Source of the DNA: Chrysochromulina tobinii
Taxonomy: Eukaryota
NCBI GenBank assembly: GCA_001275005.1
Contig: JWZX01003398.1
Span: 1 to 64,000, forward strand
Reading direction: 5' to 3'
Length of the DNA: 64,000 nucleotides
The number at the start of each line of letters is the position of its first letter. Positions within the stretch are counted from its first letter, which is position 1. Under the pieces are notes generated by a model that was not told the DNA's origin, did not search any database, and saw only the letters and a list, made by a program, of their open reading frames with translations. Below, one piece after another: positions 1 to 64,000 of the stretch. The position numbers and the translations under genes are program-made.

Positions 1-1490
1 TCGACCATGCACAGAGGTGGGTCGCATCAACGTGCTCATGTTGGGTCTTGCTAAAAAGCTGACCTTGCGAGTCTCACGTGGATCTAACACGTCGAGCAGC
101 TATACAAAGACGCAGCGCTCGTGCTAGACGCGTCTACACGTGTAGCAAGAGCCGCAGGAAAACGGCCTCATCGATCTGCACTTGCATTGCGTCGTCGATC
201 ATGCGATGGGTCGCATCAGCAACGTGCTCATGTTGGGTGCTTGGGTCTTGCTAGGAAGCTGACCTTGCGAGTCTCACGTGGATCTGTGACGCTGAGCAGC
301 TATACACAGACGCAGCACTTGTGCTAGACGCATCTACGCGAGTAGCAACAGCCGCCAAGAAGCGGCCTCATCGATCTGCACTTTGCATTCGTCGTCGACC
401 ATGCACAGATGTGGGTCGCATCAACGTGCTCACGTTGGGTCTTGCTAGGAAGCTGACCTTGCGAGCCTCGGGTGGATCTAACACGTCGAGCAGCTATACA
501 TAGACGCAGCGCTCGTGCTAGACGCATCTACGCGAGTAGCAACAGCCGCAAGAAGCGGCCTCATCGATCTACACTTTGCATTCGTCATGCACAGATGTGG
601 GTCGCAACAACGTGCTCATGTTGGGTCTTGCTAAGTAGCTGACCTTGCGAGCCTCGGGTGGATCTAACACGCCGAGCAGCTAAACATAGACGCAGCGCTC
701 GTGCTAGACGCATCTACGCGAGTAGCAACAGCCGCAAGAAGCGGCCTCATCGATCTACACTTTGCATTCGTCGTCGACCATGCAGATGGGTCGCATCAAC
801 GTGCTCACGTTGGGTCTTGTTAAGAAGCTGACCTTGCGAGTCTCACGTGGATCTGCGACGCCGAGCAGCTATACATAGACACAGCGCTCGTGCTAGACGC
901 ATCTACGCGAGTAGCAGCAGCCGCAAGAAGCGGCCTCATCGATCTACACTTTGCATTCGTCGTCGACCATGCACAGATGTGGGTCGCATCAACGTGCTCA
1001 TGTTGGGTCTTGTTAAGAAGCTGACCTTGCGAGTCTCACGTGGATCTGCGACGCCGAGCAGCTATACATAGACACAGCGCTCGCGCTAGACGCATCTACG
1101 CGAGTAGCAACAGCCGCAAGAAGCGGCCTCATCGATCTACACTTTGCATTCGTCGTCGACCATGCAGATGGATCGCATTAACGTGCTCATGTTGGGTCTT
1201 GTTAAGAAGCTGACCTTGAGAATCTCACGTGGATCTGCGACGCTGAGCAGCTATGCATAGACGCAGCGCTCGTGCTAGACGCATCTACGCGAGTAGCAAC
1301 AGCCGCAAGAAGCGGCCTCATCGATCTACACTTTGCATTCGTCGTCGACCATGCAGATGGGTCGCATCAACGTGCTTACGTTGGGTCTTGCTAGGAAGGT
1401 GACCTTGCGAGTCTCACGTGGATCTGTGACGCTGAGCAGCTATACATATACGCAGCGCTCGTGCTAGACGCATCTACGCGAGTAGCAGCC
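1..1490. repeat. Tandem satellite array, ~190-bp unit, about 8 copies, truncated by the window start
   Basis: Anchor G(T/C)GCTAGACG recurs at 121, 321, 515, 701, 890, 1083, 1272 and 1461 (spacing 186-200). Whole units are similar, with no unique spacers. Confidence 0.95.
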
Positions 1491-1766
1491 ACCCCATACC
1501 ATATGCCCATCTTCGATGCCCTCGCGCTCATCCGCTCACCGCACTTGAGAGGACTACCGCTCAGGGGGACTTCCATGACCTATGGCCGCGCACGGTGGCG
1601 CGGAAGCTGACTACAATGGGGTTTCTGAGGCATTGGGGGGACGTCGTGTTCGTTAACACTATACATCCCAACCGAGCCCAACGAACTGTGAGGCTGAGCG
1701 TCGCCAACTTTAGAAAAGATGAAATGTTTTTATGAGTACATGCTTTCAATAATCTCAGCACCAGTC

Positions 1767-2916
1767 TTACTTTGATTTGCTGCTCGTGCTCTTCTTCGGA
1801 GCCGCAGCGGAGGGGGCACGGCCTCCTCTGGCGGAGGACGAGCCGTTACCCGCCTTACTGCCTCTGGGCGTTCCAACCGCCTTGGCCCTGGGCGTTACAA
1901 CTGCCTTGGCCCTGGGCGTTACAACTGCCTTGGCCCTGGGCGTCCCAAACGCCTTGGCCTGAGGGAGCACTTCCTTAGTGGTCGAGGCAGCCCTCTCCCG
2001 GCGGTTATTGGCACCCTGCCCCCGGATCCCAGCGATAGGTGATGCAGATGATCCACCTGCTGCCAATAACTTAGTCGAGGACCCACTTAGTCGGTTTCGG
2101 CTGTTGATTCGTCGCACGGCCAGTGCCACGATGCCACCGAGCAATTCGCGCACGAATTCGTCGGTGCGTTTGCGCTCTCTGCACCGCTCGATGACGACCG
2201 CCGCATAGGAGGGGCCGAATCGACGTTTCATGAAGTTTCGCCAGCACTTCTGGATAACTGTCGCCCGGTGGGCTTTCCCTATGCGCATGATGACACTCAT
2301 CTTCCGCCTGGTGATGGACTCCGAGAGCCTCGCGCGTAGCCTCTGCTGCAGCAAGCGCGCGGCGGCCTCCACGCGCGCGAAATTCTCGGCGTACTCGAGC
2401 GCCTTGATCTGCGCCCTCTCGTCGAGGAAGAGCTTGCTGCGCGTCGCATTTCGCTCTGATAGGTCGATGGTGTGCAGCTTCATGGCAGCCTGGCTGATGT
2501 TGGCGCGCGAGGCGGCCGCCCTCGGCAACATGCCGAGGGCGGGCAAGGGTCGGGGACCACCCGAGCCGGTGACGGCGCGCGCCTGTCCAGCAGCAGGCGA
2601 TGGCTTCTTGCCAGCACTGCGGCTACCGCTCAGAAAGGGAGTGCTGCTGCGTAAAGTCTGGATTGCGAAGGGGCTTCCGCCGCTGATCGCATTACTGCTG
2701 CTGCCGCTGCTGCCGCCTTGAGCACCGACACCGCTTGCGAAGCTTGTGACGCTGACATCATCGGTCCAGGCACTGGGCGCTGACGTAGTGGTGTGGCGAC
2801 GTGCACTGGCGACGTGCACTGGTGAACGGATAGCGGCGGACGATGACGGCGAGGCAGGCATGAGCGGAGGCACCTTCGGATGCCGCATCGGTGGAGTCTG
2901 CAATCCAAAGGGCGGC

Positions 2917-2955
<39 letters not shown>

Positions 2956-5199
2956 ATTATCGCTGGGCTCCTTACAAGTGGGAGAGGCGGCGGAGGCGGG
3001 GCTTGCAGCACGTGGGCGAGTCCGTGCTGCCGAGCAAGATCATGCAGCTCGCGCTTGTCATGCACCATGTACAGGTCAGGCGTCGTCAGGCCGTGGTCGA
3101 CGAGGTGCTGCGCCATACTTCGAAGGCTCAGGTTCCCTGGGTGGACTGATGCAAAAGGCAGCTGAGGTGCTTTCGTCGAGAGACTTCGAGCCGATGCAAT
3201 GCCGCGCTTAGCTGCGGCGATGCGATAGGCTGTGATCCTGCTCATCGCGCGAGGTCGACGCGCTGCCGCCTCAGCCTCAGCTGCGTCCTCGAGATCGAGA
3301 ATGAGGTCCTCGATCAGCTCCTCGACCGCCCTCATGGTCGCCGCTGCTGCTGCCGCCACTTGACGAGTTTGCCTCTGCGCCTCAAATTCCATCGCCTCAG
3401 CCAGGCGCTCGCCCTCTTTCGCAAGCTCCTCGTCCAGGCGATTGCGCGCGCGGCGGCGCGTCTCACCGTCGATGTAGGCGCGCCACGTGCGGAAGACGAC
3501 GAAGATGAGCGCCTGGGGCGTCCGCGACAAAAGGAGTTGCCAGCGTGCCATGGCCATCTCCCTTAAGGACTGCGCCGCCATTGCCATGTCGCTTTGAGCT
3601 TGTAGGACCCGTCCAGATTGAGTACGCTCCTGCTCCAGATTTGCTCCAGATTTGCTCCAGATTGTACGCTCCTGCTCCAGATTTGCTATGCGTACGGCTG
3701 ACTTTGGGATAGTCGCCCAGAGTCGCCGTTTGATGAAAGAGGGCTCTGTGGCTCCGCCACCGTCAGCCACAGTCGCGCTTTCAGGCGACTTTGGCGGATT
3801 GTTGTTCCGTCTGAAAGAGTCTTCCCCTGCTGAGCCTTGAGCCTTCGCTTGAGTCATCGGCGCGGCCATGGGCGCCTCGCCCTCAACACCCGCATGCTCC
3901 GTCGTCGTCGCGCTCACCGGTGCACCTTCGCTCTCGAGTTCGCTGCCCGCCGCCCCATCCTGCTGCTCCTTGGTGTTCCGTGCTGCTCGAAAGCTCCCTC
4001 GTACCCTGGCCGCCTTGGCTGCCTCGGGCGCCGCTGGAGACGGCGCAGGCTCCTCGGGCACGGCTTCGACTGGTCTGGCCGTCGCCGGTGCGAGCCCCGC
4101 CACCGGCTCGATGGCCACCGGCTCCCTGAGCTCCTCTCCATGCGCGTCGAAGAAGCGGAACGCACACGTCACCTGCCGCCCGAGCGGCCAGTAGAGCGCC
4201 TCCCGAGGCGGCGGCAACATCTGCAGATGGATCGCGGCAGTGATGGGGCCGTACTCCTCCTGCACCTCGACCAGCCGTCGGCGCGCCTGTGAAGCATCTC
4301 GCGGAGGCAATCACAGTTCGGTCAGTCGCTCTCAACGTGACCTCAATAGTGCAATCAAGAGGCACTCAAGCGGCATTATATAGATAGGGCATTCGAGTCC
4401 CATTCTGTATGCGCGCCTTGTCTTGCACACGCTCGCGCTTCTTGGCGAGCTCGATGAATTTGAGCGCCTTGGTGCGAGCCGCCTCAATGCGGGCCATCGC
4501 CTTCTTGGCTGTGGCCAAGCTCTGCGAGAGGCTCTGCTTCTTGGCCGTTGCGCCTGCGGTGACGCCTGGAACAGAGGCTGGGCCTGGGGTCAGAGCGGTC
4601 GGGACGATTATTACTGGGTTGCTCGGTTTCGACGTCGTCGTTGTCGATGGCTGCGCATTCGCGTTGGAAGCCGCATCGCTCGTCTCAGCGCTTGCAAGAA
4701 GAACCTCTGCCGCGCCTTTGCCATCCGTGGCGGCGGCGCCGCGACGGGCGCCGGCGGCGCTGCTCCCATCTCCTGACTCTCGAGACTCGCGAGTAGAGCG
4801 AGACTTGCGAGACTTGGCATCGGCGCCTGGCGCCTTAAACTTCGATATAGCATCTGTGACTGTGGCAGCGGCAGCGGCGGCCCGAGAGACTAGAGCGGCA
4901 GCTTCTGCGGCGGCTGCAGCCAATGCGGAAGCTCTTTTCTCGTCTTCAACAGTGGTGGCTAGCCTATGAACGGCAGTCTGGCGCTTGCGCGAGGCCCGAT
5001 CTACCAAGTCCGCCTGCCCCATCAGTTTTGCCCGTTCAACGAGAGCGTCAAGCAGGGCGAGCTCATACTTGCGAAGCTCAACCTTTGAGAGCTTGGACAT
5101 CTCCTTGTCGGTCAGCGGCATGGCCCTTGGGCCGACCGTCTGATCGAGCTTCGACAACGTCCTGTCGCGCAAGAGCTGAGGCGGTGTGTCCGCAGACAT
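1767..5199 (-). CDS. Hypothetical ~1,100-aa low-complexity/coiled-coil protein with IQ-like motifs; exons 5199-4417 and 4286-1767
   Basis: ORFs 4366..5235 and 1767..4310 join in phase 0 across a GC-AG intron (RVQDK|ARRRLVEVQ). IQ-like LQQRLRARL and IQKCWRNFMKRR, a polyQ tract and C-terminal TPRAKAV repeats. Confidence 0.7.
4287..4416 (-). other. 130-nt GC-AG intron with AGGCGCGC at both junctions
   Basis: AAG|GCGCGCATAC...TTCACAG|GCGCGCCG restores the frame; contains GAGTGCCTCTTGATTGC and GATTGCCTCC. Confidence 0.75.
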
Positions 5200-5248
5200 C
5201 CTTTCCAATTTGGAGGCCGTTTTCGTCGCATGCAATTAATAGGGGCGA

Positions 5249-6392
5249 ATGGCGGGACCACGACGGAGGATCTGCGTGCTGTTCAATACAACACGCTTTT
5301 GGAAAGCTCAACACGGCGTCCTCGATAACATGAAGTGCTCCGATCACCTGCGCTCAGTGCTGCTCGCGGAGCCCGCTCTCACCAAGTACGTGGACGCTCT
5401 TTGCGAGCACGCAGAGGCGCTCATCGCCGGCACCGACGATCGTGAAGCAATGCACGCGCAGCTCAGAAGTTGCGGTGTCAGAGTGATCGGCCACCGTCAC
5501 AGGGCTGCCGCGGTGATGGGCAAGCTCAAGACGGAGTTGCATACACGCAGCGCCGACGCTGTTGTGCCGTCAGCCTCTAGCGTTGCACCCGCGTCCGCCA
5601 TTGAGCATGTCCGGCCTCACAACTCTAGGTCTGATGATCAGCCGCTGTGAGAAGCACACGGGTCCTCTGCCATTTGTCGTGACACCTGGCCTGCGCAAGA
5701 AGCTCAACGACAACAGCGGCATGCACTTGCACATACATGAAGACTATCCAGGCCTCTGCAGGATCAGTGTAACGCCACCCATCTACCTGTGCGAGCATTT
5801 CGCTACCGACGCAGAGTGCGACGCTCTGGTGCGCTGCGCAGACCCTCTGCTGCTGCGCTCGATGACGGATTCAGGCGTCTCCCAGGTGCGCACGTCACGC
5901 TCTACACACCTGTGCAAGGAGACGCCGCCGTGCCCGTCGCTGCTCGCCAAGGTGCAAGCGCTCACACGCAAGCCCATCAGCCACATGGAGGTTCCGCAGG
6001 TGGCTAGGTACGAGTGCGGCCAGTTCTATCGCATGCACTACGACAGCACCGATGCTGAGTCCTCGGGACGCATGTCAGACGAGCCGGGCGGGCCGCGGGC
6101 GTGCACTGTGCTCATCTACTGCAACGATGTGGCCGTGGGCGGCGGCACGCGCTTCAACATGCTCGGGCTCCAGCTGCAGCCACGAAAGGGAACTGCACTT
6201 GTCTTCTTCCCAACGTTTACCGACGGCACCATCGACACCGACACGCTGCACGAGGCGCTGCCGGCTGATGAGACCAAATTCGTGTGCCAGATCTGGGTAC
6301 GGCAGCACGAGCTACCCCACTGGCCCGACGAGCGTAACTCGATGGGTCATCGGCTACTTGCGGCCTTGCAACCCCCACCCCCAGCTCCATGA
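5249..6392 (+). CDS. Prolyl 4-hydroxylase-like 2OG-Fe(II) oxygenase; N-terminal part (5249..5650, SAM-like) is in another frame and the junction is unresolved
   Basis: VRTSRST, QVARYECGQFYRMHYD (HxD), TVLIYCNDVAVGGGTRF, LHEA (distal His) and KFVCQIW match the P4H catalytic domain. Confidence 0.8.
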
Positions 6393-6540
6393 AAACACCT
6401 GAGTACAAACGAGAGAAGAAGCGTCGCCCGTTCCGAGGAAGCCCCTCAGGGGACCATTGGCAAAAGTTAGCCTGCAACCCATCGGAAGTCTAATTAAGGC
6501 AATTAAGGCAAATTGGGATATTGATCACGACACGGCATAA

Positions 6541-7065
6541 ATGAAATCAGTCGTTCTCCTTGCCAATGCTTGTGCATGTGCAGGCCTTCTCTTCAATGCA
6601 CCTTCGCCTACAATTGTGGCGGTGCAGACCTCCTCTTCAACATTATTTCAACGCTCTTGGCGCCAGGCGCAAGCGGTTGAACTTGCCACAGCCACTTTGC
6701 TGGCGCGTGATACTGGCAATACTGGTGCCTTTCCTATTTCCGGACTCATCGACGATATCGACCCGGCCACAACAGCTATGGATGCCAAGGCGGCCGCAAT
6801 GCGAGCTCAGCTGGCTGAGGAGCAACGCATCATGGATGCTCGCGATGAGGTCGCTATTCGTCGGATGGCCGAAGTGCAGGCGGCGAGACAACGTGAGCTT
6901 GAGGCGCAGAAGGCCTCAGGAGTGCCGTTTTGTGCAGAAAATGACCCCACAAAGGTGCTCGGTGATTCGGGCCGAACCGGCGTCTTAACCGCCAAAGCAT
7001 GCCAGCGCATCAGAACAGGGCTGATTGAGACGGGGCCGCGCACGGGTGCTCTGCTGATCTTCTGA
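6541..7065 (+). CDS. Hypothetical secreted or plastid-targeted protein, 174 aa
   Basis: ATG start, hydrophobic signal peptide, Ser/Thr-rich transit-like stretch and a coiled-coil middle. Confidence 0.6.
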   Translation: MKSVVLLANACACAGLLFNAPSPTIVAVQTSSSTLFQRSWRQAQAVELATATLLARDTGNTGAFPISGLIDDIDPATTAMDAKAAAMRAQLAEEQRIMDARDEVAIRRMAEVQAARQRELEAQKASGVPFCAENDPTKVLGDSGRTGVLTAKACQRIRTGLIETGPRTGALLIF

Positions 7066-7408
7066 GAGCGAGAGGATTCTGCGGATCTCGGGTCCTGTAT
7101 ACTCGATCGGAGGGAGTACTCGATCGAGTAGCCACCTTTTTACGCACTGAAACGAATCGAAGGTGAGTCCCTTCCAAGTTTTGAAAACGACACATCCGAC
7201 GTCGCGACCTGCCGTGTGTCAGCGGATAATGGTACACGAACTACACGACTCTACCGTACCGGTCGAACAGTCAACAGACGGAGGATTCCGGAAGCGCCGC
7301 ACTCACGAGTAGGCCGCCGTCGCTAACCTATAACGGACAGACAGAGACACGCCACTTCCTCGAGTCTTCCTCGGCCCCTGAATGTCGCACATCTCCCCAC
7401 TCGGGCGC

Positions 7409-8554
7409 TCATCCTGGCGGCCACGAGAGCTGCCGGCCGCCGAGGATGTGCAGGTGGAGGTGGGAGACGCTTTGGCAAGCTCCTGGCCCACTGTTGGTCA
7501 CGAGCCGAAAGTCGTTGAGACCTTCTTTCTTCGCAATGGCCGCGGCAGTCACCATGAGGTGGCCGAGGATAGCCTCGTGCTCGGCGGTTGCGGCACCAAG
7601 GCCGATGAGCCCATCCCGCTGCTTCGGGATGAGCAGGATGTGAGTAGGAGCCACTGGGTTGATGTCCCGAAAGGCGTAGCACAAATCGTCCTCGTATACC
7701 TTATCGCTCGGGATTCGGCGCGCGAGGATCTCGTCAAAGATGGTGCGCGGGTGCTCGTCGCGCGTGCCAGCGCCACGGATCGAGTCCCAGCGCCCCTTGG
7801 CGTCCCACGGCGCGAGGCCTGCACGGATTTCGGCCGCCACACGCATGGCGGCCTCGTCTTTGGCTGTCATGTGCGCCCACCAGCTGAGCAGCCGCGGGCC
7901 GAGCGCGCCCGCGGCGGCGTCGCGCGGCTCGGCCGTAGACGCAGGTTGATTGATGAGGGTTTCCTCGAACTTGGGCAGCATGTGCGTGATGAAGACCATC
8001 GTCGGGAAGACGGTGGCATCCGCGAGCGAGAACTCGCGCCCAGCGAGGTACGGTCCCTCGGAGTGCGCGAGCGCCTCGAGAACGCCCAGCTGTGTCACGA
8101 GCTCGCGTAGCGCTGCTGGGCGGCTCGTAAAGCGCCCAAATGGCGGGGTTGGCTTGTACAGACAGCCCTGGATGGGGCCGAGGTAGGTATCGTGATGCCT
8201 CGTGATGACCTCTGCAGACGTGCGGGCGGCGAGGTCGGTGGGATAGCAGCTCGGCCCGTTGCCTTCAAAGGCGTGTTTGTCGAGAAGATGCCGGCAGATG
8301 GCATCCGACTCCCACACGGCGCAACCATCGCCGTCGGTCAGCAGCGGCATCTTGGCCTGCGGGTTGAGTGCCATGTAATCGGCAGAGCGCAGGCCACCGA
8401 GCTCCATGGGCGAGACGATTTTGACCTTGTCCTCGAGGCCTCGCTTGTACAAGACCATCCTGACGCGAGCTCCGTGGTTGGAGACGGGCACATCGTAGAG
8501 CGTGGACTGCGCTAGCAACCCGAAATACCCGACGGCTTGGAAGGCCAGCAGCAT
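7409..8554 (-). CDS. Glutathione S-transferase fused to a C-terminal HIT (HINT-type) domain
   Basis: GST motifs LNPQAKMP, WESDAICRHL and YLAGREFSLAD; HINT motifs TIFDEILARRIP, AFRDINPVAPTHILLIPK and HLHLHILGGRQLSWPPG. Confidence 0.9.
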   Translation of the reverse strand: MLLAFQAVGYFGLLAQSTLYDVPVSNHGARVRMVLYKRGLEDKVKIVSPMELGGLRSADYMALNPQAKMPLLTDGDGCAVWESDAICRHLLDKHAFEGNGPSCYPTDLAARTSAEVITRHHDTYLGPIQGCLYKPTPPFGRFTSRPAALRELVTQLGVLEALAHSEGPYLAGREFSLADATVFPTMVFITHMLPKFEETLINQPASTAEPRDAAAGALGPRLLSWWAHMTAKDEAAMRVAAEIRAGLAPWDAKGRWDSIRGAGTRDEHPRTIFDEILARRIPSDKVYEDDLCYAFRDINPVAPTHILLIPKQRDGLIGLGAATAEHEAILGHLMVTAAAIAKKEGLNDFRLVTNSGPGACQSVSHLHLHILGGRQLSWPPG

Positions 8555-9194
8555 ATGGCCGCCCGAAGTCGATCTCCGATGAAATCTCGAACTGTGAAGT
8601 CAAGAACAAGTCAAGACAAGTCAAGATGAGTCTAGACGATCACGCTCCCCTAGCCTTTCGTTTGGGGTCAAGTGTGACCTGTGTGACCACTTCATGGCCG
8701 TCTCGTGACGGCCAACGCCGCGGCGTTCACACATTCATCATCGTCTCCGACGCTGCTCATGCATGCGCTGCTGGCGCTGCTGGCGTGCTTGCCACGTTGC
8801 CAGCGTGGGTCATGCAAGCAATGTAAAAGCGCCTCCCTCGAGCACATTTTCGAGAGCGGCCGTTCCCTTGGCCGTTCCGTTCCTGGTTTGGTTGTCTGTT
8901 GTTACATGTAATGTATAGACTTGACTTGACTAACTCATGGAGCATCCAACAAGGTGGATGGCAGCGGCTGACTCGCCGCTATACAAAATAGCCCCGCGGG
9001 GCTTTGACCATAGACCCACCATCATTGCCCACCATACCTCGAGACTCAAGTCAGCTTATGCCAACGCGTGCGTGTTTCGCGGTATCGGGTATACGTTTCT
9101 GCGCTTGCAGCCACGCCAAGTCGCACATTCGTCAAAGCGATGGCCTCACTGTACACGCGAGAGCATCGATTGTTTGGGGTTGAGTAAAAGCGGC

Positions 9195-9539
9195 TCATTT
9201 GTAGCTTTTCAAGCCCAGACGAGCCATGTCATCCGCCAACCGTTCGGCTTCCGTCTTTTTCGCGACCTGGCCAGTCTCGGCCGCCTTTCGCTTGGCCTCA
9301 GCTGCCTTGAACGCCTCTGTCTCAGGCATAGGCTTCGCGAACTTGATCGCCTTGGCGTTAGCAATGGATTGAGCTTCTGCAACCTTCGGCGCTTTACCTT
9401 CGCCGTAGAGCTCCGCAAACGCTGCACAAGGCACGAACGTCGCCGACGCAAAACCGAAAATAGCGGCCTCGCGGCGCGAAAACGAAGGCGGCGGAGGGAC
9501 GCTGAAGGCGAGCATGGCGACCACAAACGTAGGCACCAT
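9195..9539 (-). CDS. Small (114 aa) probable thylakoid-lumen-targeted protein
   Basis: MVPTFVVAMLA-F signal, SRRE twin-Arg motif, hydrophobic stretch ending AFA, then an Ala/Lys/Glu-rich mature region. Confidence 0.6.
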   Translation of the reverse strand: MVPTFVVAMLAFSVPPPPSFSRREAAIFGFASATFVPCAAFAELYGEGKAPKVAEAQSIANAKAIKFAKPMPETEAFKAAEAKRKAAETGQVAKKTEAERLADDMARLGLKSYK

Positions 9540-9898
9540 TCGCCTCCGCGAGCTCTTCGGAGATGAGCGCTCGTTTTGGGAAAAGGCGCACGGAGTTTTT
9601 TTGCGTTTTACAGTACATGTACATGTACATGACATGTAGCGCGCGCATTTGAACCAAACCGCACATCTACAAGCGAGGTCGCGTGGAGTCGAGGGAGTCG
9701 ACCTTCGTCCAGCGTGTTGAGAGGGCCCAGTGGGGAAAACCTTGGGTATGCTCCCTGGCAAACGTTCACACGGGCTTTCGAAATGTGAAGAAGCGAGAGT
9801 GAAGACTCCGTACGAGAGCGACGCGTGTCTGACCCGGCCTTTTCGTGCAGCTGGGAGCGCGAGCGCGCGGAGAGCACCACAGCGACAGGGCGCTCACA

Positions 9899-11788
9899 AT
9901 GAGCCACAATGGCGAGGCTGCGTCGCCGACCGCTCCTCCCCCTCCTCCCGCTCCTCCCGCTCCGCCTCCGCGCGATGGCGGCCGCGACGAGGGTGAGATT
10001 CCGCTGCCGCGGCGTCATGACGACCGGGACGACGACAACCGCCGGCGTGACGACCGGCGCGACGACCGGCGCGACTACGACCGGCGCCGCGAATACGACC
10101 GACGCGAGGACTACCGGCGGCGGGACGACCACTACTCGCGTGACCGTCGCGATGATCGCGGACGCTACGACGACCGCGAAGACCGCGGACGCTACGATGA
10201 TCGCGATCGGCGCGACCGGCGCGACGACCGGTACGACCGCGACCGACGCGACGCCCGTGCGGACGCCGAGGCGCGCGTTTCGCGTGGTGGGCTGCTATGC
10301 GACGACGACGACGACCGCGGCGGCAATTTGACCCGCTCCAAAGACGACCGGCGGAGTGACCGCGATCGCGATGATGACCATGAGCGCGACCGCGACCGGC
10401 GGCGGAAGCGCAACATGTGGGACGACACGGGTGGCCGTGACCATACAGAGCTCGCGCAGGCGCAGGCGACACACCTGGCGATGACGCAGATGTGGGCGCA
10501 GGCGAATCCGTCGCTCATGATGGCTGGTCCTGTGCAGCCTTCCGGTCGCAAGCAGCGCGAGCTGTACGTGGGCAACCTCGCTGTGGGTATCGTCAACCAG
10601 GACATGCTGAAGGAGTTCTTCTCCTCAATCCTCACCCTGTGCCCGGGCTACTCTCCAACTATGGGTCCGCCGGTGGCGGTGGTGCAGCTGAGCGGTGAGG
10701 GCAAGTTCGCCTTCGTCGAGTTCCGCGACGAGCTCATCGCCGTCACCGCGCTGCAGCTCGACAAGGTGGAATTCGCGGGACGGCCGCTCAACATCGGTCG
10801 TCCAGCCGGCTATATGCCAGCCCCGGGCGTGCCGCTGCCGGCGCCGCTGCCGCTGCCGCCTGGGATCATGCCCGGGATGCCGAGCATGCCCCGCGCCGCG
10901 GCGCCTGACCCGGCCGCCGCCGCCGCCGTCGCCGCGCTCGTCGGAGGCAGCTTGCAAAACCCTCTGGGCGTCGGCATGGGTGGCGTGGTCACCCCCTCTG
11001 CCTCCCTGGCGGCAGCGAATGCGAGCCACCAGGCCAGCCGCAAGCAGCGCGAGCTGTACATTGGCAACCTGCCAACGAATGGAGGCATGCCTATGATCGC
11101 GGCCTCGCAGCTCAAGGAGCTCTTCCGCGCCCCGATGCTCACGATGCCTAATATGGACGAGAGCGCTGGACCCGTCGTCATCAACGTGGACCTGTCGACC
11201 GACGGCAAGTTCGCCTTCGTTGAGTTTCGTGACGAGACGATCTGCACGATCGCGCTCACTCTCTTCGACAAGATGGAGGTGTGTGGCCGTGCCCTCAACG
11301 TTGGCCGTCCGCGCGGCTACGTCGACCCCACCCAGCCGCTCGGAGGCATGTTCGGCGGCGGCCTGCTTGGCACCGCGGCGACTGCGGGGCTCCTGGCGCC
11401 GAGCCAGGCCCTCCCGATGGCGCCCAGCCTGGTGCCGTCGGGGCTCGCGGCGCTTAACACGACGCTCCCGCCGCCGCCGCCCGGGCCGCCCCCCACGCGC
11501 TGCGTCAAGCTCGAAGGCATGCTAACGGCCGAGATGCTCTCGGACGACCAAGAATACACCGAGATTTGCGACGACATCAAGACCGAGTGTGAGACGAACG
11601 GGCCGGTGACCGAGATGAAGGTCGTGCGCACCGGCCCGATGGCGGGAGTCGCCTTCGTTAAGTTCGAGATGCTCGTGGCTGCCGCCAAGGCGCGCGAATC
11701 GCTCGACAAGCGCCAGTTTGATGGCAACACGGTGAAAGCCTCTTTCGTGAGCGAGGAGGTCATGGCGGCTGTGGTCCATGAAGGCTGA
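9899..11788 (+). CDS. U2AF2: Splicing factor U2AF large subunit (U2AF65)-like
   Basis: RD-rich N-terminus, ULM-like RRRKRNMWD, two RRMs (LYVGNL/KFAFVEF and LYIGNL/KFAFVEF) and a C-terminal UHM (EYTEICDDIKTECE...RQFDGNTV). Confidence 0.85.
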   Translation: MSHNGEAASPTAPPPPPAPPAPPPRDGGRDEGEIPLPRRHDDRDDDNRRRDDRRDDRRDYDRRREYDRREDYRRRDDHYSRDRRDDRGRYDDREDRGRYDDRDRRDRRDDRYDRDRRDARADAEARVSRGGLLCDDDDDRGGNLTRSKDDRRSDRDRDDDHERDRDRRRKRNMWDDTGGRDHTELAQAQATHLAMTQMWAQANPSLMMAGPVQPSGRKQRELYVGNLAVGIVNQDMLKEFFSSILTLCPGYSPTMGPPVAVVQLSGEGKFAFVEFRDELIAVTALQLDKVEFAGRPLNIGRPAGYMPAPGVPLPAPLPLPPGIMPGMPSMPRAAAPDPAAAAAVAALVGGSLQNPLGVGMGGVVTPSASLAAANASHQASRKQRELYIGNLPTNGGMPMIAASQLKELFRAPMLTMPNMDESAGPVVINVDLSTDGKFAFVEFRDETICTIALTLFDKMEVCGRALNVGRPRGYVDPTQPLGGMFGGGLLGTAATAGLLAPSQALPMAPSLVPSGLAALNTTLPPPPPGPPPTRCVKLEGMLTAEMLSDDQEYTEICDDIKTECETNGPVTEMKVVRTGPMAGVAFVKFEMLVAAAKARESLDKRQFDGNTVKASFVSEEVMAAVVHEG

Positions 11789-12433
11789 CAGGCCGAGGCG
11801 CGAGGCGAGGCTGACGGGGCCGGAAGGCTGACGCGGGCCGAGGCGATGACGGAGGCGAGGCGATCCGATGGTCGCGCGAGGACGCGAGCAAATTATGAGC
11901 GGCGGTAGGGGCGTCGCTGCGATGCGATGGCACGCTGATGCAGGGGAGAGATGCGAGGTGTGCCTCTCATGCAATGTTCCGATAATGTTCCGATGGACAA
12001 AACGGGATGGGCCCGCTGGCTGCGTGACGCTGTGTGTGCTGCCCGTGGTGCCGACGCTCGCGTCGCGTCGCGCTGTGCGCATGGATTATCGGTACGATTT
12101 CTGTCGCAAGCGTTAAACTCATAAAACGCGTCACCCTTCCTGTTCCGCATCGCGTGAGATCGCGATCCTCGCCGCGCACACAATTCGCCGTCAACGACAA
12201 CCTCACACATATCGGGCACGCGGCACGGCCCCCGTGAGCTCGAGATCATCACCGCACCTGAGTCTTCTCCGCGTAGAACCCGAGCAAGATCGCCGCCGCG
12301 GCGCTTCCGTGACCCTCTCGCTATACCGCGCTCACTCATGGCCATATCACACAGCACGCATGGCCGTCTCACACAACGCCCCATTACACACGGGATGGAC
12401 CCCTCAGCTGTCCGGCAGCCTCCCAAGAGCTCA

Positions 12434-15400
12434 CTAATCTTTCAGCGCCTTGCCCCCCGTCGCCGCCAGCACCACGTCCTCCTCGTCATCGTCGCCAAGC
12501 AGGTTGGCGAGGAAGCCGGTCACTTTGGCGCCCGGACCCATCGGTGTCACCCCCTTGTACTTGTCGCACGCGGTGCGCGCGACGCACACGGGCAGCTCGT
12601 CGGGCAGCAGGCCTGACGAGGGCGTCGCCGCGGACGCGTAGAAGGCGGCCCTGGCTTGTGGCTCGGTTAGGCGCACCACGTAGCCGTCCACCATGATGTC
12701 CGAGAAGAGCAGCTTGCCCTCGAGCGTCTTCAGCCACTGATCCAGTTCGAGGAAGGGTCGGCCAGCCGAAACGAGCTCGTAGAACTGCGAGAGCTTCTCG
12801 AGCTGTGCACCGAGGGCGGCCTGCACCTCGGGCAGCGGCAGCGTCGTCTCGGCAAACTCTTGCGCGTACGTGTCGTGGCGCGCGTTGGGCAGCACCAGAT
12901 TGGTGAGCATGTCGGAGAGGCAGCCGGGCAACGGCACCTCCTCTCCAAATTTGTCCGCATTCTTCTGGTCCTTTCCGAGGCGCATGCCGTACTGCGGGTT
13001 GGCGCGGAAGAAGGAGATGCGCACGAGCATCGTGAGGAACTCATGCAGCTCGAGCACCGTGTCGTTCGAGCCCGCGTTCGCCTTGGTGAACTGGCCCGAC
13101 ATGGTGTCGAAGCTATACATGTCGGTGATCAGGCCGGCCTCGATGACGAAATCGTGGAACTCCTCCATGTCCATCTCGGTGGCCGAGCCCTCGAGTGACG
13201 AAGCTGCGTATGCCCTGAAGATGGAGGTGAGCGACTCGAGGTTACCCGCAAGCACGTCGTGCACGTCCTTCTCCCAGAGCGGGAAACCCGGCAGCGCCGA
13301 GAGCTGCAGCATCTCCCACGTCATCAGCCACTCGCGGTGCACCTCAGGCGAGACACCCTTGGGCGGCGCCGCCGCAGGCGTGTAGCGCTCGGCCGTGATG
13401 TACGTGGCCGCCGTGATCACCTGATCCTCGTTGAGGTCGCCGAGAATGTTGGCGATCATCGCCGCCACCTTCTCGCCCACCTTGATCTGCTCGACGGCGC
13501 GGTACTTGTCGCAGCCGCAGCGCGCGATGCACTCGAGCAGCTCGTCAAAGTCGAGCGTCGTGTCGTCGACCGCGCCGCCCGTCTCCTTCTGCGAGTTGAC
13601 GAAGGCCGCCTTGCACTGCGGCACCGACAGCCGGCACTTGAACTCGGTGCCCACGCGGTCGTCGCCCACGATGTCGGAGCCCTGCGTGCACGTGAAGGTG
13701 CCAATGACGTTGAGCGCCTGCAGCGTGGACACCCATTGGTTGATGCCCACTTTCTGGTTGTCGTCGAGCGGGATGGTCGCGTACCACGCCTGCAGGCGCG
13801 GCCGCCCCTCGGCGAGGGCTGCCTGCACCTCGGGCATCTGCATCGTCTTGGCGCGGAACTCGGCCGCGTCGTCGCGGTGCGCCTTGGGCAGAATGGCCTC
13901 GCGCAGCGTCTTCTCGAGGCAGAAGGGCACGGGGTAAATGGTGTCCTGGTGCTCCATCGTGAGCTCGCCGTACTCGGGGTTGATGCGGCCGAAGCTGACG
14001 CGCGTGATCACGTTGAGGAACTCGTATAGCACGAGCTCCGAGTTGGCCGCGGGGCCGGCGAGGCCCTTGCCTGACTTGTCGGCCTTGGTGAAGCACTCCT
14101 TCATCTGGTTGAAGGTGTACACGGCCGGCTCCGCGCCCTTCATAATGGCCAGCTTCGTCTCGAGGCCGCAGTCGATGACGAAGTCGTGGAACTCCTCCAT
14201 GTCCATTGTCCTCGACGAGTCGCTCGTCGCCGTCTCGCCGAGCGACTTGCAATAGGAGCGGAAGATGGAGGCGAGCTCCTTGAAGTTGGCGTGCAGCAGG
14301 TCGTGCACCTCCGCCTCCCACAGCGGGAAGCCGTACAGGCCCATCAGGTCGAGCTGCTTGAACTCGGCAAGGAAAGCTGCGTGCTCCTCGGGCGTCTCGT
14401 CCTTGAGCGGCTGCGACTCAGACACGTCATAGCGCACCGCGCGGATGTACGTCGCCTGGCGCATGCAATCCTCCTCCGAGGCCTCGCCGAAGAAGTTCAT
14501 GCAGAAGGCTTTCACCTTCTGCGAGTTCTCCATCTGCTTGACAGCCGAGTATTTGGCCACGGCCATGCGCGCGATGCACTCGAGCCACTCGTCGAAGTCG
14601 AGCACCGAGGCCGAGCTGACGGCGTCGCCCTTGCCGACCGTGAGCTGCTCGGTGCTTTGCGAGTCCATGAAGGCGGCCTTGCACGTGGGGATCGAGAGGC
14701 GCATCTTGATGTTGCCCTTGGTCGACTCGTCGCCGGTGATCTCGGACATCTGCTCGATCTCCCACTCGCCCACGATGTCCTGCCGGTCGAGCACGCGCAG
14801 CCACTCGTCGAAGCCGAGCTTGTCCGAGACAAGGCCCTTGCCCTCGGAATCGTCGAGCACCTTCTTATCGTACCATTCCTTGAGCTTGGGCTTGTAGTTC
14901 TCGAGGACGGCAAGCAGCTTCGGGTCGTTCATCTCCTTGTTGCGGAAGGCGGCGGAGTTCTCGCGCTTGGCGCGTGGCAGGATGATCTCGTTGAGCACCG
15001 TCGAGAGTGCGAGGGCGACCGGCACGAGCTCGTCCTTGTTGCCGTGCAACCCAAAATTCGGGTTGGCGCGCCAGAAGGAGATGCGCACGAGCATGTTGAG
15101 GAACTCGTACAGCACGAGCTCCGCGTCCTTCTTGGCCTCCTCGCCGAGCGCTGTGCCCTTGACCTTCTTCGGAGCCGCAGCGTCGCGCGCCCACTGCGGC
15201 TTGTCGTTGCCACGCGACTGCGCGTCGCGCTTCTCGTCCTGACGCTGCGCGCGCACCTGCGCCGTGTTGGTCGCGTTCGCCTTGATGAACTGCGTCGACA
15301 TGACGTCGAACTTGTACTGCTTGGTCTCGAGGCCGACGTCGACGACGAAGTCGTGGAATTCGTCCATCGACATCTCCATCGCGTCCTCGGCGCTGTCCTC

Positions 15401-18400
15401 CGAGATGGAGCGCGTGTACGCGAGGAAGATGAGCTGCAGCTCCTTGAAGAGGGGGTGCATGATGTCGTGCACCTCCTTCTCCCAGATCGGCCACAGGTGC
15501 ACGTCCATGATCTCCATACGCGACCAGCAGTCGAGCCACTTGTCGAGGTCCGCCTGCGACTCGCCCTTGAGCGGCTTCGTCTCCTTGGCATCGTACCGCT
15601 TGGCGTGGATGTACGTCGCCTCAATGACGACCTCGTCGGGGGTCTTCTCGCCGAGCAGGTTCTGCAAGAAGCCCTGCACCGCGAGCGCGGGAGAGACCTC
15701 GCGCACGGCGCGGTACTTGTCGATGCCGAGGCGCGCACAGCACTCGAGGAACTCCTCAAAGTCGAGCACGGCGAGCGCATCGGTGCCCGAGCTCTGGGCG
15801 GCGCCGATCTGGTCCGACGGCTGGGAGTCCATGAAGGCCATCTTGACCTGCGGCATCGAGAGGCGCCACTTGTACTCGGTCTTGCACGCGGGGTCGCCGG
15901 TGATGTCCGACTCGCGGTAGCACTGCCAGATACCGACGAGATCCTTCTCGTCGCAGACGCGCATCCACTGCTCCATGCTGAGCTTGTCGGTGATGTCGGT
16001 CTGCTTCGAGTCATCCGAGGTGGCCTCGTTGTACCAGGTCTTGAGTTTGGGACGGTACTCGTCGAGCACCTTGAGGACTGAGAGCTCGGTCATCACCGTC
16101 TCGCGGAAGACGGCCGACGTGTCCTTGCGCGCGCGCGGCAGGATCTCATCCTCGATCATCGTCTGCAGGCAGCCGTTGTCGTGCATGCCCGAGCCGGGGT
16201 AGTTGCACAGGTGGACCACCGCCTTCTTGTTGCCGTAGTTGCCAAAGGTCGGGTTGGCGCGCTGGAAGGCGATGCGCACGAGGAGACCGATGAACTCGTA
16301 CAGCACGAGCTCCTGGTCCTTCTTGGCCTCCTGCCCGTCGTTGGTGCCCTTGACCTTTGCGACGACCTCGGTCGTGCGCCCGTCCTGCTTGGTGGCGGAG
16401 GTGCGGCGAGACTCCGCGTGCTGATCCCGCACCGCCCCGCTGTTGGTGGCGTTCGCCTTGATGAAGTTGTTGGTCATCAGGTCGAAGTTGACCTGCTTCG
16501 TCTCGAGGCCGCACTCATCGATGAAGTCGTGGAACTCGGCCATCTCCATCTCCATCGCGTCCTCAGCCGAGCCGGAGCCGAGCAGCGAGCGGCAGTAGGC
16601 GAGGAAGATGAGGGTGAGCTCGGCAAAGTGCTTCTGCAGAATGTCGTGCACGCCCTTTTCCCAGAGCGGGAAGTAGTACATGTCCGAGATCTCGAGCCGC
16701 TGCCACACCTCGAGCCACTTCTTGTGCTCCTTGAGCGACTGTCCGGGCAACGTCTGCGAGTAGCGCTTCCAGTTGTAGCGCTCCGCCTTGATGAGCGTCG
16801 CCGTGTTCATGCACTCCTCCGTGTTCTCCTCGCCGAGCAGGTTCTTGCAGAACGAGGTGATCATCACGGCGGCCGACATCTGGCGGATGGGCTTGTACTT
16901 GTCGAGCGCGCAGCGCGCGATGCACTCCTTGAACTCGTCAAACTCGAGCGTGGTCATCGCGTCCGTGTCCTTGGCCTGGCCTACGGTGAGCTGGTCGAGC
17001 GATTGCGAGTTGATGAAGGCGAACTTGGCCTGCGGCAGCGAGAGGGAGATCTTGAACTTGTTGCGGCAGCGCTCATCGCCGGTGATCTCGGAGTCCTGGA
17101 AGATCTCCCAGTTGCCCACGCCGTTGCCCGGCGTGTAGCCCTGCGCGCGCGCATCGGCGCCCCAGCCCTTCTTGAGCAGGTCTTGCCACTGCTGGTACTG
17201 GAGCTTGCGGCCCTCGCCACGGAGGAACATGGACTGCGTGTGCACGTCGAACCACTCCTTGAGGCGCTTCTCATAGCGGGAGAGCGCCGTGAGCATCGAC
17301 TTGTCGCCCGCGAGACGCTCCTTGAAGAGAGCCGAGTCGTCGCGCTTGGCGTTGGGCAGCACGACTTCGTGTAGCATCTGATGCAGGCAGTCGGGCAGCG
17401 GCACGAGCTTGTTCGCGAGCTTGTTGATGCCGTGGAAGGGGTTGGCACGCCAGAAGCCGATGCGGATGAGCACCTCGACGAACTCGTAGAGCACGAGCTC
17501 CTGATCCATTTCGTCCTCGCGGCCCTTGTTGGCCGACTTGGAACGTTTGTTGGTCTGCGCCATGGCCTTCGAGGCCGAGCCCACGCCCTCCATCTTGGCC
17601 GCGGAGGTGCCCGCCTCCTGCTTGCGCTGCTGCATGACGGCGTTCGAGTTGAGCGCGTTGGCCTTCTTGAACATGTTGCACATGACGTCGAACTTGAGGT
17701 CCTTGGTCTCGAGCCCAACGTCCTTGACGAGGTCCTTGAACTCGGTCATGGTCATCTCGACGGCGTCCTCGGCCGTGGTCGAGCCGCCAATCGACTTGGC
17801 GTAGTGCGCGAAGATGTTGGTCAGGTCCTGGAAGCACTCCTGCAGGCAGTCGAAGACGCCCTTCTCCCAGAGCGGGAAGTAGTGCAGGTCGGCGATCTCG
17901 ATGTTCTGCCAGCAGTCGCACCACTTGCGGTGCGCCGCGAGCGACTGGCCGGGCAGCGGCTTCGAGAGCTTCCAGTTGTAGCGCTCCGCGTGGATGTAGG
18001 TCGCATCACGGATGACAGCCTCGTCCGTCTTCTCACCAAGAATGTTCTGGAAGACGCCGCGCACGCCGTCGGCGAGCGACATGAGCTTGATCTCGCCGTA
18101 CTTGTCGCGCGCGCAGCGCGAGAGGCACTCGAGGAACTCGCCGTAGTCGAGGGTGGCCATCGCGTCGTTGTCACCCGCGTCGCCCGCAGCCATCTGCTCG
18201 AGCGACTGCGAGTTGAGGAACGCGTACTTGGCCTCGAGGATCGTGAGGCGGCAGGTATACTTCTCCTTGCACCGCTCGTCGCCCGTGATGTCCGACTCGC
18301 GTTGGACGGTGCAGTCGCCCACGAATGCGCCCTCGGGTAGGCCGGCGCCCTCGCCCACTTTGGTTTGGACTTTTGCCTTCTCCATGTGCTTCGAGCCCTT

Positions 18401-21400
18401 CTTCTTCGTGAACTGAAGGAAGCCGCGCGCGATGTCCATCCAGGTCTCCATCGAGAGCTTGTTGTCGATCTTGCCCTTGACGGCGGTGAGGAGGTTGACC
18501 TCCTGGTAGTAGAAGGTGAGCTTCGAGCGGTACTCCTCGAAGACAGCCTGCACCTCGGCGTCCTGCGCGATCTCGTCGCGGAAGAGCGACGACATGTCCT
18601 GCTTCGCGTTCGGGATCAGCACCTCCTCGAGCATCTTCTTGAGGCAGCCCGGCAGCTCGACGAGCTTGGCCTTGTTGTCGTACTGGCCGTGCTTCGGGTT
18701 GGCGCGCAGGAAGGCGATACGCACGAGGCAGCCGAGGAACTCGGTCAGGGTCAGTCGGTTGTCGGGCTTCTTGATCTTCATCGAGCCTGGCTCGGGGTAG
18801 TCCGAGGAGAAGCGATCGCAAGTGAGGTGCTTGGGCAGCTCCTGGAATTTGGTCTCGCCCTTCTTGCCGTCGTGCGCCGAGCGCGCGGCCTGGCGGGCGA
18901 TCTCCTCGAGCTCGCGTTGCACCTGGACGTTACGGCGGCCGGCCATGCGTTCCATGAAGACGGTGGCCGAGTCGGACGCGTTTGCCTTGGCGAACACGTT
19001 GGTCATCGTCGTGAAGTTGATCATGCGCGTCTCAAGCTTCGAGTCCTTGATGAAGTCGTGGAACTCCTCGAGCTCCATCTCGAGCGCGTCGGCGGCCGAG
19101 TCGATGCCCGAGATGCCCTTGGTGTAGTGCGAGAAGATGCGCATCAGCACAGAAAAGTGCCCCTGCAGCGTGTCGTGCACGCCCTTCTCCCAGAGCGGAA
19201 AGTGGTGGATGTCGACGAGCACCATGTTCTCCCAGCACTGGCACCAGAGCTTGTGCTGCGCGGGCGAGAAGCCGGGGAGCATCTTGGTCTGCTTCTGCCA
19301 GTCGTACCGGTCCGCCTTGATCACGGTGGCCTCCCACATGCACATCTCGGGCGACTTTTCGAAGAAGAGGTTTTGGATCCACGAGCGCACGGCGTCCGCC
19401 ATGGTCATCGCCTTGCGGTTGTGCGAGGGCAGGTACGTCGTGAGCATGTGCTCGTACATGTTGACCGCGCAGCGGCAGATGCATTCGAGGAGCTCACTGA
19501 AGTCGAGTGTGGCGATGTCCGACGAGTCGGCATCGACCTCGCCACCCTCGACCTGCTCAACCGACTGCGAGCGCAGGAAATTCCAGCGGCACTGCGGGAT
19601 CGAGAGCTTCGCCTTGAAGGTCATCTGGTTCTTCTTGGCGGTCCGCTCGTCGCCCGTGATCTGCGACTCCTGCGAGAGGTACCACTCGCCCACCATCTTG
19701 GGGCACGGCGGCTTGGCGCCGCGCGCCCCCTGCGTGTCCGCGTCGGGCCCGTCCATGAGCTCCACCCACCTCTTGTATGTAATCTTCGGGTTCGGGTTGA
19801 GCGTGGAGCGCTCCTTGCGCAGGATGGGGCGCAGCCACGCCTGCAGGCGGTCGCGGTACTCCGTGAGCACGCCCTGCGTGGCCGCATCTGCCTGAAGCAC
19901 TTTCTTGAACTCGCCCGAGGTGTCACGGCGCGCGTTGGGCAGGATGCACTCCTCGAGCAGGATCTGAGTCGACTCGGGCACCGGCGTGAGGTCCTTCTTG
20001 TTGTACTTGGAGCCCCACTGCGGGTTGGCGCGCCAGAAGGCGATGCGCACGAGCAGGTTGATGAACTCAAAGAGGTTGAGCTGCGCGTCGACCTCCTTGG
20101 CGACCCGAGCGCCCTTGGACGAGTCGGTGACCTTGCGGTCCTGCTGCGCCTTGAGCGCCTTGTCGCGCACCGTCATCTGGCCGCCGATGGTGCCAAACTT
20201 GGGCGCCTTGTTGCGCTCCGAGGAGCCCGACGTGGCGACCTTGGCCTGCGAGTTGGCCGTCGTGAAGTGGCGCGTGAGCTCGTCGATCTTAAACTCCTTC
20301 GTGCAGATGTCGCAGTCCTTGGCGACCGAGAGCATCTCCATCAGCCCGATGCGCGTCGCGTTGCCGATGTTCTCGGAGCCTGCGATCGAAGCGCCGCAGT
20401 AGTACAGGAAGATGGCCTGGAGCTCGGGGAAGGCGCTCTGCAGCACGTCGTGCAGCTGCGTCTCCCAGAGCGGGTAGCCGTACAGATCCTTGAAGGTCAT
20501 GTTCTTCCAGCAGACGAGCCAGTTCTTCTGCACGGCCGCCTTGACCTTCTCGTCGTACGCCGAGGCGCCCTCCATGTCGTCGCCCACCGAGAAGGTCGCC
20601 GCGTCGAGCACCTCGAGCTCCGTCGCCTCGTTGAGCACGTTCTTGAGCATGCCTTCGATTCGCTTTGCGAAGGTCATGTCCATGACCGTCATGTACTTCT
20701 TGTCGCCGCAGCGCGCGAGCGCCTCGAGCATGGCGGGCAGCTCGTAGTTGGGCATGTTCACGGCGAGATCCTGCGCGGTCTGCGAGTCCATGAAGGCGTG
20801 ACGCGCCTGCAGCTCGGTCAGCGACGACTTGTGTGTGACAAGGATACCACTCGCTTGGGTGGCGTCGAGGGTACGGATGCCGAGCGAGCCAGTCTCCTCG
20901 AGAGCGGCAATGTACTGCGTGAACACGTCCGTGTTCGTCTTCTCCGCCTTCTCGTGCAGCTTTTGGAGCCACGCCGCCGTCTTCTCCGAGTACGAGTCCA
21001 TCACAGCCTTGGCCTCAGCATCGCCCTTGAGAACCGCCGTGAACTCGGTCTTGTTGCCGGTCTTCATCTTGGGCAGGAACTCGGTCATCATGTTTGTCAC
21101 GCACTGCAGCAGCGGCACGGTCTCCTGGGTCATTTTGGGCGCGCCTGGCAGCTGCGGCGTGTATCGCGGGTTCTCGCGGTAGAAGGCCAAGTTGATGAGC
21201 AGCGTCAGGAATTGCTCGACGCCGAGCGACGTGCCATCCTCCGAATCAAGACCAATGCCCTTGGCGCCGCCCTTGAGGTTGAAGAGGCGAGTCATCTGGG
21301 TAATGTCGTACACCTTCAGCTCAAGGCGCGCATCCTTGATGAGCTGCTTGAAGCCAGCTGCGCGGTGCACGGGTGGCAGGGTGGTATGGGTGAGCGGTGT

Positions 21401-21896
21401 GGCGGCGGCGGTGGCATGACTCACAGTGCAAGGGGCGCTGCGGCGCCGTGTGTTCAGCAAAGGAAAAGGGAGATGGGGCGTAATGCATGGAGACGCAAGA
21501 CGAGGCAGTGATGGCACGGTAGTTGCTTGCCCCCTCAAGGGGCGCTCCCACGTGAGCTTGGGCCAAGTGGCTGAGCGCACCAAGCTTGCAGCGTGTCGCC
21601 ATCTCCATGGTCTTGCAATCCGAGAATTTGCAGCAGTGCGCGAACACCTCGATGAGCTGCTTGTACTTGCTGCTCAGGATCTCAATGATTTGCGCTGGAT
21701 CGGCGACCGGAAGGCCATCGAAGCTGACCTGCTGGAGCACCTCTTCCTTCGTCTTTGCCGGCGCAAACGTCTGCACCTCGTCGGTGGGCTCGGTGGTCGC
21801 AGCGACGATCGAAGTCGTGCCACTCTCTCCTTTCTTGGCTGAGGTAGGCTTCTTACCCGGCGAAGGCTTCGATGCCGAGGCGGGCTTGGGTGCCAT
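12434..21896 (-). CDS. Giant ~3,079-aa protein of 8 tandem helical repeats (EF-hand/p25-alpha-like); exons 21896-21581 and 21357-12434
   Basis: GT-AG intron 21358..21580 joins RCKL-A-GFKQ in frame. Recurring motifs PLWE(K)xVHD (7 clear plus 1 degenerate), M(E/D)xxEFHDF, ELVLYEFxxxLxRIxFxRANP and LDFxEFLECIARC. Confidence 0.9.
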
Positions 21897-22376
21897 GTTC
21901 GCGGCGACCCCAAGCAGAGGCTTCGCGTGCCAGCCTGCCAAAAGTGCCGGCCCAAAGAGAAATACTTCGTTTCGCTGCGTTGGCACCGTGAATTGGGAAA
22001 AACGGGAAACCCGGAAGGTGGTCGAAACGGCCCTTTCATGCTGTCAGTCCAGACAGAAGTTAAGTCGCGGTCCCCCCGCGCTCACTAGCCTACTGCAAGG
22101 GAGGGGGGGGATGATTGTGTAAACTGTGAAGGGCACGCTCTCGACACCGCGGACCGCGCGCGACCGCGGCACGGTCCATGTTTGTTGACTCGTGTGAACC
22201 CGTTTTCTTCTCACGAAAAGCTGATCGTCGCACATTGTCCTCTTTCTGTGCAAGTTCTTGGAAAATGGATTTCCAAAGTCTACCGTCGCGACTCTCGGGC
22301 AAAGCGCGCCCGGGCCTCGCCCATTTCCGCTTTTGCTCGATCGGGAAAGCTCGATCGAGGTCCTTTCTCTCCGCCC

Positions 22377-24462
22377 ATGGCGGATAGGTCGGAGCCGACG
22401 AGCCGTACAGCTCCTAAGCAGCTAAAGAAAGCGCAAGATCAGAAGCAGGCGCTCGCATCGCTCTGGCTCGACTCATTGATGATGCCGGCGCAGCAACTCG
22501 CGCAGTGCCTGAGTGTGCACGCGCGGGTGCCGCTGCCAGGGGAGCGTACCGCCGTGCGTCCTGTCGTGCGAGTCCAGCTACGCGGAAGCAACGCCGCCCC
22601 TGCCGAGTTCACCGAGATCCTGCTTGCTGTCATGCACCTCCTCATCTACGACCACGATAAGTACGTACAGAAGGTGCAGTCGCTTCTGATGACCATCACT
22701 TCGATCAAGTCGGCCCAGACGCCCTGCGCTGCCCTGATCCTCCCAATGCTACGCATGCACGAGGACTTCCTTCGCAAGGTCGTCTCGGCTTGCTACTATT
22801 GGGTCGGCTCCAACCGGCAGCCACTCCTCGCGCTCAACATCCTCTCGAGCTTTGTGGTCCCAAGTACCTCTGTCGACCTGCCCGCGGCGCGCCAGACGTG
22901 CGCGCTCATCCGCGGGTGGCCGAAATTCTCGCTGCTCGTGCAGGCGTCGCTGCGGCTCGCTCAGGAGCCCGCTACGGCGCTCGTCCTCGGCCGCTTCTGG
23001 GACGCGGTGTTGGGCACTCCGCCACAGTCGGAGCCCGATAGCGCTGCGCTCGCGGATGCGTTGGGCGACCTTGCCAAATCGAGCGACCTCGAGGCGTCCC
23101 TGGATCTGCTGCTGCTCGGGCTGCAGACGCGAGCGCGCGAAGCTTCGATTATCTCGCGCTTTGGCGGCCTCGCCCCGCTCCTCAGGATCACAAGTGCTCT
23201 GCTCATGGCCGACAAGCTCCTTGCGGCCATCGCCGAGCGGGGCGCTCTCTGGTAGCGCGTGCCCTCGGAGTGCCCTCTGAGTGCCCTCGGAATGACCTCG
23301 GAGTGACCTCAATCTGACCTCGGAGTGACCTCGGAGTGACCTCAATCTGACCTCGGAGTGATCTCGGAGTGACCTCAATCTGACCTCGGAGTGATCTCGG
23401 AGTGACCTCAATCTGACCTCAATCTGACCTCCGGTGGCCATCGCACACTCTCAGGTACTTGGTGCACATGGTGGTGGCGATCATGGACGTGGCGGCCGAG
23501 GCAATGAGTGGTGGGTCGGCCAAGTGCACCTCGATGCACGACCTGTTAGCTGCTATGTCACTGGAGGTCATCGCCGTCTCCGTCACCTCAGCCGGCCTGC
23601 TGCCCCATTTCTTGAACCCGGGGGCCTCAGCAGCCGCGGGTGCGCCACCGGGCATGGAGCCTGCGTCTCTGGAGCGCCCTCTGCGCGTCCGGCTCGAGAA
23701 GCTGGTGGCTATCGCCATAGAGCGGCACGCGCAGCCATACCCGCTGCCGCCGCTCGCGCGCCTCCCTGACGCGGTGCGCCGCCTCTACAGCACCATGGAC
23801 CGATATGGAGGCACCCTGCTCATCGAGATGCTGCAGGCAAATGCGATGGATGAGGCCGGCGTTCGGGCGGTCAACCGCCATCTGCTCGTGCTTCCGGAAC
23901 TCGCGCCGGGAGCTGGCGATGGGCAGGTCCCAGAAAGGGGTGCGAGTCTCCGCTCGCTCTCGTTATCGCGGAGCGCCGTCCTGGGCGGCGCGCCTCGTGC
24001 GCGCGAGCTGCCGAGAGTGGAGGTGCTTCCCGCCGAGTTGACGCGCCATAGCACGTGCTATCCCGTGCTGCCGCCCAGCCAACGCTTCGAGCTGATCAAT
24101 GTCAACGTGGCCCAGAGGCATGCCTACGTACCCACGGTATCCATTGTTGGCAGCGGCAGAGGCGTCGGCGTCGGCGTCAGCGTCGGCGTCGGCGTCGGTG
24201 TCGGCAGCGGCGTCGGCAGCAGTGTGAGCGAGGGCGATGATGGCGAGCGCATCGGTCTAGTGGACGACGGCAATGACGTCGATCGGGACGGCACATTTCC
24301 TCCCGAGACCGAGCCAGATCGAGATCCAGATCGAGATCGAGATCGGGACGGCACACTTCCTCTCGAGCCCGAGCCGGATGGCCCTTGGCGGCCGGCTCCA
24401 TCGAAGGCCAACGGCAGCGGCAACACCGAGTCCATTAAGCTGGAAGGCGCTGACGACACCAT

Positions 24463-24504
<42 letters not shown>

Positions 24505-26631
24505 CCACCACCACAATCGTGGTGCCTCTGGTCAAGGGCGCGACGCGGCGTGGACAAGGGCCCTGCACGAGGCGATCATGAGCTTGCCACCGGCCGCGCC
24601 GGAGATCTTGCAACAGTTACCCTATCATCCGCCTCTCAGCAAGGTTGACCCGAGTGATGACAGCTCGGCTGATGACTTCTTGGGTGAGCGTGACGCTGTT
24701 TGGGTTGAGTGGATGAGGGCAGTGGGCACGGTTGGCGCCTCGACAGAGTTCAAGCCGCGTGGCTGGGTACTGCCTGCACGCTCGGCGTTGGATGCTGCCA
24801 ACAGGACAGCCGACCCAGCTCTTGACAAAACTGTCGACGCCGAGCCTGGGACTGCAAAGCCTACACCTCGCGCAAAGCGCGAGGACGGCGAGGGCAGTGA
24901 GACCAGTTCTCCACGCGGCGACATGGGTACGCTGATGGCCACGGATGACCTGCCGGGCATGCAAGTGCTCACCACGGCGCCCTCTTCCCCTTGTCCCACA
25001 GGCGCGGGTTCTCCTCTTGGCGACGATGCCGGCGGCGAGATGCTTGCGCACGACGGCGGGCTTGTGGGTACGAGAGTGAGCAAGGGCGAGGGCGATCGTC
25101 ACTTGGTGCTGCAGGAGCCAGTGGGAGAAGGCAGCGTCATCGTAGAGTACCACGGCGAGCTTGTCGTCGATTGCGACAGCATGGTACGCGCGCTCTCCAA
25201 ATACCACACCGTGTGGCCACCGCTGCTATACATCCTGCGGCTGGGCACCTCGTCGCTCGCCATGGATATCTCTCGTGTGGCGTCCCATGGCCGACTCGCC
25301 GAGCATTGTTCATGCAACCCTACGTGCGAGCTGCATGCTTGTCGTACTAGAGCGTCCGACGGCAGCTGGGTTCCGCGCCTCGTGCTGCTCGCGGGCCGTC
25401 CGCTTGCCTCCGGGCAGCTCGCTACCGTCGACTACACACGCTTCTCAATCTCGGGACGTGAGAGCCATGTGCATGCCGACTGGATTCTGCAGCTGCGCGC
25501 GACCACGCCGGCCGTACGCCGCTTTCCGCCGCCAACCGAAGCCTCCATCACCACGCTCGTCAACACGCATGCCGAGTTGAGCTCCTCGCTCGCGCGCCGG
25601 CACCACGCGATCGCCTCGGCGTGCAGCAGCGCGCAGGGCGGGCGGGGTGCAGCACCCCGTCAGCTGCCGCCGACGAGGCCGAGGGATCGCTCGAGGACGC
25701 GCCCAGCACGGCGCCCTCGGCATCCAGCACGACGCCCAGCACGGCGCCCAAGCTGCCTATCCAGGAGATGCCACCTGCCGAGCAGCAACGCGTGCTCGTG
25801 GGCATCCTCAAGCGGTTGCGCAAGGAGCCGTGCGACCTCCTCCACTGTCGCTTCCGCAAGAGCGAGCAGGCGAGCGAGAGGCGGCTGACCAAGGAGCTCG
25901 CCAAGGAGGCGGTGGGTCTCGAGGTGTCCAAGGCCGCCGTGGGCGCCGTGCTGGGCGGCGTGGGCGGGCGGGCAGCGAGCGGCGGACGTGGGCGTGGCCG
26001 CAGCGCACGGGGCAGGGGCGGCGGTCCATCCGCGGCGCAGCCGGCAGCATCGCTCGTCGGAGGGAGCTTTGACGAAGTGGACGAGATGACTCATGAGGCC
26101 GAGCGACCTGCATGCAATGAGGGAGGCGATCGCGAGCTGCATGCAATGAGGGAGGTGACTCATGAGGCCGAGCGACCCACCGGTCTCATCAGTACTCTCG
26201 GCTTCATGGAGCGACCCACCGGCCGCGGTCGAGGCTCTCGCGGCGGTGGCCGTGGGCCAATTGGTGGTCGTGGCACAGGTGGTGCCAAGAGGGAACGCGA
26301 CGCGGCGATGGGCGCTGGCAAGGACGGATACGACTGGAGGCAAGGATGGAAGCGCGTGGTCACGCTACCCGTGGGCAATTCGCCCCCCCCAGTGCCGACC
26401 GGTGTCCAGCCTGGCTGGCCTGCTGCCGAGCAGTCTGGATTTGCCCCAATGCAGACCGGCGACATGACGAGCGACGCGCGCGCACCGCAGCAGTTTCTGC
26501 CCATCGCCCCTTGGAACCGTCAAGCGGGCTACAGTGCAAGCGAGGATACCGGTACGGATCCGTCGGCCATGTATGTGGCCGATGACTCCATGGACAGCGA
26601 GCAGCAAGCCGGGGATCTCGCGGTTGACTGA
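22377..26631 (+). CDS. Large multi-exon protein with a divergent SET-like domain; 3' junction near 25620-25670 unresolved
   Basis: ORFs 22182..23255 and 23459..25888 join via intron 23252..23454 (GALW-YLVHM). SET-like IVEYHGELV, GRLAEHCSCNPTCE and RPLASGQLATVDY. ORF 25621..26631 is the probable continuation. Confidence 0.6.
23252..23454 (+). other. 203-nt GT-AG intron largely made of ~11-nt tandem units (GACCTCGGAGT / GACCTCAATCT)
   Basis: CTG|GTAGCG...CTCTCAG|GTAC restores the frame and removes an in-frame TAG. Confidence 0.85.
26108..26176 (-). other. 69-nt intron-shaped insertion antisense to the host ORF
   Basis: 22-bp direct repeat at 26087-26108 and 26156-26177; minus strand reads GT...CCTCCCTCATTGCATGCAG|GT. 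Confidence 0.7.
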
Positions 26632-27115
26632 ACGCAGTCGCCGCGACATTGCGGAAAAGGCCGGCGAGATGAGAGAACTGCCAGAAGGTTCCAACGGGGG
26701 GTGACGTGTGAGGAAAGGCGTGTGTCAGTGCGCGCGCGCCGGCTGCCGCGCTTGACGCAGAGCTGTTTCAGACATCAGAGAGCGGAGTGACAAGTTCAGA
26801 CATCAGAGAGCGTGACGAGTCGAGTTCAGACACGAGAGCGTATACACGCAGAGGAGAATGAGCGCAGACCGCGAGCACGCCGGACGATCAGCGGTCTGTC
26901 CGAAAGGTTGAGTCTTGAGTTAATCAATCGTGTGCCCCTGACCCAGCACATACAGGTTGCACGACAGCTGACGCGGACACCCAGTTCCGGAAGACGTCGC
27001 ACGCCGTCCTCGGACCGGCGTCTAAGCTCTAACGGTCCTCAGAAACAATTGGGTTTTCCCGACGGGCCGCGCGTGTGCCGACTGCCGTGTCGCTGTCGGG
27101 TGCCGGGTGGTGTGT

Positions 27116-28815
27116 TCACGCCTCCACCGTGGCTGCACTTGGCAGAGCGCTCGCCGTGGCGCGCCAGCCAGCCTTGAGCTGCTCAAAGTGCATCTTTACC
27201 TTCTGCTGCATCCCGTCGTGATAGGCCAAGTTGCGGTTCTCGAGCGGATCCGCCGTCAAATTGTAGAGCTCAAAGCCACAATCTTTCTGTTCCATGGTCC
27301 ATGTCGTCTCGTTCCTGATGCCATCGAAGTCGACCCACGCGGTGAAGCGCACCTCGACGAGGCGCATCGAGTAGCCCATGATCTTGGGCGGGCTCCCCTT
27401 CCGCGGATACTGTGAGTAGCTTGCATTCTTCCATGCGCGCGTCGGGTTTTTGATGAGGGGCATCATGGAAGTGCCTTCAGTGCAGAGCGCCGTCTTCCAC
27501 GGCTTTGCAACCGGGCACACAGGAACCGGCGGGAGACCGGCGGCTTCGATGAGCGTCGCCATGATGTCCACGTGCTCGACGAGGGCATGCGAGACGAGCC
27601 CGCCATCCGTCAGCCCGGGGATACGCAGAAGCACGGGCGCCAGGGTATCCTCCTGAAAATTGGTATGCTTTGCCCAGGCGCCATGGTGCCCCAGCTTCCA
27701 CCCATGATCGCCCCAGAAGATGACGATGGTCGAATTCCAGAGGCCTAGCACCTGATGATGGAAGCAATCAGTGGTCATCATTGGTCATCATTGGTCATCA
27801 GCACACAGCGCTCGATGGTCGAAATCCAGAGGCATAGCACCTTGAGCTCGTTGAGCAGTGCGCCCATGTTGCTATCCGTGAAGCTCAACGCCGCTTGGTA
27901 CGCCCGCACCAGCTCGAGGGCTTTCCAGTCGGGGAGAGTCTCATTGATGGCGCCGGTGAAGCCCAGGGCGGCGACGTCGCTGTAGCTTTGGAGCTCCTCA
28001 GATGCGTAAGCGACCGCAGGCATGTCCCAGGGCGCGTACGGGTTAGGCGCGAGCTGCGTATCCGCTGCGGGGTAAAGGTCGAAGAAGCTCGACGGCGCGA
28101 CAAAGGGCAGATGTGGCTTGCGAAGCCCCACCGCCAAGAAAAACGGCTGTGGGGTCTCGCCGTTAACGAGCGCAGAGCGTTGGGCAGCCGCGAGACGGCG
28201 CATCCACATGAGACCGTGCTCACGGACTTGCGAGTCCTGGCACAGGCCGACCACACTCTCGTTGACAGACCTCCAAGAGAGCCCTGACCCTTGCTCCGAA
28301 GCTTGCAGCTCCGAGATGTCGCCCTCGTGCCATGGCCAGAAATCGGCTTTCGGTTGACACTGGCCGGGTCCGTCGTCCTGGCCCAAGAACCAACCGTCCT
28401 TGCCCGTGGTCGTGCCGTTGAAGTCGGTCCACGAATTCGGGTCATCATAATAGGATGCGTGGCCATCGTGAAAGATCTTGCCCATGCCCACCGTGATGTA
28501 ACCGGCCGCCGTGAAAATACCGGGGATCGTGATGCAGTCGGCGCATCCCACCTCACGCGTGTTATCATACAGGTTGTAGACGTGCGTCGTATCCGGGCGG
28601 CGACCATAGAGGACGCTCGTGCGGCTGGGCGAGCACACAGCTTGCTGCACGTGCGAGTTTGTCAGAAGGATCGCGTCATCCATGAATTTGTCAAGGTTTG
28701 GCGTCATCATGTACTTGTACTTGAGCGTCTGTGGCTCTGGCCAGCGGTTGATCATCGGCCGCAGGTCGTCGTTGGGGATGAAGAGCACGTTCGGCCGCGT
28801 CGCGATCGACATCAT
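27116..28815 (-). CDS. Formylglycine-dependent sulfatase (iduronate-2-sulfatase-like), 2 exons
   Basis: RPNVLFIPNDDLRP, CSPSRTSVLYGR (CxPxR), GMGKIFH, GLRKPHLPF, GDHGW and ELYNL..DPLE. Intron 27752..27840 joins ELK|VLGLWNSTIV. Confidence 0.92.
27752..27840 (-). other. 89-nt intron: exon duplication + TGATGACCA repeats + 3' cassette
   Basis: 27724-27753 and 27813-27842 are 30-bp direct repeats with 2 mismatches; ends CTGATTGCTTCCATCATCAG. Confidence 0.9.
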
Positions 28816-28823
28816 GATCGTTA

Positions 28824-29145
28824 CCGGTAAAAAAACACCGGGGGAGCCGGGACACTTCGGACACGGCACAAACACGGGACACACGGACAGCCGACCCTCA
28901 CAACCATCCCAACCCACCAACGCACCCGCGCGACCGCGAGACGACCGAAGTGGGTTCGAGTGAAGCACCACTCCGACCCACCCCCCTTTTATTACCGCTT
29001 CGGTCGTCGCGCTGACGAGTGACGTGCGGGGTGTGTGTTGTTGGTGGGTTTGGTTGGTTGTGAGATTCGTCTGTGTGCCTTTGTGCGTCCGCGTGTTCCG
29101 TGTGTCTCGTGTGTGTCCCGGCTCCCCCCGGTGTCTTTTTACCGG
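28824..29145. mobile_element. 322-bp MITE with ~33-bp terminal inverted repeats and TA flanks (Tc1/mariner-type footprint)
   Basis: Left TA|CCGGTAAAAAAACACCGGGGGAGCCGGGACAC; right GTGTCCCGGCTCCCCCCGGTGTCTTTTTACCGG|TA. CA-rich left arm mirrors a GT-rich right arm. Confidence 0.85.
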
Positions 29146-29201
29146 TACGGTGCCGGGCAATACTCCGTTGTGTTGAGCATCAGAATTGACGAGCATCAGA
29201 A

Positions 29202-30506
29202 ATGAAAGGCTCCTCTCCCGAGGACAACGTCAAGCAGGCATTCGTCGCTGTTTTCATCTGTCTGCTTTTATCAGTAGTAGCTGCGCTCATCACTGATATT
29301 CGTCTCCAGCACCGATACCGAGGGTCCTCATTTCGTCAGCTCTCCGACCGCGAGCGCTACCTCATCCTCTCCACGGCAGTTGCTTCTTGATCGATGGCAC
29401 TGCCACCGTCGCCGTCATGGGTGCCACCAATTTGCCTCGATGGGTCCCACCTCTTCTTCTTTGGTTACAGTGAAGTTGGTCGGCACGTCACATGGATTCG
29501 TGAGCAGCTTGATTGCCTGCCATCATGCTCGCAGCAGTGCACTTCGAGTGGCAGCAAGCTTGCTGCTGGATCACACATTGGAAGCTGCAAACGCTTCAAC
29601 CTGACCGTCTCCAGCGTCACGCCAATGTGCTTCCAGGCCGGTGCTAAAAGTCGATTTACGAGAGAGGCGAAGGGTATGCTCAACATGTCGTCCAGGGATC
29701 TTAAGCACGAGGCCATTCGCCTCAGCGTTACAGCTGCCTTCACCGAGTTACGAGATGGGCTCTGCCGCGAAAATCGTTACGGCGGCATGGGCGGAATCAA
29801 CGCGTCGTGCATGCATGCGAGCTCCAAATTCAACATGAACTACAGGTGGAAAACTTTCCAGAGCGACGGATACGATGCCGGAGACCAAGCCCGCGTCCTC
29901 GAGGCGGCCAGGCGCGGAGGCCCAGTCATCGTCATCCTAGAAGGCGGCGGTCCACACCACTTTGCCAAGTTTCCAGAGCATCACCGAGTCAGGACAGGAA
30001 AAACAAAGCAGACCCTTTTCACCGCTGTAGAAGACGACTGGAGAATGCCACAAACATGGGTTGACGACTACATGATAGGGACTAAGGCGCTGCTGAGGCG
30101 CCATGCCACTGCGTACCCTTCCAATGTTTGTGTCCTGTGGAAGACGATGCACATCGGTCCACGCTCCAACAACACAAGCACCCACCACCCGAGTGTCGTC
30201 AACGGACTCCATCACTGGCTCAACCGTTTGGCGATCGCTGCAGCGCAAGATGCCAGGGTAGGGATTCTCGACCTTTCAGACCTGACCATGACCATGACGG
30301 CTACACCCAAGCTCACAGGTGCCCATGCGGCCGTGTCAGCTGAGGGCGATCCATACCATGGCTTTCCCCAAGGGGTGTTGGTTCCGGAGCTCTTGCAACG
30401 AGCCTGCACAAGGTGCAGTCTTTCAGTTCATCGCCCATCTGGGTCTCCAATGGTCTTGCCCAAGGATGTGATTCCATCTCAATGTGGAACTGCACCTGGT
30501 ACATGA
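29202..30506 (+). CDS. SGNH/PC-esterase-like protein (possible polysaccharide O-acetyl transferase or esterase); N-terminal TM segment separated by an in-frame TGA at 29388-29390
   Basis: CLDGSHLFFFGYS (GDS-like), GGGPHH, VLWKT and GDPYHG (DxxH). ORFs 29202..29390 and 29394..30506 share a frame. Confidence 0.55.
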
Positions 30507-30766
30507 GTGTGCGAGCGTTAGTTCACATAAAATACGAACACGCGGTCACGACGTCGCTCCGGAAACACCCTCAAACCAATACCTTTCACTTGCATGGTTG
30601 CTCGGCTTGGTTGCTTCGGGACCTCTCGAGAGACAAGAACTTAATTAGCTGGGGGGCGCGAGTTTGAGCTGACCTTCGCCTCGTAGTTGACTTGACTTGA
30701 CTTGACTTGACTTGCACGACTGTGAACTCGTCGCTTCGGAGCTCGAGAACACAGTCGAGAGAAAGA

Positions 30767-32501
30767 ATGATGGGTCACGCTCAGTTGCTGAGCCTGTGGC
30801 TGCTGCCCACCACGGCACTTCATTTTGCCGTGCCCGGCCGAAGCGGCTGCAGCGGCTGCAGCGGCTGTATCATCCGTCGTCGCTCGCCGCCAGCCGCCAT
30901 GGCCGCCTTTGGCGCAGAGACCATCAACGTGGAGCCCGGTGCGAAGTGCTATCTCGTCGGCGCAGTAGTCAAACGCGACCGATACAAGACGCTAGTCAAT
31001 TCGTGGGGTATCGATGACTCCCTTGATGAGCTGCAGCGGCTCTGCGAGACGGCGGGTCTCGAGGTGCTTGGCCGCGACTACCAAACGCTTCAGCACCCGT
31101 CACCTTCGACCTTCATTGGGCAAGGCAAGCTCGACGAGATCGCGGCTTTGGTGAAATCGATGCGCGTGAGCACAGTCATCTTCGACGAGGAGCTCACGCC
31201 GGCCCAGGGCCGTAACATCCAGAACGTGCTCATCGAGGCATGCGGCGAGCAGGTGCAGGTCCTCGATCGGACAATGCTCATCCTCGTCATCTTTTCGCAG
31301 CGCGCGCGCACGAGCGAGGCCAAGCTGCAAGTGGCTGCGGCGCAGATGAAGTACATGCTGCCGCGTCTCAAGTTCTTCCTCACGCAAGGTGCGGGTATGG
31401 ATGCCAAGGGTGGCAGCGGCGGCGGCATGTTCCTCAAGGGCTCCGGTGAGACCCAACTTGAGGAGGATCGCCGACTCTTTCGCAAGCAGCTCGGCAAGAT
31501 TGAGGACGATCTGGCGGCGGTGCAGGCGCAGCGCGACATGCTGCGCGCCAAGCGGCGCGAGGGCGATCGGCGCCCCGTCGTCGCCATCGTTGGGTACACG
31601 AACGCAGGCAAGTCCACGCTGCTCAACACCCTCTGTGGCTCCTCGGAGGTGTATGCGGACGATTTGCTGTTTGCGACGCTCGACCCGACGAGCAGACTAC
31701 ACGCGCTGCCCGGCGGCAAGGAGGTGCTGCTCACGGACACGGTCGGCTTCATCCAGAAGCTGCCCACCAAGCTCGTCGCCGCCTTCCGCGCCACGCTCGA
31801 TGAGCTTGTCGATGCCACCTTGCTCGTGCACGTGGTCGACGCCTCCTCAGAGATCGCCGTACAGCAGGTGCGCTCTGTCCAGGGCATCGTCAAAGAGCTC
31901 GAGGCGAGCGGCAAGCCACAGATCCTCGTGCTCAACAAGGCTGATGCCGTCGGTGCCGACCCGACGCTGGCGGCTCGTGCTGCGTCGACCGACTGGCTCC
32001 ACCTGGACGGCGACGTGACGCCGTGCGCGGTGCTCGCCATCCCGCTGAGTGCCTCTGATGACACTGCGGGTGCTCGCCATCCTGCTGAGTGCCTCTGATG
32101 ACACTGCAGGTGCTCGCCATCCTGCTGAGTGCCTCTGATGACACTGCAGGTGCTCGCCATCCCGCTGAGTGCCTCTGATGACACTGCAGGTGCTCGCCAT
32201 CTCGGCCCGCGATGGACGAAACCTCGATAAGCTCCGGAAGGAGATCGAGGCGGTTCTCGTGCGGATGTCCATCCAGGTCGAGTGCGTTCTCCCCTATGCC
32301 GAGGCCGCGCTCCTCGCCGAGGTCCATAAGACAGGCACCATCAGTACAGAGGAGTACGTGGATAAAGGCACGCGTCTCGTAGCCGCCGTGCCACTCTCAC
32401 TACGGAACCGCCTCGAGAAGGCATGCGTCACCGCCGCGACGCCCTTCAGCGCCGCGGACGTTACGGCCAAGGAACCGGTCAAGAGCCCTTCGGCACCTTG
32501 A
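30767..32501 (+). CDS. hflX: GTPase HflX, probably plastid-targeted; exons 30767-32029 and 32190-32501
   Basis: GETQLEEDRR, G1 GYTNAGKST, LFATLDPT, G3 DTVGFI, G4 NKAD and G5 ISA after splicing; N-terminal signal plus transit peptide. Confidence 0.95.
32030..32189 (+). other. 160-nt intron made of four tandem 40-nt units
   Basis: Unit GTGCTCGCCATCC(C/T)GCTGAGTGCCTCTGATGACACTGC(A/G)G x4; removal restores VTPCA|VLAISARDG. Confidence 0.9.
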
Positions 32502-33284
32502 CCGGATCAGGGCCAAACTTGCGAATTGATTCTGTCCGACTAGTAATTCAACCGTAATGTAGCCTACATCTCGCCATAGCACGCGGATAATAGCTGTGTC
32601 ATTTTAGACAGCTGCTCCGCTGTGAAGAAGCAAGAACAACAAAACAGAGGTTCGCGGCCACCGTGGGCAACATACATCAGGTGTCAGGTCTCGAGGTGCA
32701 AACCCTACCGGTATCACAGCAAATGGGTACCGGGTACCTTCACAGTAGCCAGGACAGAGCAAGGAGCACGTGCACGCTCTACTGGCACGCGCTCCGTCGC
32801 TCGCCGTGCTCAACGTGGCGTCGGTGCGATCGCTGCACGCGCACACCGCACCGCCCTCGCACACGGAATCCATGTTCCATCGAGTCCGCTCAGGTGCTTT
32901 CCTCCATGGTGCCCTGCTGGCATTCCGGGAGCACACAGCGTCTCCCTTTGTCTCTCATGACTGTGATTTTTCCGCGTGCCTTTCCGCAGTCGCGCGCCGC
33001 CGCCGACCAGTACGCCTCCCTCCTCTCTACCCCCACGCGCTTCACTGCCCAATCCTGAGGCCCCGAGCTGGGCTGCCTCTCTCTCGAGCGGAGGGCATGC
33101 GACTCTCCGTTCGCGATGAGCTTCAGAGCCACACACGGCACACGTGATCCCCCTCATACTTCCGGCATGCTGTGGGCTGTTGCATGCCTGCGTCGAGACC
33201 CTTCAAGCGCCCCTCGAGCTTTCAGCCGCTCGTGGTCCCATATCTCCATGCTGCCGATTTATACACACGTCTCTTGTTCGCAGG

Positions 33285-33830
33285 ATGAACGCGATGCTCA
33301 TCAACTATGTAGCGGAGAAGACAATCGCCCACAGCGACATCATCCGGTCGGTGGCGTTTTCCCCGGACGGGACCAAGATTGTGTCGGGATCGGACGACGA
33401 GACGATCAAAGTCTGGGATACGGGTGCGCCAAAGCCCTCAAACTCGCCCCTCCTTGGCCAAAACTGACGCCTGTTGGCTTGTTTGGCAGCCACGTTGGGG
33501 CTGCTCAGCGAGAAGACGAACGCCCACAGCCACTTCATCAACTCGGTCGCCTTCTCCCCGGACGGGACCAAGATTGTGTCTGGATCGTGGGACGCGACGA
33601 TCAAAGTCTGGGATGCAGATTCGTTCAACCTGCTCGAAACGCGTCCAGGCGAGGCCATGGCCTTCAGCAAAGAGGCCGAGGGTGTGGTGCGCGATGGCTC
33701 GACAATTCGCATGAAGGACGGGGGCGGCGCATTCTATGCGCCGAGCCCGATCTCGTGTGTGGCTGTGAGTTGGCCGAGGATTGCTGCCGGCGCGCAGTCA
33801 GGGGAGCTGTACCACCTCGAGGTGATGTGA
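33285..33830 (+). CDS. WD40-repeat protein fragment (2 clear repeats), intron 33424..33489; upstream exons unresolved, possibly a pseudogene
   Basis: [31 protein letters not shown] twice; acceptor-like TTCGCAG just before the ATG. Confidence 0.75.
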
Positions 33831-34590
33831 GAGCATGGAGGCGGACACCCAGCAGCGTATGGGCTCTCCGTGCGCTGTGTCCATGCGCAATCGACTTACA
33901 TGTTGGGAACGACGATTGCGGAATGGCAGAGGGTGGGACGTCGTGGGAACGGATATGGTGATTGGCGATTGCATGTACACGGATGCGCCGTCCATGCGGC
34001 TGCAGCGTGCAGGGTGAGATGCGTCAACTGAAGACTGTGCATTTGCGTGAGTCTGAGTGAGTCTGTGAACAATGAGTCTGAGTGTCGGTGTCTAGTGTGC
34101 CAGTCAGCATGGTCCGCGGTGGGGTCATTGCCGCATTCGCAGCGGTTTTATTCGCGGCAAATGGAATCGCTTTCGGGTTCGTCTGGAAAACGGGCCCCAC
34201 AGTGGAGCCCGCCCCGGTGCCCTAATGGACCACACCTTTTTTGCGCTTGTCGCGTGGCCGGTTGTGGACGGCATACGTTTTCACACCACTCGCGAGCGGA
34301 AGCCGCAGCTCGCACAGGCCACTGTGGACAGCCGGAGCCGACACTCAGACAGTCCGACTCTACTCTCATTCTATTGCCGGTGTTCCCACTCGAGGATCGT
34401 GGAGTTGATCTGTTCGAACCAGTCGGAGATGACGCGAGACGATTCGTCGTAATCGTCGACGCAGTCGCCTGCATAGGAGAAGGTCACGGAATCCGAGCCC
34501 TCGGAATTGCCGAAGGACAGAGTCCAGCTATCCCCATCACGCGACAGATTGGTGAAGGTCCAGGGACCGAATTCGCCCTCGTCGAACGTA

Positions 34591-37349
34591 TCAGGACAAA
34601 TTTCGTTGAGGCAGGGCGGCGGTCTTGTGGCCCTCGGAGAGCTTTGGTGGGGGCTTCTTGCCCTCAGCAGCGGCGCCTCCAAACAAGTCGAACGGTACAT
34701 CCCTCTCTTCCTCGTCTGTAGAATTCCCCATCGAATCTGAGTGACAAGCGGCCGCATGATCTTCTGGCGCGGCAACAGCCGGCGCTGCTGCTGGTCCTGC
34801 TGCTGGTCCTGCTGCTGGTCCTCCTGCTGGTCCTGCTGCTTGCCCTGCTGCTGGTCCTGCTGCTGGTCCTGCTGCTGGTCCTGTCGCCGGCACCTCCGCA
34901 GGCTCCTCCTCGCCAAGCGTTGTCCCGGGAAGCTCCCGCTCAAATGTGAGGGCCGTCGCCGCGTCGGCCCCGGGCTCGTGCTCGTAGGCGATGCCGTACT
35001 CATTGGCGCGGGTCTTATCGACCGGGTACAGGTATCGCTGGTACAAGAAGACCAAGAAGACGACGTCATCGCGAAGGCACGCGATCTTATGGTGGAGCGG
35101 CATCGAGACGAGCAGTGCAAACGCGTCGTCGATGAAGGTGTTGAAGGCCTTGTAGGCCATCACTCGCCATGGCATGTGTGCCACGCTCTTGAGCTTATAG
35201 TTGATGAAGAGCTGCGGCGTCATCGAGACGAACCCAAAGAGGTACACCGAGTCGGCCAACGATGAGATGACCCAGCTGTACCAGGTCGTGTGGGGGTAGT
35301 ACACGAGTGCATAGATGGCCCAGCCGCCCACTAGAGGCGCGAGCCCCACACCCAAAGTGCGCGTCGCAATCTCGTCAAAGCGCTCCGTCGCTCCCTCAAG
35401 CCTCACCCGCGCCGCCGCCGCTGCCCTGGTCTGCGCCGCCGCCGACCTCGTCTGCGCCGCCGCCGCCGCCGCCCCTGCCGCCCTCGTCTGCGCCACCGCC
35501 GGCGCCGCCTCATCCACCATGCTCGCCGCTGCCGTACCGGTCCCCGGCATCGCCGAGCGCGGCGCCGTGCCGGGCGGCGACGAATCGTCTTCATCGATAC
35601 GCGCCGCGGTGAGCGCCGTGTTGTGCGCCGTGTTGAGCAGCGCCGTGCCGGGCGGCGACGAATCGTCTTCATCGATACGCGCCGCGGTGAGCGCCGTGGT
35701 ACGCGCCGTGTTGAGCACCGTGTGAGGGAGGGTGGCGGCTGCTGCGCCACCCTCCGCGTCAGCCCCCGTCGCCCCCGTCGCTCGCGTCGGCTGCGTCGGC
35801 GGCCTCGTCGCTGCCTCGCGCGCTGCGGCCGACACCGCGGCGGCCTGCGCCGCGGCGTCCTGCGCCGCGGCGGCCTGCGCCGCGGCGTCCTGCGCCGCGG
35901 CGGCTACCCGTGCCCTAGACGCGCGTAAGATCTGGAGCACACGCACCACCTTCCACAGCTCGACAGCGGTCGAGAAGGTGTACGTAGCCAGCACAATCGA
36001 GTTGAGGTTGTCGGCGTCGAGTAGGTAGAGGTAGATGATGACAGTCTGGGCGGCGGACGAGATCACCGCGCGTGACGAGAGGCCGCTCATCGTCTCCTTT
36101 CCCTTCCAGAAGCCAATGTCACTCCGAAAGGCGAGCACGTCGAAGATCACGTGCAGGATGGAGATGATCTGTGAACCACCCCGCGCAAGGACGGCCAGTC
36201 AGATGCAGTGGCGCCATGGCAGACGCTCGGAAGGCACGGCGCAATCGCAGGTATTCGGAAGGCACTCGAGGGCGTGCGCGCGTCACTCTACCTGCATGCA
36301 ATGAGGGAGGTCATCAATGGCCATCGGAGGTCATCAGAGGTCATCAGCGAGGCGTGCGTATGGCACTCTACCTGCATCACCACGAATCGGTACAGGCGCT
36401 CCTCGGACAAAAGCTCGCGGATCTCGTCGAGCTCGGTGCCGAGACCGAGGCTCGCACCTGATGAGGGAGGCAATCAGAGGTCATCAGAGGTCATCAGAGG
36501 GTCATCAGCATCTCGCCCGAGGCCGAGGCTCGCACCGAGCGACTCAAAGAGTGAGCCAAGCTGCGCCATGATCCGGTGCCGACCGACCGAGATCGGCTTG
36601 AACTTGAGCTTGAGCCGCGGATGCGCCTTCTGCACGTCTGCCGACAATGGCAGCGCGTGCTTGCGCAGCAGCGAGAAGGTGTCCACGTAAAAATGGGGCG
36701 CGTACGTGCGCGCGTGCACGTCCCAGGACTGGCCTATCGGCGTGCCGTCGGGTGCCAAGAACGGCGACGCATACGCCCGTGCGTCCGTCACAAGCCGCAG
36801 CTCGCACATGCGGTACGAGTAGATGAAGTGCGGCACGCGGCCGTGGCGGTCAGCCGGCGCCAACTCGGCGGAGACCGTGCTGCTCGTGCTGGGGGCCTCC
36901 GTCACCGCCGGCTTCTCGTCGCTCGACGCGAACACGTCACCGAACACGTCACGCTCGAGCAGCATGCTGGCCTGCGAGCGCTCGCGCGCTTCGTACATCT
37001 GCACAATGTTGACCCTCGCCGCGGAGAGCACGTCGTCCGAGCCCGTGCGGGAGAGCTCAAACGTGAGCCACAGCTCGCGCATCTCACCTCGGCGCACGCT
37101 CGGTGGCACGGGAGTCGTTATTGCCGCCTCGAGCTCTTCGACCGAGCTCACGTTGGTCACGTTCCACACGGCGGCCCGAATGGCTCCTTCGCCCATGTGC
37201 GCTGTGATATCAACACGAGCTCCCCACGGCAATCTTGGGTGGTAGCAGCCATGCCGGAGCTTGCAGGCCGGAGGATAGAAGAGCACATAGAATTCCTTCG
37301 CGGACATTGCGATCCAGAGCACCATGACTGCTCCCACGTAGGTCCACAT
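34591..37349 (-). CDS. CLPTM1: CLPTM1-family multi-pass membrane protein; introns 36458..36535 and 36169..36371
   Basis: ILHVIFDVLAFRSDIGFWK, GLSSR, MTPQLFINYKLKSVAHMPW, YKAFNTFIDD, HKIACLRDDVVF and YQRYLYPVDKTRANEYG. Confidence 0.92.
36169..36371 (-). other. 203-nt compound intron: 80-nt unit (36292..36371) abutting a 123-nt unit (36169..36291) with no exon between
   Basis: ATGCAG|GTAGAGTG occurs at both the outer donor and the internal junction; only removal of both units gives VVMQ|IISILHV. Confidence 0.85.
36458..36535 (-). other. 78-nt intron: exon duplication + TGATGACCTC repeats + CTGATTGCCTCCCTCATCAG
   Basis: GGTGCGAGCCTCGG(C/T)CTCGG at both junctions; removal restores ESLGASLGLGTELDEIR. 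Confidence 0.9.
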
Positions 37350-37599
37350 GATTTGTTCTGTGAGGACGGGCGCCGCACTTGGCACCGCGACGCCGCGCGC
37401 GAGAGCGAGCGCGCGCTTGACAATCCTCAGGTCAAGTCAAGGCAAGTCCACAGTCACAAAGTGCTCCTTTTCTGGGATACACGTCTGAGTGGGGGGGGGC
37501 GTTGCGTTGTACATGCTTGCGTGCGTGGGGTATTCTCAGTGCATGGAGCTGTGAACGCGCGGAAAGTTTGAATTTTGCGAAACGACTTCGGCAAAAGGA

Positions 37600-38238
37600 A
37601 TGCCGCCAGCGGCCGCAGACCATCCTCCGTCCAGTCCGGCACCGTCGAACCGAAGCAACAAGTCGGATGCTTCGCCTTCGTCGCGCGGCTCGGGCAAAAA
37701 GAAAGGGCATAGCGCAAGGAAGAAAAAGAGCGAGAAAGAGCGCAAGGAAGAAAAAGAGGCTATCTCCGCCGATGCCGGAGGAGCTCCTGCTCTGAAAGGT
37801 GATGACGGAATCAGCGAGGAGGCTGCCAAGCTCCTAGCAGAATCCATGTCGTCATTCCGCGTGACTCCACGCAATGAGGAAGCCTTCGCGGAGTCAAAAT
37901 CCAAAATCATGGGTCCGCCTCTGCCGGACACCATCAGGGCCCCGGCCATCGTGCTACAGCACTCAATGAAAGCGATTCGTACCGGTCCACCAGAGCTTAA
38001 CAAGTACGACTACCTCAGACCCGAGGAGATGGCGGCTGTCTGGGTCAATGGATCAGACGACATTCTCCGAACACCGCTCACTGACCGTAAGGGTGGGCAC
38101 GACATCACAATCGAGAACTGGGAGCAGCGTAGCAAGGCCGTCGCCAAGCTGATGATCGAGAACGAGAAGGCAGAGGAGGAGGCCAAGGAGCGCGTCGCGT
38201 CGTTCCGGGCGGCGCTCACGAAGCGGGTAGGCGGATAG
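37600..38238 (+). CDS. Hypothetical protein, 212 aa
   Basis: ATG-initiated ORF with coding-like composition, basic N-terminus and helical C-terminus; no family recognised. Confidence 0.65.
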   Translation: MPPAAADHPPSSPAPSNRSNKSDASPSSRGSGKKKGHSARKKKSEKERKEEKEAISADAGGAPALKGDDGISEEAAKLLAESMSSFRVTPRNEEAFAESKSKIMGPPLPDTIRAPAIVLQHSMKAIRTGPPELNKYDYLRPEEMAAVWVNGSDDILRTPLTDRKGGHDITIENWEQRSKAVAKLMIENEKAEEEAKERVASFRAALTKRVGG

Positions 38239-38734
38239 GCGGAATGATTAACGAAATGATTAGAGAGAGCGCATATCCTGCCATGGGTTGCATGGCCCTT
38301 GTATCATGTAAGCTTACCCGGACACGGCTCGACACGGGCGCAAATCGCGCAACGCGCTCGTGCCTCCCCATCTATCACCTATCACCTATCAGCTGTAGTC
38401 TGTCTGCCCAGTGTGCCACATGTAATCTTTCGAGTACTTTTGGCCCAGAAGGATCAATTGGGTCATGTAAAGTCGAAAACACTTCTGAAAATATTATGGA
38501 ATTAATTGATGATTTTAGTATTCATAACCCTTTTGTCAAGAAGAAGTGAAATGGCGCAAAAATTGTCGTCCGCGGCGTGACCGGTCCGCGTCCCCACACC
38601 GGGAGGCGCGGCACCGACCGCCGGCCCCGCCCGTCAGTATCTTCGGTTACGTGTTAGGCTTCGTCGCTGCGCGGGCTGTGCGCGCAGGTGGCACTGGCCC
38701 ACTGGCAGAACGCCGCAGGTGTGTCTGTGCTCGC

Positions 38735-40425
38735 TCAACGTAGAACAGTGCCAACGCGGCGGTTGGCACTCGACAGGTTGACGAGCGGCTTCCACTCTCG
38801 CGGCAACTGCTGCACGTTCGCTGTCGCAGCCCGCAAGATATTGTCGTCCTGCACGTCGCTCCAATTGCCCATGCCATCAACGGGCCTTCGCGCGACGAGA
38901 ACGCACGAGATGGACAGCCACTGCTTATCCGAGTGGTCGTCCTGCTTCGCACTGAAGTTCGAAATTAGAGCATGGCGGAGGTGCTCATGGTGTATGTCGC
39001 CTACGCCCAAGCCCAGCAGATAGGCGGATGCCATATGCGAATCCCCCACCTTTTTCACATCGGTGATCTCGAACCCGGCCTGTGTTAAGATTTCCTGCGC
39101 CCCCATGCACGTGTACCGGAAGTAGTCGCCCGCCTCGTACGAAAAGTGGAAGCGCTCGAGGAACGGGGCCGACCAGAAGACGAAACCACCCGGACGTACC
39201 TGATGAGGGAGGCAATCAGCATGCACTCAGGAACGGGGCCGGCCAGCAGACGAAACCACCCGGCCGTACCAGCTGGAAGAGGCCACGCGCGGCTGCGAAC
39301 GGGTCCTTCACATGCTCAAAGACCTGTCGACAAGTGGTTGTACATCGCACGCGGTGGGTCGGAAGGGCGGGTGCAGAGGTTGGACGCGGAGTAGGGTGAA
39401 GGACGGAGCCCAAGCAGCACAGCCACGCAGAGGGGATGAGCTCAGCGAAGGTGCTCAGTCTGCACACCTGATTGCACACGACCAAGTCGAAGGATGAAAG
39501 GAAGGGCCCCAAGTCTCGAAATCTCGCCCCAAATCTCGCCCCCAAGTCTCGAGGATGCTCCGAGATGGCCACCAGACTGCACGCAAGTCCGAACACGCAC
39601 GTGAGCAGGGCTGCACAGCTGCACGGCGGCCAGCCCCCCAACGCAGCATACGGCGGCCAACGCAGCGCCACCCCAGGCCGTCCGGCAGCAATGCTCGAGC
39701 GCTGCAAAGGCGGCATGTGCTTCACTCTCGTGAGTGGCGAGCGGAGCGCACTCCGATCCCAAGATGCGCTTTGCCTCGTTGACCCGAACGATGGACTTTT
39801 TAGCGTTCTTCGTCCCGTGGTACGAGAACGTCCAGATCTTGGCTGGGTCGCACGCGGGTACGAGCTTTGCGTGCTTCTCGTCCCAGCTCAAGCACCTCGC
39901 GCCACTCGGCACGATCCTGGCCATGTCCTCAAAGTAGCGGGTGAAGCCCCAACGCCCAATGATGCTCTCGTCGAGCTCCCACGACCCTCGGCGATGGCCC
40001 CATGGCGATATTGGCAGCAGGCCACCAACCCACATGAAGTTGTGCATGGCAATAAACGCAGCTTGCAGCTGCTCGGACCCGATGAACACGGGATGGTTTC
40101 TTATGGTCACGTTCTTTGGCGGCACCCAGGCTCGACCTCTATCATAGTACGGTGCATCAAAAGGAACCGCCTTGTGTGCATCAAGCCATGCCTCCACGTT
40201 CCGATACATTGTCGGCCGCAGATTCAGACAACGTTTCAGGATGGCAATTGCGCGGCGGCCTTGCAGGACTTCAAGCGACTCTGATGTGGATGGCAGCTTT
40301 TGGTCGAGACGACGATGCCCATCCTCAGGCGAGAATAGCATGACGTGCTGACCAAGCAGAAAGCCGACGCAGCCAGATACCACGGCCCACAGCACGTGGG
40401 CCGACACAGGTACCACGATCGCCAT
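38735..40425 (-). CDS. Membrane-anchored class I SAM-methyltransferase-like protein; introns 39200..39269, 39324..39467 and one unresolved near 39510-39750
   Basis: N-terminal TM helix; spliced FDLVVCNQ|VFEHVKDPFAAARGLFQL|VRPGGFVFWSAPF...DYFRYT resembles Methyltransf_11/23-type motifs. Confidence 0.7.
39200..39269 (-). other. 70-nt intron: 41-nt copy of the downstream exon + 29-nt cassette GAGTGCATGCTGATTGCCTCCCTCATCAG
   Basis: 39229-39269 repeats 39159-39199 with 3 mismatches; GT...AG ends; removal restores the frame. Confidence 0.9.
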
Positions 40426-40576
40426 GTTCTCGGGTTACACCGCCCAGGCTGTGCCGTGAACCATCATGGTGTTCAGGCTGTTAATACTCGGACGCCTACT
40501 CCGAATCTATGGTAAGGCACGGGATTTGTCGTCAGTCGTCAGCGCCACTAATTTGTCTCTACTGCATGCAAATGTC

Positions 40577-40691
40577 TTTCCTTATCGGGACGGCAACCTG
40601 AAAACGACCCAAATAAGGCCCTCATTTTTCAGGCGGAGCGCCTCACTCGCTGCCAGCCTGATCGTGCCGATTCCTTCTGGGCTCGGAAGCA
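40577..40691 (+). promoter_or_regulatory. Upstream block conserved between the two giant glyco-enzyme paralogs (other copy 59956..60076)
   Basis: TTTCCTT(A/T)TCGGGA, AAACGACCCAAATAAGG, TTTTCAGG, TCGTGCCGA and TCCTTCTGG in the same order before both ATGs. Confidence 0.55.
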
Positions 40692-43600
40692 ATGGCCAAT
40701 GCAACGCTGTCCTCGACCGCCGTCACGACCACCGCGTCGTATCGACCGTATCGAGCGCGAGCGCGCCAGACTGCCCGTGGGCGAGCTAATGTGTCCGCTT
40801 TGGCCTGCGTCATGGCGTGCATGGTCTCCTCGGCAGCAGGATACTCCGTGACGCCCACGACGGACTCCGTGATCTTCGACACCACGATAGACCTCCGCAA
40901 AAAGGCCTCGCAGGATGAGTACGGACACGATGACAAGGACGTGCCATGCGCCATGTGGGCCAAACAAGGAGAGTGCAAACGCATTCCGGTCTACATGCAC
41001 TCAAATTGCCCTGTGTCGTGCGGCGTATCCGCTCCTGCTCCCAGCTCGAGCCTGAGCTCGACCAGACCGACGTCAGGTGAGTCGAAAGACGGGTGCAGCT
41101 CGTGGTGCGCGGAACACACAGGGGCATTGGAGGTCAAGTGCAGCTTTATCCCGTGCAGCAAGTGTGCAGAGTGCGAGTCGCACAATGACGCTTCATTCAA
41201 TGAGCCTCGGGTCGGTGCTTGGCCAACCTCGGGGCATAAGACAGTCTCTAAAACACCGGCAGCCACGGCCCATGCACCGAGTTCAACCAAGACGGTCTTG
41301 GCCAAACCAACGTCGAAGGACAAGACGGACCTCAAAGCACCTACCACGATAGCCCCCGCACCGACACCAGCACTGGCAACGGTGGTGAAAGCACCCACGC
41401 CGGAAACGGCAACGGTCGTGAAAGCACCCACGCTGGCACCGGCGAAGATGGTCACCAAGCCAACCGTGGGGAACGCGTCAGACTTGCACGCGCCGACCGC
41501 GGTCCAGACGCCGAGCTCCAAGCCAACCGTGGGGAACGCGTCAGACTTGCACGCACCGACCACGGTCCATGCGCCGACCTTGGCCAAGCCAACCGTGGGG
41601 AACGCGTCGGACTTGCACGCGCCGACCTCGGTCTATGCGCCGTCCTTGGCCAAGCCAACCGTGGGGAACGCGTCAGGCTTGCACGCACCTTCAACCACGG
41701 TCTATGCGCCGTCCTTGGCCAAGCCAACCGTGGGGAACGCGTCGGACTTGCACTCACCAACCGCCGTCCATGCGCCGAGCTCCACCAAGCCAGCCTCAGG
41801 CGACAAGGCAGAGCCTTCTGATCTCAACTTGCCGACCTCGGTCGATGCGCCGAGCACTATCACTCCGAAGACAGAGGGATGCACCGACGCGAAGGACATG
41901 CCTTGCGCCGCGTGGGCCCAAAAGGGAGAGTGCCAACGCATTCCAGTCTTCATGCTCTCCATGTGCGCATCGTCTTGCGGCTGCCTCACGCCCGCTGCCG
42001 CTAGGCAGCTACTCATGAATATGGATCTCCTACGGCGTGATCCCGAGACACCGACCACGGTCCAGACGCCGAGCTCCAAGCCAACCGTGGGGAACGCGTC
42101 AGACTTGCACGCTCCGACCACGGTCCATGCGCCGACCTTGGCCAAGCCAACCGTGGGGAACGCGTCAGGCTTGCACGCTCCGACCACGGTCCATGCGCCG
42201 ACCTTGGCCAAGCCAACCGTAGGGAACGAGTCAGGCTTGCACGCACCGACCGCGGTCTACGCGCCGACCTTGGCCATGCCGACCGCGGGACACAAGACAG
42301 ACCTCAACTCTCCGACCAACAAGCAGCGGACGACCGTCGTCATCATGTCCGATCGTTTCGAAGCTGTCGTGGTTGCAATCGGCTCTCTCTTCATGAACAG
42401 CCCAGAGAGCGACATTGACGTCTGGCTCATCGGCGATATGCAGCGAGAAGCAAAAGGCAACGTGTCTCTGCTCCAGCGGCTCAACGCTGCGCTCCAGCCG
42501 CAAGCGCCGGAGCAGACGATCAGCGTGATGGGCATCGACGAGGCAACAGCACTGCTCGAGGAGGATGGCGTGACTCCGGTTTGGAAGTGGCCACAGTTTG
42601 GCTCGCTGGGCGCTGACCAGGATCAGGACCATAAGCCAGAGACCGTGCTGCGTCCAGAGCCGTGGGACTATGACAACATGCACCACGACCCGTTCAACTT
42701 GATTCGCTTCTACTTGCCGTACCTCGGGCCGTTCAGAGAGCTCGATTCCCTCTTCTTATGTGACGATGACATCGTCGTTCAGAAGTCCATTTCCACGCTC
42801 GAGGTACCGATGGGCGATGGCCCCATCATCGCCGCGACATGCAACGGATGGCTGTGGGCCGAGGACTGCATGCGCAACGAGCCGTATTACAATGGAAAGG
42901 GCTGGCTCGACTACCCGGCCACGTATCTGGGCAAGGACAAGGCACACGGATATAGTGGGTGCACGAAGAAGGCATCGGAGAGCGGAAACCGCATTTGCCA
43001 GAAGGACGAGTTTGCGGAGACGGTAATGCGCTGGAGCAAGAAGTTCAACGGCAAAGAGCTCATCCCCGCCGACCAGCCGCGCTGGAACTTTGGTTTGTCG
43101 CGCGTCAACTTGACCGAGTGGAGAAAACAGAACATGACGCACGTCTTCGATAGCTACATGCGCGCCAACTATGAAGCCAAGCTTATCCCCGAGACGTCCC
43201 TCGCTTTTGGCCTCGGGATCCCGTTCTTCGCATTTGCGGACAAGATTAAGTGCTGGAACGACGTTGTGGGCGACCCGGCCTTCGTGGACGGCCTCGGGTA
43301 CATCTCGAAGGCCGACTTGAGCTTGAACAACCTGAACGCGTCGGAAGTGCTTGGACAGGCAAACGTGCTTCACTGGTCTGGCCGCAACAAGCCGTTTGAC
43401 CCACAGTCTGAGATGGAGCTTGAGCTCTACAAGCCGTTCGATGACGTACAGGAATACTATGTGGGCAGGTCGCAGAAGTTGTACGCCAAGGGAAGTGAGC
43501 TGAAGACGCAGCAGATTGTAGCGCCGGAGAGTGGCCTCCACGCCATCGTCAGGCAGACGCCCGATGCGTCGAAGCAGAGCACCCGCTCGCTCTTGTATGC

Positions 43601-46600
43601 AGACCCTTATTCGGGGGCCGAATGGTTCTTGGAGCTGCTCGATGAGACGCCTGACGTCTGTGCATCGGGCTCGACCGGCAATCCGACGGTTGCCTTCGCA
43701 GGAGAGAGCTTCATCCCGCCCCACTTTGAGGCCGTCCAGAACGCCATCCCAGTCTGCGCTCAGAAGCGCGCCTGCCTCTGGAGCTTCATTGCACAAAACG
43801 TGCCCCGGTACGTGGAACAGCGTCACAGCTGGTGCCCGCATACCAGAAGAGGTGGAGGGGAGGTTGGTACCTTGGATTTGTTTGACACTACACTGGATTT
43901 GTTCGAGATCCATGACATGCACGGTCAGATGCTTTGCTCTTGGGCCGATCGCTTGCAGACGATGTACCCCAATCGCACCAGCTACTCTGATCTGGGCGGG
44001 ATCCAGACGCTCTGGAACCTCTACGAGCACAATGTCTTCTCGATGGCGACGGATCTCGTCCCGTGCACCCAGGCGTGCGGGTTCAAACCCGTCCGCATGC
44101 TCAAGTTCTTGCGCGCTTGGGCCCAGCCGATGATGAACGGAAGCGAGCCCGCTTATTCGTGGCGCGACAACGGCGATGCGCCCAAAATATTTGTGGGCGA
44201 CTTTGCGGGCGAGCACTGTCACGGCGAGGCCCTGCCGGGAGGAGGCTGCGACGGCAGCGAGTCCTACTTGCCAACGATCAACTGGGACGCATACAAGATT
44301 GTCGAGCTCATCCGCTGGAACCTTCTCGATCGTTGCCTCGCACAGACCGAATTCGCCATCGGGATCAACGAAGACCCGACTTTCACCACTCAGTCTTCCA
44401 ACGTCGAGACGGGCGACGTCGACTTGGACGACTTGCTGCGCTGCATGAGATACTCGAGCGCACAGCGTGACGCGGACCTTCTGCGACTCAATGTCTTTTC
44501 TGGCGAGCGCCTCGCCGATTGGATGACGCTCCCCTATGAGATGTGTTCCATGCCGAGCCACATCCAGGGATGCGTCGACGCCGCGGCAGCCCACGTCAAC
44601 GAGCAAGCCTTCAGGATTGTCGAGAGACCCCACAGTGTGGCAACCGCGACTGAGCAGGCCCACATGACTTCAACCTCTGCTCTTGTCGAAGATTTGAAGC
44701 GCCGACGCTGGCGACGATCGAAGGGAAACCAGCTGGAAACTCGCCGGCGCGTGAGCGTGCAAGGTGACGGGGGCGAGACACAGCCCGACTCGGTACGTTC
44801 CATGCCGACGATCGACGCTGATTGGTTGTCAAAATACCAAGAAGATAGTCTCCACTCAGCCAGAGTTCCGGAGCGCATCTTCGCGCAAGAGCACGCGGAG
44901 CGAACTGACGGTGACCATTTCGTCACAGCACTGCAGAGATACATAAGAGCGCCGCCGCCGCCGCCTATCAAACGAGTTGCGTCTTCGAGGCAATGTTGCT
45001 TGGAGGGTCTATCCACTTTTCAGAAATGTCTTCTGAAGGGCATTCCTGTTTGCTGCAAACCTTGGGATCAAGCGTGCCTCAGGATGCAAGCCGGCGGCGG
45101 TATCGATCCAGTTACTGGCAAGTATGTCCCTGGCCCGAACTTTGACCCCAAATATGACCCTACGAAAGTCGGCCCTCCACCTGCAGGCTGGAGAGCCCCC
45201 CCGGCAGGCAAAACCTATTCTTATGACGACGACGACGAGAATGGTGGTGGAAGAAAGAAATGTAAGAAAGGTCAGCCCTGTAAGGCCGGAGAAGACGGCG
45301 ACACCTATTCTTACGGCGATGAAGCAGGTGGCGGCGGTGGAAAGAAAAAGTGCAGAGACAAGAAAGGAAAAATCATTCCCTGTCCCGCCGCCGGAGAAGG
45401 AGAAGAAGGCGACACCTATTCTTACGGCGATGAAGCAGGTGGTGGCGGAAAGAAAAAGTGCAGAGACAAGAAAGGAAAAATCATTCCCTGTCCCGCCGCC
45501 GGAGAAGGAGAAGAAGGCGACACCTATTCCTACGACGAGAACGGTGGCGGAAAGAAAAAGTGCAAAGACAAGAAAGGAAAAATCATTCCTTGTCCCGCCG
45601 CCGGCGCCGGAGAAGAAGGCGACACCTATACCTACGACGAGAATGGAAACCGGAAAAAGTGCATACCCAAACCAGGCAAGCCCTGTCCCGTTGGAGAAGG
45701 CGGAGCGGGCGAAGAAGGCGACGTGAATGGAGGACGGAAAAAGCCTGTCGCTGGCGGCGGTGAAGGCGAAGAAGGTGATGAAGACGAGAATGGTGCGAGG
45801 CGACGATCGCCTCCGCCATCAGGATCGCCAGGATCAGAGGGATCTCCGGATGATGGTTCACGCGCTCCCCGCGCTCCGAGCGGGGCTGGATACGGTTTCC
45901 ACGGATTCACTCGCCGTACCATTCGCCGCGGCACCGTGCTCGAGCTGGCCGCTGCCGATGTAGAACATGGTCGCACGTCGCGCTCCTCTCGATGGCTGGG
46001 TGTTGCTAACGCCGAACAGCTTTCCGCCGGTCTGATCCACGCTGGGTTCGCTACCTTTATCCAGCCGATCTACTGCTTCGCGTGGGAGGCGCATGCCGAC
46101 GGCAACGAGATTGCCAAGTACCTCGCAAAGCTTCCTGAGCAGTACATTGTTCCCGGCTCGAGCGCGTCGACGGCATTCAACGCACGTGTCTTCAAAGACG
46201 AGTTCGACGAAGAAGTCGACGCTCGGACCCACGCGCTCATCGCGTTTGGTCAGGTCGATGACGCCACGTGGGTGCACAAAGTGCGCGCTGCTACGAGCCG
46301 ACCTGTGGTGCTCCTGGGCCTCATGCGCGACGTCCTCGCTCATCGCGTCCAGCTCTTCTACAGCGACGATGCACGTCGCCACATGGCCGAAAGGTCGTCG
46401 TCGACGTTCGTGAAAGCGATGCTGCATTCGTGGATGCAGAGCGGCGAGTACCCACGCGATGCTCAGCTTGAGTACATGTACGGCTTGAATGCCACTCTTC
46501 GCGAGCTCCCCATCGACGACGTCTGGAAAGCTCGCAACGCATCCGCTGTTGCGTCCGGTGTAGATGTTGATAACATCGCCCCCGCTGCCTCAGTGTATGT

Positions 46601-49600
46601 GGGTCCCGTTGGAGACGCGCAGAATGTACGCCGGAGCTTGTGCGTGTTTGCGCACTCGACCTCGCTGCCGATTCCGTGGCTGCAGTATGAGACCGCCGTG
46701 GATAGCGCGAGCAGCACCGTTCCGTCAAAGCTCCTCGCGCACGTCGACGAGGACATCGCCGCCGCCATGCTTGCCATGGAGCCGAGAGAGTTTTACTACG
46801 TCGCTCGCGCTCTGGATACCTTTGAAGCCTTTGCGGAGGAGTATGGGTGCTTGGAGGAGCCAACAGAGGCGGCCCTGCTAACACCAAAATACGGTGCTGG
46901 ACCGCTCACATACAGGAGCAGCACTATTGTCAAAGATTCAATCGGCGGCGCGACCTCGGTCAACACGTTTTCGGGCGATGACATCTCAGACACGGTTGAG
47001 AACCCCACGCCCACGGCGATGGCGCTCCCAAGGAAACCATTCACCGGCAGCTCGCCTTCAGACTATCCACTCTACTACTTCCACCACGTGCCGAAGACTG
47101 GCGGGACTACGCTCAGCGACTATCTCATGCAGCTCCCTCGACAGTACAAGGTGCCCGGGTCGGAGCGCTCGGGCGCATTCAACGTATCCATCTTCAGGAG
47201 GGCAGAAGATGAGGTGGCCATGCGACGAAACTGTCTCATCGCATTCAGCCACATGCAGGTGCGCTCGTTTATGGACGTCATTCGTCGGTCCAAACTAGCA
47301 GACAGGAAGATCGAAGTCATCTTCATGATGCGTGATATCCTCCCTCATCGCGTGTCGTTCTTCCACGAGATGATCGGGCCAGAGGCGCACGGCCACGACC
47401 AAGCTGACCTCGATGCCGGAAAGACTGTCGCACGCCCGTATGTGGACTTCGCAACGTGGGCTGCGAAGGACATCGACCCTGAGATGGCGCAAGTGGCTTG
47501 GTTGACAAACCATTCACATGAGACGGAGGACTTTGCGCCAGTTGCCACAGCTGAGTGCATAAAGGACCAAAACTGCCGCGACCCGAAGATGGACAGCTTC
47601 CAGCTCAGACCCCTTTACAAATTGAACTTTGCCTGGGCGAATGTCCCCATCCAGGAGGTTCATGAGCAGCTTCATGCTGAGCATCCTCTCGAATCGTGCG
47701 CACCCTTTGCAGCTACCGACGGGCAAGAGAACGAGGTGCTCTTCCGTCACTGTCCAAATGCTACTGCAGACGTGGGTCTCGCTCTCATCGGGCATCTGAG
47801 CCTTATGCGCGAGACGCTCTGCCTGATCGACCACATGCTGGGCGTGCCCGTACCGTGGAACGGAGTCGCCCACCAGGGAATGAACTGGCGCTTCAAGAAG
47901 CTCCGGCCGATGGATGCCGAGAGCAGCTTCGACAGCTCCTCGGCCAACGAGCTTCTGTCACGCGAATCTCGTGAGCTCATCTTCAACTCGATGACCAAAT
48001 CCAAGCTCATGGAGCAGGCGGCCATCTACCATTGCGGCCCGCCGCCGCCGCCACCCGCCGCAGAGCCGCCTTCGACGATCCTACCACCATGGGATGCGGC
48101 CGCTGAATTACCACGCGAGAGACTCTACTTGGCCGACGAGATGTCGAAGCTAGCTGGAGGAACGGTGGAACCTCCCTGGCGGCACCGGACCTCATTTTCG
48201 AAGTGCGGGGAGGAGAGAATGGTCACCAGCGAAGAATCCGCAGCTGAGGTCGGTCTCCTCTCGACGTGCGATCCAGAGTCGTGCCTTGTCATGTCGTCTG
48301 GCTGCGGCTCACGTCCCGAGTGCCAGGGCTGCGGCTCGCTGTGCCATGGAAGCTCCTCATCGGACGCCAGTGCGTGGTCCTTGGATGGGTTGGCCACAGG
48401 GCTCTCAGTGTATGGCACGGACCCCATCGGCACCGTGAAGACCGAGAACCGCTCGCTTTGGCGCAATGTTAACCTCATTGTCAGGTGGTCGGACTTCGAG
48501 CCGAAACCAGACGAATTCGACTGGGCAGCATTCGACTCGCTGCTGCTCGACGTTACGAAGAGGAACAAACCGTTCGCAGTGGGGATCACCTTTCTCTCGG
48601 GTCCGAACTACTACCCTCAATGGCTCTTTGAGTCGCCGTTCGAGGTGACCAAGTACGCTGAGGTCTGCGGACACCGGGAATGGAACGTGAAAGACGCCGA
48701 TGCGTGTAATGAAACCGCGTTCGCGGTGCCCAATTTCCACGATGTCACCTACATGGCTCGCTACAAGCGCGCGCACAAGGCGCTCGCGTCGAAGCTCAGT
48801 GATATGCGCGTCATCAACAGCCAGCTCAGGCTTCTGTTTTTGCAAGCGTCCATTGGAAGCGGCATTCAGAACGCGCCAGTCTACTTCCACCCAAATCAAA
48901 CCGAAGCGGACTACGTCTGGACGGATCCTCAGGGTGTTTCGACGCCCGCGGATGCGAGCTGGGATCAGTGCGGCACCTGCGGTTTCGATGCGTTCGCTCC
49001 GCCTCGCAATGTGTCCTTGGATCAGTTCTGGTGCCCGAGCGGTGCTACAAGCACGGGTATCATCGTTTCTCGGCGGCCGGCCTTCGAGCAGTACGCCCAG
49101 AGCCTGACCGCATTCCTTTACAATGACGTCTACGCGACGCACATCGAGGACGCCGGGATGCGGCTGATGGTGACGAGCGACTATCCGACGACATGGGTGA
49201 ACTTCGCAAATGGAATGAATAGTGCCGGCCAGACTGAGAAGCGGATGCAAGATGTGCAGCTGTTTACCAATGAGTGGCTCGATGCGAATGCCCCCGGCTC
49301 TTGGCTGATGCGCAGCAAAGAGGGCGAGGGCGCCGGGGTGTCAGGTGAACGCACGCGCGCCGCCCACTCAATCCTTAACGTCTTCAGGGTGACGGAGGAT
49401 GGACCCGTGCGCGCCCGTGCCGACCTGGACAAGTTCTGGTGCTGGACGGGCGAGGAGGGGAGCCGCGGACAGCTGGGCGCGGAGCCGGTCGCGAAAAGCT
49501 GCCTGATGCAGAACTGGCACCTGTATGCTGTAGCCATGTGGGCGCTCACAACTCGCATCGACTACTGGAACATTCCGCTCACAGCTGCAAAGCAGCAGCT

Positions 49601-52022
49601 GACGGGAACTGACTTTGATGGCGTGTGGAGGTTTCTGAATCGCTACAGTGGTGTCCGCTGGGGCTGGCAGTCTCCGGGGGCTTGGATCGGCTTCCGGGAC
49701 GGCCTCGACACGCTCGACGCGGAGCGCTTCTCCGAGGCCAAGTTCGGCGCGCTACCCAGAAACTGGCGAACGATGTCCTTGCGCGCATCGCAGTCGCCTG
49801 AGAGCCAAGCGTTGCTTCTGAATCGGCAGCGTTCGATCTGCCACTCGTTGGCAGCGTATGGTTGTCGTCTAGAGATAGACGAGGCCACCGACCTTGGCAA
49901 GGTAGCACTAGCTTATGGCAACGGCACCAACGACGTCAACCCAGACGTTTGGCGGAGCGACTACGGCATGTTCATGCAACGCCTGGACAACAGCTCCGGA
50001 AGCGTGGGCTACTGGTGGCAGGGCCCGACAGACCAGCTGTACGGCCGCTTCTCGCGGGGCTTCGCGCGCCCGCAAGCGACTATTGAGCTCTTGCTGGACC
50101 AGGGACTGTGGGGTGGGCTCCCGCTGACCCCACTGTGGAATGGGGAGCCAAGGCTTGTTCACCTCACTGTGCGCCTCGTGTTCCTCGACAGCTCAGTCGG
50201 CAAGTTTTTCCTTGGGTACGACGCCTTGGACGGCCCCCGGGGATGGGTGGTCGACACCAAAGGCACGTCGCGCTGGCGGGAGGTCACCTTTGCTATCGAC
50301 AATGGACGCTTTGCCCGCGGTGACGGTAGCGGGCCCAATGGTGCCGACGTGTGGCTGCGCGACATGAGCCCATGTGACAGTTGGACCGACGCCGACTGCG
50401 CTCAGAAGCCGACGCTCTTTGACAGCCTCGAAGTGGTTGATGTGGCGAGGGACCAATCAGTTGTTGACCCCGCGCAGTTTATCGACGAAGATCATCACGT
50501 GCGGGTAGACCCTGAGCAACTTGTTGGTGAAGATCATGATTACTACGTGCTCCCCGCGAACCCCGCACCTCCCTTGCTCGCCGCCAGTGCACCGTGCCAC
50601 TGGGGACACGACACCCTGGACGTGCCGTGCGCCCTGTGGGCCCACCAGGGCGAGTGCAAACTTATCCCTGAGTTTATGCACGCTAAGTGTGCTGCGTCAT
50701 GTGGCTGCCCCGCGCCTGATTTTACTCGAACGAGTCTGACCTCGTCCACCATCGCCGCGGAAAAAGCAGTGGCAGACCGAGCGGCGGCGGAGAAGGCGGC
50801 GGCAGAGCGTGCGGTAGCGGAGCGAGCGGCGTGGGAGCGAGCGGCGGCGGAGCGAGCGGCGGCGGAGAAGGCGGAAGCGGAGCGAAGGGCGGCGGAGCGA
50901 GCGGCGGCCCAGAAGTCGGCGGAGGAGGATGCGGCGGCAGAGAAGGCCCAGCCAGCCTCGGGCGGCACACCGGTCCGCACAACTCCCCCGTACCTCAAAA
51001 CACCGACCAGAGTCGATGCGCCAGTCCAGCCACTCCACCTCAACACAGCACCGGCCACAACCGAGATCAAGACACCGGCCACGGTCGAGGAGCCCAAATT
51101 CGCTCCTGGCCCAAGTCCGACGGCACCAGCCTCGGGGACGGCAGTCCGCAGAACAGATGGCAGAACTCCGTGGTACCTCCATACACCGGCACCGTTTGAG
51201 ACGCCGATGACGACCCAGCCGACTGCGCCGGCCATCGCCGAGAACAAAGCACCAACCTTGGTCTATGCGCCGACCTTAGCCACGCCAACCGCGCCGGCCA
51301 CGGCAGTACGCCGAACACCGTGGTACCTCAATACACCGGCCACGGTTGTTACGCCGATCACGACCCAGCCGACCGCACCGGCCATCGCCGAGATCAAAGC
51401 ACCAACCTCGGTCTATGCGCCGACCTTAGCCACGCCAACCGCGCCGGCCACAGCAGTACGCAGAACACCGTGGTACCTCAATACACCGGCCACGGTTGTT
51501 ACGCCGATCACGACTCAGCTGACCGAGAAGGCGGCGGCCGTGAAGGCGGCGGCCGAGAAGGCGGCAGCCGAGAAGGTGGCGTCCGAGAAGGCGGCGGCCG
51601 AGATGGCGGCGGCCGAGAAGGCGGCGGCCGAGAAGGCGGCGGCTGAGAAGGCGGCGGCCGAGACAGAGCGCCTGGCAGCCGAAACAGCAGCAGCCGAGGC
51701 AGCGGAGGCGAAGGGGGCGGCGGCGCGCAAGCCGAGCTTGCTATGGAAGAAGCGATCAACTAGTGCACTTGTGCCAGAGCCCATCAACTTTGCAACTCCG
51801 CTCCCTCTCGATTTTGTACCCGTTCGCAAGCCCAAGTCGCCCGAGGGCAGCGAGGCATCGGGTGAGCATTCCAATACCTTTGCGACTCCGCTCCCTCTCG
51901 ATTTTGTACCCGTTCGCAAGCCCAAGTCGCCCGAGGGCAGCGAGGCGTCGGGTGAGCATTCCAATACCTTTGCAACTCCGCTCCCTCTCGATTTTGTTCC
52001 CGGGCGATTAAAAGCACCATGA
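40692..52022 (+). CDS. Giant 3,776-aa secretory-pathway multidomain protein: ShKT x3, Pro/Thr/Ala repeats, GT8 glycosyltransferase, 3 sulfotransferase-like domains, GH42/GH35-like barrel, AEKAA repeats
   Basis: Sh[12 protein letters not shown]...[11 protein letters not shown]8 RFYLP, DDDIVVQ, NLTEWR and [10 protein letters not shown] (~42330-43460). [14 protein letters not shown]-binding loop (~47080). [17 protein letters not shown]...PQWL (~48490). Confidence 0.85.
45210..45790 (+). repeat. Coding tandem repeats [36 protein letters not shown], ~110-125 bp unit
   Basis: Visible in DNA and translation; locally A/G-rich. Confidence 0.9.
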
Positions 52023-52485
52023 GCCTGAACCAGCCTGAATGAAGATGGCCTGATTCAGGTTGAAATAACCGTACGTGCCATTTGCATGTGTTGGTCGAGT
52101 TGATGTTTGCATGTACAAAGCGTGTTTAATCTACTACTTTTCAGCACACGGCTCGAGTCATCAGTCAACAATAACGGACACGGCTCACGGCGACACGGGT
52201 CGGGGAATCATGATTCAAGTACTAGCGACAAGACTGGCGTGTAACTGTGGTCCCGAGCGTATCTCGGCGTGCGAGCGACCTACGCCTTTATCGACAGTCC
52301 CTTTCCTAAAGAGGAGTAACCGGACCGGCGACCCTCGGCACGGTTAGCGCGTGGCCCTTGCTGTTCACGTTCACGTTCACACCAGGGGTGAAGTGCCGCC
52401 CGGTTTGCCGTGAAAGTCGAAAATCCCACAACCCGGAAGACTCACGAGGCCCAAAACGCTCGCGGTCGCGGCGACCGCAGTGACG

Positions 52486-53802
52486 ATGTCGTCACTGCTT
52501 ACAGCTGTCCTTTCATTTACCGCTCCCGTGAGGAAACCTTATCCACTGGTTTGGGATGGCGTGTTGTCACCCGACACGCTCGGTGTGCTCATCACCGCTG
52601 GCGAGCAACGAGGGCACGTCTTCACGTCCGTTTTCGACCGCGGTGAATCAGTGGACAAGCCAGGGCGTACAGTCATCGAGGTGGCATTGTGCTCAATTCT
52701 CGAGCAGATGGGGGACGAGAGCCGCTACCTCGAATACTGGTGGCGAGGCGATTCCAAGGGCATGGAGGTGCACCGCGACGTGGACGAAGCCTTGTGCCGA
52801 AGCCACCGTGTGGGAGACATAGGCGTCCAGCGATGCCCGTCTCACGGTCATGTGCTCTATCTGGACATCGAATCGGGCGTGCGTGGGCCGACGTGCGTGT
52901 GGGAAGAGGAGCCCGACCATAGCGACAATGCTGCAATCCTCGCCGCAGGCGCACGCCGCGACCCTCGCTCCGGCCCGCCGCGTTCCTTGAGCACCCTTCA
53001 CGTGGTGCCTGCAGTGGCTGGCCGGCTCCTGCGCTTCGACGGTGCAAGCCTGCACTCGGTACTGGGCCCCAAGTGCGCGCTGCTCGAGACTTCCGGCACC
53101 GCGCACATCCCGCCGGGCGCGGGAGTGCGCCGCGCCGTCCTCCTCTTCAACACGTGGTGGTGCGACCCGCCCGGGTTGCCATCGCCACAGGACCCTGCCG
53201 CACCCAAGGCTGTGGCGGCGCTCGCCGCGCTGCCGATGCGCCCGTCGTGCGAGCCGGGGAGTGCGTGGCGTGCCGTCGTCCCCACGGTCGAAGAAGAGAA
53301 GGAGGAGGAGGCGAGTACCACGACGCTCATCAAGGCCGCGCTGCTGGGGGATCTGACGCGACGTGGGTGCGAAGCGGCGAGTCTCACCGCCCGTGTGGGC
53401 ACCAGAGCGATCGAGGCCGCCCTCGCCTCCGAGGCCGCCGTCCATTCGGTTCGGCTGCTGTCGACCCACGCCAAGCGAGGCGACGGAGAGGCCGGGCCGC
53501 TCGCTGCGGCGCTCGGAGGTGACGGCCTCGGCAACTTGGGCATGGACTTGGGCGACTTCGGAGGCGTCAGCGGCGATTCCAGCGGCGGGACGGTGGAGAT
53601 AGATGAGGAGGAGGAGCTTGCGATGCGGCTCGGGCACGCGGCCCACCTAGAGTCCGAGTTCTGGGGCGTCGATGACGCGGAGGACGACTTCGAGCTCGAC
53701 GACGACAACGAGGAGGGCGAGCAGGGCTCGCCGACCGACCTCTCGTGGGCCAACTTTGTAGCGGCGCGGAAGGAGTTGGAAACGGGGGGCGATGCAGCTT
53801 AG
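52486..53802 (+). CDS. 2OG-Fe(II) oxygenase-like protein with a targeting peptide and acidic C-terminus
   Basis: EYWWR...HRDVDE (HxD), HVLYL...GPT, GRLLRFDGASLHSV (distal His) and RAVLLFNTW. Confidence 0.65.
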   Translation: MSSLLTAVLSFTAPVRKPYPLVWDGVLSPDTLGVLITAGEQRGHVFTSVFDRGESVDKPGRTVIEVALCSILEQMGDESRYLEYWWRGDSKGMEVHRDVDEALCRSHRVGDIGVQRCPSHGHVLYLDIESGVRGPTCVWEEEPDHSDNAAILAAGARRDPRSGPPRSLSTLHVVPAVAGRLLRFDGASLHSVLGPKCALLETSGTAHIPPGAGVRRAVLLFNTWWCDPPGLPSPQDPAAPKAVAALAALPMRPSCEPGSAWRAVVPTVEEEKEEEASTTTLIKAALLGDLTRRGCEAASLTARVGTRAIEAALASEAAVHSVRLLSTHAKRGDGEAGPLAAALGGDGLGNLGMDLGDFGGVSGDSSGGTVEIDEEEELAMRLGHAAHLESEFWGVDDAEDDFELDDDNEEGEQGSPTDLSWANFVAARKELETGGDAA

Positions 53803-53974
53803 AGAGAGGGACGAGCGCACACGGTTTCTCTAACTGGATAAAGTGAAAAGAGCTTTCCGCAAATCAACGCGGCGCGATGACGATTGACGTCCGCGGCCGC
53901 GCGCGCGCACTGCTGGCTTCATAGATCATTTATCCAGACGGCTGCTCGCACGGGTCGGGTAGGGGTACGTTAGA

Positions 53975-54010
<36 letters not shown>

Positions 54011-54139
54011 GGCTTGGGGGGCCGGAGTTGCGACGTGTTTGTGAATGAACGGAGTGTGGTGAGGAATTCATGGCCGCACGTTCAGCGATGTTGACGAGCA
54101 AGAAACGAGGCGTCGGCGAGGCCTTGCGGTCCGTGCGCG

Positions 54140-57109
54140 ATGGCTCGGCCAGAGGAGAAATCCGCGTACGGCAGCGAGTTCTCGGTATATGCGCACGGCC
54201 ACCTGGGCACCTCTCCGCCGATCTCGCCGCGCTCCTATGACCGGCTCGGAGCCGGCGACTTTGCCTGGCGCTGGGAGGACCGGACTGCTGCGTTGCGAGA
54301 GCATTCTGCGCCTTGGGTAGACGATATATGTGGTATGCTCGAAGACGTGACACGGAAGCAGGTGCGACTGGACGAGACGCGCCGCATCGCCGACGAGAAG
54401 GCGGCCGTGCTGCTGAGGATGTTTGATGACCTGCGCGAGATGGCGAATGACACTCCACGCGAAGACCTGGCGATACCCCCGAACATGCTGACGTACAGCC
54501 TGCACAAGGCAATCGCCGACTCGCCACGCGCGGTAGCCGCGCGCACCATCCGCGAGGCACCCGGGCCGCTCGCAGGCCATCTGGCGATTCACACGAGGCC
54601 CAAGTATGCCCGGCCGCCGCGTGTCATAAGCGTCACGCCGGCCGCTCCCGCCGCTGGCGCACCGCCGGCGACGATCGCTGCCACGCCCGCCCCGCACTCG
54701 CCGCGCTCACCGCGTGCCGGTCGCGCTGCTGCTGCCGCAGCCATACCCTCGACGCGCGCTAGCCGCATGGCAGCGCGCTCGTGGACCGGTCCTGCGTGGG
54801 CAGGCGCTGGCGGCTCGGCAGCAGCGCCGCTCCATCGGCCGCCGCCCCAAGCGCCGTCGGCGGCAGCGCCGCACCATCGGCCGCCGTCTCAAGCATCGTC
54901 GACGGCGGCGCCGCTCCACCGTCCGGCACCGCAGCAGGTGGACGCTCGCGGTGGCTGCGGCGGTGCTGGCGACAACGGTGGTGACGGCGGAAGTGCTGCG
55001 GCAGCGGGCACTGCCGTCACAGCTCTCGAGGGCAGTGGCGGCGGCGCCAGCTCAGAGCTTGGCTTCGCGCTGCCGGCGAGTCTCGAGCGCCTCATCGCGC
55101 AATTGCATGCGGCCGACGCGGCATTCCTCGAGCGGCTGGATGAGACGGCGGTGCTCGAGCATATGCTCGCGCGCGACGCAAAGCTCACTGAGCTGGTCAG
55201 GAAAGGGAACAACACCGATAGGCGGGAGGCGACGCTCGTCGCGACGGCACTCAAAGAGGCCATCGCCCGCGCACATGAGAACCTGTCCTCCGAGCGGCGC
55301 GCCGTGCTGGCGCTGCATGAGGCATCGAAGCGCTGTCAGCGCGCGAGGGATGAACACGTGGCGCGGCTGCAGGAGCGCGCCGGGCGCCATCAGTATGGAG
55401 AATGGCTCAGCGCGAGGCTGCGCACCAAACCCCACCTGAGGGCGGGTGCCTCCGCGGCTTTGGCGACCCCCTGCACCTCCTCGTCCTCCTCATCCTCCAG
55501 TTCCGTCCTCTCCGACCCAGCGCACGTGGCGGGCGAGGGGGCGCCGACGGTTGCGCTCGCCGACCTTGAGGCTCTCGCGGACGACCCTGCGCTACAGACG
55601 AGCCGCGCGTACCGTTGTTGGTACGAGGTCGCGCGCCGGCTGCAGCTGCCGCTCGACAGGCTGATAGCGCTCGCCCTCGAGCGTTGCGAGCAGCTGCGAT
55701 GGCGTGATGAGGCCGAGGCGCGCGTGCAAGAGGCGCGCACGAGGCGCGCCCAACTCGAGGCGCGCCGCTCGATGGCAGAGCAGAACCGTTCGGATGACGA
55801 GGCGACGCAGACGCAGCTCGGCGCAGACGAGGCCAGCCAAACGGAGCGCGTCGCGGCGGGCGCGCGGAAGCTCATGTTCACGGCGTCGGAGAGCGAGAAT
55901 CTCCTCTTACTCGAGCAGCCAGTGACGAACTCGACGAAACCGGATAGCGAGAATCTCCTCTTACTCGAGCGACCAGTGACGAACTCGACGAAACCGGAGA
56001 GCGAGAATCTCCTCTTACACACGCAGCGCGACCAGCTCGAGCGCCGTCTCGGGCTGGTGGAGCGCCAGTCGACGCGCGTGCGCAACGACCTCCTCATGCT
56101 GTGCCAACGCGCCAACGACGCGATGGCTGGGCTGCGCCATCTCGCGGAGCTCGCGAGTCAGTGGAAGCACGAGAGCACGGGTATGGCGGGTGCGGCGGGC
56201 GTGGTGGGTGCACCTGCAGACGAGGCTCCAGCGGCGTCGGCGTCGGCGCGCCGGGCACGCATCGCGCACATGCAGGCTTCGGCTCCACCTGCAGCATCTG
56301 GGGCTATAGCCGCAGCACGACGGAGGCCATCGGCGGAGACCGTCGACGCCGCCGCCGCTGCGGAGGAGCTCGTGGGCCTCCCAGTGGACCCCGAGCTCGT
56401 TCACACCAGCGTCCAGCTGGCCGCCAACGCCATGGAGGCGATGCTCTGCGAGTTTGAGGCGGCGAGCGCTGCCAATCCGCTCGCCGTCGGGCCGACGGGT
56501 CGCCATGCTCTGGCAATGCCGGCAACGCTGCGTGTCGGTGAGCTGCGTGGGACGAGCAACGGCAGCGGCCCGCGGCCCGCACCACCCCTCGGCACACCGT
56601 CGCCGCGGCGGGTGCAGACAATGGGCAACGTTGTCGCGGCGCGGCGGGGCTCGTCGACGCCCGCGGCGGCGCCTCCCATGCGACGGCGACCCACGATTGG
56701 CATTGGCCTCCGCAACGAGAGCCCAGGCCAGACAGGGAAAGGCATCGCGAGCGCGGAGGAGGCGCCGTCGATGCTCCTGACCGTTGGCACTTGGACGGCG
56801 TACAATGCGGCGCCGGCAGACGGGGACGAGGAAGAGGATGATGGCTCGCTGCGCTCCAACTTCAAGCTCAATGAAGAGCACCGCGTCGAGGAGAAGCGCG
56901 AGGCAGAGCGACGCGCCTTGCTGCCGAAGCGGCCGCCGCCTCGGCCACAACCGTCCTACATCACCAAGCAGACGGCCGCCTCGCTTGCCGCAGTGGCAGA
57001 GAGGGCAGCCGAGGCCGGCTCGCTCGAGTACCAAGAGCTCAAGGCCGCGATTCGCGCGGGGCCGCAGCATCGAGCACCGCCACGCCGCCCCCCGCACACG
57101 GCGAGGTGA
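54140..57109 (+). CDS. Hypothetical 989-aa coiled-coil/low-complexity protein
   Basis: Long ATG-initiated ORF with heptad-like stretches; internal 54-bp repeat at 55887-56018. Confidence 0.7.
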   Translation: MARPEEKSAYGSEFSVYAHGHLGTSPPISPRSYDRLGAGDFAWRWEDRTAALREHSAPWVDDICGMLEDVTRKQVRLDETRRIADEKAAVLLRMFDDLREMANDTPREDLAIPPNMLTYSLHKAIADSPRAVAARTIREAPGPLAGHLAIHTRPKYARPPRVISVTPAAPAAGAPPATIAATPAPHSPRSPRAGRAAAAAAIPSTRASRMAARSWTGPAWAGAGGSAAAPLHRPPPQAPSAAAPHHRPPSQASSTAAPLHRPAPQQVDARGGCGGAGDNGGDGGSAAAAGTAVTALEGSGGGASSELGFALPASLERLIAQLHAADAAFLERLDETAVLEHMLARDAKLTELVRKGNNTDRREATLVATALKEAIARAHENLSSERRAVLALHEASKRCQRARDEHVARLQERAGRHQYGEWLSARLRTKPHLRAGASAALATPCTSSSSSSSSSVLSDPAHVAGEGAPTVALADLEALADDPALQTSRAYRCWYEVARRLQLPLDRLIALALERCEQLRWRDEAEARVQEARTRRAQLEARRSMAEQNRSDDEATQTQLGADEASQTERVAAGARKLMFTASESENLLLLEQPVTNSTKPDSENLLLLERPVTNSTKPESENLLLHTQRDQLERRLGLVERQSTRVRNDLLMLCQRANDAMAGLRHLAELASQWKHESTGMAGAAGVVGAPADEAPAASASARRARIAHMQASAPPAASGAIAAARRRPSAETVDAAAAAEELVGLPVDPELVHTSVQLAANAMEAMLCEFEAASAANPLAVGPTGRHALAMPATLRVGELRGTSNGSGPRPAPPLGTPSPRRVQTMGNVVAARRGSSTPAAAPPMRRRPTIGIGLRNESPGQTGKGIASAEEAPSMLLTVGTWTAYNAAPADGDEEEDDGSLRSNFKLNEEHRVEEKREAERRALLPKRPPPRPQPSYITKQTAASLAAVAERAAEAGSLEYQELKAAIRAGPQHRAPPRRPPHTAR

Positions 57110-57566
57110 GCGTCGAGCAGAGCCAAGATGGCGACTCGAAGGGGTTGCGCCGACCGGAGTGACTGTCGTGTCCGTCCACTCGTTTGCCAAAGAGATACTT
57201 ACAGCTAAACGACACCGGAGACGTAGGAGAACGTAGCAGCGCATTAGTCAATAGAGACGAAGTCTCACTCGACTGTCACTCAAATAATATTATTAACGGA
57301 ATGCGCATCTCTCCCGGCCCGGCCGCCCCTCACCGCGCACCGGGGACCGGGCATATCTCGTATTACACAATACACATGGACCCCTCACCCGGTACACGAC
57401 ATATATCAAGCCCCAATCAAAGCGAATGCGCATGATGGGTCTAAACCGCGGGCGGTGAAACCGTACTGCTACATGCCATTGGAAGGGACCCTCGTACAGA
57501 ATGCCGCCGTAGGTGATCAGCGGTTGGCATGGCATATTCTCGCAACTCTCCACCCTCCCACGCTTT

Positions 57567-59762
57567 CTACTCGATCGGGGTGAAGTCGACGTAGTCGGCA
57601 TCACCCTCATTCGGATCGGCTCGCGACTTGCGACGGGCGCGTTCCAGTAGCACGCCGGCGCCAAGGAGGACCGCGAGGGCACCGAACGCAACGCGCACGC
57701 TTGGGTAGGAGGCGAAGGCCACGCTACCGCCCGAGCTTCCCTCCACGTGCGCCGCCGCCAATCTCGGCGCGTATGCGAGCAGTTGCATAGCCCATCCTTG
57801 CGTAGCAGGAGGTGCCTCATACCAGCGCGCAGGGCACGCGGATGCCACACCAGCGTCTTTGAAATCGGTGACGTTGCGAGGAAACCAGCCGCGCTCATGG
57901 GCCTCCAAAAACGACCAGTGCTCGCTGAACTCTGTTCGGAAGTTCCAGAAAAAGGACCTGCGGCGAGAGACGCAAGCGAGCATGACGATGAGGCGCAACG
58001 CAGGCACGTAGCAGGGCGTGCGCTACAACCAAAGAGGATGTAGCATCACGCACCCGTGGGCCTTGTTCCATGAGTTGATGAGTCGCTTGGCAAGTCCACC
58101 CACAAAGGCATCCTCGTCATCCCACTTTTTGTAGGCGGGGCATTTGCCGAACTCGGGCCCCGATTGCCCCTGACCGCGCGGCCCTTGGTACGGCAACGAT
58201 GGGTCCGGAGCTTTGTGCTTCGCATCTCCTGTGTAACCGTCAGGGCACGTGACCATCTCACACGCACTCTTCGGATAGCCCGGCTGGTTGTCGTTGAAGC
58301 CGTTGAGCCACATGCAGCAGCTGTCGGTCGCTAGAGACCACTCGCCGGTGATCATGGGCATGTCGAGGAACGTCTCCATGTCGTGCAAGATCCCATCCAG
58401 CCCGCACGCCTTGTTGTGGTAGAAGGAGGCCTCCTGATCATACTCCCACGCCATGTACGTGTGCGTGTCCATCGCTTTGTTGGGGCATCCACGCATAAAG
58501 TCCCACCAAAGAGCGGGATACCCTCGGAATGAGTCTTGCATCACGTACTTCCAGCTCGGCACGCGTGCACGCACCTGTGACAAAGCACCGTGTTCGCGCT
58601 CGAGGATGGCATGAGGTGAGAGCAGCGATGAGAGAGGATGGCATCGGGTGAGAGCAGTGATGAGAGAGTCGATGGTCTCTCAGGCCGCGCACCTTCTGGT
58701 AGCCGTCCCAATAGAACTGCTTGAGCGGCTCGATTGGAGTAAAGTACCAGGGTTCGTTGAGAGGCTCCAGGCCCCAGATGACGGGCTCCTGCTGGTAGCG
58801 GTCAATGATCACGTCGAGGACGGACAGCGAGTGGTTGATGTGTTCATAGTTGTACTCCCCGCCGTCTGCAGAGGGCGAAGGTAAGGGGAGAGATGAGTCG
58901 CAAGAAACGGCCGCCAAAGGAAGCCGCACATGGCGCGCAGCTCACATGTCCACTTCGCCAAGTCCCAAGTGCCGATCCAGTCAGCACTGCGCACGCCCCA
59001 GTGGTTAAAGACAGGCAGCCCTGTGGCGGGGTCGAGGTCCCACTTGAGGTTCCACGTACGCCCCGAGTTGTCGAACCCATTCTGCGAGCCCGGGGCGGTG
59101 TGTACGTCGATCAGCATCTTGAGGTTATATTTCCGGCAGAGCTCGATGAGGCGGTTGAGCTCTTCGAGCGCGCCATCCCAGCAGCCAATGAACGGCTCCC
59201 GCGGAACGAAGATCCCTACGAGGTGAGCAGAAAGAAGCGTTCAGAGTCGGCGCAAAGTGAGGGCGTGGCATGGAGATCGAAGCGTTTGGCACTCACAGTC
59301 CGGGACCGGGACGCGGATGACGTTGGCTCCCGCTGCTGCGATGGCCTTGACGTCCTCATCACGAACCCATGCTGCCCAATGCAAGCGAAGCTGCCTATTT
59401 GCCTCATCGTCACCGAGGACCGTGCAGAAGGAGTAAGCATCCATCGCAGTGTGCGCCGCAGTCTCTTCCACGCTCTTATATTTCTCGTCTGTGCCAAGGA
59501 ACTGATAGAACAGTGACGGCGTCACCCACGGCTCAATCACAAGCCAGCCACCTATCGCCGGACCGGATACCTTCCAATTCTCCTCCGGGTCCGTGATCTT
59601 GACACCTTCGGGACAAGAGTATGGATTGTTGGCGTTGAGCTGGAGACTTGGAATTGAGAATGTCGGCAGTTGAGCCCCATCTTGTGATCGTACAGCAGGC
59701 GGAGACCCACGCGCGAATGCGCTGCCCAGAAGCAGCATGCGAGACGTGGTGGTGATGACCAT
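57567..59762 (-). CDS. Glycoside hydrolase family 5 exo-1,3-beta-glucanase-like, C-terminal TM anchor; introns 59216..59296, 58866..58945, 58575..58692 and 57958..58053 (start codon uncertain)
   Basis: GGWLVIEPWVTPSLF, IRVPVPDW, LIDVHTAPGSQNGFDNSG, LNEP (acid/base), GEWSLAT (nucleophile) and FFWNF; all four introns are GT-AG and join these motifs. Confidence 0.92.
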
Positions 59763-60076
59763 CAGGCGGCGGGCGGCAAGTCGTCGTGCTCCCACGCGTG
59801 TCCGCCGAGAGGCCGCGCGAAATCTCAATGTGCCGAGATCGTGCATCCCCATTGGTGCCGCACACATCCGAGAGGCCAGGCACGGCCGGCGCAATCAAAC
59901 GGTTGTCAACGGCGGCGGCGACGCATTCCCCAACACACATTTGCGTTCACCAGGATTTCCTTTTCGGGAGTCGCACATCTAAAGAAACGACCCAAATAAG
60001 GGCACGGTTTTCAGGAAGCGCTGCTCGCTCTCGCTGCTGGGCCTCGTCGTGCCGAGCCTGTCCTTCTGGATAAGAA

Positions 60077-63000
60077 ATGCCCGACGCAGTGAGCGCTGAG
60101 ACATCAACCAGCTTATACGATCGACGACGAGCGCGCCTCTCGAAGAGTGTCAGCAGCCAAGCTCGGCGTGCGTATGTCTTCGCTTTCGCTTGTATGATCT
60201 CCTCGGCAGCTGGATACACCGCAACTCGAGCTTCAAACGTCGTGGCAGAGACGAACGTCGTGGCAGAGACGAACACGAGTGTTGCTCTTGGCACAACAGG
60301 CAAGCCGCTCAGCACGCCGACCACGGTCGATAAGCTGACCTCGACCCAGCAAATCTTTGACCACGCGACAGACCTCCGCAGAAAGTCCTCGGAGGAAGAG
60401 TACGAGCAAGACGCTGTGGACGTGCCGTGCGTCCTGTGGGCCAAACAGGGCGAGTGCAGACGTATTCCGGTGTATATGCGCTCCAAGTGCCCTGTGGCGT
60501 GCGGCGTGTCCGCTCCCACTCCCAGCTCGAGCCTGACCTCGACCACGCCGGCCTTGACTGAAGAGAAAGATGGGTGCAAGTCGTGGTGCGCGGATCACAC
60601 CGGGCCATTGGAAGTCAAGTGCAGCTTTGCCCCGTGCAGCCAGTGTGGAGAGTGCCTTGTCCAAGCCGAGATGCTTGCTCGGCAAGCAAGCCGGCTAGGG
60701 AACACGTCAGAGGTCCACGCACCGACCACAGTCAATGCGCCGATCACGACCCAGCCGACCGCGCCGGCTATCGCCGAGATCAAAGCACCGATCGCGGTCG
60801 ATGCGCCGAACTTGGTCCTGCCGACCGCGCCGGCCATTACCTATATCAAGGCACCGACCACGGTCAATGCACCGAGCTTGGTCCTGCCGACCTCGGGGAG
60901 GACAGTCCTCAAAACACCGGCCACGTCTAATGCGCCGAGCTCTACCAGACCGATTGCAGGGAACACGTCTGAGCTCCACGCACCGCCGACCACGGCCTAT
61001 GCGCCGACCTGGAGCGTGCCGACCTCGGGGCAGAAGACCTACAAGACACCAACGACGGTCTATGCCCCGAGCTTGACCCAGCCGACCGCGCCGGCCATTA
61101 CCAAGATCAAGACACCGACCACGGTCCATGCGCCGAGCTCGACCACGCCGACCTTCAATTCACCGACCGGCAAGGAGCGGACGACCGTCGTCATCATGTC
61201 CGATCGTTTCGAAGCTGTCGTGGTCGCCATCGGCTCTCTCTTCTTGAACAGCCCAGAGAGCGACATCGACGTCTGGCTCATCGGCGATATGCAGCGAGAA
61301 GCGAGAGGCAACGTGTCTCTGCTCCAGCGGCTCAACGCTGCGCTCCAACCGCAAGCGCCGAGGCAGACGATCAGTGTGATGGGCATCGACGAGGCGACAT
61401 CGCTGCTCGAGGTTGATGGCGTCTCTCCAGTCTGGAAGTGGCCACAGTTCGGCTCGCTGGGCGCTGACCAGGACCAGGACCATCAGCCGCGGACCGTGCT
61501 CCATCCGGAGCCGTGGGACTATGACAACATGCACCACGACCCGTTCAACCTGCTGCGCTTCTACCTGCCGTACCTCGGACCGTTCAGAGAGCTCGATTCC
61601 CTCTTCTTATGTGACGACGACATCGTCGTTCAGAAGTCTATTTCCATGCTCGAGGTACCCATGGGTGATGGCCCCATCATCGCTGCGACGTGCAACGGAT
61701 GGCTGTGGGCCGAGGACTGCATGCGCAACGAGCCGTACTACAATGGAAAGGGCTGGTTGGACTACCCGGCCACGTATCTGGGTAAGGACAAGGCACATGG
61801 ATACAGTGGGTGCACGCGAACAGCAGCGGAGAGCGGGAACCTTATCTGCCAGAAGGACGAGTTTGCGGAGACGGTGCTGCGCTGGAGCAAGGATATCCAG
61901 GGCAAAGGGCTCGTCGCTGCCGACCAGCCGCGCTGGAACTTTGGCTTATCGCGCGTCAACCTGACCGAGTGGCGGGCGCAGAACATGACTCACGTCTTCG
62001 ATAACTACATGCGCGCCAACTACGAAGCCAAGCTGATCCCCGAGACGTCCCTCGCGTTCGGCCTCGGGATCCCATACTTCGCGTTCGCGGACAAGATCAT
62101 GTGCTGGAACGACGTTGTGGGCGACCCGGCCTTCGTGGACGGCCTCGGGTACATCTCGAAGGCCGACTTGAAAGCTAACCACCTGAACGCGTCGAAGTTG
62201 CTTGGAGAGGCGACCGTGCTCCACTGGTCCGGGCGCAACAAGCCGTTCGACCCCAAGTCCGAGATGGACCTCGAGCTCTACAGGCCGTTCGATGCCGTGC
62301 AGGACTATTATGTGCACAAGCCGCCTTCGCAGAGGACTCAGCAGGTTGTGGTGCCGGAGAGTGGCCTCCACGCAATCGTGAGGCAGACACCCGATGCGTC
62401 GCAGCAGAGCACCCGCGCGCTCTTGTATGCAGACCCTTATTCCGGGGCGGAGTGGTTCTTGCAGCTGCTCGATCAGACGCCTGATGTTTGTGCGTCAGGC
62501 TCGGCTGGCAATCCGACGGTTGCCTTCGCAGGAGAGAGCTTCATCCCGCCCCACTTCGAGGCCGTCGAGGACGCCATCCCAGTCTGCGCTCAGAAGCGCG
62601 CCTGCCTCTGGAGCTTCATCGCAGAAAACGTGCCTCGGTATGTGGAACAGCGCCGCAGCCTGTGCCAGAGCACTCACAAAGAGGGTATTGAAAGAAAGGG
62701 TACTTTGGCGGAGTTTGCTCTGCTTGAGGTCCACGACATGCACGGCGACATGCTTTGCTCTTGGGCCGATCGCTTGCTGACCATGTACCCCAATCGCACC
62801 AACTACTCCGACCTGGGCGGGATCCAGGCGCTCTGGAATCTGTACGAGCAGAACGTCTTCTCCATGGCAACGGATCTCGTCCCGTGCACCCAGGCGTGCG
62901 GGTACAAACCCGTCCGCATGCTCAAGTTCATGCGCGCGTGGGCCCAGCCGATGATGAACGGAAGCGAGCCGGCTTATTCGTGGCGCGAGAACGGCGATGC

Positions 63001-64000
63001 GCCCAAGTACTTTGTGGGCGACTTTGCGGGCGAGCACTGCGATGGCGAGGCCCTGCCGGGAGGAGGCTGCGACGGCAGCGAGTCTTACTTGCCAAAGATG
63101 AACTGGGACGCATACAAGATTGTCGAGCTCACCCGCTGGAATACTCTCGATCGTTGCCTCGCACAGACTGAATTCGCCATCGGGATCACCGAAGACCCGG
63201 CTGTTTCCGTTCAGCTCGACGGTGAGTCGAATCTCTCAGAAGGCAACGTCGACTTCGACGACCTGATGCGCTGCATCAGATACTCCGGCGCGCAGCGTGA
63301 TGCGGACCGCCTGCGACTCAATGTCTTTTCCGGCGAACGCCTCGCCGATTGGATGACGCTCCCCTATGAGATCTGTTCCATGCCGAGCCACATTCAGGGA
63401 TGCGTCGATGCCGCAGTAGCCCACGTCAGCGCGCAGTCTTTCAAGTTTCTCGGGAGACCTCACAGCGTTGGAACCGACATGATTGAGAATGTCAACATGG
63501 ACTCCACATCAACTCTTGTGGAGGATTTGAAGCGCCGACGCTGGAGACGAGCACAAGGGAACCAACTGGCACCCCCCCGGCTCCCATCCCAGCTTGCCCC
63601 GAAGCCGCACGGGGAGACGCTTGACGCGGATTGGTTGTCAAACTTCCAGGAGGACAGTTTCGTCACAGCACTCCAGACTAACGTAAAATACGTAAGAGCG
63701 CCGCCGCCGCCGCCGTTCAGAAGAGTCGCGTCTTCGAGGCAATGTTGCTTGGAAGGTCTACCAACTTTTCAGAAATGTCTTCTGAAGGGCATTCCTGCTT
63801 GCTGCAAACCATGGGATAAAGCGTGCCTCAAGATGCAATCTGGTGGCGGTCTCGATCCAGCTACTGGCAAGTATGTCCCTGGCCCGAACTTTGATCCTAA
63901 ATATGACCCGACGAAGGTTGGTCCTGCTCCTGCAGGCTGGAAAGCCCCCCCGGCAGGAAAAACCTATTCTTATGACGAAGACGACGAAAATGGTGGTGGC
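60077..64000 (+). CDS. 5' part of a paralog of the 40692..52022 giant protein, running off the window (ShKT, PT repeats, GT8, first sulfotransferase-like domain)
   Basis: ATG at 60077 is in frame with the last codons. Near-identical blocks [42 protein letters not shown] and RQCCLEGL. Absent from the ORF track, consistent with no stop inside the window. Confidence 0.9.
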   Translation, partial: MPDAVSAETSTSLYDRRRARLSKSVSSQARRAYVFAFACMISSAAGYTATRASNVVAETNVVAETNTSVALGTTGKPLSTPTTVDKLTSTQQIFDHATDLRRKSSEEEYEQDAVDVPCVLWAKQGECRRIPVYMRSKCPVACGVSAPTPSSSLTSTTPALTEEKDGCKSWCADHTGPLEVKCSFAPCSQCGECLVQAEMLARQASRLGNTSEVHAPTTVNAPITTQPTAPAIAEIKAPIAVDAPNLVLPTAPAITYIKAPTTVNAPSLVLPTSGRTVLKTPATSNAPSSTRPIAGNTSELHAPPTTAYAPTWSVPTSGQKTYKTPTTVYAPSLTQPTAPAITKIKTPTTVHAPSSTTPTFNSPTGKERTTVVIMSDRFEAVVVAIGSLFLNSPESDIDVWLIGDMQREARGNVSLLQRLNAALQPQAPRQTISVMGIDEATSLLEVDGVSPVWKWPQFGSLGADQDQDHQPRTVLHPEPWDYDNMHHDPFNLLRFYLPYLGPFRELDSLFLCDDDIVVQKSISMLEVPMGDGPIIAATCNGWLWAEDCMRNEPYYNGKGWLDYPATYLGKDKAHGYSGCTRTAAESGNLICQKDEFAETVLRWSKDIQGKGLVAADQPRWNFGLSRVNLTEWRAQNMTHVFDNYMRANYEAKLIPETSLAFGLGIPYFAFADKIMCWNDVVGDPAFVDGLGYISKADLKANHLNASKLLGEATVLHWSGRNKPFDPKSEMDLELYRPFDAVQDYYVHKPPSQRTQQVVVPESGLHAIVRQTPDASQQSTRALLYADPYSGAEWFLQLLDQTPDVCASGSAGNPTVAFAGESFIPPHFEAVEDAIPVCAQKRACLWSFIAENVPRYVEQRRSLCQSTHKEGIERKGTLAEFALLEVHDMHGDMLCSWADRLLTMYPNRTNYSDLGGIQALWNLYEQNVFSMATDLVPCTQACGYKPVRMLKFMRAWAQPMMNGSEPAYSWRENGDAPKYFVGDFAGEHCDGEALPGGGCDGSESYLPKMNWDAYKIVELTRWNTLDRCLAQTEFAIGITEDPAVSVQLDGESNLSEGNVDFDDLMRCIRYSGAQRDADRLRLNVFSGERLADWMTLPYEICSMPSHIQGCVDAAVAHVSAQSFKFLGRPHSVGTDMIENVNMDSTSTLVEDLKRRRWRRAQGNQLAPPRLPSQLAPKPHGETLDADWLSNFQEDSFVTALQTNVKYVRAPPPPPFRRVASSRQCCLEGLPTFQKCLLKGIPACCKPWDKACLKMQSGGGLDPATGKYVPGPNFDPKYDPTKVGPAPAGWKAPPAGKTYSYDEDDENGGG

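What the first reader, a model, noticed from the sequence alone, without database searches (positions are those of the whole stretch)
4287..58692. A shared intron-building module: variable-length target duplication + repeat-extended 3' splice cassette in unrelated genes
Seen: introns at 27752-27840 (sulfatase), 32030-32189 (hflX), 36292-36371 and 36458-36535 (CLPTM1) and 39200-39269 (methyltransferase-like) begin with a near-exact ~13-41 nt copy of the sequence that follows them. All but hflX then carry 0-4 copies of a ~10-nt unit (TGATGACC(T/A)N) and a common tail: CTGATTGCCTCCCTCATCAG is identical at 36458 and 39200, with variants at 27752, 36292 and 26108. The hflX unit shares only the GAGTGCCTCTGATGAC part. 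Weaker relatives are 4287, 23252 and 58575. Established: introner elements (Micromonas, Aureococcus) are short DNA transposons that create introns with short target duplications; CTGAY fits the branch-point consensus. Inference: there are no terminal inverted repeats, the duplication length varies widely, and the foreign part is only branch point + pyrimidine tract + AG with variable repeat number. This resembles templated, slippage-prone synthesis from a short template at a staggered break (RT/telomerase-like addition or templated repair), with the host's duplicated GT as donor. No catalytic gene is in the window. Whether this family is already described cannot be checked here.
Basis: partly seen in the sequence, partly recalled or inferred. 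Interest (0 to 1): 0.92.

Follow-up and report, generated by a model that had tools for sequence, protein, structure and literature searches.

The report
Introns built by copying splice acceptors
In a freshwater alga, many short introns consist of a duplicated piece of the host gene followed by a shared splice-acceptor end; some are missing from close relatives, and they likely spread when DNA repair copies the end of one intron into a new site, a route to new introns that transposon-based surveys would miss.

Summary
Real and genome-wide. The window is Chrysochromulina tobinii/parva DNA. Five named units are confirmed: a 12-41 nt copy of the following sequence, then ~10-nt units and a shared acceptor. 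RNA contigs skip the sulfatase unit exactly. The 36292 unit copies an older intron's donor, and the intron removed is 203 nt. A sister lineage lacks the hflX and 36458 introns on unspliced DNA, so these are likely recent gains. Across 146 lake and culture sites, 76 carry the duplication (chance 2.8%), 9-55 nt long, starting at G|GT, in sense coding sequence. Best mechanism: homology-guided copying of an existing intron's 3' end into a staggered break. Two unrelated genes share one 73-nt intron and 12 nt of downstream exon, the top pair of 8,846 on both counts; neighbouring introns share private cassette variants. Not a classical introner (no fixed duplication length, no element-length inverted repeats); a published survey lists none for C. 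tobinii. The scan noted this family before on other DNA of this genome (e1-2577349). Enzyme and template (DNA or pre-mRNA) are untested.

The parts
27752..27840 (-). 89-nt intron in an iduronate-sulfatase-like gene: 28-nt copy of the next exon (27813-27840), spacer, three 10-nt units, variant tail
   Evidence: RNA contig X15 record 10 skips 89 nt here; spliced protein collinear with P0175, P0176, P0178
27724..27751 (-). exon copy of the 28-nt duplication
   Evidence: 26 of 28 identical to the intron start
32030..32189 (+). 160-nt intron in hflX: four tandem 40-nt units, each a 12-nt exon copy plus a 28-nt acceptor cassette; absent in a sister haplotype
   Evidence: spliced translation identical to P0141/P0142 over 378 positions; intron-free haplotype on 7-44 kb contigs
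36292..36371 (-). 80-nt unit stacked on the donor of an older CLPTM1 intron; copies that intron's first ~21 nt; also present in the sister lineage
   Evidence: joint 36168-36372 in three RNA runs; P0164, P0228, P0231 read into it
36169..36291 (-). older 123-nt intron without duplication or family tail; together with the unit above it forms the 203-nt intron that is removed
   Evidence: 46%-identical relative P0168 leaves the frame at the same codon
36458..36535 (-). 78-nt intron in CLPTM1: 19-nt exon copy (36517-36535), spacer, three units, exact tail; absent in a sister haplotype
   Evidence: model P0216 splices it; P0164, P0228, P0231 lack it on unspliced DNA; RNA record 14 geometry fits a 78-nt skip (inferred)
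39200..39269 (-). 70-nt intron in a methyltransferase-like gene: 41-nt exon copy (39229-39269) plus 29-nt cassette with exact tail
   Evidence: unspliced frame stops within about ten codons, spliced frame open; model P0274 splices it; collinear with 19 of 20 located homologues
26108..26176 (-). 69-nt candidate unit: 21-25 nt duplication plus two copies of the variant tail; host gene and splicing not established
   Evidence: no Pfam hit
4287..4416 (-). 130-nt GC-AG intron with diverged cassette-like units but only 6 nt shared with the next exon; possible old member
   Evidence: removal opens a 1112-codon frame; not checked in RNA
23252..23454 (+). 203-nt intron filled with a different 11-nt repeat; no duplication; shared with the sister lineage; not a member
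58575..58692 (-). 118-nt intron with a 32-nt internal repeat; 5 nt shared with the next exon; not a member

Best explanation
These are spliceosomal introns of Chrysochromulina tobinii/parva, each made of a duplicated piece of the host gene plus a shared acceptor end, at least two of them likely recent gains, and they likely arise when repair synthesis at a staggered break copies the 3' end of an existing family intron. Steps. Shown: the structure exon | X-copy + repeat units + acceptor | X; exact removal from RNA at two sites; absence from a sister haplotype at two sites; a few traceable donors. Inferred: two nicks 9-55 nt apart leave X single-stranded on both ends, which duplicates it; one end primes on another family intron by a few matching letters, copies its units and AG, runs into that donor's exon start, and rejoins the target where donor and target share G|GT plus following letters. 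This puts the AG flush against X and makes X start at a donor-like GT. Each new intron recreates an AG|GT junction, so it can be the next donor and the next target, which makes the family self-propagating without a transposase. Selection keeps sense, in-frame products of at least about 63 nt, and slippage of the ~10-nt units later changes length. Untested: the polymerase (Pol theta-like or a reverse transcriptase), the source of nicks, and whether the template is DNA or unspliced pre-mRNA.
For: Duplication in 76 of 146 distinct tail sites against 2.8% for mismatched pairs. In 49 free-standing events it is 9-55 nt long, 96% identical (1110 of 1157 letters), starts GT or GC in 44, and total length is never under 63 nt. 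28 of 29 scorable events lie in sense coding sequence. The AG abuts the duplication directly or on the same diagonal in 63 of 72. L051 and L110, unrelated genes, hold 73-nt introns alike at 71 letters; only L110's own exon explains the full 20-nt start; they share 12 nt of downstream exon, and among 8,846 unlinked pairs this is both the longest shared exon start and the one long shared cassette that is not plain repeat units. L094: two introns 200 nt apart share a private 22-nt cassette and 6 nt of exon start. Neighbours share at least 8 nt upstream of the tail in 16 of 45 pairs against 2.5% of 8,840 unlinked pairs. At least 2 nt of microhomology at the X|cassette joint in 17 of 33 scorable events against 19% (15 of 31 without two nested events, p 2e-4). 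24 of 62 events abut another intron unit. Intron-free alleles and outgroups.
Against: Only two or three donor-recipient pairs are traceable; the 45 neighbour pairs are not independent and only 4 of 17 neighbourhoods share a private variant. Shared exon start is not significantly longer for neighbours (p 0.18) or for look-alike unlinked cassettes (p 0.05). 29 of 62 joints could not be scored for microhomology. Backward homology with the tail does not exceed a donor consensus (none over 3 nt in 49). Three events join the AG flush to a non-GT site with 0-1 shared letters (L126, L080, L120). The cassette starts exactly at a branch-like A in 8 of 33 (p 0.014), which suits a lariat template. About half of the tail sites show no duplication (63 of 135). 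The near-absence of antisense or non-genic copies, and two gains at three testable sites within 1-4% protein divergence, ask for a more directed process than ordinary repair (inference). The duplication-cassette anticorrelation (rho -0.67) is stronger than a simple 63-nt cut-off gives (-0.13) and is unexplained.
Confidence: 0.55

Rival explanations
1. Excised intron RNA is the template: either a reverse transcriptase primes on the lariat's 3' end at a nick (target-primed reverse transcription), or the spliceosome joins the intron's 3' end to the sense DNA strand at a G|GT site (partial reverse splicing) and a nick 9-55 nt away primes copying that stops near the branch point.
For: Fixed 3' end, variable 5' end and variable duplication are the geometry of target-primed insertion (established knowledge). 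Sense-only, coding, donor-like targets and stacking at existing junctions. Cassette starts at a branch-like A in 8 of 33. Flush AG at non-GT sites. Reverse splicing into R-loop DNA is a favoured hypothesis in PMC11146597 (passages); partial reverse splicing of linear group II introns gives precise 3' and truncated, microhomology-rich 5' joints (PMC3280974 passages).
Against: An excised intron carries no downstream exon, so it cannot explain the 12-nt (L051/L110) and 6-nt (L094) exon homologies. [quoted passage not shown] In the group II case the overhang is lost rather than duplicated. No RT among 55 window ORFs scanned, but the rest of the genome was not available.
Confidence: 0.18
2. One reading: a dedicated short master template (small RNA or locus) is copied by a telomerase-like or RT enzyme that adds a variable number of units at a break.
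For: One exact 20-nt tail in 203 matches over 136 loci; a small unit inventory, five 10-mers making 82 of 196 counted. Read on the opposite strand the cassette has a fixed 5' end and a variable repeat tail with microhomology at that end, as in some SINE/LINE tails (recalled).
Against: Private cassette variants shared between neighbours and one whole-intron copy; alleles differ by whole units; the 25 longest matches between unlinked cassettes are all plain units; no Rfam match in the window or 9 loci, no tail in viral or prokaryote collections; no significant hairpin. The host genome could not be searched for a master.
Confidence: 0.1
3. Two steps: a plain tandem duplication of 65-90 nt of exon makes a weak intron, and gene conversion from other family introns later overwrites its 3' part with the cassette.
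For: Would explain why duplication plus cassette add up to a narrow length (median 83 nt; rho -0.67). Tandem duplication is a demonstrated route to introns (PMC3443670 passages). Plain tandem copies of whole units are common here (20 of 82 events; hflX).
Against: In 27 of 49 free-standing events the upstream exon does not end in AG, so the plain duplication would have had no acceptor and would have broken the gene before conversion.
Confidence: 0.09
4. Incomplete intron loss: spliced mRNA or cDNA repairs a break inside an old intron, replaces its 5' part with the start of the next exon and keeps the old 3' end.
For: Gives the same structure and the joint microhomology. The 36292 unit and many stacked units lie at existing intron positions.
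Against: Predicts old positions: hflX, 36458 and the sulfatase site are read through without an intron in sister or outgroup ORFs. The 36292 unit copies intron, not exon.
Confidence: 0.05
5. A miniature DNA transposon (classical introner) that carries the acceptor and takes its donor from the target duplication.
For: Same polarity as Symbiodinium and Polarella classes 4-6, 8, 10 (bioRxiv 10.1101/2020.10.14.339549); the tail has a 5-nt inverted repeat.
Against: Duplications run from 9 to 55 nt rather than a fixed 3-8 nt; the 5' end of the insert is not conserved (cassettes 22-190 nt); sense orientation only.
Confidence: 0.03

Closest known systems
Introner-like elements of Symbiodinium and Polarella glacialis, classes 4/5 and 6/8/10 (bioRxiv 10.1101/2020.10.14.339549; parts 1-2 of 4 read)
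   Same: Many new introns; acceptor carried by the insert, donor recruited from the 5' end of the target duplication; downstream exon starts with a donor-like motif.
   Different: There the duplication is fixed per class (3-8 nt) and elements are DNA transposons, with inverted repeats in Symbiodinium; here 9-55 nt, variable 5' end, cassette copied from other introns.
Intron gain by repair of staggered double-strand breaks (Daphnia; as summarised in review PMC3443670, passages; the original paper was not held)
   Same: New introns flanked by direct repeats from filled-in staggered ends; polymorphic within or between close lineages.
   Different: In Daphnia 43% have short repeats and the inserts are of mostly unknown or mitochondrial source; here the insert is a repeated family acceptor, the repeat is long and supplies the donor, and the process feeds itself.
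Tandem genomic duplication and intron transfer (review PMC3443670, part 1 of 6 and passages)
   Same: Duplicated exon sequence supplies the donor; L051/L110 is a homology-guided transfer of a whole intron.
   Different: Classical duplication needs AGGT to give both splice sites and has no foreign insert; intron transfer is between paralogues (recalled), whereas here 12 nt of chance homology between unrelated genes sufficed.
Haptophyte introners in the Gozashti surveys: Emiliania huxleyi fam24 (5 copies, '10bp terminal direct repeats', co-opt 5' carry 3'; PMC12130899 supplement row) and Chrysochromulina sp. Tara MAG family (4-bp duplication, no TIR, carries 5', co-opts 3'; bioRxiv 10.1101/2022.06.06.494994 passage)
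   Same: Same algal group; the E. huxleyi family has the same polarity and may be a glimpse of the same process.
   Different: The marine Chrysochromulina example has the opposite polarity and a fixed 4-nt duplication; C. tobinii is listed with 0 introner families. Sequences of these families were not seen.
Retrohoming of linear group II introns by partial reverse splicing plus Pol theta end joining (PMC3280974, passages) and the intron-lariat-spliceosome hypothesis (PMC11146597, passages)
   Same: Precise intron 3' joint, truncated 5' joint with microhomology and filler copied from nearby sequence.
   Different: No ribozyme or RT here; that pathway loses the overhang instead of duplicating it; spliceosomal reverse splicing into DNA is undemonstrated.

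Membership tests
Spliceosomal (U2-type) intron | GT/GC...AG ends and exact removal from RNA | tested here: met
   RNA contig skips 89 nt at the sulfatase site; 203-nt joint in three RNA runs; spliced hflX, CLPTM1 and methyltransferase proteins match database proteins or homologues. Splicing efficiency not measurable from contigs.
Introner (broad: repeated, recently gained introns of one sequence family) | Shared sequence in introns of many unrelated genes | tested here: met
   203 exact tail matches in 136 loci, 146 distinct sites
Introner (broad: repeated, recently gained introns of one sequence family) | Absent from orthologous sites in close relatives | tested here: met
   hflX and 36458 absent in a sister haplotype on unspliced DNA; 36292 present in it; sulfatase site absent in 55-66% identical relatives. 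Protein-level evidence from ORF calls, not DNA alignments.
Introner (broad: repeated, recently gained introns of one sequence family) | Similarity over the whole intron length | tested here: not met
   5' part is site-specific host sequence; only the 3' 20-60 nt are shared; one exception L051/L110
MITE-type introner (DNA transposon) | Fixed short target-site duplication | tested here: not met
   9-55 nt in 49 free-standing events
MITE-type introner (DNA transposon) | Terminal inverted repeats at both ends of a conserved element | tested here: not met
   5' end of the insert varies (cassette 22-190 nt); only a 5-nt inverted repeat within the tail, folding no better than shuffles
Non-LTR retrotransposon product (TPRT) | Fixed 3' end, variable 5' end, variable target duplication | tested here: met
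Non-LTR retrotransposon product (TPRT) | Copies are collinear 5' truncations of one master with a partner RT/endonuclease | tested here: inconclusive
   No shared non-repeat upstream sequence among the 25 longest unlinked matches; no RT in 55 window ORFs; genome not available
Telomerase-like repeat addition | One short template RNA; repeat number set at synthesis | tested here: inconclusive
   Alleles differ by whole units and neighbours share private variants, which removes the need for it; template RNA could not be sought
Templated insertion at a staggered break (Pol theta-like or template switching) | Tandem duplication with an insert copied from another locus, microhomology at both switches | tested here: met
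   Entry microhomology 15 of 31 vs 19%; exit homology 12 nt in L051/L110 and 6 nt in L094; filler matching the target at 6 or more nt in 12 of 40 vs 13%, several of them nested events
Templated insertion at a staggered break (Pol theta-like or template switching) | Dependence on a named repair polymerase | not testable with these tools
   needs genetics or biochemistry
Tandem genomic duplication (AGGT model) | Both splice sites come from a duplicated AGGT, no foreign insert | tested here: not met
   27 of 49 upstream exons do not end in AG; all carry a foreign cassette

The most novel reading that the evidence does not exclude
Chrysochromulina has a self-propagating, transposase-free way of making introns in which unspliced pre-mRNA serves as the repair template: a DNA end at a G|GT site primes on another transcript's AG|exon junction, is reverse-transcribed back through the acceptor, branch point and repeat units, and is joined to the duplicated target, so that splice signals themselves behave as a mobile unit and have built hundreds to thousands of introns within a 1-4% divergence window.
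Probability: 0.25. Interest if true: 0.93.

Novelty: new variant of a known kind. Interest (0 to 1): 0.8.

Why it matters
Where new introns come from is a long-open question, and bursts of gain are currently credited to transposons (PMC12130899 passage). Here gain appears to be under way at scale through a chimeric route: half of each intron is host sequence, half is copied from another intron. Surveys that look for whole-intron similarity miss it (C. tobinii is scored 0 families). Every event records its duplication length, its joints and sometimes its donor, the alga is in culture, and an intron-free sister lineage exists, so DNA versus RNA templating and the role of the spliceosome can be tested directly. 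It also explains broken public gene models, such as hflX models that stop inside the intron.

Tried and rejected
No whole genome was held for the window and the records behind the loci were not held, so no genome-wide count, donor search or RT search was possible. Direct read evidence exists for two junctions only; 36458, 39200 and hflX rest on contig geometry, gene models and homologue alignment. Tail or repeat patterns in viral contigs and genome contigs: no match. Rfam on the window and 9 loci: no match. Pfam on 55 window ORFs: no RT, transposase or nuclease. Hairpin of the cassette: not better than shuffles. Resemblance of the units to hammerhead or C/D-box motifs is recalled, had no Rfam support and was dropped. 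Assembly artefact: rejected, as the same units occur in independent assemblies and as ORF ends in many records. Universal 3' consensus: rejected (36169-36291, 23252, 58575 lack the tail). A single 40-nt hflX unit in P0001, P0261, P0264 may be assembler collapse and was not used. Rows dropped before counts: 57 of 203 matches (duplicates or short flanks); 20 of 82 self-tandem events; 16 redundant loci; 20 of 49 events with short flanks; 29 of 62 unscorable joints; 11 of 146. Literature: ten searches listed no paper describing this family; the library lacks most subscription journals, supplement files 13-14 of PMC12130899 were not searched, the PMC9860276 supplement was cut when stored and only rows 1-32 of 214 Chrysochromulina places were seen, and the 10-11 bp intron repeats of E. 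huxleyi (Read et al. 2013) are recalled only (one search found nothing).

Full report
Observation. The named units are in the sequence. Intron start against following sequence: 26 of 28 nt at 27752-27840, 12 of 12 at 32030-32189, 17 of 21 at 36292-36371, 18 of 19 at 36458-36535, 38 of 41 at 39200-39269, 24 of 25 at 26108-26176. The 18-nt tail matches three times at up to two mismatches and never in 100 shuffles. The hflX intron is four tandem 40-nt units. The three weaker relatives share only 6, 3 and 5 nt with the next exon and are not counted as members. Pfam supports the four host genes. Named cluster members place the DNA in Chrysochromulina tobinii (KOO20977.1, KOO20971.1) and C. parva.

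Splicing. Contigs of three RNA runs and one lake DNA run were laid on 22000-40500. X15 record 10 runs through the sulfatase gene and skips 89 nt, the intron length. All three RNA runs join 36168 to 36372, so the 36292 unit is the front of a 203-nt intron: it duplicated the donor of an older 123-nt intron. For 36458 the skip is inferred: X15 record 14 resumes at 36523 and the joint above has a 73-nt side, which fits 36372-36444 and a 78-nt gap. For hflX, contigs of all three runs stop at 32041 and one starts at 32189, the edges expected where spliced and unspliced forms branch; proteins P0141 and P0142 equal the spliced translation at all 378 compared positions. Public models P0216 and P0274 splice the CLPTM1 and methyltransferase introns the same way, and the spliced methyltransferase is collinear with 19 of 20 located homologues. 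The RNA runs also hold many cassette-bearing contigs, so DNA carry-over or partial retention cannot be excluded.

Recent gain. ORF calls on environmental DNA show two lineages. For CLPTM1, P0164, P0228 and P0231 (7-10 differences in 182-260 residues; P0231 on a 20-kb contig) read straight through the 36458 site and then into the 36292 unit, so they are unspliced DNA that lacks one unit and has the other. For hflX a haplotype 3-4 residues away (nine proteins, contigs up to 44 kb) never has the insert; a contig of the same 44,106-nt length yields P0320, which stops at the 23252 intron, so calls on it are unspliced (same contig inferred from length). Outgroups read through the 36458 site (P0167-P0169), the hflX site (P0018, 67-kb contig) and the sulfatase site (P0175, P0248, P0249), while P0168 leaves the frame where the old CLPTM1 intron begins. 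Gain is the simpler reading. One sulfatase allele (P0173) has an intron start that translates like the exon, as expected of an originally exact copy.

The family. Lake and culture copies of the same locus are mostly about 99% alike. GT follows the tail at 93 sites and GC at 23. A duplication scoring 10 or more lies upstream at 76 of 146 sites against 2.8% for mismatched pairs. Of 82 events scoring 9 or more, 49 stand free, 13 sit directly behind another acceptor and 20 are self-tandem and were dropped. Free-standing duplications are 9-55 nt and 96% identical, 44 of 49 start GT or GC, 40 of 49 follow a G, and no intron is under 63 nt. In 28 of 29 scorable events a codon model trained on window genes prefers the sense strand, and in 20 both flanks are sense and in frame after exact removal, against 187 of 600 random pieces. 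The AG abuts the duplication at offset 0 in 51 of 72 and on the same diagonal with early mismatches in 12 more. 24 of 62 events abut another unit, often with a different cassette.

Where the cassette comes from. It is n copies of a ~10-nt unit with a branch-point-like core plus the tail; the 25 longest matches between unlinked cassettes are plain units, and alleles differ by whole units, so repeat number is at least partly later slippage. Donors can sometimes be traced. L094 has two introns 200 nt apart with the same private 22-nt stretch and 6 nt of shared exon start; L023, L068/L069 and L079/L080 also share private variants; 13 other neighbourhoods do not or are tandem copies at one site. 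L051 and L110 encode unrelated proteins but hold 73-nt introns alike at 71 letters; the 20-nt start is explained by L110's exon only, and the two exons begin with the same 12 nt, the longest of 8,846 unlinked pairs (next 9). The template therefore included the donor's downstream exon, which an excised lariat lacks. At the other joint, 2 or more letters of microhomology occur in 15 of 31 events against about 19%.

Mechanism. Most likely (0.55): staggered nicks duplicate X; repair synthesis switches by short homology onto another family intron, copies its units and AG, and returns where the donor's exon start matches the target's G|GT. Each product offers a new AG|GT junction, so the family feeds itself. 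The structure, splicing, polymorphism and traced donors are shown; nicks, enzyme and DNA-versus-pre-mRNA template are inferred. Against it: few traceable pairs, no significant general excess of shared exon start, three flush joints at non-GT sites, a slight excess of cassette starts at the branch-like A (8 of 33), and an unexplained tight coupling of duplication and cassette length (rho -0.67 against -0.13 from a cut-off alone). Rivals: excised-intron RNA template 0.18, dedicated master template 0.10, duplication then conversion 0.09, incomplete loss 0.05, DNA transposon 0.03.

Comparison with what is known. It works like acceptor-carrying introners of dinoflagellates, whose duplications are fixed at 3-8 nt (bioRxiv 10.1101/2020.10.14.339549, parts 1-2 of 4 read), and like repair-born introns of Daphnia (review PMC3443670), but it fails the membership tests for MITE-type introners and for plain AGGT duplication. 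The 2025 survey lists C. tobinii with 0 families and an E. huxleyi family of 5 with 10-bp direct repeats and the same polarity (PMC12130899 supplement rows). The marine Chrysochromulina example of the 2022 survey has the opposite polarity. The C. tobin genome paper mentions introns once, as a count (PMC4580454 passages). Ten searches listed no description of this family, within the limits given under Tried and rejected.

Verdict. Observation largely right, interpretation partly right. A new variant of repeated intron gain with an unusual, testable mechanism. Interest 0.8.

Noticed in passing
L126 (-), L080 (-), L120 (+): In three events the duplication starts 25, 24 and 23 nt upstream of an existing donor, not at GT, and creates a small flanked exon copy; the spacing recalls the exon-junction-complex position (recalled), but three cases may be chance.
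   Followed up: partly
L051 and L110: Near-identical 73-nt introns in two unrelated genes with 12 nt of shared downstream exon: a whole-intron transfer guided by short homology.
   Followed up: yes
L108, L112, L044: Tails on both strands within about 200 nt; either inverted insertions or assembly joins through the semi-palindromic units.
   Followed up: no
window 30701-32189: Public hflX models of C. parva (P0122) and of this DNA (P0135) stop inside the intron and lose the C-terminal part.
   Followed up: yes
window 23259-23431 and 58602-58668: Other introns are filled with different short repeats (11 nt and 32 nt); E. huxleyi introns are recalled to be rich in 10-11 bp repeats, so repeat-filled introns may be a haptophyte trait (one search found no paper).
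   Followed up: partly
window 18-1487: Satellite of 189-nt units, 7.7 copies.
   Followed up: no
window 33059-33961: Many diverged RNA contigs pile on this ORF, so it belongs to a multicopy expressed family with no Pfam match.
   Followed up: no
window 40662-52022 (+) and 12434-21673 (-): Two very long open frames (3786 and 3079 codons); the first has a ShK-like domain, a GT8 glycosyltransferase domain and 66-nt repeats shared with 60710-61168; the second has no Pfam match.
   Followed up: no
window 4287-4416 (-): GC-AG intron whose start varies between alleles by a short internal duplication (P0299, P0305, P0307, P0308, P0310).
   Followed up: no

What the first reader, a model, noticed from the sequence alone, without database searches (positions are those of the whole stretch)
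39159..39270. Minimal version of the module: 41 nt of duplicated exon plus only 29 nt of foreign DNA
The 70-nt intron is GTACGGCCGGGTGGTTTCGTCTGCTGGCCGGCCCCGTTCCT (copy of the next exon, 3 mismatches) plus GAGTGCATGCTGATTGCCTCCCTCATCAG. It defines the smallest cassette that turns a tandem duplication into an intron, seemingly too short for a TIR transposon. The few mismatches suggest a young but not brand-new event.
Basis: partly seen in the sequence, partly recalled or inferred. Interest (0 to 1): 0.75.

Follow-up and report, generated by a model that had tools for sequence, protein, structure and literature searches.

The report
Introns built from other introns' ends
In a freshwater haptophyte alga, this 70-base spliced intron consists of a copy of the start of the next exon plus a short end-piece shared with many other introns, and it likely arose when the end of an existing intron was pasted into a gene, a route to new introns that standard screens would miss.

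Summary
Confirmed. Window 39269-39200 (minus) is a 70-nt GT-AG intron in a methyltransferase-like gene of a Chrysochromulina tobinii/parva-type alga, skipped in 2 of 3 RNA runs. Its first 41 nt copy the next exon (3 mismatches). The last 29 nt are not unique DNA but a high-copy branch-point/acceptor tail. In metagenomes, 67 of 127 tail sites carry such an exon copy (control 0.4%): copies 10-55 nt, tails 22-254 nt, fixed 3' end, variable 5' junction enriched in microhomology, no inverted repeats. One pair shows the source: an intron in a Piwi-like gene contains the 3' part of a gamma-tubulin-complex gene's intron, including that gene's exon-derived bases. A relative at 85% protein identity reads through the site; a sister lineage has both forms. 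So these introns likely propagate by copying intron ends into donor-like GT sites. RNA-templated copying is my best guess; DNA break repair is the main rival. It is near, not at, the minimum size, and older than 'young'. This scan noted the family earlier in this genome (e1-2577349). A published introner screen lists zero families for C. tobinii.

The parts
39200..39269 (-). 70-nt GT-AG intron, phase 0 (the finding)
39229..39269 (-). 41-nt copy of the next exon start; supplies the GT donor; 3 mismatches, two of them shown to be derived in this copy
39200..39228 (-). 29-nt tail (31 nt with the shared CT): two branch-point-like CTGAG/CTGAT motifs, short pyrimidine run, CAG acceptor; high-copy family end
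   Evidence: (summed depth 11084 against about 37 in DNA run X12); branch-point reading is from general knowledge
39159..39199 (-). start of exon 4, the duplicated target
38735..39199 (-). exon 4 of the host gene, to the stop codon
39270..39323 (-). exon 3 (54 nt), methyltransferase-like motif
39324..39467 (-). intron 2, 144 nt, ordinary (no tail, no exon copy)
39468..39576 (-). exon 2
39577..39751 (-). intron 1, 175 nt, ordinary; retained in X14 and X16 contigs; X15 contigs branch exactly at both ends
   Evidence: splicing inferred from the branch points and from frame restoration
39752..40434 (-). exon 1 open frame; the four exons give a 436-codon frame without internal stop
36458..36535 (-). 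sister module, 78 nt (19-nt copy plus tail), in a CLPTM1 gene; skipped in RNA
36292..36371 (-). sister module, 80 nt, sitting on the donor of an older intron; removed with it as one 203-nt skip (36169-36371)
27752..27840 (-). sister module, 89 nt (28-nt copy plus tail), in a sulfatase gene; skipped in 3 of 4 RNA runs
26108..26176 (-). sister module, 69 nt; no spliced joint seen
32030..32189 (+). four head-to-tail 40-nt units (12-nt exon start plus a different tail); removal restores a GTPase frame; RNA not tested

Best explanation
This is a spliced intron whose donor is a 41-nt copy of the next exon and whose acceptor is a short tail shared with many introns of the same alga, and it likely arose when the 3' end of another tail-bearing intron was copied, probably from RNA, into a donor-like GT in the exon. 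Shown: splicing, anatomy, family-wide fixed 3' end with variable 5' end, variable target duplication, 5' microhomology, one donor-recipient pair between unrelated genes. Inferred steps: (1) the target is nicked at the GT, and synthesis primes on the AG|GT junction of a donor intron's transcript; (2) copying runs from the AG toward the donor's 5' end and stops after about 20-250 nt, here 29-31; (3) the new strand rejoins the target 10-55 nt downstream at a few shared bases, which duplicates the exon start; (4) selection keeps products that start with a donor-like GT/GC and total about 60 nt or more, because splicing then restores the mRNA exactly; (5) afterwards the intronic copy decays, the 10-nt tail repeats slip, and the direct repeats allow unit amplification, re-copying or precise loss. 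Every new intron is itself a template, so no separate element with a fixed 5' end is needed. The enzyme is not identified.
For: Splicing in X14 and X16 and frame restoration. Copy present at 67 of 127 sites vs 0.44% control. Copies 10-55 nt, median 24; tails 22-254 nt; 52 of 67 units are 63-97 nt; copy length and tail length anticorrelate, rho -0.58, n=61. Microhomology at the 5' junction: mean 2.9 nt in 43 junctions vs 1.66 in 1167 simulated blunt joins, p=7e-4. Donor pair: the L094 intron (Piwi-like gene) matches the 3' 61 nt of the L051 intron (gamma-tubulin complex gene), 16 nt into L051's exon-derived copy, of which 7 are shared with L094's own exon. Targets look like donors: 148 of 165 GT exon starts are GT[AG] vs 49% of 535 coding GTs; 54 of 72 tail ends not selected by the scan pattern are followed by GT or GC vs 17% background. 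50 of 52 multi-tail loci are co-oriented. Read-through at the site in P0007 (85% identity; contig up to 4667 nt, longer than the 1.9-kb RNA cover). No upstream local copy of the tail in the gene.
Against: Only 1 clear donor pair among 7656 ordered pairs of 88 units; the other 18 hits all trace to one boundary error in L022, and a k-mer search gave no excess over controls (32 vs 23 and 24; 46 vs 42). Nothing here shows an RNA intermediate: no poly(A), no significant fold (z -0.54 to +0.58), no reverse transcriptase among 17 long window frames scanned. Sense orientation and GT targets could come from selection alone; my coding-strand classifier gave 98 sense and 26 antisense of 124, with 25 of 28 right in validation, so antisense copies are not excluded. 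23 of 66 junctions were dropped from the microhomology test because their first 8 tail bases occur in no other unit. Empty sites are read from predicted proteins, not DNA, and assemblies can collapse such units (L055 vs L109 differ by one 65-nt unit with 0 mismatches).
Confidence: 0.5

Rival explanations
1. DNA-templated break repair. A broken exon end switches at microhomology to a genomic tail-bearing intron, copies through its AG, and returns to the target at the GT, duplicating the exon start. Selection alone explains the fixed 3' end, the orientation and the length floor.
For: Microhomology; the donor pair fits equally well; different tails stacked at one GT (L051, L094, L042); a shared 1-nt indel in both copies at 36371 and 36291 that differs between the window and L060 shows local re-copying; a few duplications start on non-GT/GC bases (L075, L056, L115, L017, L009, L041). 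Break-repair capture with short direct repeats is a published model (PMC3020277, passages).
Against: All 6 duplication-type introns in the window use family tails, none a unique intron end, although ordinary introns are present. Neutral antisense or intergenic copies should be common, yet 50 of 52 loci are co-oriented and 54 of 72 unselected ends are followed by GT/GC.
Confidence: 0.27
2. One-ended rolling-circle (HUH) transposition, as for Replitron-1: a transposase recognises the fixed tail end, inserts in one orientation at a dinucleotide target, carries a variable stretch of donor flank and makes variable target duplications.
For: Replitron-1 shows orientation-specific insertion, variable-length target duplications and fuzzy ends carrying parental flank; one Replitron locus was recovered from C. 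tobinii (PMC10288648, passages and section 9 part 1). The donor pair carries donor flank. The tail end has a short imperfect inverted repeat.
Against: No terminal direct repeats, no second fixed end, no significant hairpin; at least three different 3' ends share the architecture or the copy number; the author calls Replitron-1's signature non-canonical.
Confidence: 0.1
3. An older intron at this position was rebuilt locally: tandem duplication of its acceptor plus exon start (mirage or potato type), then loss of the old 5' part.
For: Head-to-tail units exist (32030-32189; 10 of 67 units directly follow another tail end) and vary in number between assemblies. Known from amphioxus (PMC3087553) and potato (PMC4974935), passages read. 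The sister lineage also has a tail here.
Against: No remnant of an upstream tail or intron at 39270; P0007 reads through; the L051-to-L094 transfer is between unrelated genes; local duplication does not explain one tail at very many sites.
Confidence: 0.08
4. A classical non-autonomous DNA transposon (MITE-type introner) with decayed ends, or an assembly or reverse-transcription artefact.
For: Donor from the target duplication and acceptor from the element is the layout of Symbiodinium and Polarella classes 4/5 and 6/8/10.
Against: No inverted termini; duplication length varies from 10 to 55 nt instead of a fixed 4 or 8; 5' ends vary; DNA holds the intron and RNA skips it at GT-AG; the C. tobinii gene model is spliced at the same place (P0015).
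Confidence: 0.05

Closest known systems
Introners that carry the 3' splice site and take the 5' site from the target duplication (Symbiodinium; Polarella glacialis classes 4/5 and 6/8/10; bioRxiv 10.1101/2020.10.14.339549, part 1 of 4 read; PMC9860276, passages)
   Same: Donor from the duplicated target, acceptor from the insert, mRNA unchanged, many copies in genes.
   Different: Those have fixed 4- or 8-nt duplications and, in Symbiodinium, inverted ends; here 10-55 nt duplications, no inverted ends, only the 3' end is shared. Published Chrysochromulina sp. introners carry the 5' site with a 4-bp duplication, the opposite layout.
Non-LTR retrotransposition (target-primed reverse transcription; features recalled, not from a call) and the 5% non-LTR introners of PMC12130899 (section 6 read)
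   Same: Fixed 3' end, variable 5' truncation, variable target duplication, 5' microhomology.
   Different: No poly(A) or simple-repeat tail after the element end, no partner element found, templates appear to be host introns, and the 3' end is the splice acceptor itself.
Linear group II intron retrohoming by partial reverse splicing (PMC3280974, passages) and proposed spliceosomal intron transposition (PMC10996645, passages)
   Same: Precise intron 3' junction with error-prone, truncated, microhomology-rich 5' junction; spliceosomes can join an intron 3' end to a 5' splice site.
   Different: The group II junctions show exon deletions, and the word 'duplicat' does not occur in that paper's text; here the target is duplicated. 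No ribozyme or maturase; Rfam gave no match.
Intron gain by tandem duplication: Rogers model, ATP2A1, potato RdRp (PMC4974935, passages) and amphioxus mirages (PMC3087553, passages)
   Same: Exon-start copy inside the intron; arrays of acceptor-plus-exon-start units; unstable copy number.
   Different: There both splice sites are local. Here the acceptor comes from elsewhere in the genome and recurs at many genes.
Replitron-1 of Chlamydomonas (PMC10288648, section 9 part 1)
   Same: Variable target duplications, one fuzzy end carrying donor flank, orientation-specific insertion.
   Different: 0.9-3.6 kb elements with terminal direct repeats; not reported there as intron makers.

Membership tests
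Spliceosomal GT-AG intron | Removed from RNA at GT...AG, restoring the frame | tested here: met
Introner (Gozashti et al. working definition) | Many similar introns in unrelated genes | tested here: met
Introner (Gozashti et al. working definition) | [quoted passage not shown] | tested here: not met
   5' parts are site-specific exon copies; criterion read
Introner (Gozashti et al. working definition) | Recent gain shown by an empty orthologous site | tested here: inconclusive
   Read-through proteins P0007, P0006, P0025, P0034; DNA not seen, collapse or loss possible
TIR DNA transposon / MITE introner | Terminal inverted repeats | tested here: not met
TIR DNA transposon / MITE introner | Fixed short target duplication | tested here: not met
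   10-55 nt
Non-LTR retroelement (LINE/SINE) | Fixed 3' end, 5' truncation, variable target duplication | tested here: met
Non-LTR retroelement (LINE/SINE) | Poly(A) or simple-repeat 3' tail | tested here: not met
   element end abuts the exon GT directly
Non-LTR retroelement (LINE/SINE) | Partner reverse transcriptase or full-length master element | not testable with these tools
   no whole genome held; none in 17 window frames
Replitron / HUH transposon | Terminal direct repeats and hairpin | tested here: not met
Replitron / HUH transposon | Mobilisation by an HUH transposase | not testable with these tools
   needs genome and biochemistry
Local tandem-duplication intron (Rogers / mirage) | Acceptor source lies adjacent in the same gene | tested here: not met
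   met only for secondary arrays such as 32030-32189

The most novel reading that the evidence does not exclude
Introns in this alga reproduce without any transposon: the splicing machinery joins the AG end of an existing intron to a donor-like GT on a transcribed gene (a half reverse-splicing step), the RNA is copied part-way and rejoined downstream, and each product is a new, precisely removable and reversible intron that can seed others. This would be genome-scale natural evidence for spliceosome-guided intron transposition, hidden from all homology screens because half of each intron is local exon sequence.
Probability: 0.2. Interest if true: 0.92.

Novelty: new variant of a known kind. 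Interest (0 to 1): 0.74.

Why it matters
How new spliceosomal introns arise is a long-standing question, and most mass gains are credited to transposons with shared ends. Here a culturable alga with public genomes appears to gain introns by copying only the 3' ends of its own introns, taking the donor from a long target duplication. Each copy carries its own clock (intron copy against exon), sometimes a donor barcode (another gene's exon bases), and possible presence/absence variation, so donor-recipient trees, rates and the template can be tested directly. The introner screen requires similarity at both ends and lists 0 families for C. tobinii, so this class may be overlooked elsewhere too.

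Tried and rejected
No whole genome for the window and the metagenome records are not held, so no genome-wide count, antisense survey or search for a master element. Tail pattern: 0 hits in viral contigs and 0 in prokaryote genomes; a 14-nt pattern gave 120 viral loci, none with tail-like context, taken as chance. Rfam: 0 matches in 38500-40500. Folding of 6 tails or units: none beyond shuffles. A first k-mer donor search failed on a faulty filter; the repaired one showed no excess over controls apart from L051/L094. The coding-strand classifier was too weak to exclude antisense copies. I first read P0006 as proof of an empty site in a sister lineage; one search showed that lineage holds both forms (7 tail, 3 read-through, 5 uninformative of 15 listed), so I downgraded it. 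The apparent frameshift upstream is explained by the often-retained intron 1. Summed contig depth over the tail is no copy number and is used only as 'high copy'. The module at 26108-26176 gave no spliced joint; one X17 contig covers it unspliced but with only 15 nt on one side. Paper searches that found no description of this family: (tail sequence, 0 papers); supplements of PMC9860276 (file cut when stored) and PMC12130899 (files 13 and 14 not searched) held no match to the tail motif; bioRxiv supplements were not seen.

Full report
Observation. The finding is accurate. On the minus strand, 39269-39200 is a 70-nt GT...AG segment whose first 41 nt repeat the start of the next exon (39199-39159) with 3 mismatches; 29 nt remain. 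RNA contigs skip exactly 70 nt in run X14, and the length of record 26 in X16 requires the same skip; X15 listed no bridging record; DNA run X12 holds the segment. The joint lies before the first mismatch and keeps the exon copy, as GT-AG splicing predicts. With two ordinary upstream introns (144 and 175 nt) removed as well, four exons give a 436-codon frame; retention of the 70 nt gives a stop. The region matches methyltransferase families weakly, and the relative P0007 passes their cut-offs. The protein cluster contains Chrysochromulina tobinii KOO20971.1, spliced at the same place, and a C. parva model, which places the host in that freshwater haptophyte group.

The 'foreign' DNA. It is a high-copy intron end. 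Summed contig depth over it is about 11,000 against about 37 beside it (qualitative only). Its 31-nt form matches 6 other tail ends exactly. The window holds five more modules: 36458-36535, 36292-36371, 27752-27840, 26108-26176 and a four-unit array at 32030-32189. Of the six, four are skipped in RNA, one gave no joint and one was not tested. Of 169 matches, 127 were unique with enough flank; 67 of these have an upstream GT-anchored copy of the next exon start at score 10 or more, against 0.44% of swapped controls.

Family anatomy. Among 197 terminal tail ends, 79 had a confident copy and 67 of those were last units. Copies are 10-55 nt (median 24; shorter ones fall under the threshold), tails 22-254 nt, and 52 of 67 units total 63-97 nt. 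Copy and tail lengths anticorrelate (rho -0.58, n=61; -0.53 for all 67). The finding has the joint third shortest tail and the sixth longest copy; 10 units are shorter overall. The simplest reading is a floor on intron length near 60 nt, with shorter units surviving in arrays or inside longer introns (inference). The 3' end is fixed; the 5' end varies and shows microhomology with the target, mean 2.9 nt in 43 of 66 junctions that could be scored, against 1.66 in simulated blunt joins, p=7e-4. Targets look like donors: 148 of 165 GT starts are GT[AG] against 49% of coding GTs, and 54 of 72 ends not chosen by the pattern are followed by GT or GC against 17%. 50 of 52 multi-tail loci are co-oriented. 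There are no inverted termini, no Rfam match and no notable fold.

Where tails come from. The intron at L094 (Piwi-like gene, E 1.8e-5, under the Pfam cut-off) matches the last 61 nt of the intron at L051 (gamma-tubulin complex gene, E 2e-50). The match runs 16 nt into L051's own exon-derived copy; 7 of those bases are also in L094's exon, the other 9 are not. The flanks are unrelated. So one intron of this kind served, directly or through a descendant, as template for another, joined at microhomology. This is 1 clear case in 7656 ordered pairs of 88 units, from a small sample of the genome; a k-mer search found no other excess over controls. Different tails are stacked at one GT in several loci, and one window module sits on the donor of an older intron.

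Gain, age and turnover. P0007 (85% identical over exon 4, on contigs up to 4667 nt) reads through both intron 2 and this site. It and 63 more distant homologues never have Cys or Pro at the two non-synonymous differences, so those changes arose in the intronic copy. Against a very young age: in a sister lineage (about 93%), 7 of 15 listed proteins begin in a tail variant at the same site and 3 read through, on contigs up to 27 kb. That is polymorphism, precise loss through the direct repeats, or assembly collapse; L055 and L109 show that unit number can differ between otherwise identical assemblies. In the window's lineage 8 of 15 listed proteins show the tail, 1 is a spliced model and 6 are uninformative. 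Between the window and L060 (99.4% identical) both copies of one module differ by the same 1-nt indel, which indicates local re-copying, so mismatch counts are an imperfect clock.

Mechanism. A fixed 3' end, truncated 5' end, variable target duplication and 5' microhomology are the pattern of target-primed copying from RNA (recalled knowledge of non-LTR elements). Sense orientation, donor-like targets and restriction to family tails add weight. I put this at 0.5. DNA-templated break repair plus selection explains most of the same facts (0.27). A Replitron-like HUH route (0.10), local rebuilding of an older intron (0.08) and a decayed MITE or artefact (0.05) fit less well. No enzyme was identified, and no RNA intermediate was shown.

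Comparison with print. It works like the introners of Symbiodinium and Polarella that take the donor from the target duplication (bioRxiv 10.1101/2020.10.14.339549, part 1 of 4; PMC9860276, passages; review PMC11282704, part 2 of 5), but fails their features: fixed short duplication, inverted ends, similarity at both ends. The screen of PMC9860276 requires similarity at both boundaries and filters low-complexity families (passages), and a supplement of PMC12130899 lists 0 families for C. tobinii (section 6 read). Arrays resemble amphioxus mirages (PMC3087553, passages) and the potato case (PMC4974935, passages), where the acceptor is local. Partial reverse splicing of linear group II introns gives a precise 3' and an error-prone 5' junction but deletions, not duplications (PMC3280974, passages); spliceosomes can join an intron 3' end to a 5' splice site (PMC10996645, passages). 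Break-repair capture is described in PMC3020277 (passages). Ten searches found no description of this family; subscription papers and some supplements were not visible.

Verdict. Real, spliced, and part of a large family that published introner screens would not detect. The locus itself is an ordinary near-minimal member. New variant of a known kind; interest 0.74.

Noticed in passing
window 24927-25001 (+): 75-nt intron spliced in 3 of 4 RNA runs; tail-like repeats at its 5' end and a second high-copy 3' end, which other RNA contigs show behind a different GT-starting stretch.
   Followed up: partly
window 36292-36371 (-) and L060: Both copies of the donor start share a 1-nt indel within each strain but differ between strains: short-tract conversion between the repeats.
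   Followed up: partly
window 32030-32189 (+): Four 40-nt units in an HflX-type GTPase gene; the first unit's acceptor is mutated; removal of 160 nt restores the frame.
   Followed up: partly
window 39577-39751 (-): Intron 1 of the host gene is retained in most RNA contigs, which would truncate the protein before the methyltransferase motif.
   Followed up: partly
window 39498-39552 (-): 33-nt in-frame duplication with GGCGAGATTT-like repeats in exon 2, absent from the relative P0007.
   Followed up: no
L056, L115: Duplications that start 24 nt before a GT, which would leave an in-frame 8-codon repeat in the mRNA.
   Followed up: no
L002 near 855 (+), L115: A tail contains a copy of its own downstream exon about 50 nt away, and a 15-nt piece of it recurs in the L115 tail.
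   Followed up: no
window 40662-52019 (+) and 60074-64000 (+): Intronless 3786-codon frame with ShK and glycosyltransferase 8 domains and internal repeats, with a paralogue 8 kb downstream.
   Followed up: no
window 1-1560: About 190-nt tandem repeat array, at least 8 units.
   Followed up: no
window 23238-23453 (+): 11-nt tandem repeat array after a GT, probably another repeat-filled intron type.
   Followed up: no
window 12437-21673 (-): 3079-codon open frame without a Pfam match.
   Followed up: no
P0008, P0037: A relative at 67% identity appears to have a different intron a few codons upstream of this site.
   Followed up: no

Follow-up and report, generated by a model that had tools for sequence, protein, structure and literature searches.

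A stop-free frame of 11.3 kb in DNA of Chrysochromulina tobinii, a freshwater alga, raises the question of whether one giant chain is encoded there, which of its enzyme-like modules could work, and what they would make. The window, meaning the whole stretch of 64,000 nt that was analysed (contig JWZX01003398.1), was free of N when letters were counted over its full length.

One frame and its gene family

The uninterrupted frame reported in the earlier note was recovered at the same position, and the chance of a stop-free frame of this length at the local GC was computed as ~1e-49; GC3 over its domains is 0.62-0.83. The domain coordinates given earlier were right to within ~50 bp. The following features were recorded:

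40692..52022, plus strand: ORF, 3,776 aa; a chimera with its 5' part from paralog A and its 3' part from paralog B
40788..40841, plus strand: hydrophobic stretch resembling a signal peptide, preceded by a basic N-region (judged by eye; highest hydropathy over 19 residues 1.56)
40932..41024, plus strand: ShK-like module 1 (Pfam PF01549 best stretch, aa 81-111)
41358..42318, plus strand: mucin-like repeats rich in Pro, Thr and Ala, with NAS sequons and a unit of 66 bp
41880..41984, plus strand: ShK module 2, interrupting the Pro/Thr/Ala-rich repeats
42324..43466, plus strand: GT8 glycosyltransferase, predicted active (Pfam E 6.5e-11)
43569..44720, plus strand: ST1, Stf0/Sulfotransfer_3-like, likely inactive (Atlas 0.95, motif check)
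45288..45640, plus strand: variable linker built of repeats, Lys/Cys-rich or acidic with Tyr (102-bp unit, 3.3 copies)
46062..46886, plus strand: ST2, degenerate ST3 duplicate (blastp; the Lys column holds H1801, the His column Q1854 and the Ser column Q1887)
47049..48041, plus strand: ST3, Sulfotransfer_2-like (Golgi carbohydrate type), predicted active (K2135, H2187, S2222)
47961..48058, no strand: A/B switch point, 98 bp identical in paralogs A and B
48369..49661, plus strand: (beta/alpha)8 glycosidase-type barrel, likely impaired, of an unnamed family near GH35/GH42/GH14
49659..50456, plus strand: C-terminal beta-rich domain(s), common to the barrel's standalone relatives (from the barrel-plus-sandwich model)
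50595..50708, plus strand: third ShK-like module, placed by eye (three stretches in Pfam)
50757..52002, plus strand: paralog-B tail of Ala/Glu/Lys 15-bp, Pro/Thr 150-bp and terminal 90-bp repeats
60077..64000, plus strand: second paralog (type C); its GT8, ST1 and the first part of its linker lie inside the window, the rest beyond the end

The second paralog was overlooked in the earlier note; the type C protein is present at full length (3,475 aa) in locus L010. The ShK modules (three stretches, PF01549, E 4.8e-14) and the PT-rich spacers with repeated NAS sequons (nine in the chain, seven of them within the N-terminal repeats) are as described before. The linker is different or missing in P0007, P0008 and P0009. 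The idea that it is an insertion inside ST1 was not confirmed.

The N-terminal hydrophobic segment of the earlier note is present, but it was judged by eye and is weakly hydrophobic; a similar one occurs in all 10 full family N-termini, and entry into the secretory pathway is predicted. Hydropathy gave no segment of TM strength and no hydrophobic C-tail elsewhere in the chain, and the lack of a membrane anchor leaves residence in the Golgi without explanation.

Eight relatives of 2,427-3,502 aa were found among 2,099 scored candidates. Family proteins measure ~2,900-3,600 aa and carry, in fixed order, GT8, three sulfotransferase-like modules and a barrel with its sandwich, along with ShK modules and Pro/Thr repeats; all six module motifs occur in 24 of the 36 stored proteins of at least 2,000 aa, a set that includes P0001 and many near-duplicates. 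The additional C-terminal GT-like segment of P0008 did not match the family GT8 profile. C. tobinii has at least seven paralog types, a copy number drawn from loci and named records only, and a single 101-kb contig carries five copies, some on each strand. Purifying selection acts on all six modules, the degenerate ones included (dN/dS 0.16-0.39). The ten long ORFs scanned near the paralogs are unrelated housekeeping-type genes, so that there is no glycan operon. Five pattern matches for the family on viral contigs yielded no confirmed member.

Public C. tobinii annotation breaks the family into fragments (gene models of 282-2,053 aa), and the models of both C. tobinii and C. parva are short and spliced, as they would be if several ordinary genes or chance frames lay here. 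That reading is extremely unlikely: at each of the 27 loci, all modules that are there share one stop-free frame, down to ~60% identity (16 loci span GT8 to sandwich, the remainder being cut by contig or locus ends), and RNA contigs cross the modelled introns and ends, for example at 43291-43685. RNA-library contigs covered 29-30 of 30 ORF bins in four runs and, although all shorter than the gene, bridge GT8-ST1, ST1-linker, ST2-ST3 and sandwich-tail; no piece among those listed bridges the ST3-barrel boundary. In run X2, splicing was seen at two joints, both in genes next to the ORF; the ORF itself had no spliced joint. The frame and the domain order of the earlier note are real, and its single-chain, multi-module protein is supported as a prediction. 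The earlier note had not recognised the architecture, and a literature search that covered few subscription journals and no supplements found no description of it; the giant multicopy gene family is undescribed so far and hidden in annotation as fragments.

The switch between paralogs A and B

The length of 3,776 aa claimed for the chain belongs to a chimera. Window positions 37040-48058 match paralog A (locus L001) with 0 differences, and positions 47961-58038 match paralog B (locus L014) with 0 differences. The 98 bp in common form the longest stretch shared by A and B, the next longest being 64, 56 and 53 bp. The hybrid form is present in none of the 27 fetched loci, and the hybrid protein (P0001) has no copy in a collection of 15 billion sequences. 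A hard switch within the longest shared stretch, together with the absence of the hybrid from all fetched loci, makes a misassembly likely; the hybrid sequence is probably an assembly misjoin, with A (3,443 aa; L001/L003) and B (3,596 aa; P0024) as the real proteins.

A real recombinant allele, arisen by non-allelic recombination between paralogs, is the doubtful alternative for the join. It would fit the reading frame kept across the junction, the mosaic paralogs found elsewhere, and the A-then-C arrangement in named C. tobinii records, where an A-type GT8 and the second paralog lie on equally long contigs, arranged as in the window. Besides the switch point and the missing hybrid, three observations speak against it: A is intact in three loci and B in two, both within one assembly; the flanking DNA also switches from A to B, beyond the ORF; and the 5' half of B is still found on a separate, short contig of 7,224 bp in the named records. 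Other assemblies are mosaic as well (three copies on one contig have a 100% identical barrel), so that the parents A and B are themselves blurred by gene conversion or further misjoins. The architecture is the same in both parents. For practical work, paralog A or B should be used, not the sequence of the window.

State of the enzyme-fold modules

The GT8 domain, correctly placed by the earlier note at ~42330-43460, reached 42.7 bits against PF01501 (curated cutoff 24.3; profile positions 8-248 of 253). Its DxD is D691-D693 (42762), and HWSGRNKPF stands at 43371; among family sequences holding the region, DDD is kept in 24/24 and HWSGRNKPF in 25/25. The family motifs given in PMC3522684 are DxD and HxxGxxKPW, and the window has the latter with F for W. 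Profile search of the PDB returned 3TZT (E 2.5e-4), whose DQD is ETS in the window, and a weak match to bacterial WbbM (6U4B, E 0.048); a single-sequence search returned only UVR8 noise. No GAUT or GATL sequence was among the matches to GT8 in these searches, and a resemblance to GLGY is tentative. The domain is likely to be catalytically active and to extend a glycan.

The three sulfotransferase-like domains claimed earlier stand as to resemblance, by ESM Atlas for ST1 (0.95, 171/256 features; family on 16-57% of members) and ST3 (0.96, 193/256 features) and by blastp for ST2, a duplicate of ST3 (22.5% identity, E 1.7e-17); they are not matched by Pfam, where all three of the window fall below detection and one paralog's ST3 reaches E 0.064. 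Profile searches of the PDB gave no match for ST1 or ST3, and a search for ST3 homologs at single-domain length gave three close matches among 873 candidates. An AlphaFold model of ST2-ST3 (15 rows) failed at pLDDT 37.6, with a best VIA Z of 5.3 to a P-loop-like fold. Given these results, the residue equivalences below rest on motif spacing.

The PAPS-binding loop HxPKTGGT of the earlier note is found in ST3, as HHVPKTGGT at 47082, but the corresponding loops of ST1 and ST2 have no basic residue and no Lys, respectively. PK(T/S)GGT and the His of ST3 are kept in 36/36 sequences and S2222 in every row of alignment A1. An active site of this type has a PSB Lys, a catalytic His and a 3'-phosphate Ser, and the ST3 motifs match P82-K83-T84 and H142 of HS2ST (PMC6081452) and K85, H141 and S172 of cerebroside sulfotransferase (CST; PMC10918841). 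The Lys-to-His and Lys-to-Ser spacings of ST3 are 52 and 87 residues, against 56 and 87 in CST, and ST3 is likely active and would sulfate a glycan. In ST2 the Lys, His and Ser columns hold H/N, Q/R/S/L and Q/N, the catalytic residues being lost in all 36 sequences; it is likely a pseudo-sulfotransferase. An active PSB loop carries a basic residue and a Thr pair. The loop of ST1, YAD(P/Q)(Y/F/H/G)(S/A)G(A/S)(E/D)WF, has no Lys or Arg in 25/25 sequences, and ST1 is likely inactive.

For the GH42/GH35-like barrel and probable beta-sandwich of the earlier note, the fold was borne out. The AlphaFold model of both (pLDDT 83, pTM 0.88) contains a (beta/alpha)8 barrel of clan GH-A type; its best Foldseek match is GH35 (E 1.8e-8), and known glycosidases align at VIA Z 12-12.7 (rmsd 3.6-4.5 over 304-382 residues, 8-13% identity). 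The GH42 profile gave 13.9 bits, below its cutoff of 21, over the N-terminal 60 columns only; NCBIfam gave no match to the barrel and a single-sequence PDB search one weak match. The unnamed barrel family gave 274 hits, among which no characterised member was found, and in Bacteroidota it adjoins alpha-galactosidase genes; the barrel tree was a quick version with 35 rows. Standalone relatives have Asp after beta-4 in 77/79 and Glu at beta-7 in 79/82, presumably the catalytic pair of the family from their conservation and strand position. The window barrel has Q2726 and D2911 at these columns and retains a conserved Glu after beta-6 (E2886). Across the 36 giants the Asp column holds Q, E, L and D in 20, 10, 5 and 1, and the Glu column D in 35 and Q in one; the Asp and Glu pair occurs in none, and ten have a swapped Glu/Asp pair. 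The barrel is likely catalytically impaired.

Proposed function, alternatives and known systems

The reading we favour, with somewhat better than even confidence, is of a secretory multi-module enzyme in which GT8 and ST3 are active and the three pseudo-enzyme modules serve as binders or scaffold. The giant protein would enter the secretory pathway, GT8 would extend a glycan and ST3 would add sulfate to it, while ST1, ST2 and the barrel would bind the lengthening glycan or give the protein structural support. C. tobinii is naturally wall-less and without scales (PMC4580454), so the scale or coccolith polysaccharide context of the earlier note does not fit. The scale-less cell would most likely gain from it a sulfated coat or mucilage at its surface, which may contain galactose.

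The earlier assembly line with every module at work is not supported by the motifs: three of the five enzyme modules have lost catalytic residues, so the chain probably does not hold five working enzymes. All five acting in sequence, to polymerise, sulfate three positions and trim, is thus very unlikely, even though every fold is supported and every module is under purifying selection. The chain might also be a polyprotein. Cleavage at conserved multibasic sites would then take place in the secretory pathway and release the enzymes and the structural parts separately. This is suggested by a (K/S)xRRWxR cluster after ST1 in 25/25 sequences holding the region and by a basic W(K/R)(K/R) motif near the C-end in 20/36 (one pattern). 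The former may instead form the end of the ST1 fold, a resemblance that a check did not confirm, and no multibasic site is evident at the GT8-ST1 or ST3-barrel junctions; we consider such cleavage unlikely.

Rather unlikely, too, is a matrix protein that decorates itself, its own Pro/Thr-rich and Tyr-acidic repeats being glycosylated and sulfated in transit and the whole exported as coat, with ShK and degenerate modules cross-linking the exported component. Variable mucin-like repeats do flank a conserved core, the signal segment comes without an anchor, the multicopy genes vary as mosaics, and GT8 includes the self-glucosylating glycogenin; against this, P0007 and P0008 have short repeats or repeats of another kind, and the acceptor is putative. 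We would also give a small chance to a self-building sulfated proteoglycan, whose own GT8 and sulfotransferase would decorate its mucin-like repeats during Golgi transit while three dead modules act as lectins that assemble the naked haptophyte's coat, in ~10 shuffled paralogs.

To our knowledge, haptophyte genes for sulfated surface glycans are poorly assigned. The physical link of GT8 with a Golgi-type sulfotransferase names an enzyme pair for assay in a culturable alga, selection maintains three pseudo-enzyme modules within a single chain, and the giants point to an unnamed glycosidase family with 274 representatives.

The giant enzymes of Prymnesium in the PKZILLA study (bioRxiv 10.1101/2024.01.29.577497) are reportedly polyketide synthases; both groups are giant multi-module haptophyte genes, but PKZILLA is far larger and has no module order in common with the family. 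The giants' barrel has the (beta/alpha)8 fold of GH35/GH42 beta-galactosidases and of GH14, GH5 and GH10 barrels, but belongs to its own unnamed family at that low identity and has lost its Asp/Glu pair. ST3 matches Sulfotransfer_2 (PF03567; HS2ST, cerebroside sulfotransferase) in having the PSB P-K-T loop with a His and a Ser at comparable distances from it, yet lies below Pfam detection, and the Atlas clusters closest to it consist of proteins from diatoms and haptophytes, with the family on only 13-22% of members. Bifunctional Golgi glycan enzymes include LARGE1/2 (GT8+GT49), EXT1/2 and NDST1. Dermatan sulfate epimerase 2 (DSEL/DSE2) joins a working enzyme to a predicted sulfotransferase domain without detected activity (PMC9957132); in this it resembles the giants, but it is an epimerase of 1,222 aa with one such domain and neither GT8 nor barrel. 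LARGE, EXT, NDST1 and WbbM likewise place transferase or sulfotransferase modules for one glycan in one chain, and LARGE and WbbM share the GT8 fold with the giant protein; they have two catalytic modules, the Golgi ones with a membrane anchor, whereas the giant family has five enzyme-fold modules (three degenerate), ShK modules and mucin-like repeats, and is multicopy.

The open reading frame and its neighbourhood

The window is free of N and, as claimed in the earlier note, carries an open reading frame of 3,776 aa at 40692-52022 (+), whose product, P0001, was matched by Pfam to GT8 and to three ShK-like stretches. The positions previously read for GT8, for three sulfotransferase-like segments (ST1, ST2 and ST3) and for a glycosidase-type barrel plus beta-sandwich were correct. 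The surrounding features are as follows:

12434-21295, minus strand: ORF of 2,953 aa with long internal repeats, by eye
27778-29196, minus strand: sulfatase (Pfam E 3.2e-17)
29394-30506, plus strand: SGNH-like protein, by eye; Pfam gives no match
34591-37349, minus strand: CLPTM1-like gene, with a spliced joint at 36168-36372 in RNA run X2
59241-59867, minus strand: GH5-like protein, by eye; Pfam gives no match
60077-64000, plus strand: second paralog of the same family, truncated by the window boundary; its length in metagenome locus L010 is 3,475 aa

The window GT8 segment was identical (100%) to the Chrysochromulina tobinii record Ctob_000039, and cluster members carry the names C. tobinii and C. 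parva. The stretch was present in 14 RNA runs, all freshwater metatranscriptomes (shares 0.17-0.44), and six distinct runs were aligned to it. At 88% likeness, a level that includes paralogs, contigs of four RNA libraries were compared with the window: two libraries covered all 30 bins and the other two covered 29. Single RNA contigs spanned the GT8-ST1 (43291-43685), ST1-linker (44532-45048), ST2-ST3 (46850-47184) and sandwich-tail (50408-51204) boundaries; no ST3-to-barrel bridge was found among the RNA pieces listed. GT..AG ends were absent from the 15 of 34 joints listed, and run X2, at 97% likeness, gave no splice-type joint within the ORF and two CT..AC joints, both in neighbouring minus-strand genes. 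These data are compatible with an intronless transcribed gene, a single transcript being beyond the reach of such contigs.

Extent of the family and origin of the window copy

The module architecture is a genuine family. A long-protein search (2,099 candidates scored) returned 8 relatives of 2,427-3,502 aa at 60-84% identity, and all six module motifs occurred in identical order in 24 of 36 stored proteins of at least 2,000 aa, a set that takes in P0001 and many near-duplicates. A metagenome scan gave 87 pattern matches, resolved to 27 loci; in all 27 the modules present share one stop-free frame, and the GT8-to-sandwich span is complete in 16, the remainder being cut by contig or locus ends. 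Complete frames, counted from the first Met, measured 2,918-3,583 aa, and in 10/10 of their N-termini examined a short hydrophobic segment comes after a basic region. Five copies, in both orientations, lie on a single 101-kb contig. Seven paralog types were matched at 99-100% by named C. tobinii records; because their annotation gives each type as a fragment (282-2,053 aa), the family has gone unrecognised. Between the window and eight loci, dN/dS was 0.16-0.39 in each module where the pair differs.

More distant relatives were P0008 (57-73%), five GT8 fragments (42-58%) and P0097 (43%). P0008 has an additional C-terminal segment (residues ~2850-3200), by eye a second, glycogenin-type transferase, which matched neither Pfam nor a purpose-built GT8 profile. 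In P0009, P0085 and P0091 the Lys/Cys and acidic Tyr repeats between ST1 and ST2 give way to another type of linker, built of Cys-rich repeats and at most about 1,000 aa long. Beside the family copy in L018, an algal ORF (18046-20979, minus strand) matched ADP-ribosyltransferase and ankyrin in Pfam.

The window copy is a chimera of two paralogs, A and B. Window 37040-48058 showed no differences from L001 (type A), after which likeness drops to about 85%, and one difference each from L002 and L003 across their overlaps; 47961-58038 showed none from L014 (type B), with about 87% upstream. No exact block common to A and B is longer than the 98-bp overlap (next 64, 56 and 53). The flanks also switch: the DNA downstream of A and the arrangement upstream of B are both absent from the window. 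A single assembly yielded both L001 and L014, and each parent is therefore intact in it; the A/B form was found in 0/27 loci, P0001 was absent from a 15-billion collection, and in the named records B's 5' half lies on a separate 7,224-bp contig. We consider the join probably a misjoin. A real recombinant, which we hold to be rather unlikely, is favoured by named records in which an A-type GT8 and the second paralog sit on contigs that share one length, an arrangement matching the window (these records may not be independent), and by mosaic structure in other assemblies. Whether misjoin or recombinant, the complete architecture is present in both parents. L013, L016 and L018, on one 101-kb contig, have 100% identical barrels, ST2 at 99-100% and ST3 differing by 11%; either gene conversion or assembly collapse would account for the identical barrels.

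Catalytic residues and proposed mechanism

ST1 resembles Stf0/Sulfotransfer_3 clusters (ESM Atlas 0.95); judged against what we take to be the consensus, its PSB-like loop is without a basic residue in 25/25 sequences. GT8 scored above the Pfam cutoff and retains DxD and HxxGxxKP, the latter described for GT8 in PMC3522684. ST3 is closest to algal Sulfotransfer_2 clusters (ESM Atlas 0.96) and retains K2135, H2187 and S2222, with a spacing resembling CST K85/H141/S172 (PMC10918841) and HS2ST K83/H142 (PMC6081452). ST2 and ST3 are duplicates (E 1.7e-17); in ST2 the counterparts of all three residues are replaced in 36/36 sequences. Pfam, PDB profiles and AlphaFold gave no confirmation of the three folds.

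The barrel, for which the predicted model was confident, matches GH35, GH42 and GH14 barrels about equally. Its family, an unnamed glycosidase family close to GH35/GH42, has 274 representatives. Among 84 aligned non-locus relatives, the Asp after beta-4 is retained in 77/79 and the Glu at beta-7 in 79/82; we infer that these columns are catalytic. In the 36 giants the first column reads Q/E/L/D in 20/10/5/1 and the second D/Q in 35/1, and none has the Asp+Glu pair. Some activity may persist in the 10 that carry Glu and Asp in exchanged positions. In a quick tree the fused barrel nests among standalone proteins with both acids, so the loss looks derived. Family examples are P0262, P0264, P0098, P0101, P0102, P0104 and L028-L040, the standalone members being secreted-looking. 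Bacterial members (13 loci) come from Acidobacteriota and Bacteroidota; an alpha-galactosidase gene of the Melibiase family adjoins the barrel-family gene in 5/5 Bacteroidota loci scanned, with a TonB receptor in two and a sulfatase in one, a faint pointer to galactose-containing glycans.

The protein most likely enters the ER. In the Golgi lumen, from motifs and established family chemistry, GT8 would use a UDP donor to add sugar and ST3 would transfer sulfate from PAPS. The barrel and the other two sulfotransferase-like modules, which lack catalytic residues and are maintained by selection, may hold the chain or orient the active sites; the expected product is a sulfated coat or mucilage. 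Alternatively, the protein's own repeats could be the target, or cleavage at basic clusters could release separate units. A fully active five-site line is unlikely because of the motif losses, which narrow the earlier assembly-line proposal to two likely active sites. Its scale or coccolith setting is inapplicable to C. tobin, since PMC4580454 describes this alga as naturally wall-less, in contrast to scaled haptophytes.

Relation to known systems

The family is real, undescribed and testable; no published description of the architecture was found among the open-access papers searched. LARGE, EXT and NDST are fused Golgi glycan enzymes, and the window family would act like these but belongs to none of them. 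It likewise shares with DSEL, of which it is not a member, a probably inactive sulfotransferase domain, the one in DSEL being described in PMC9957132.
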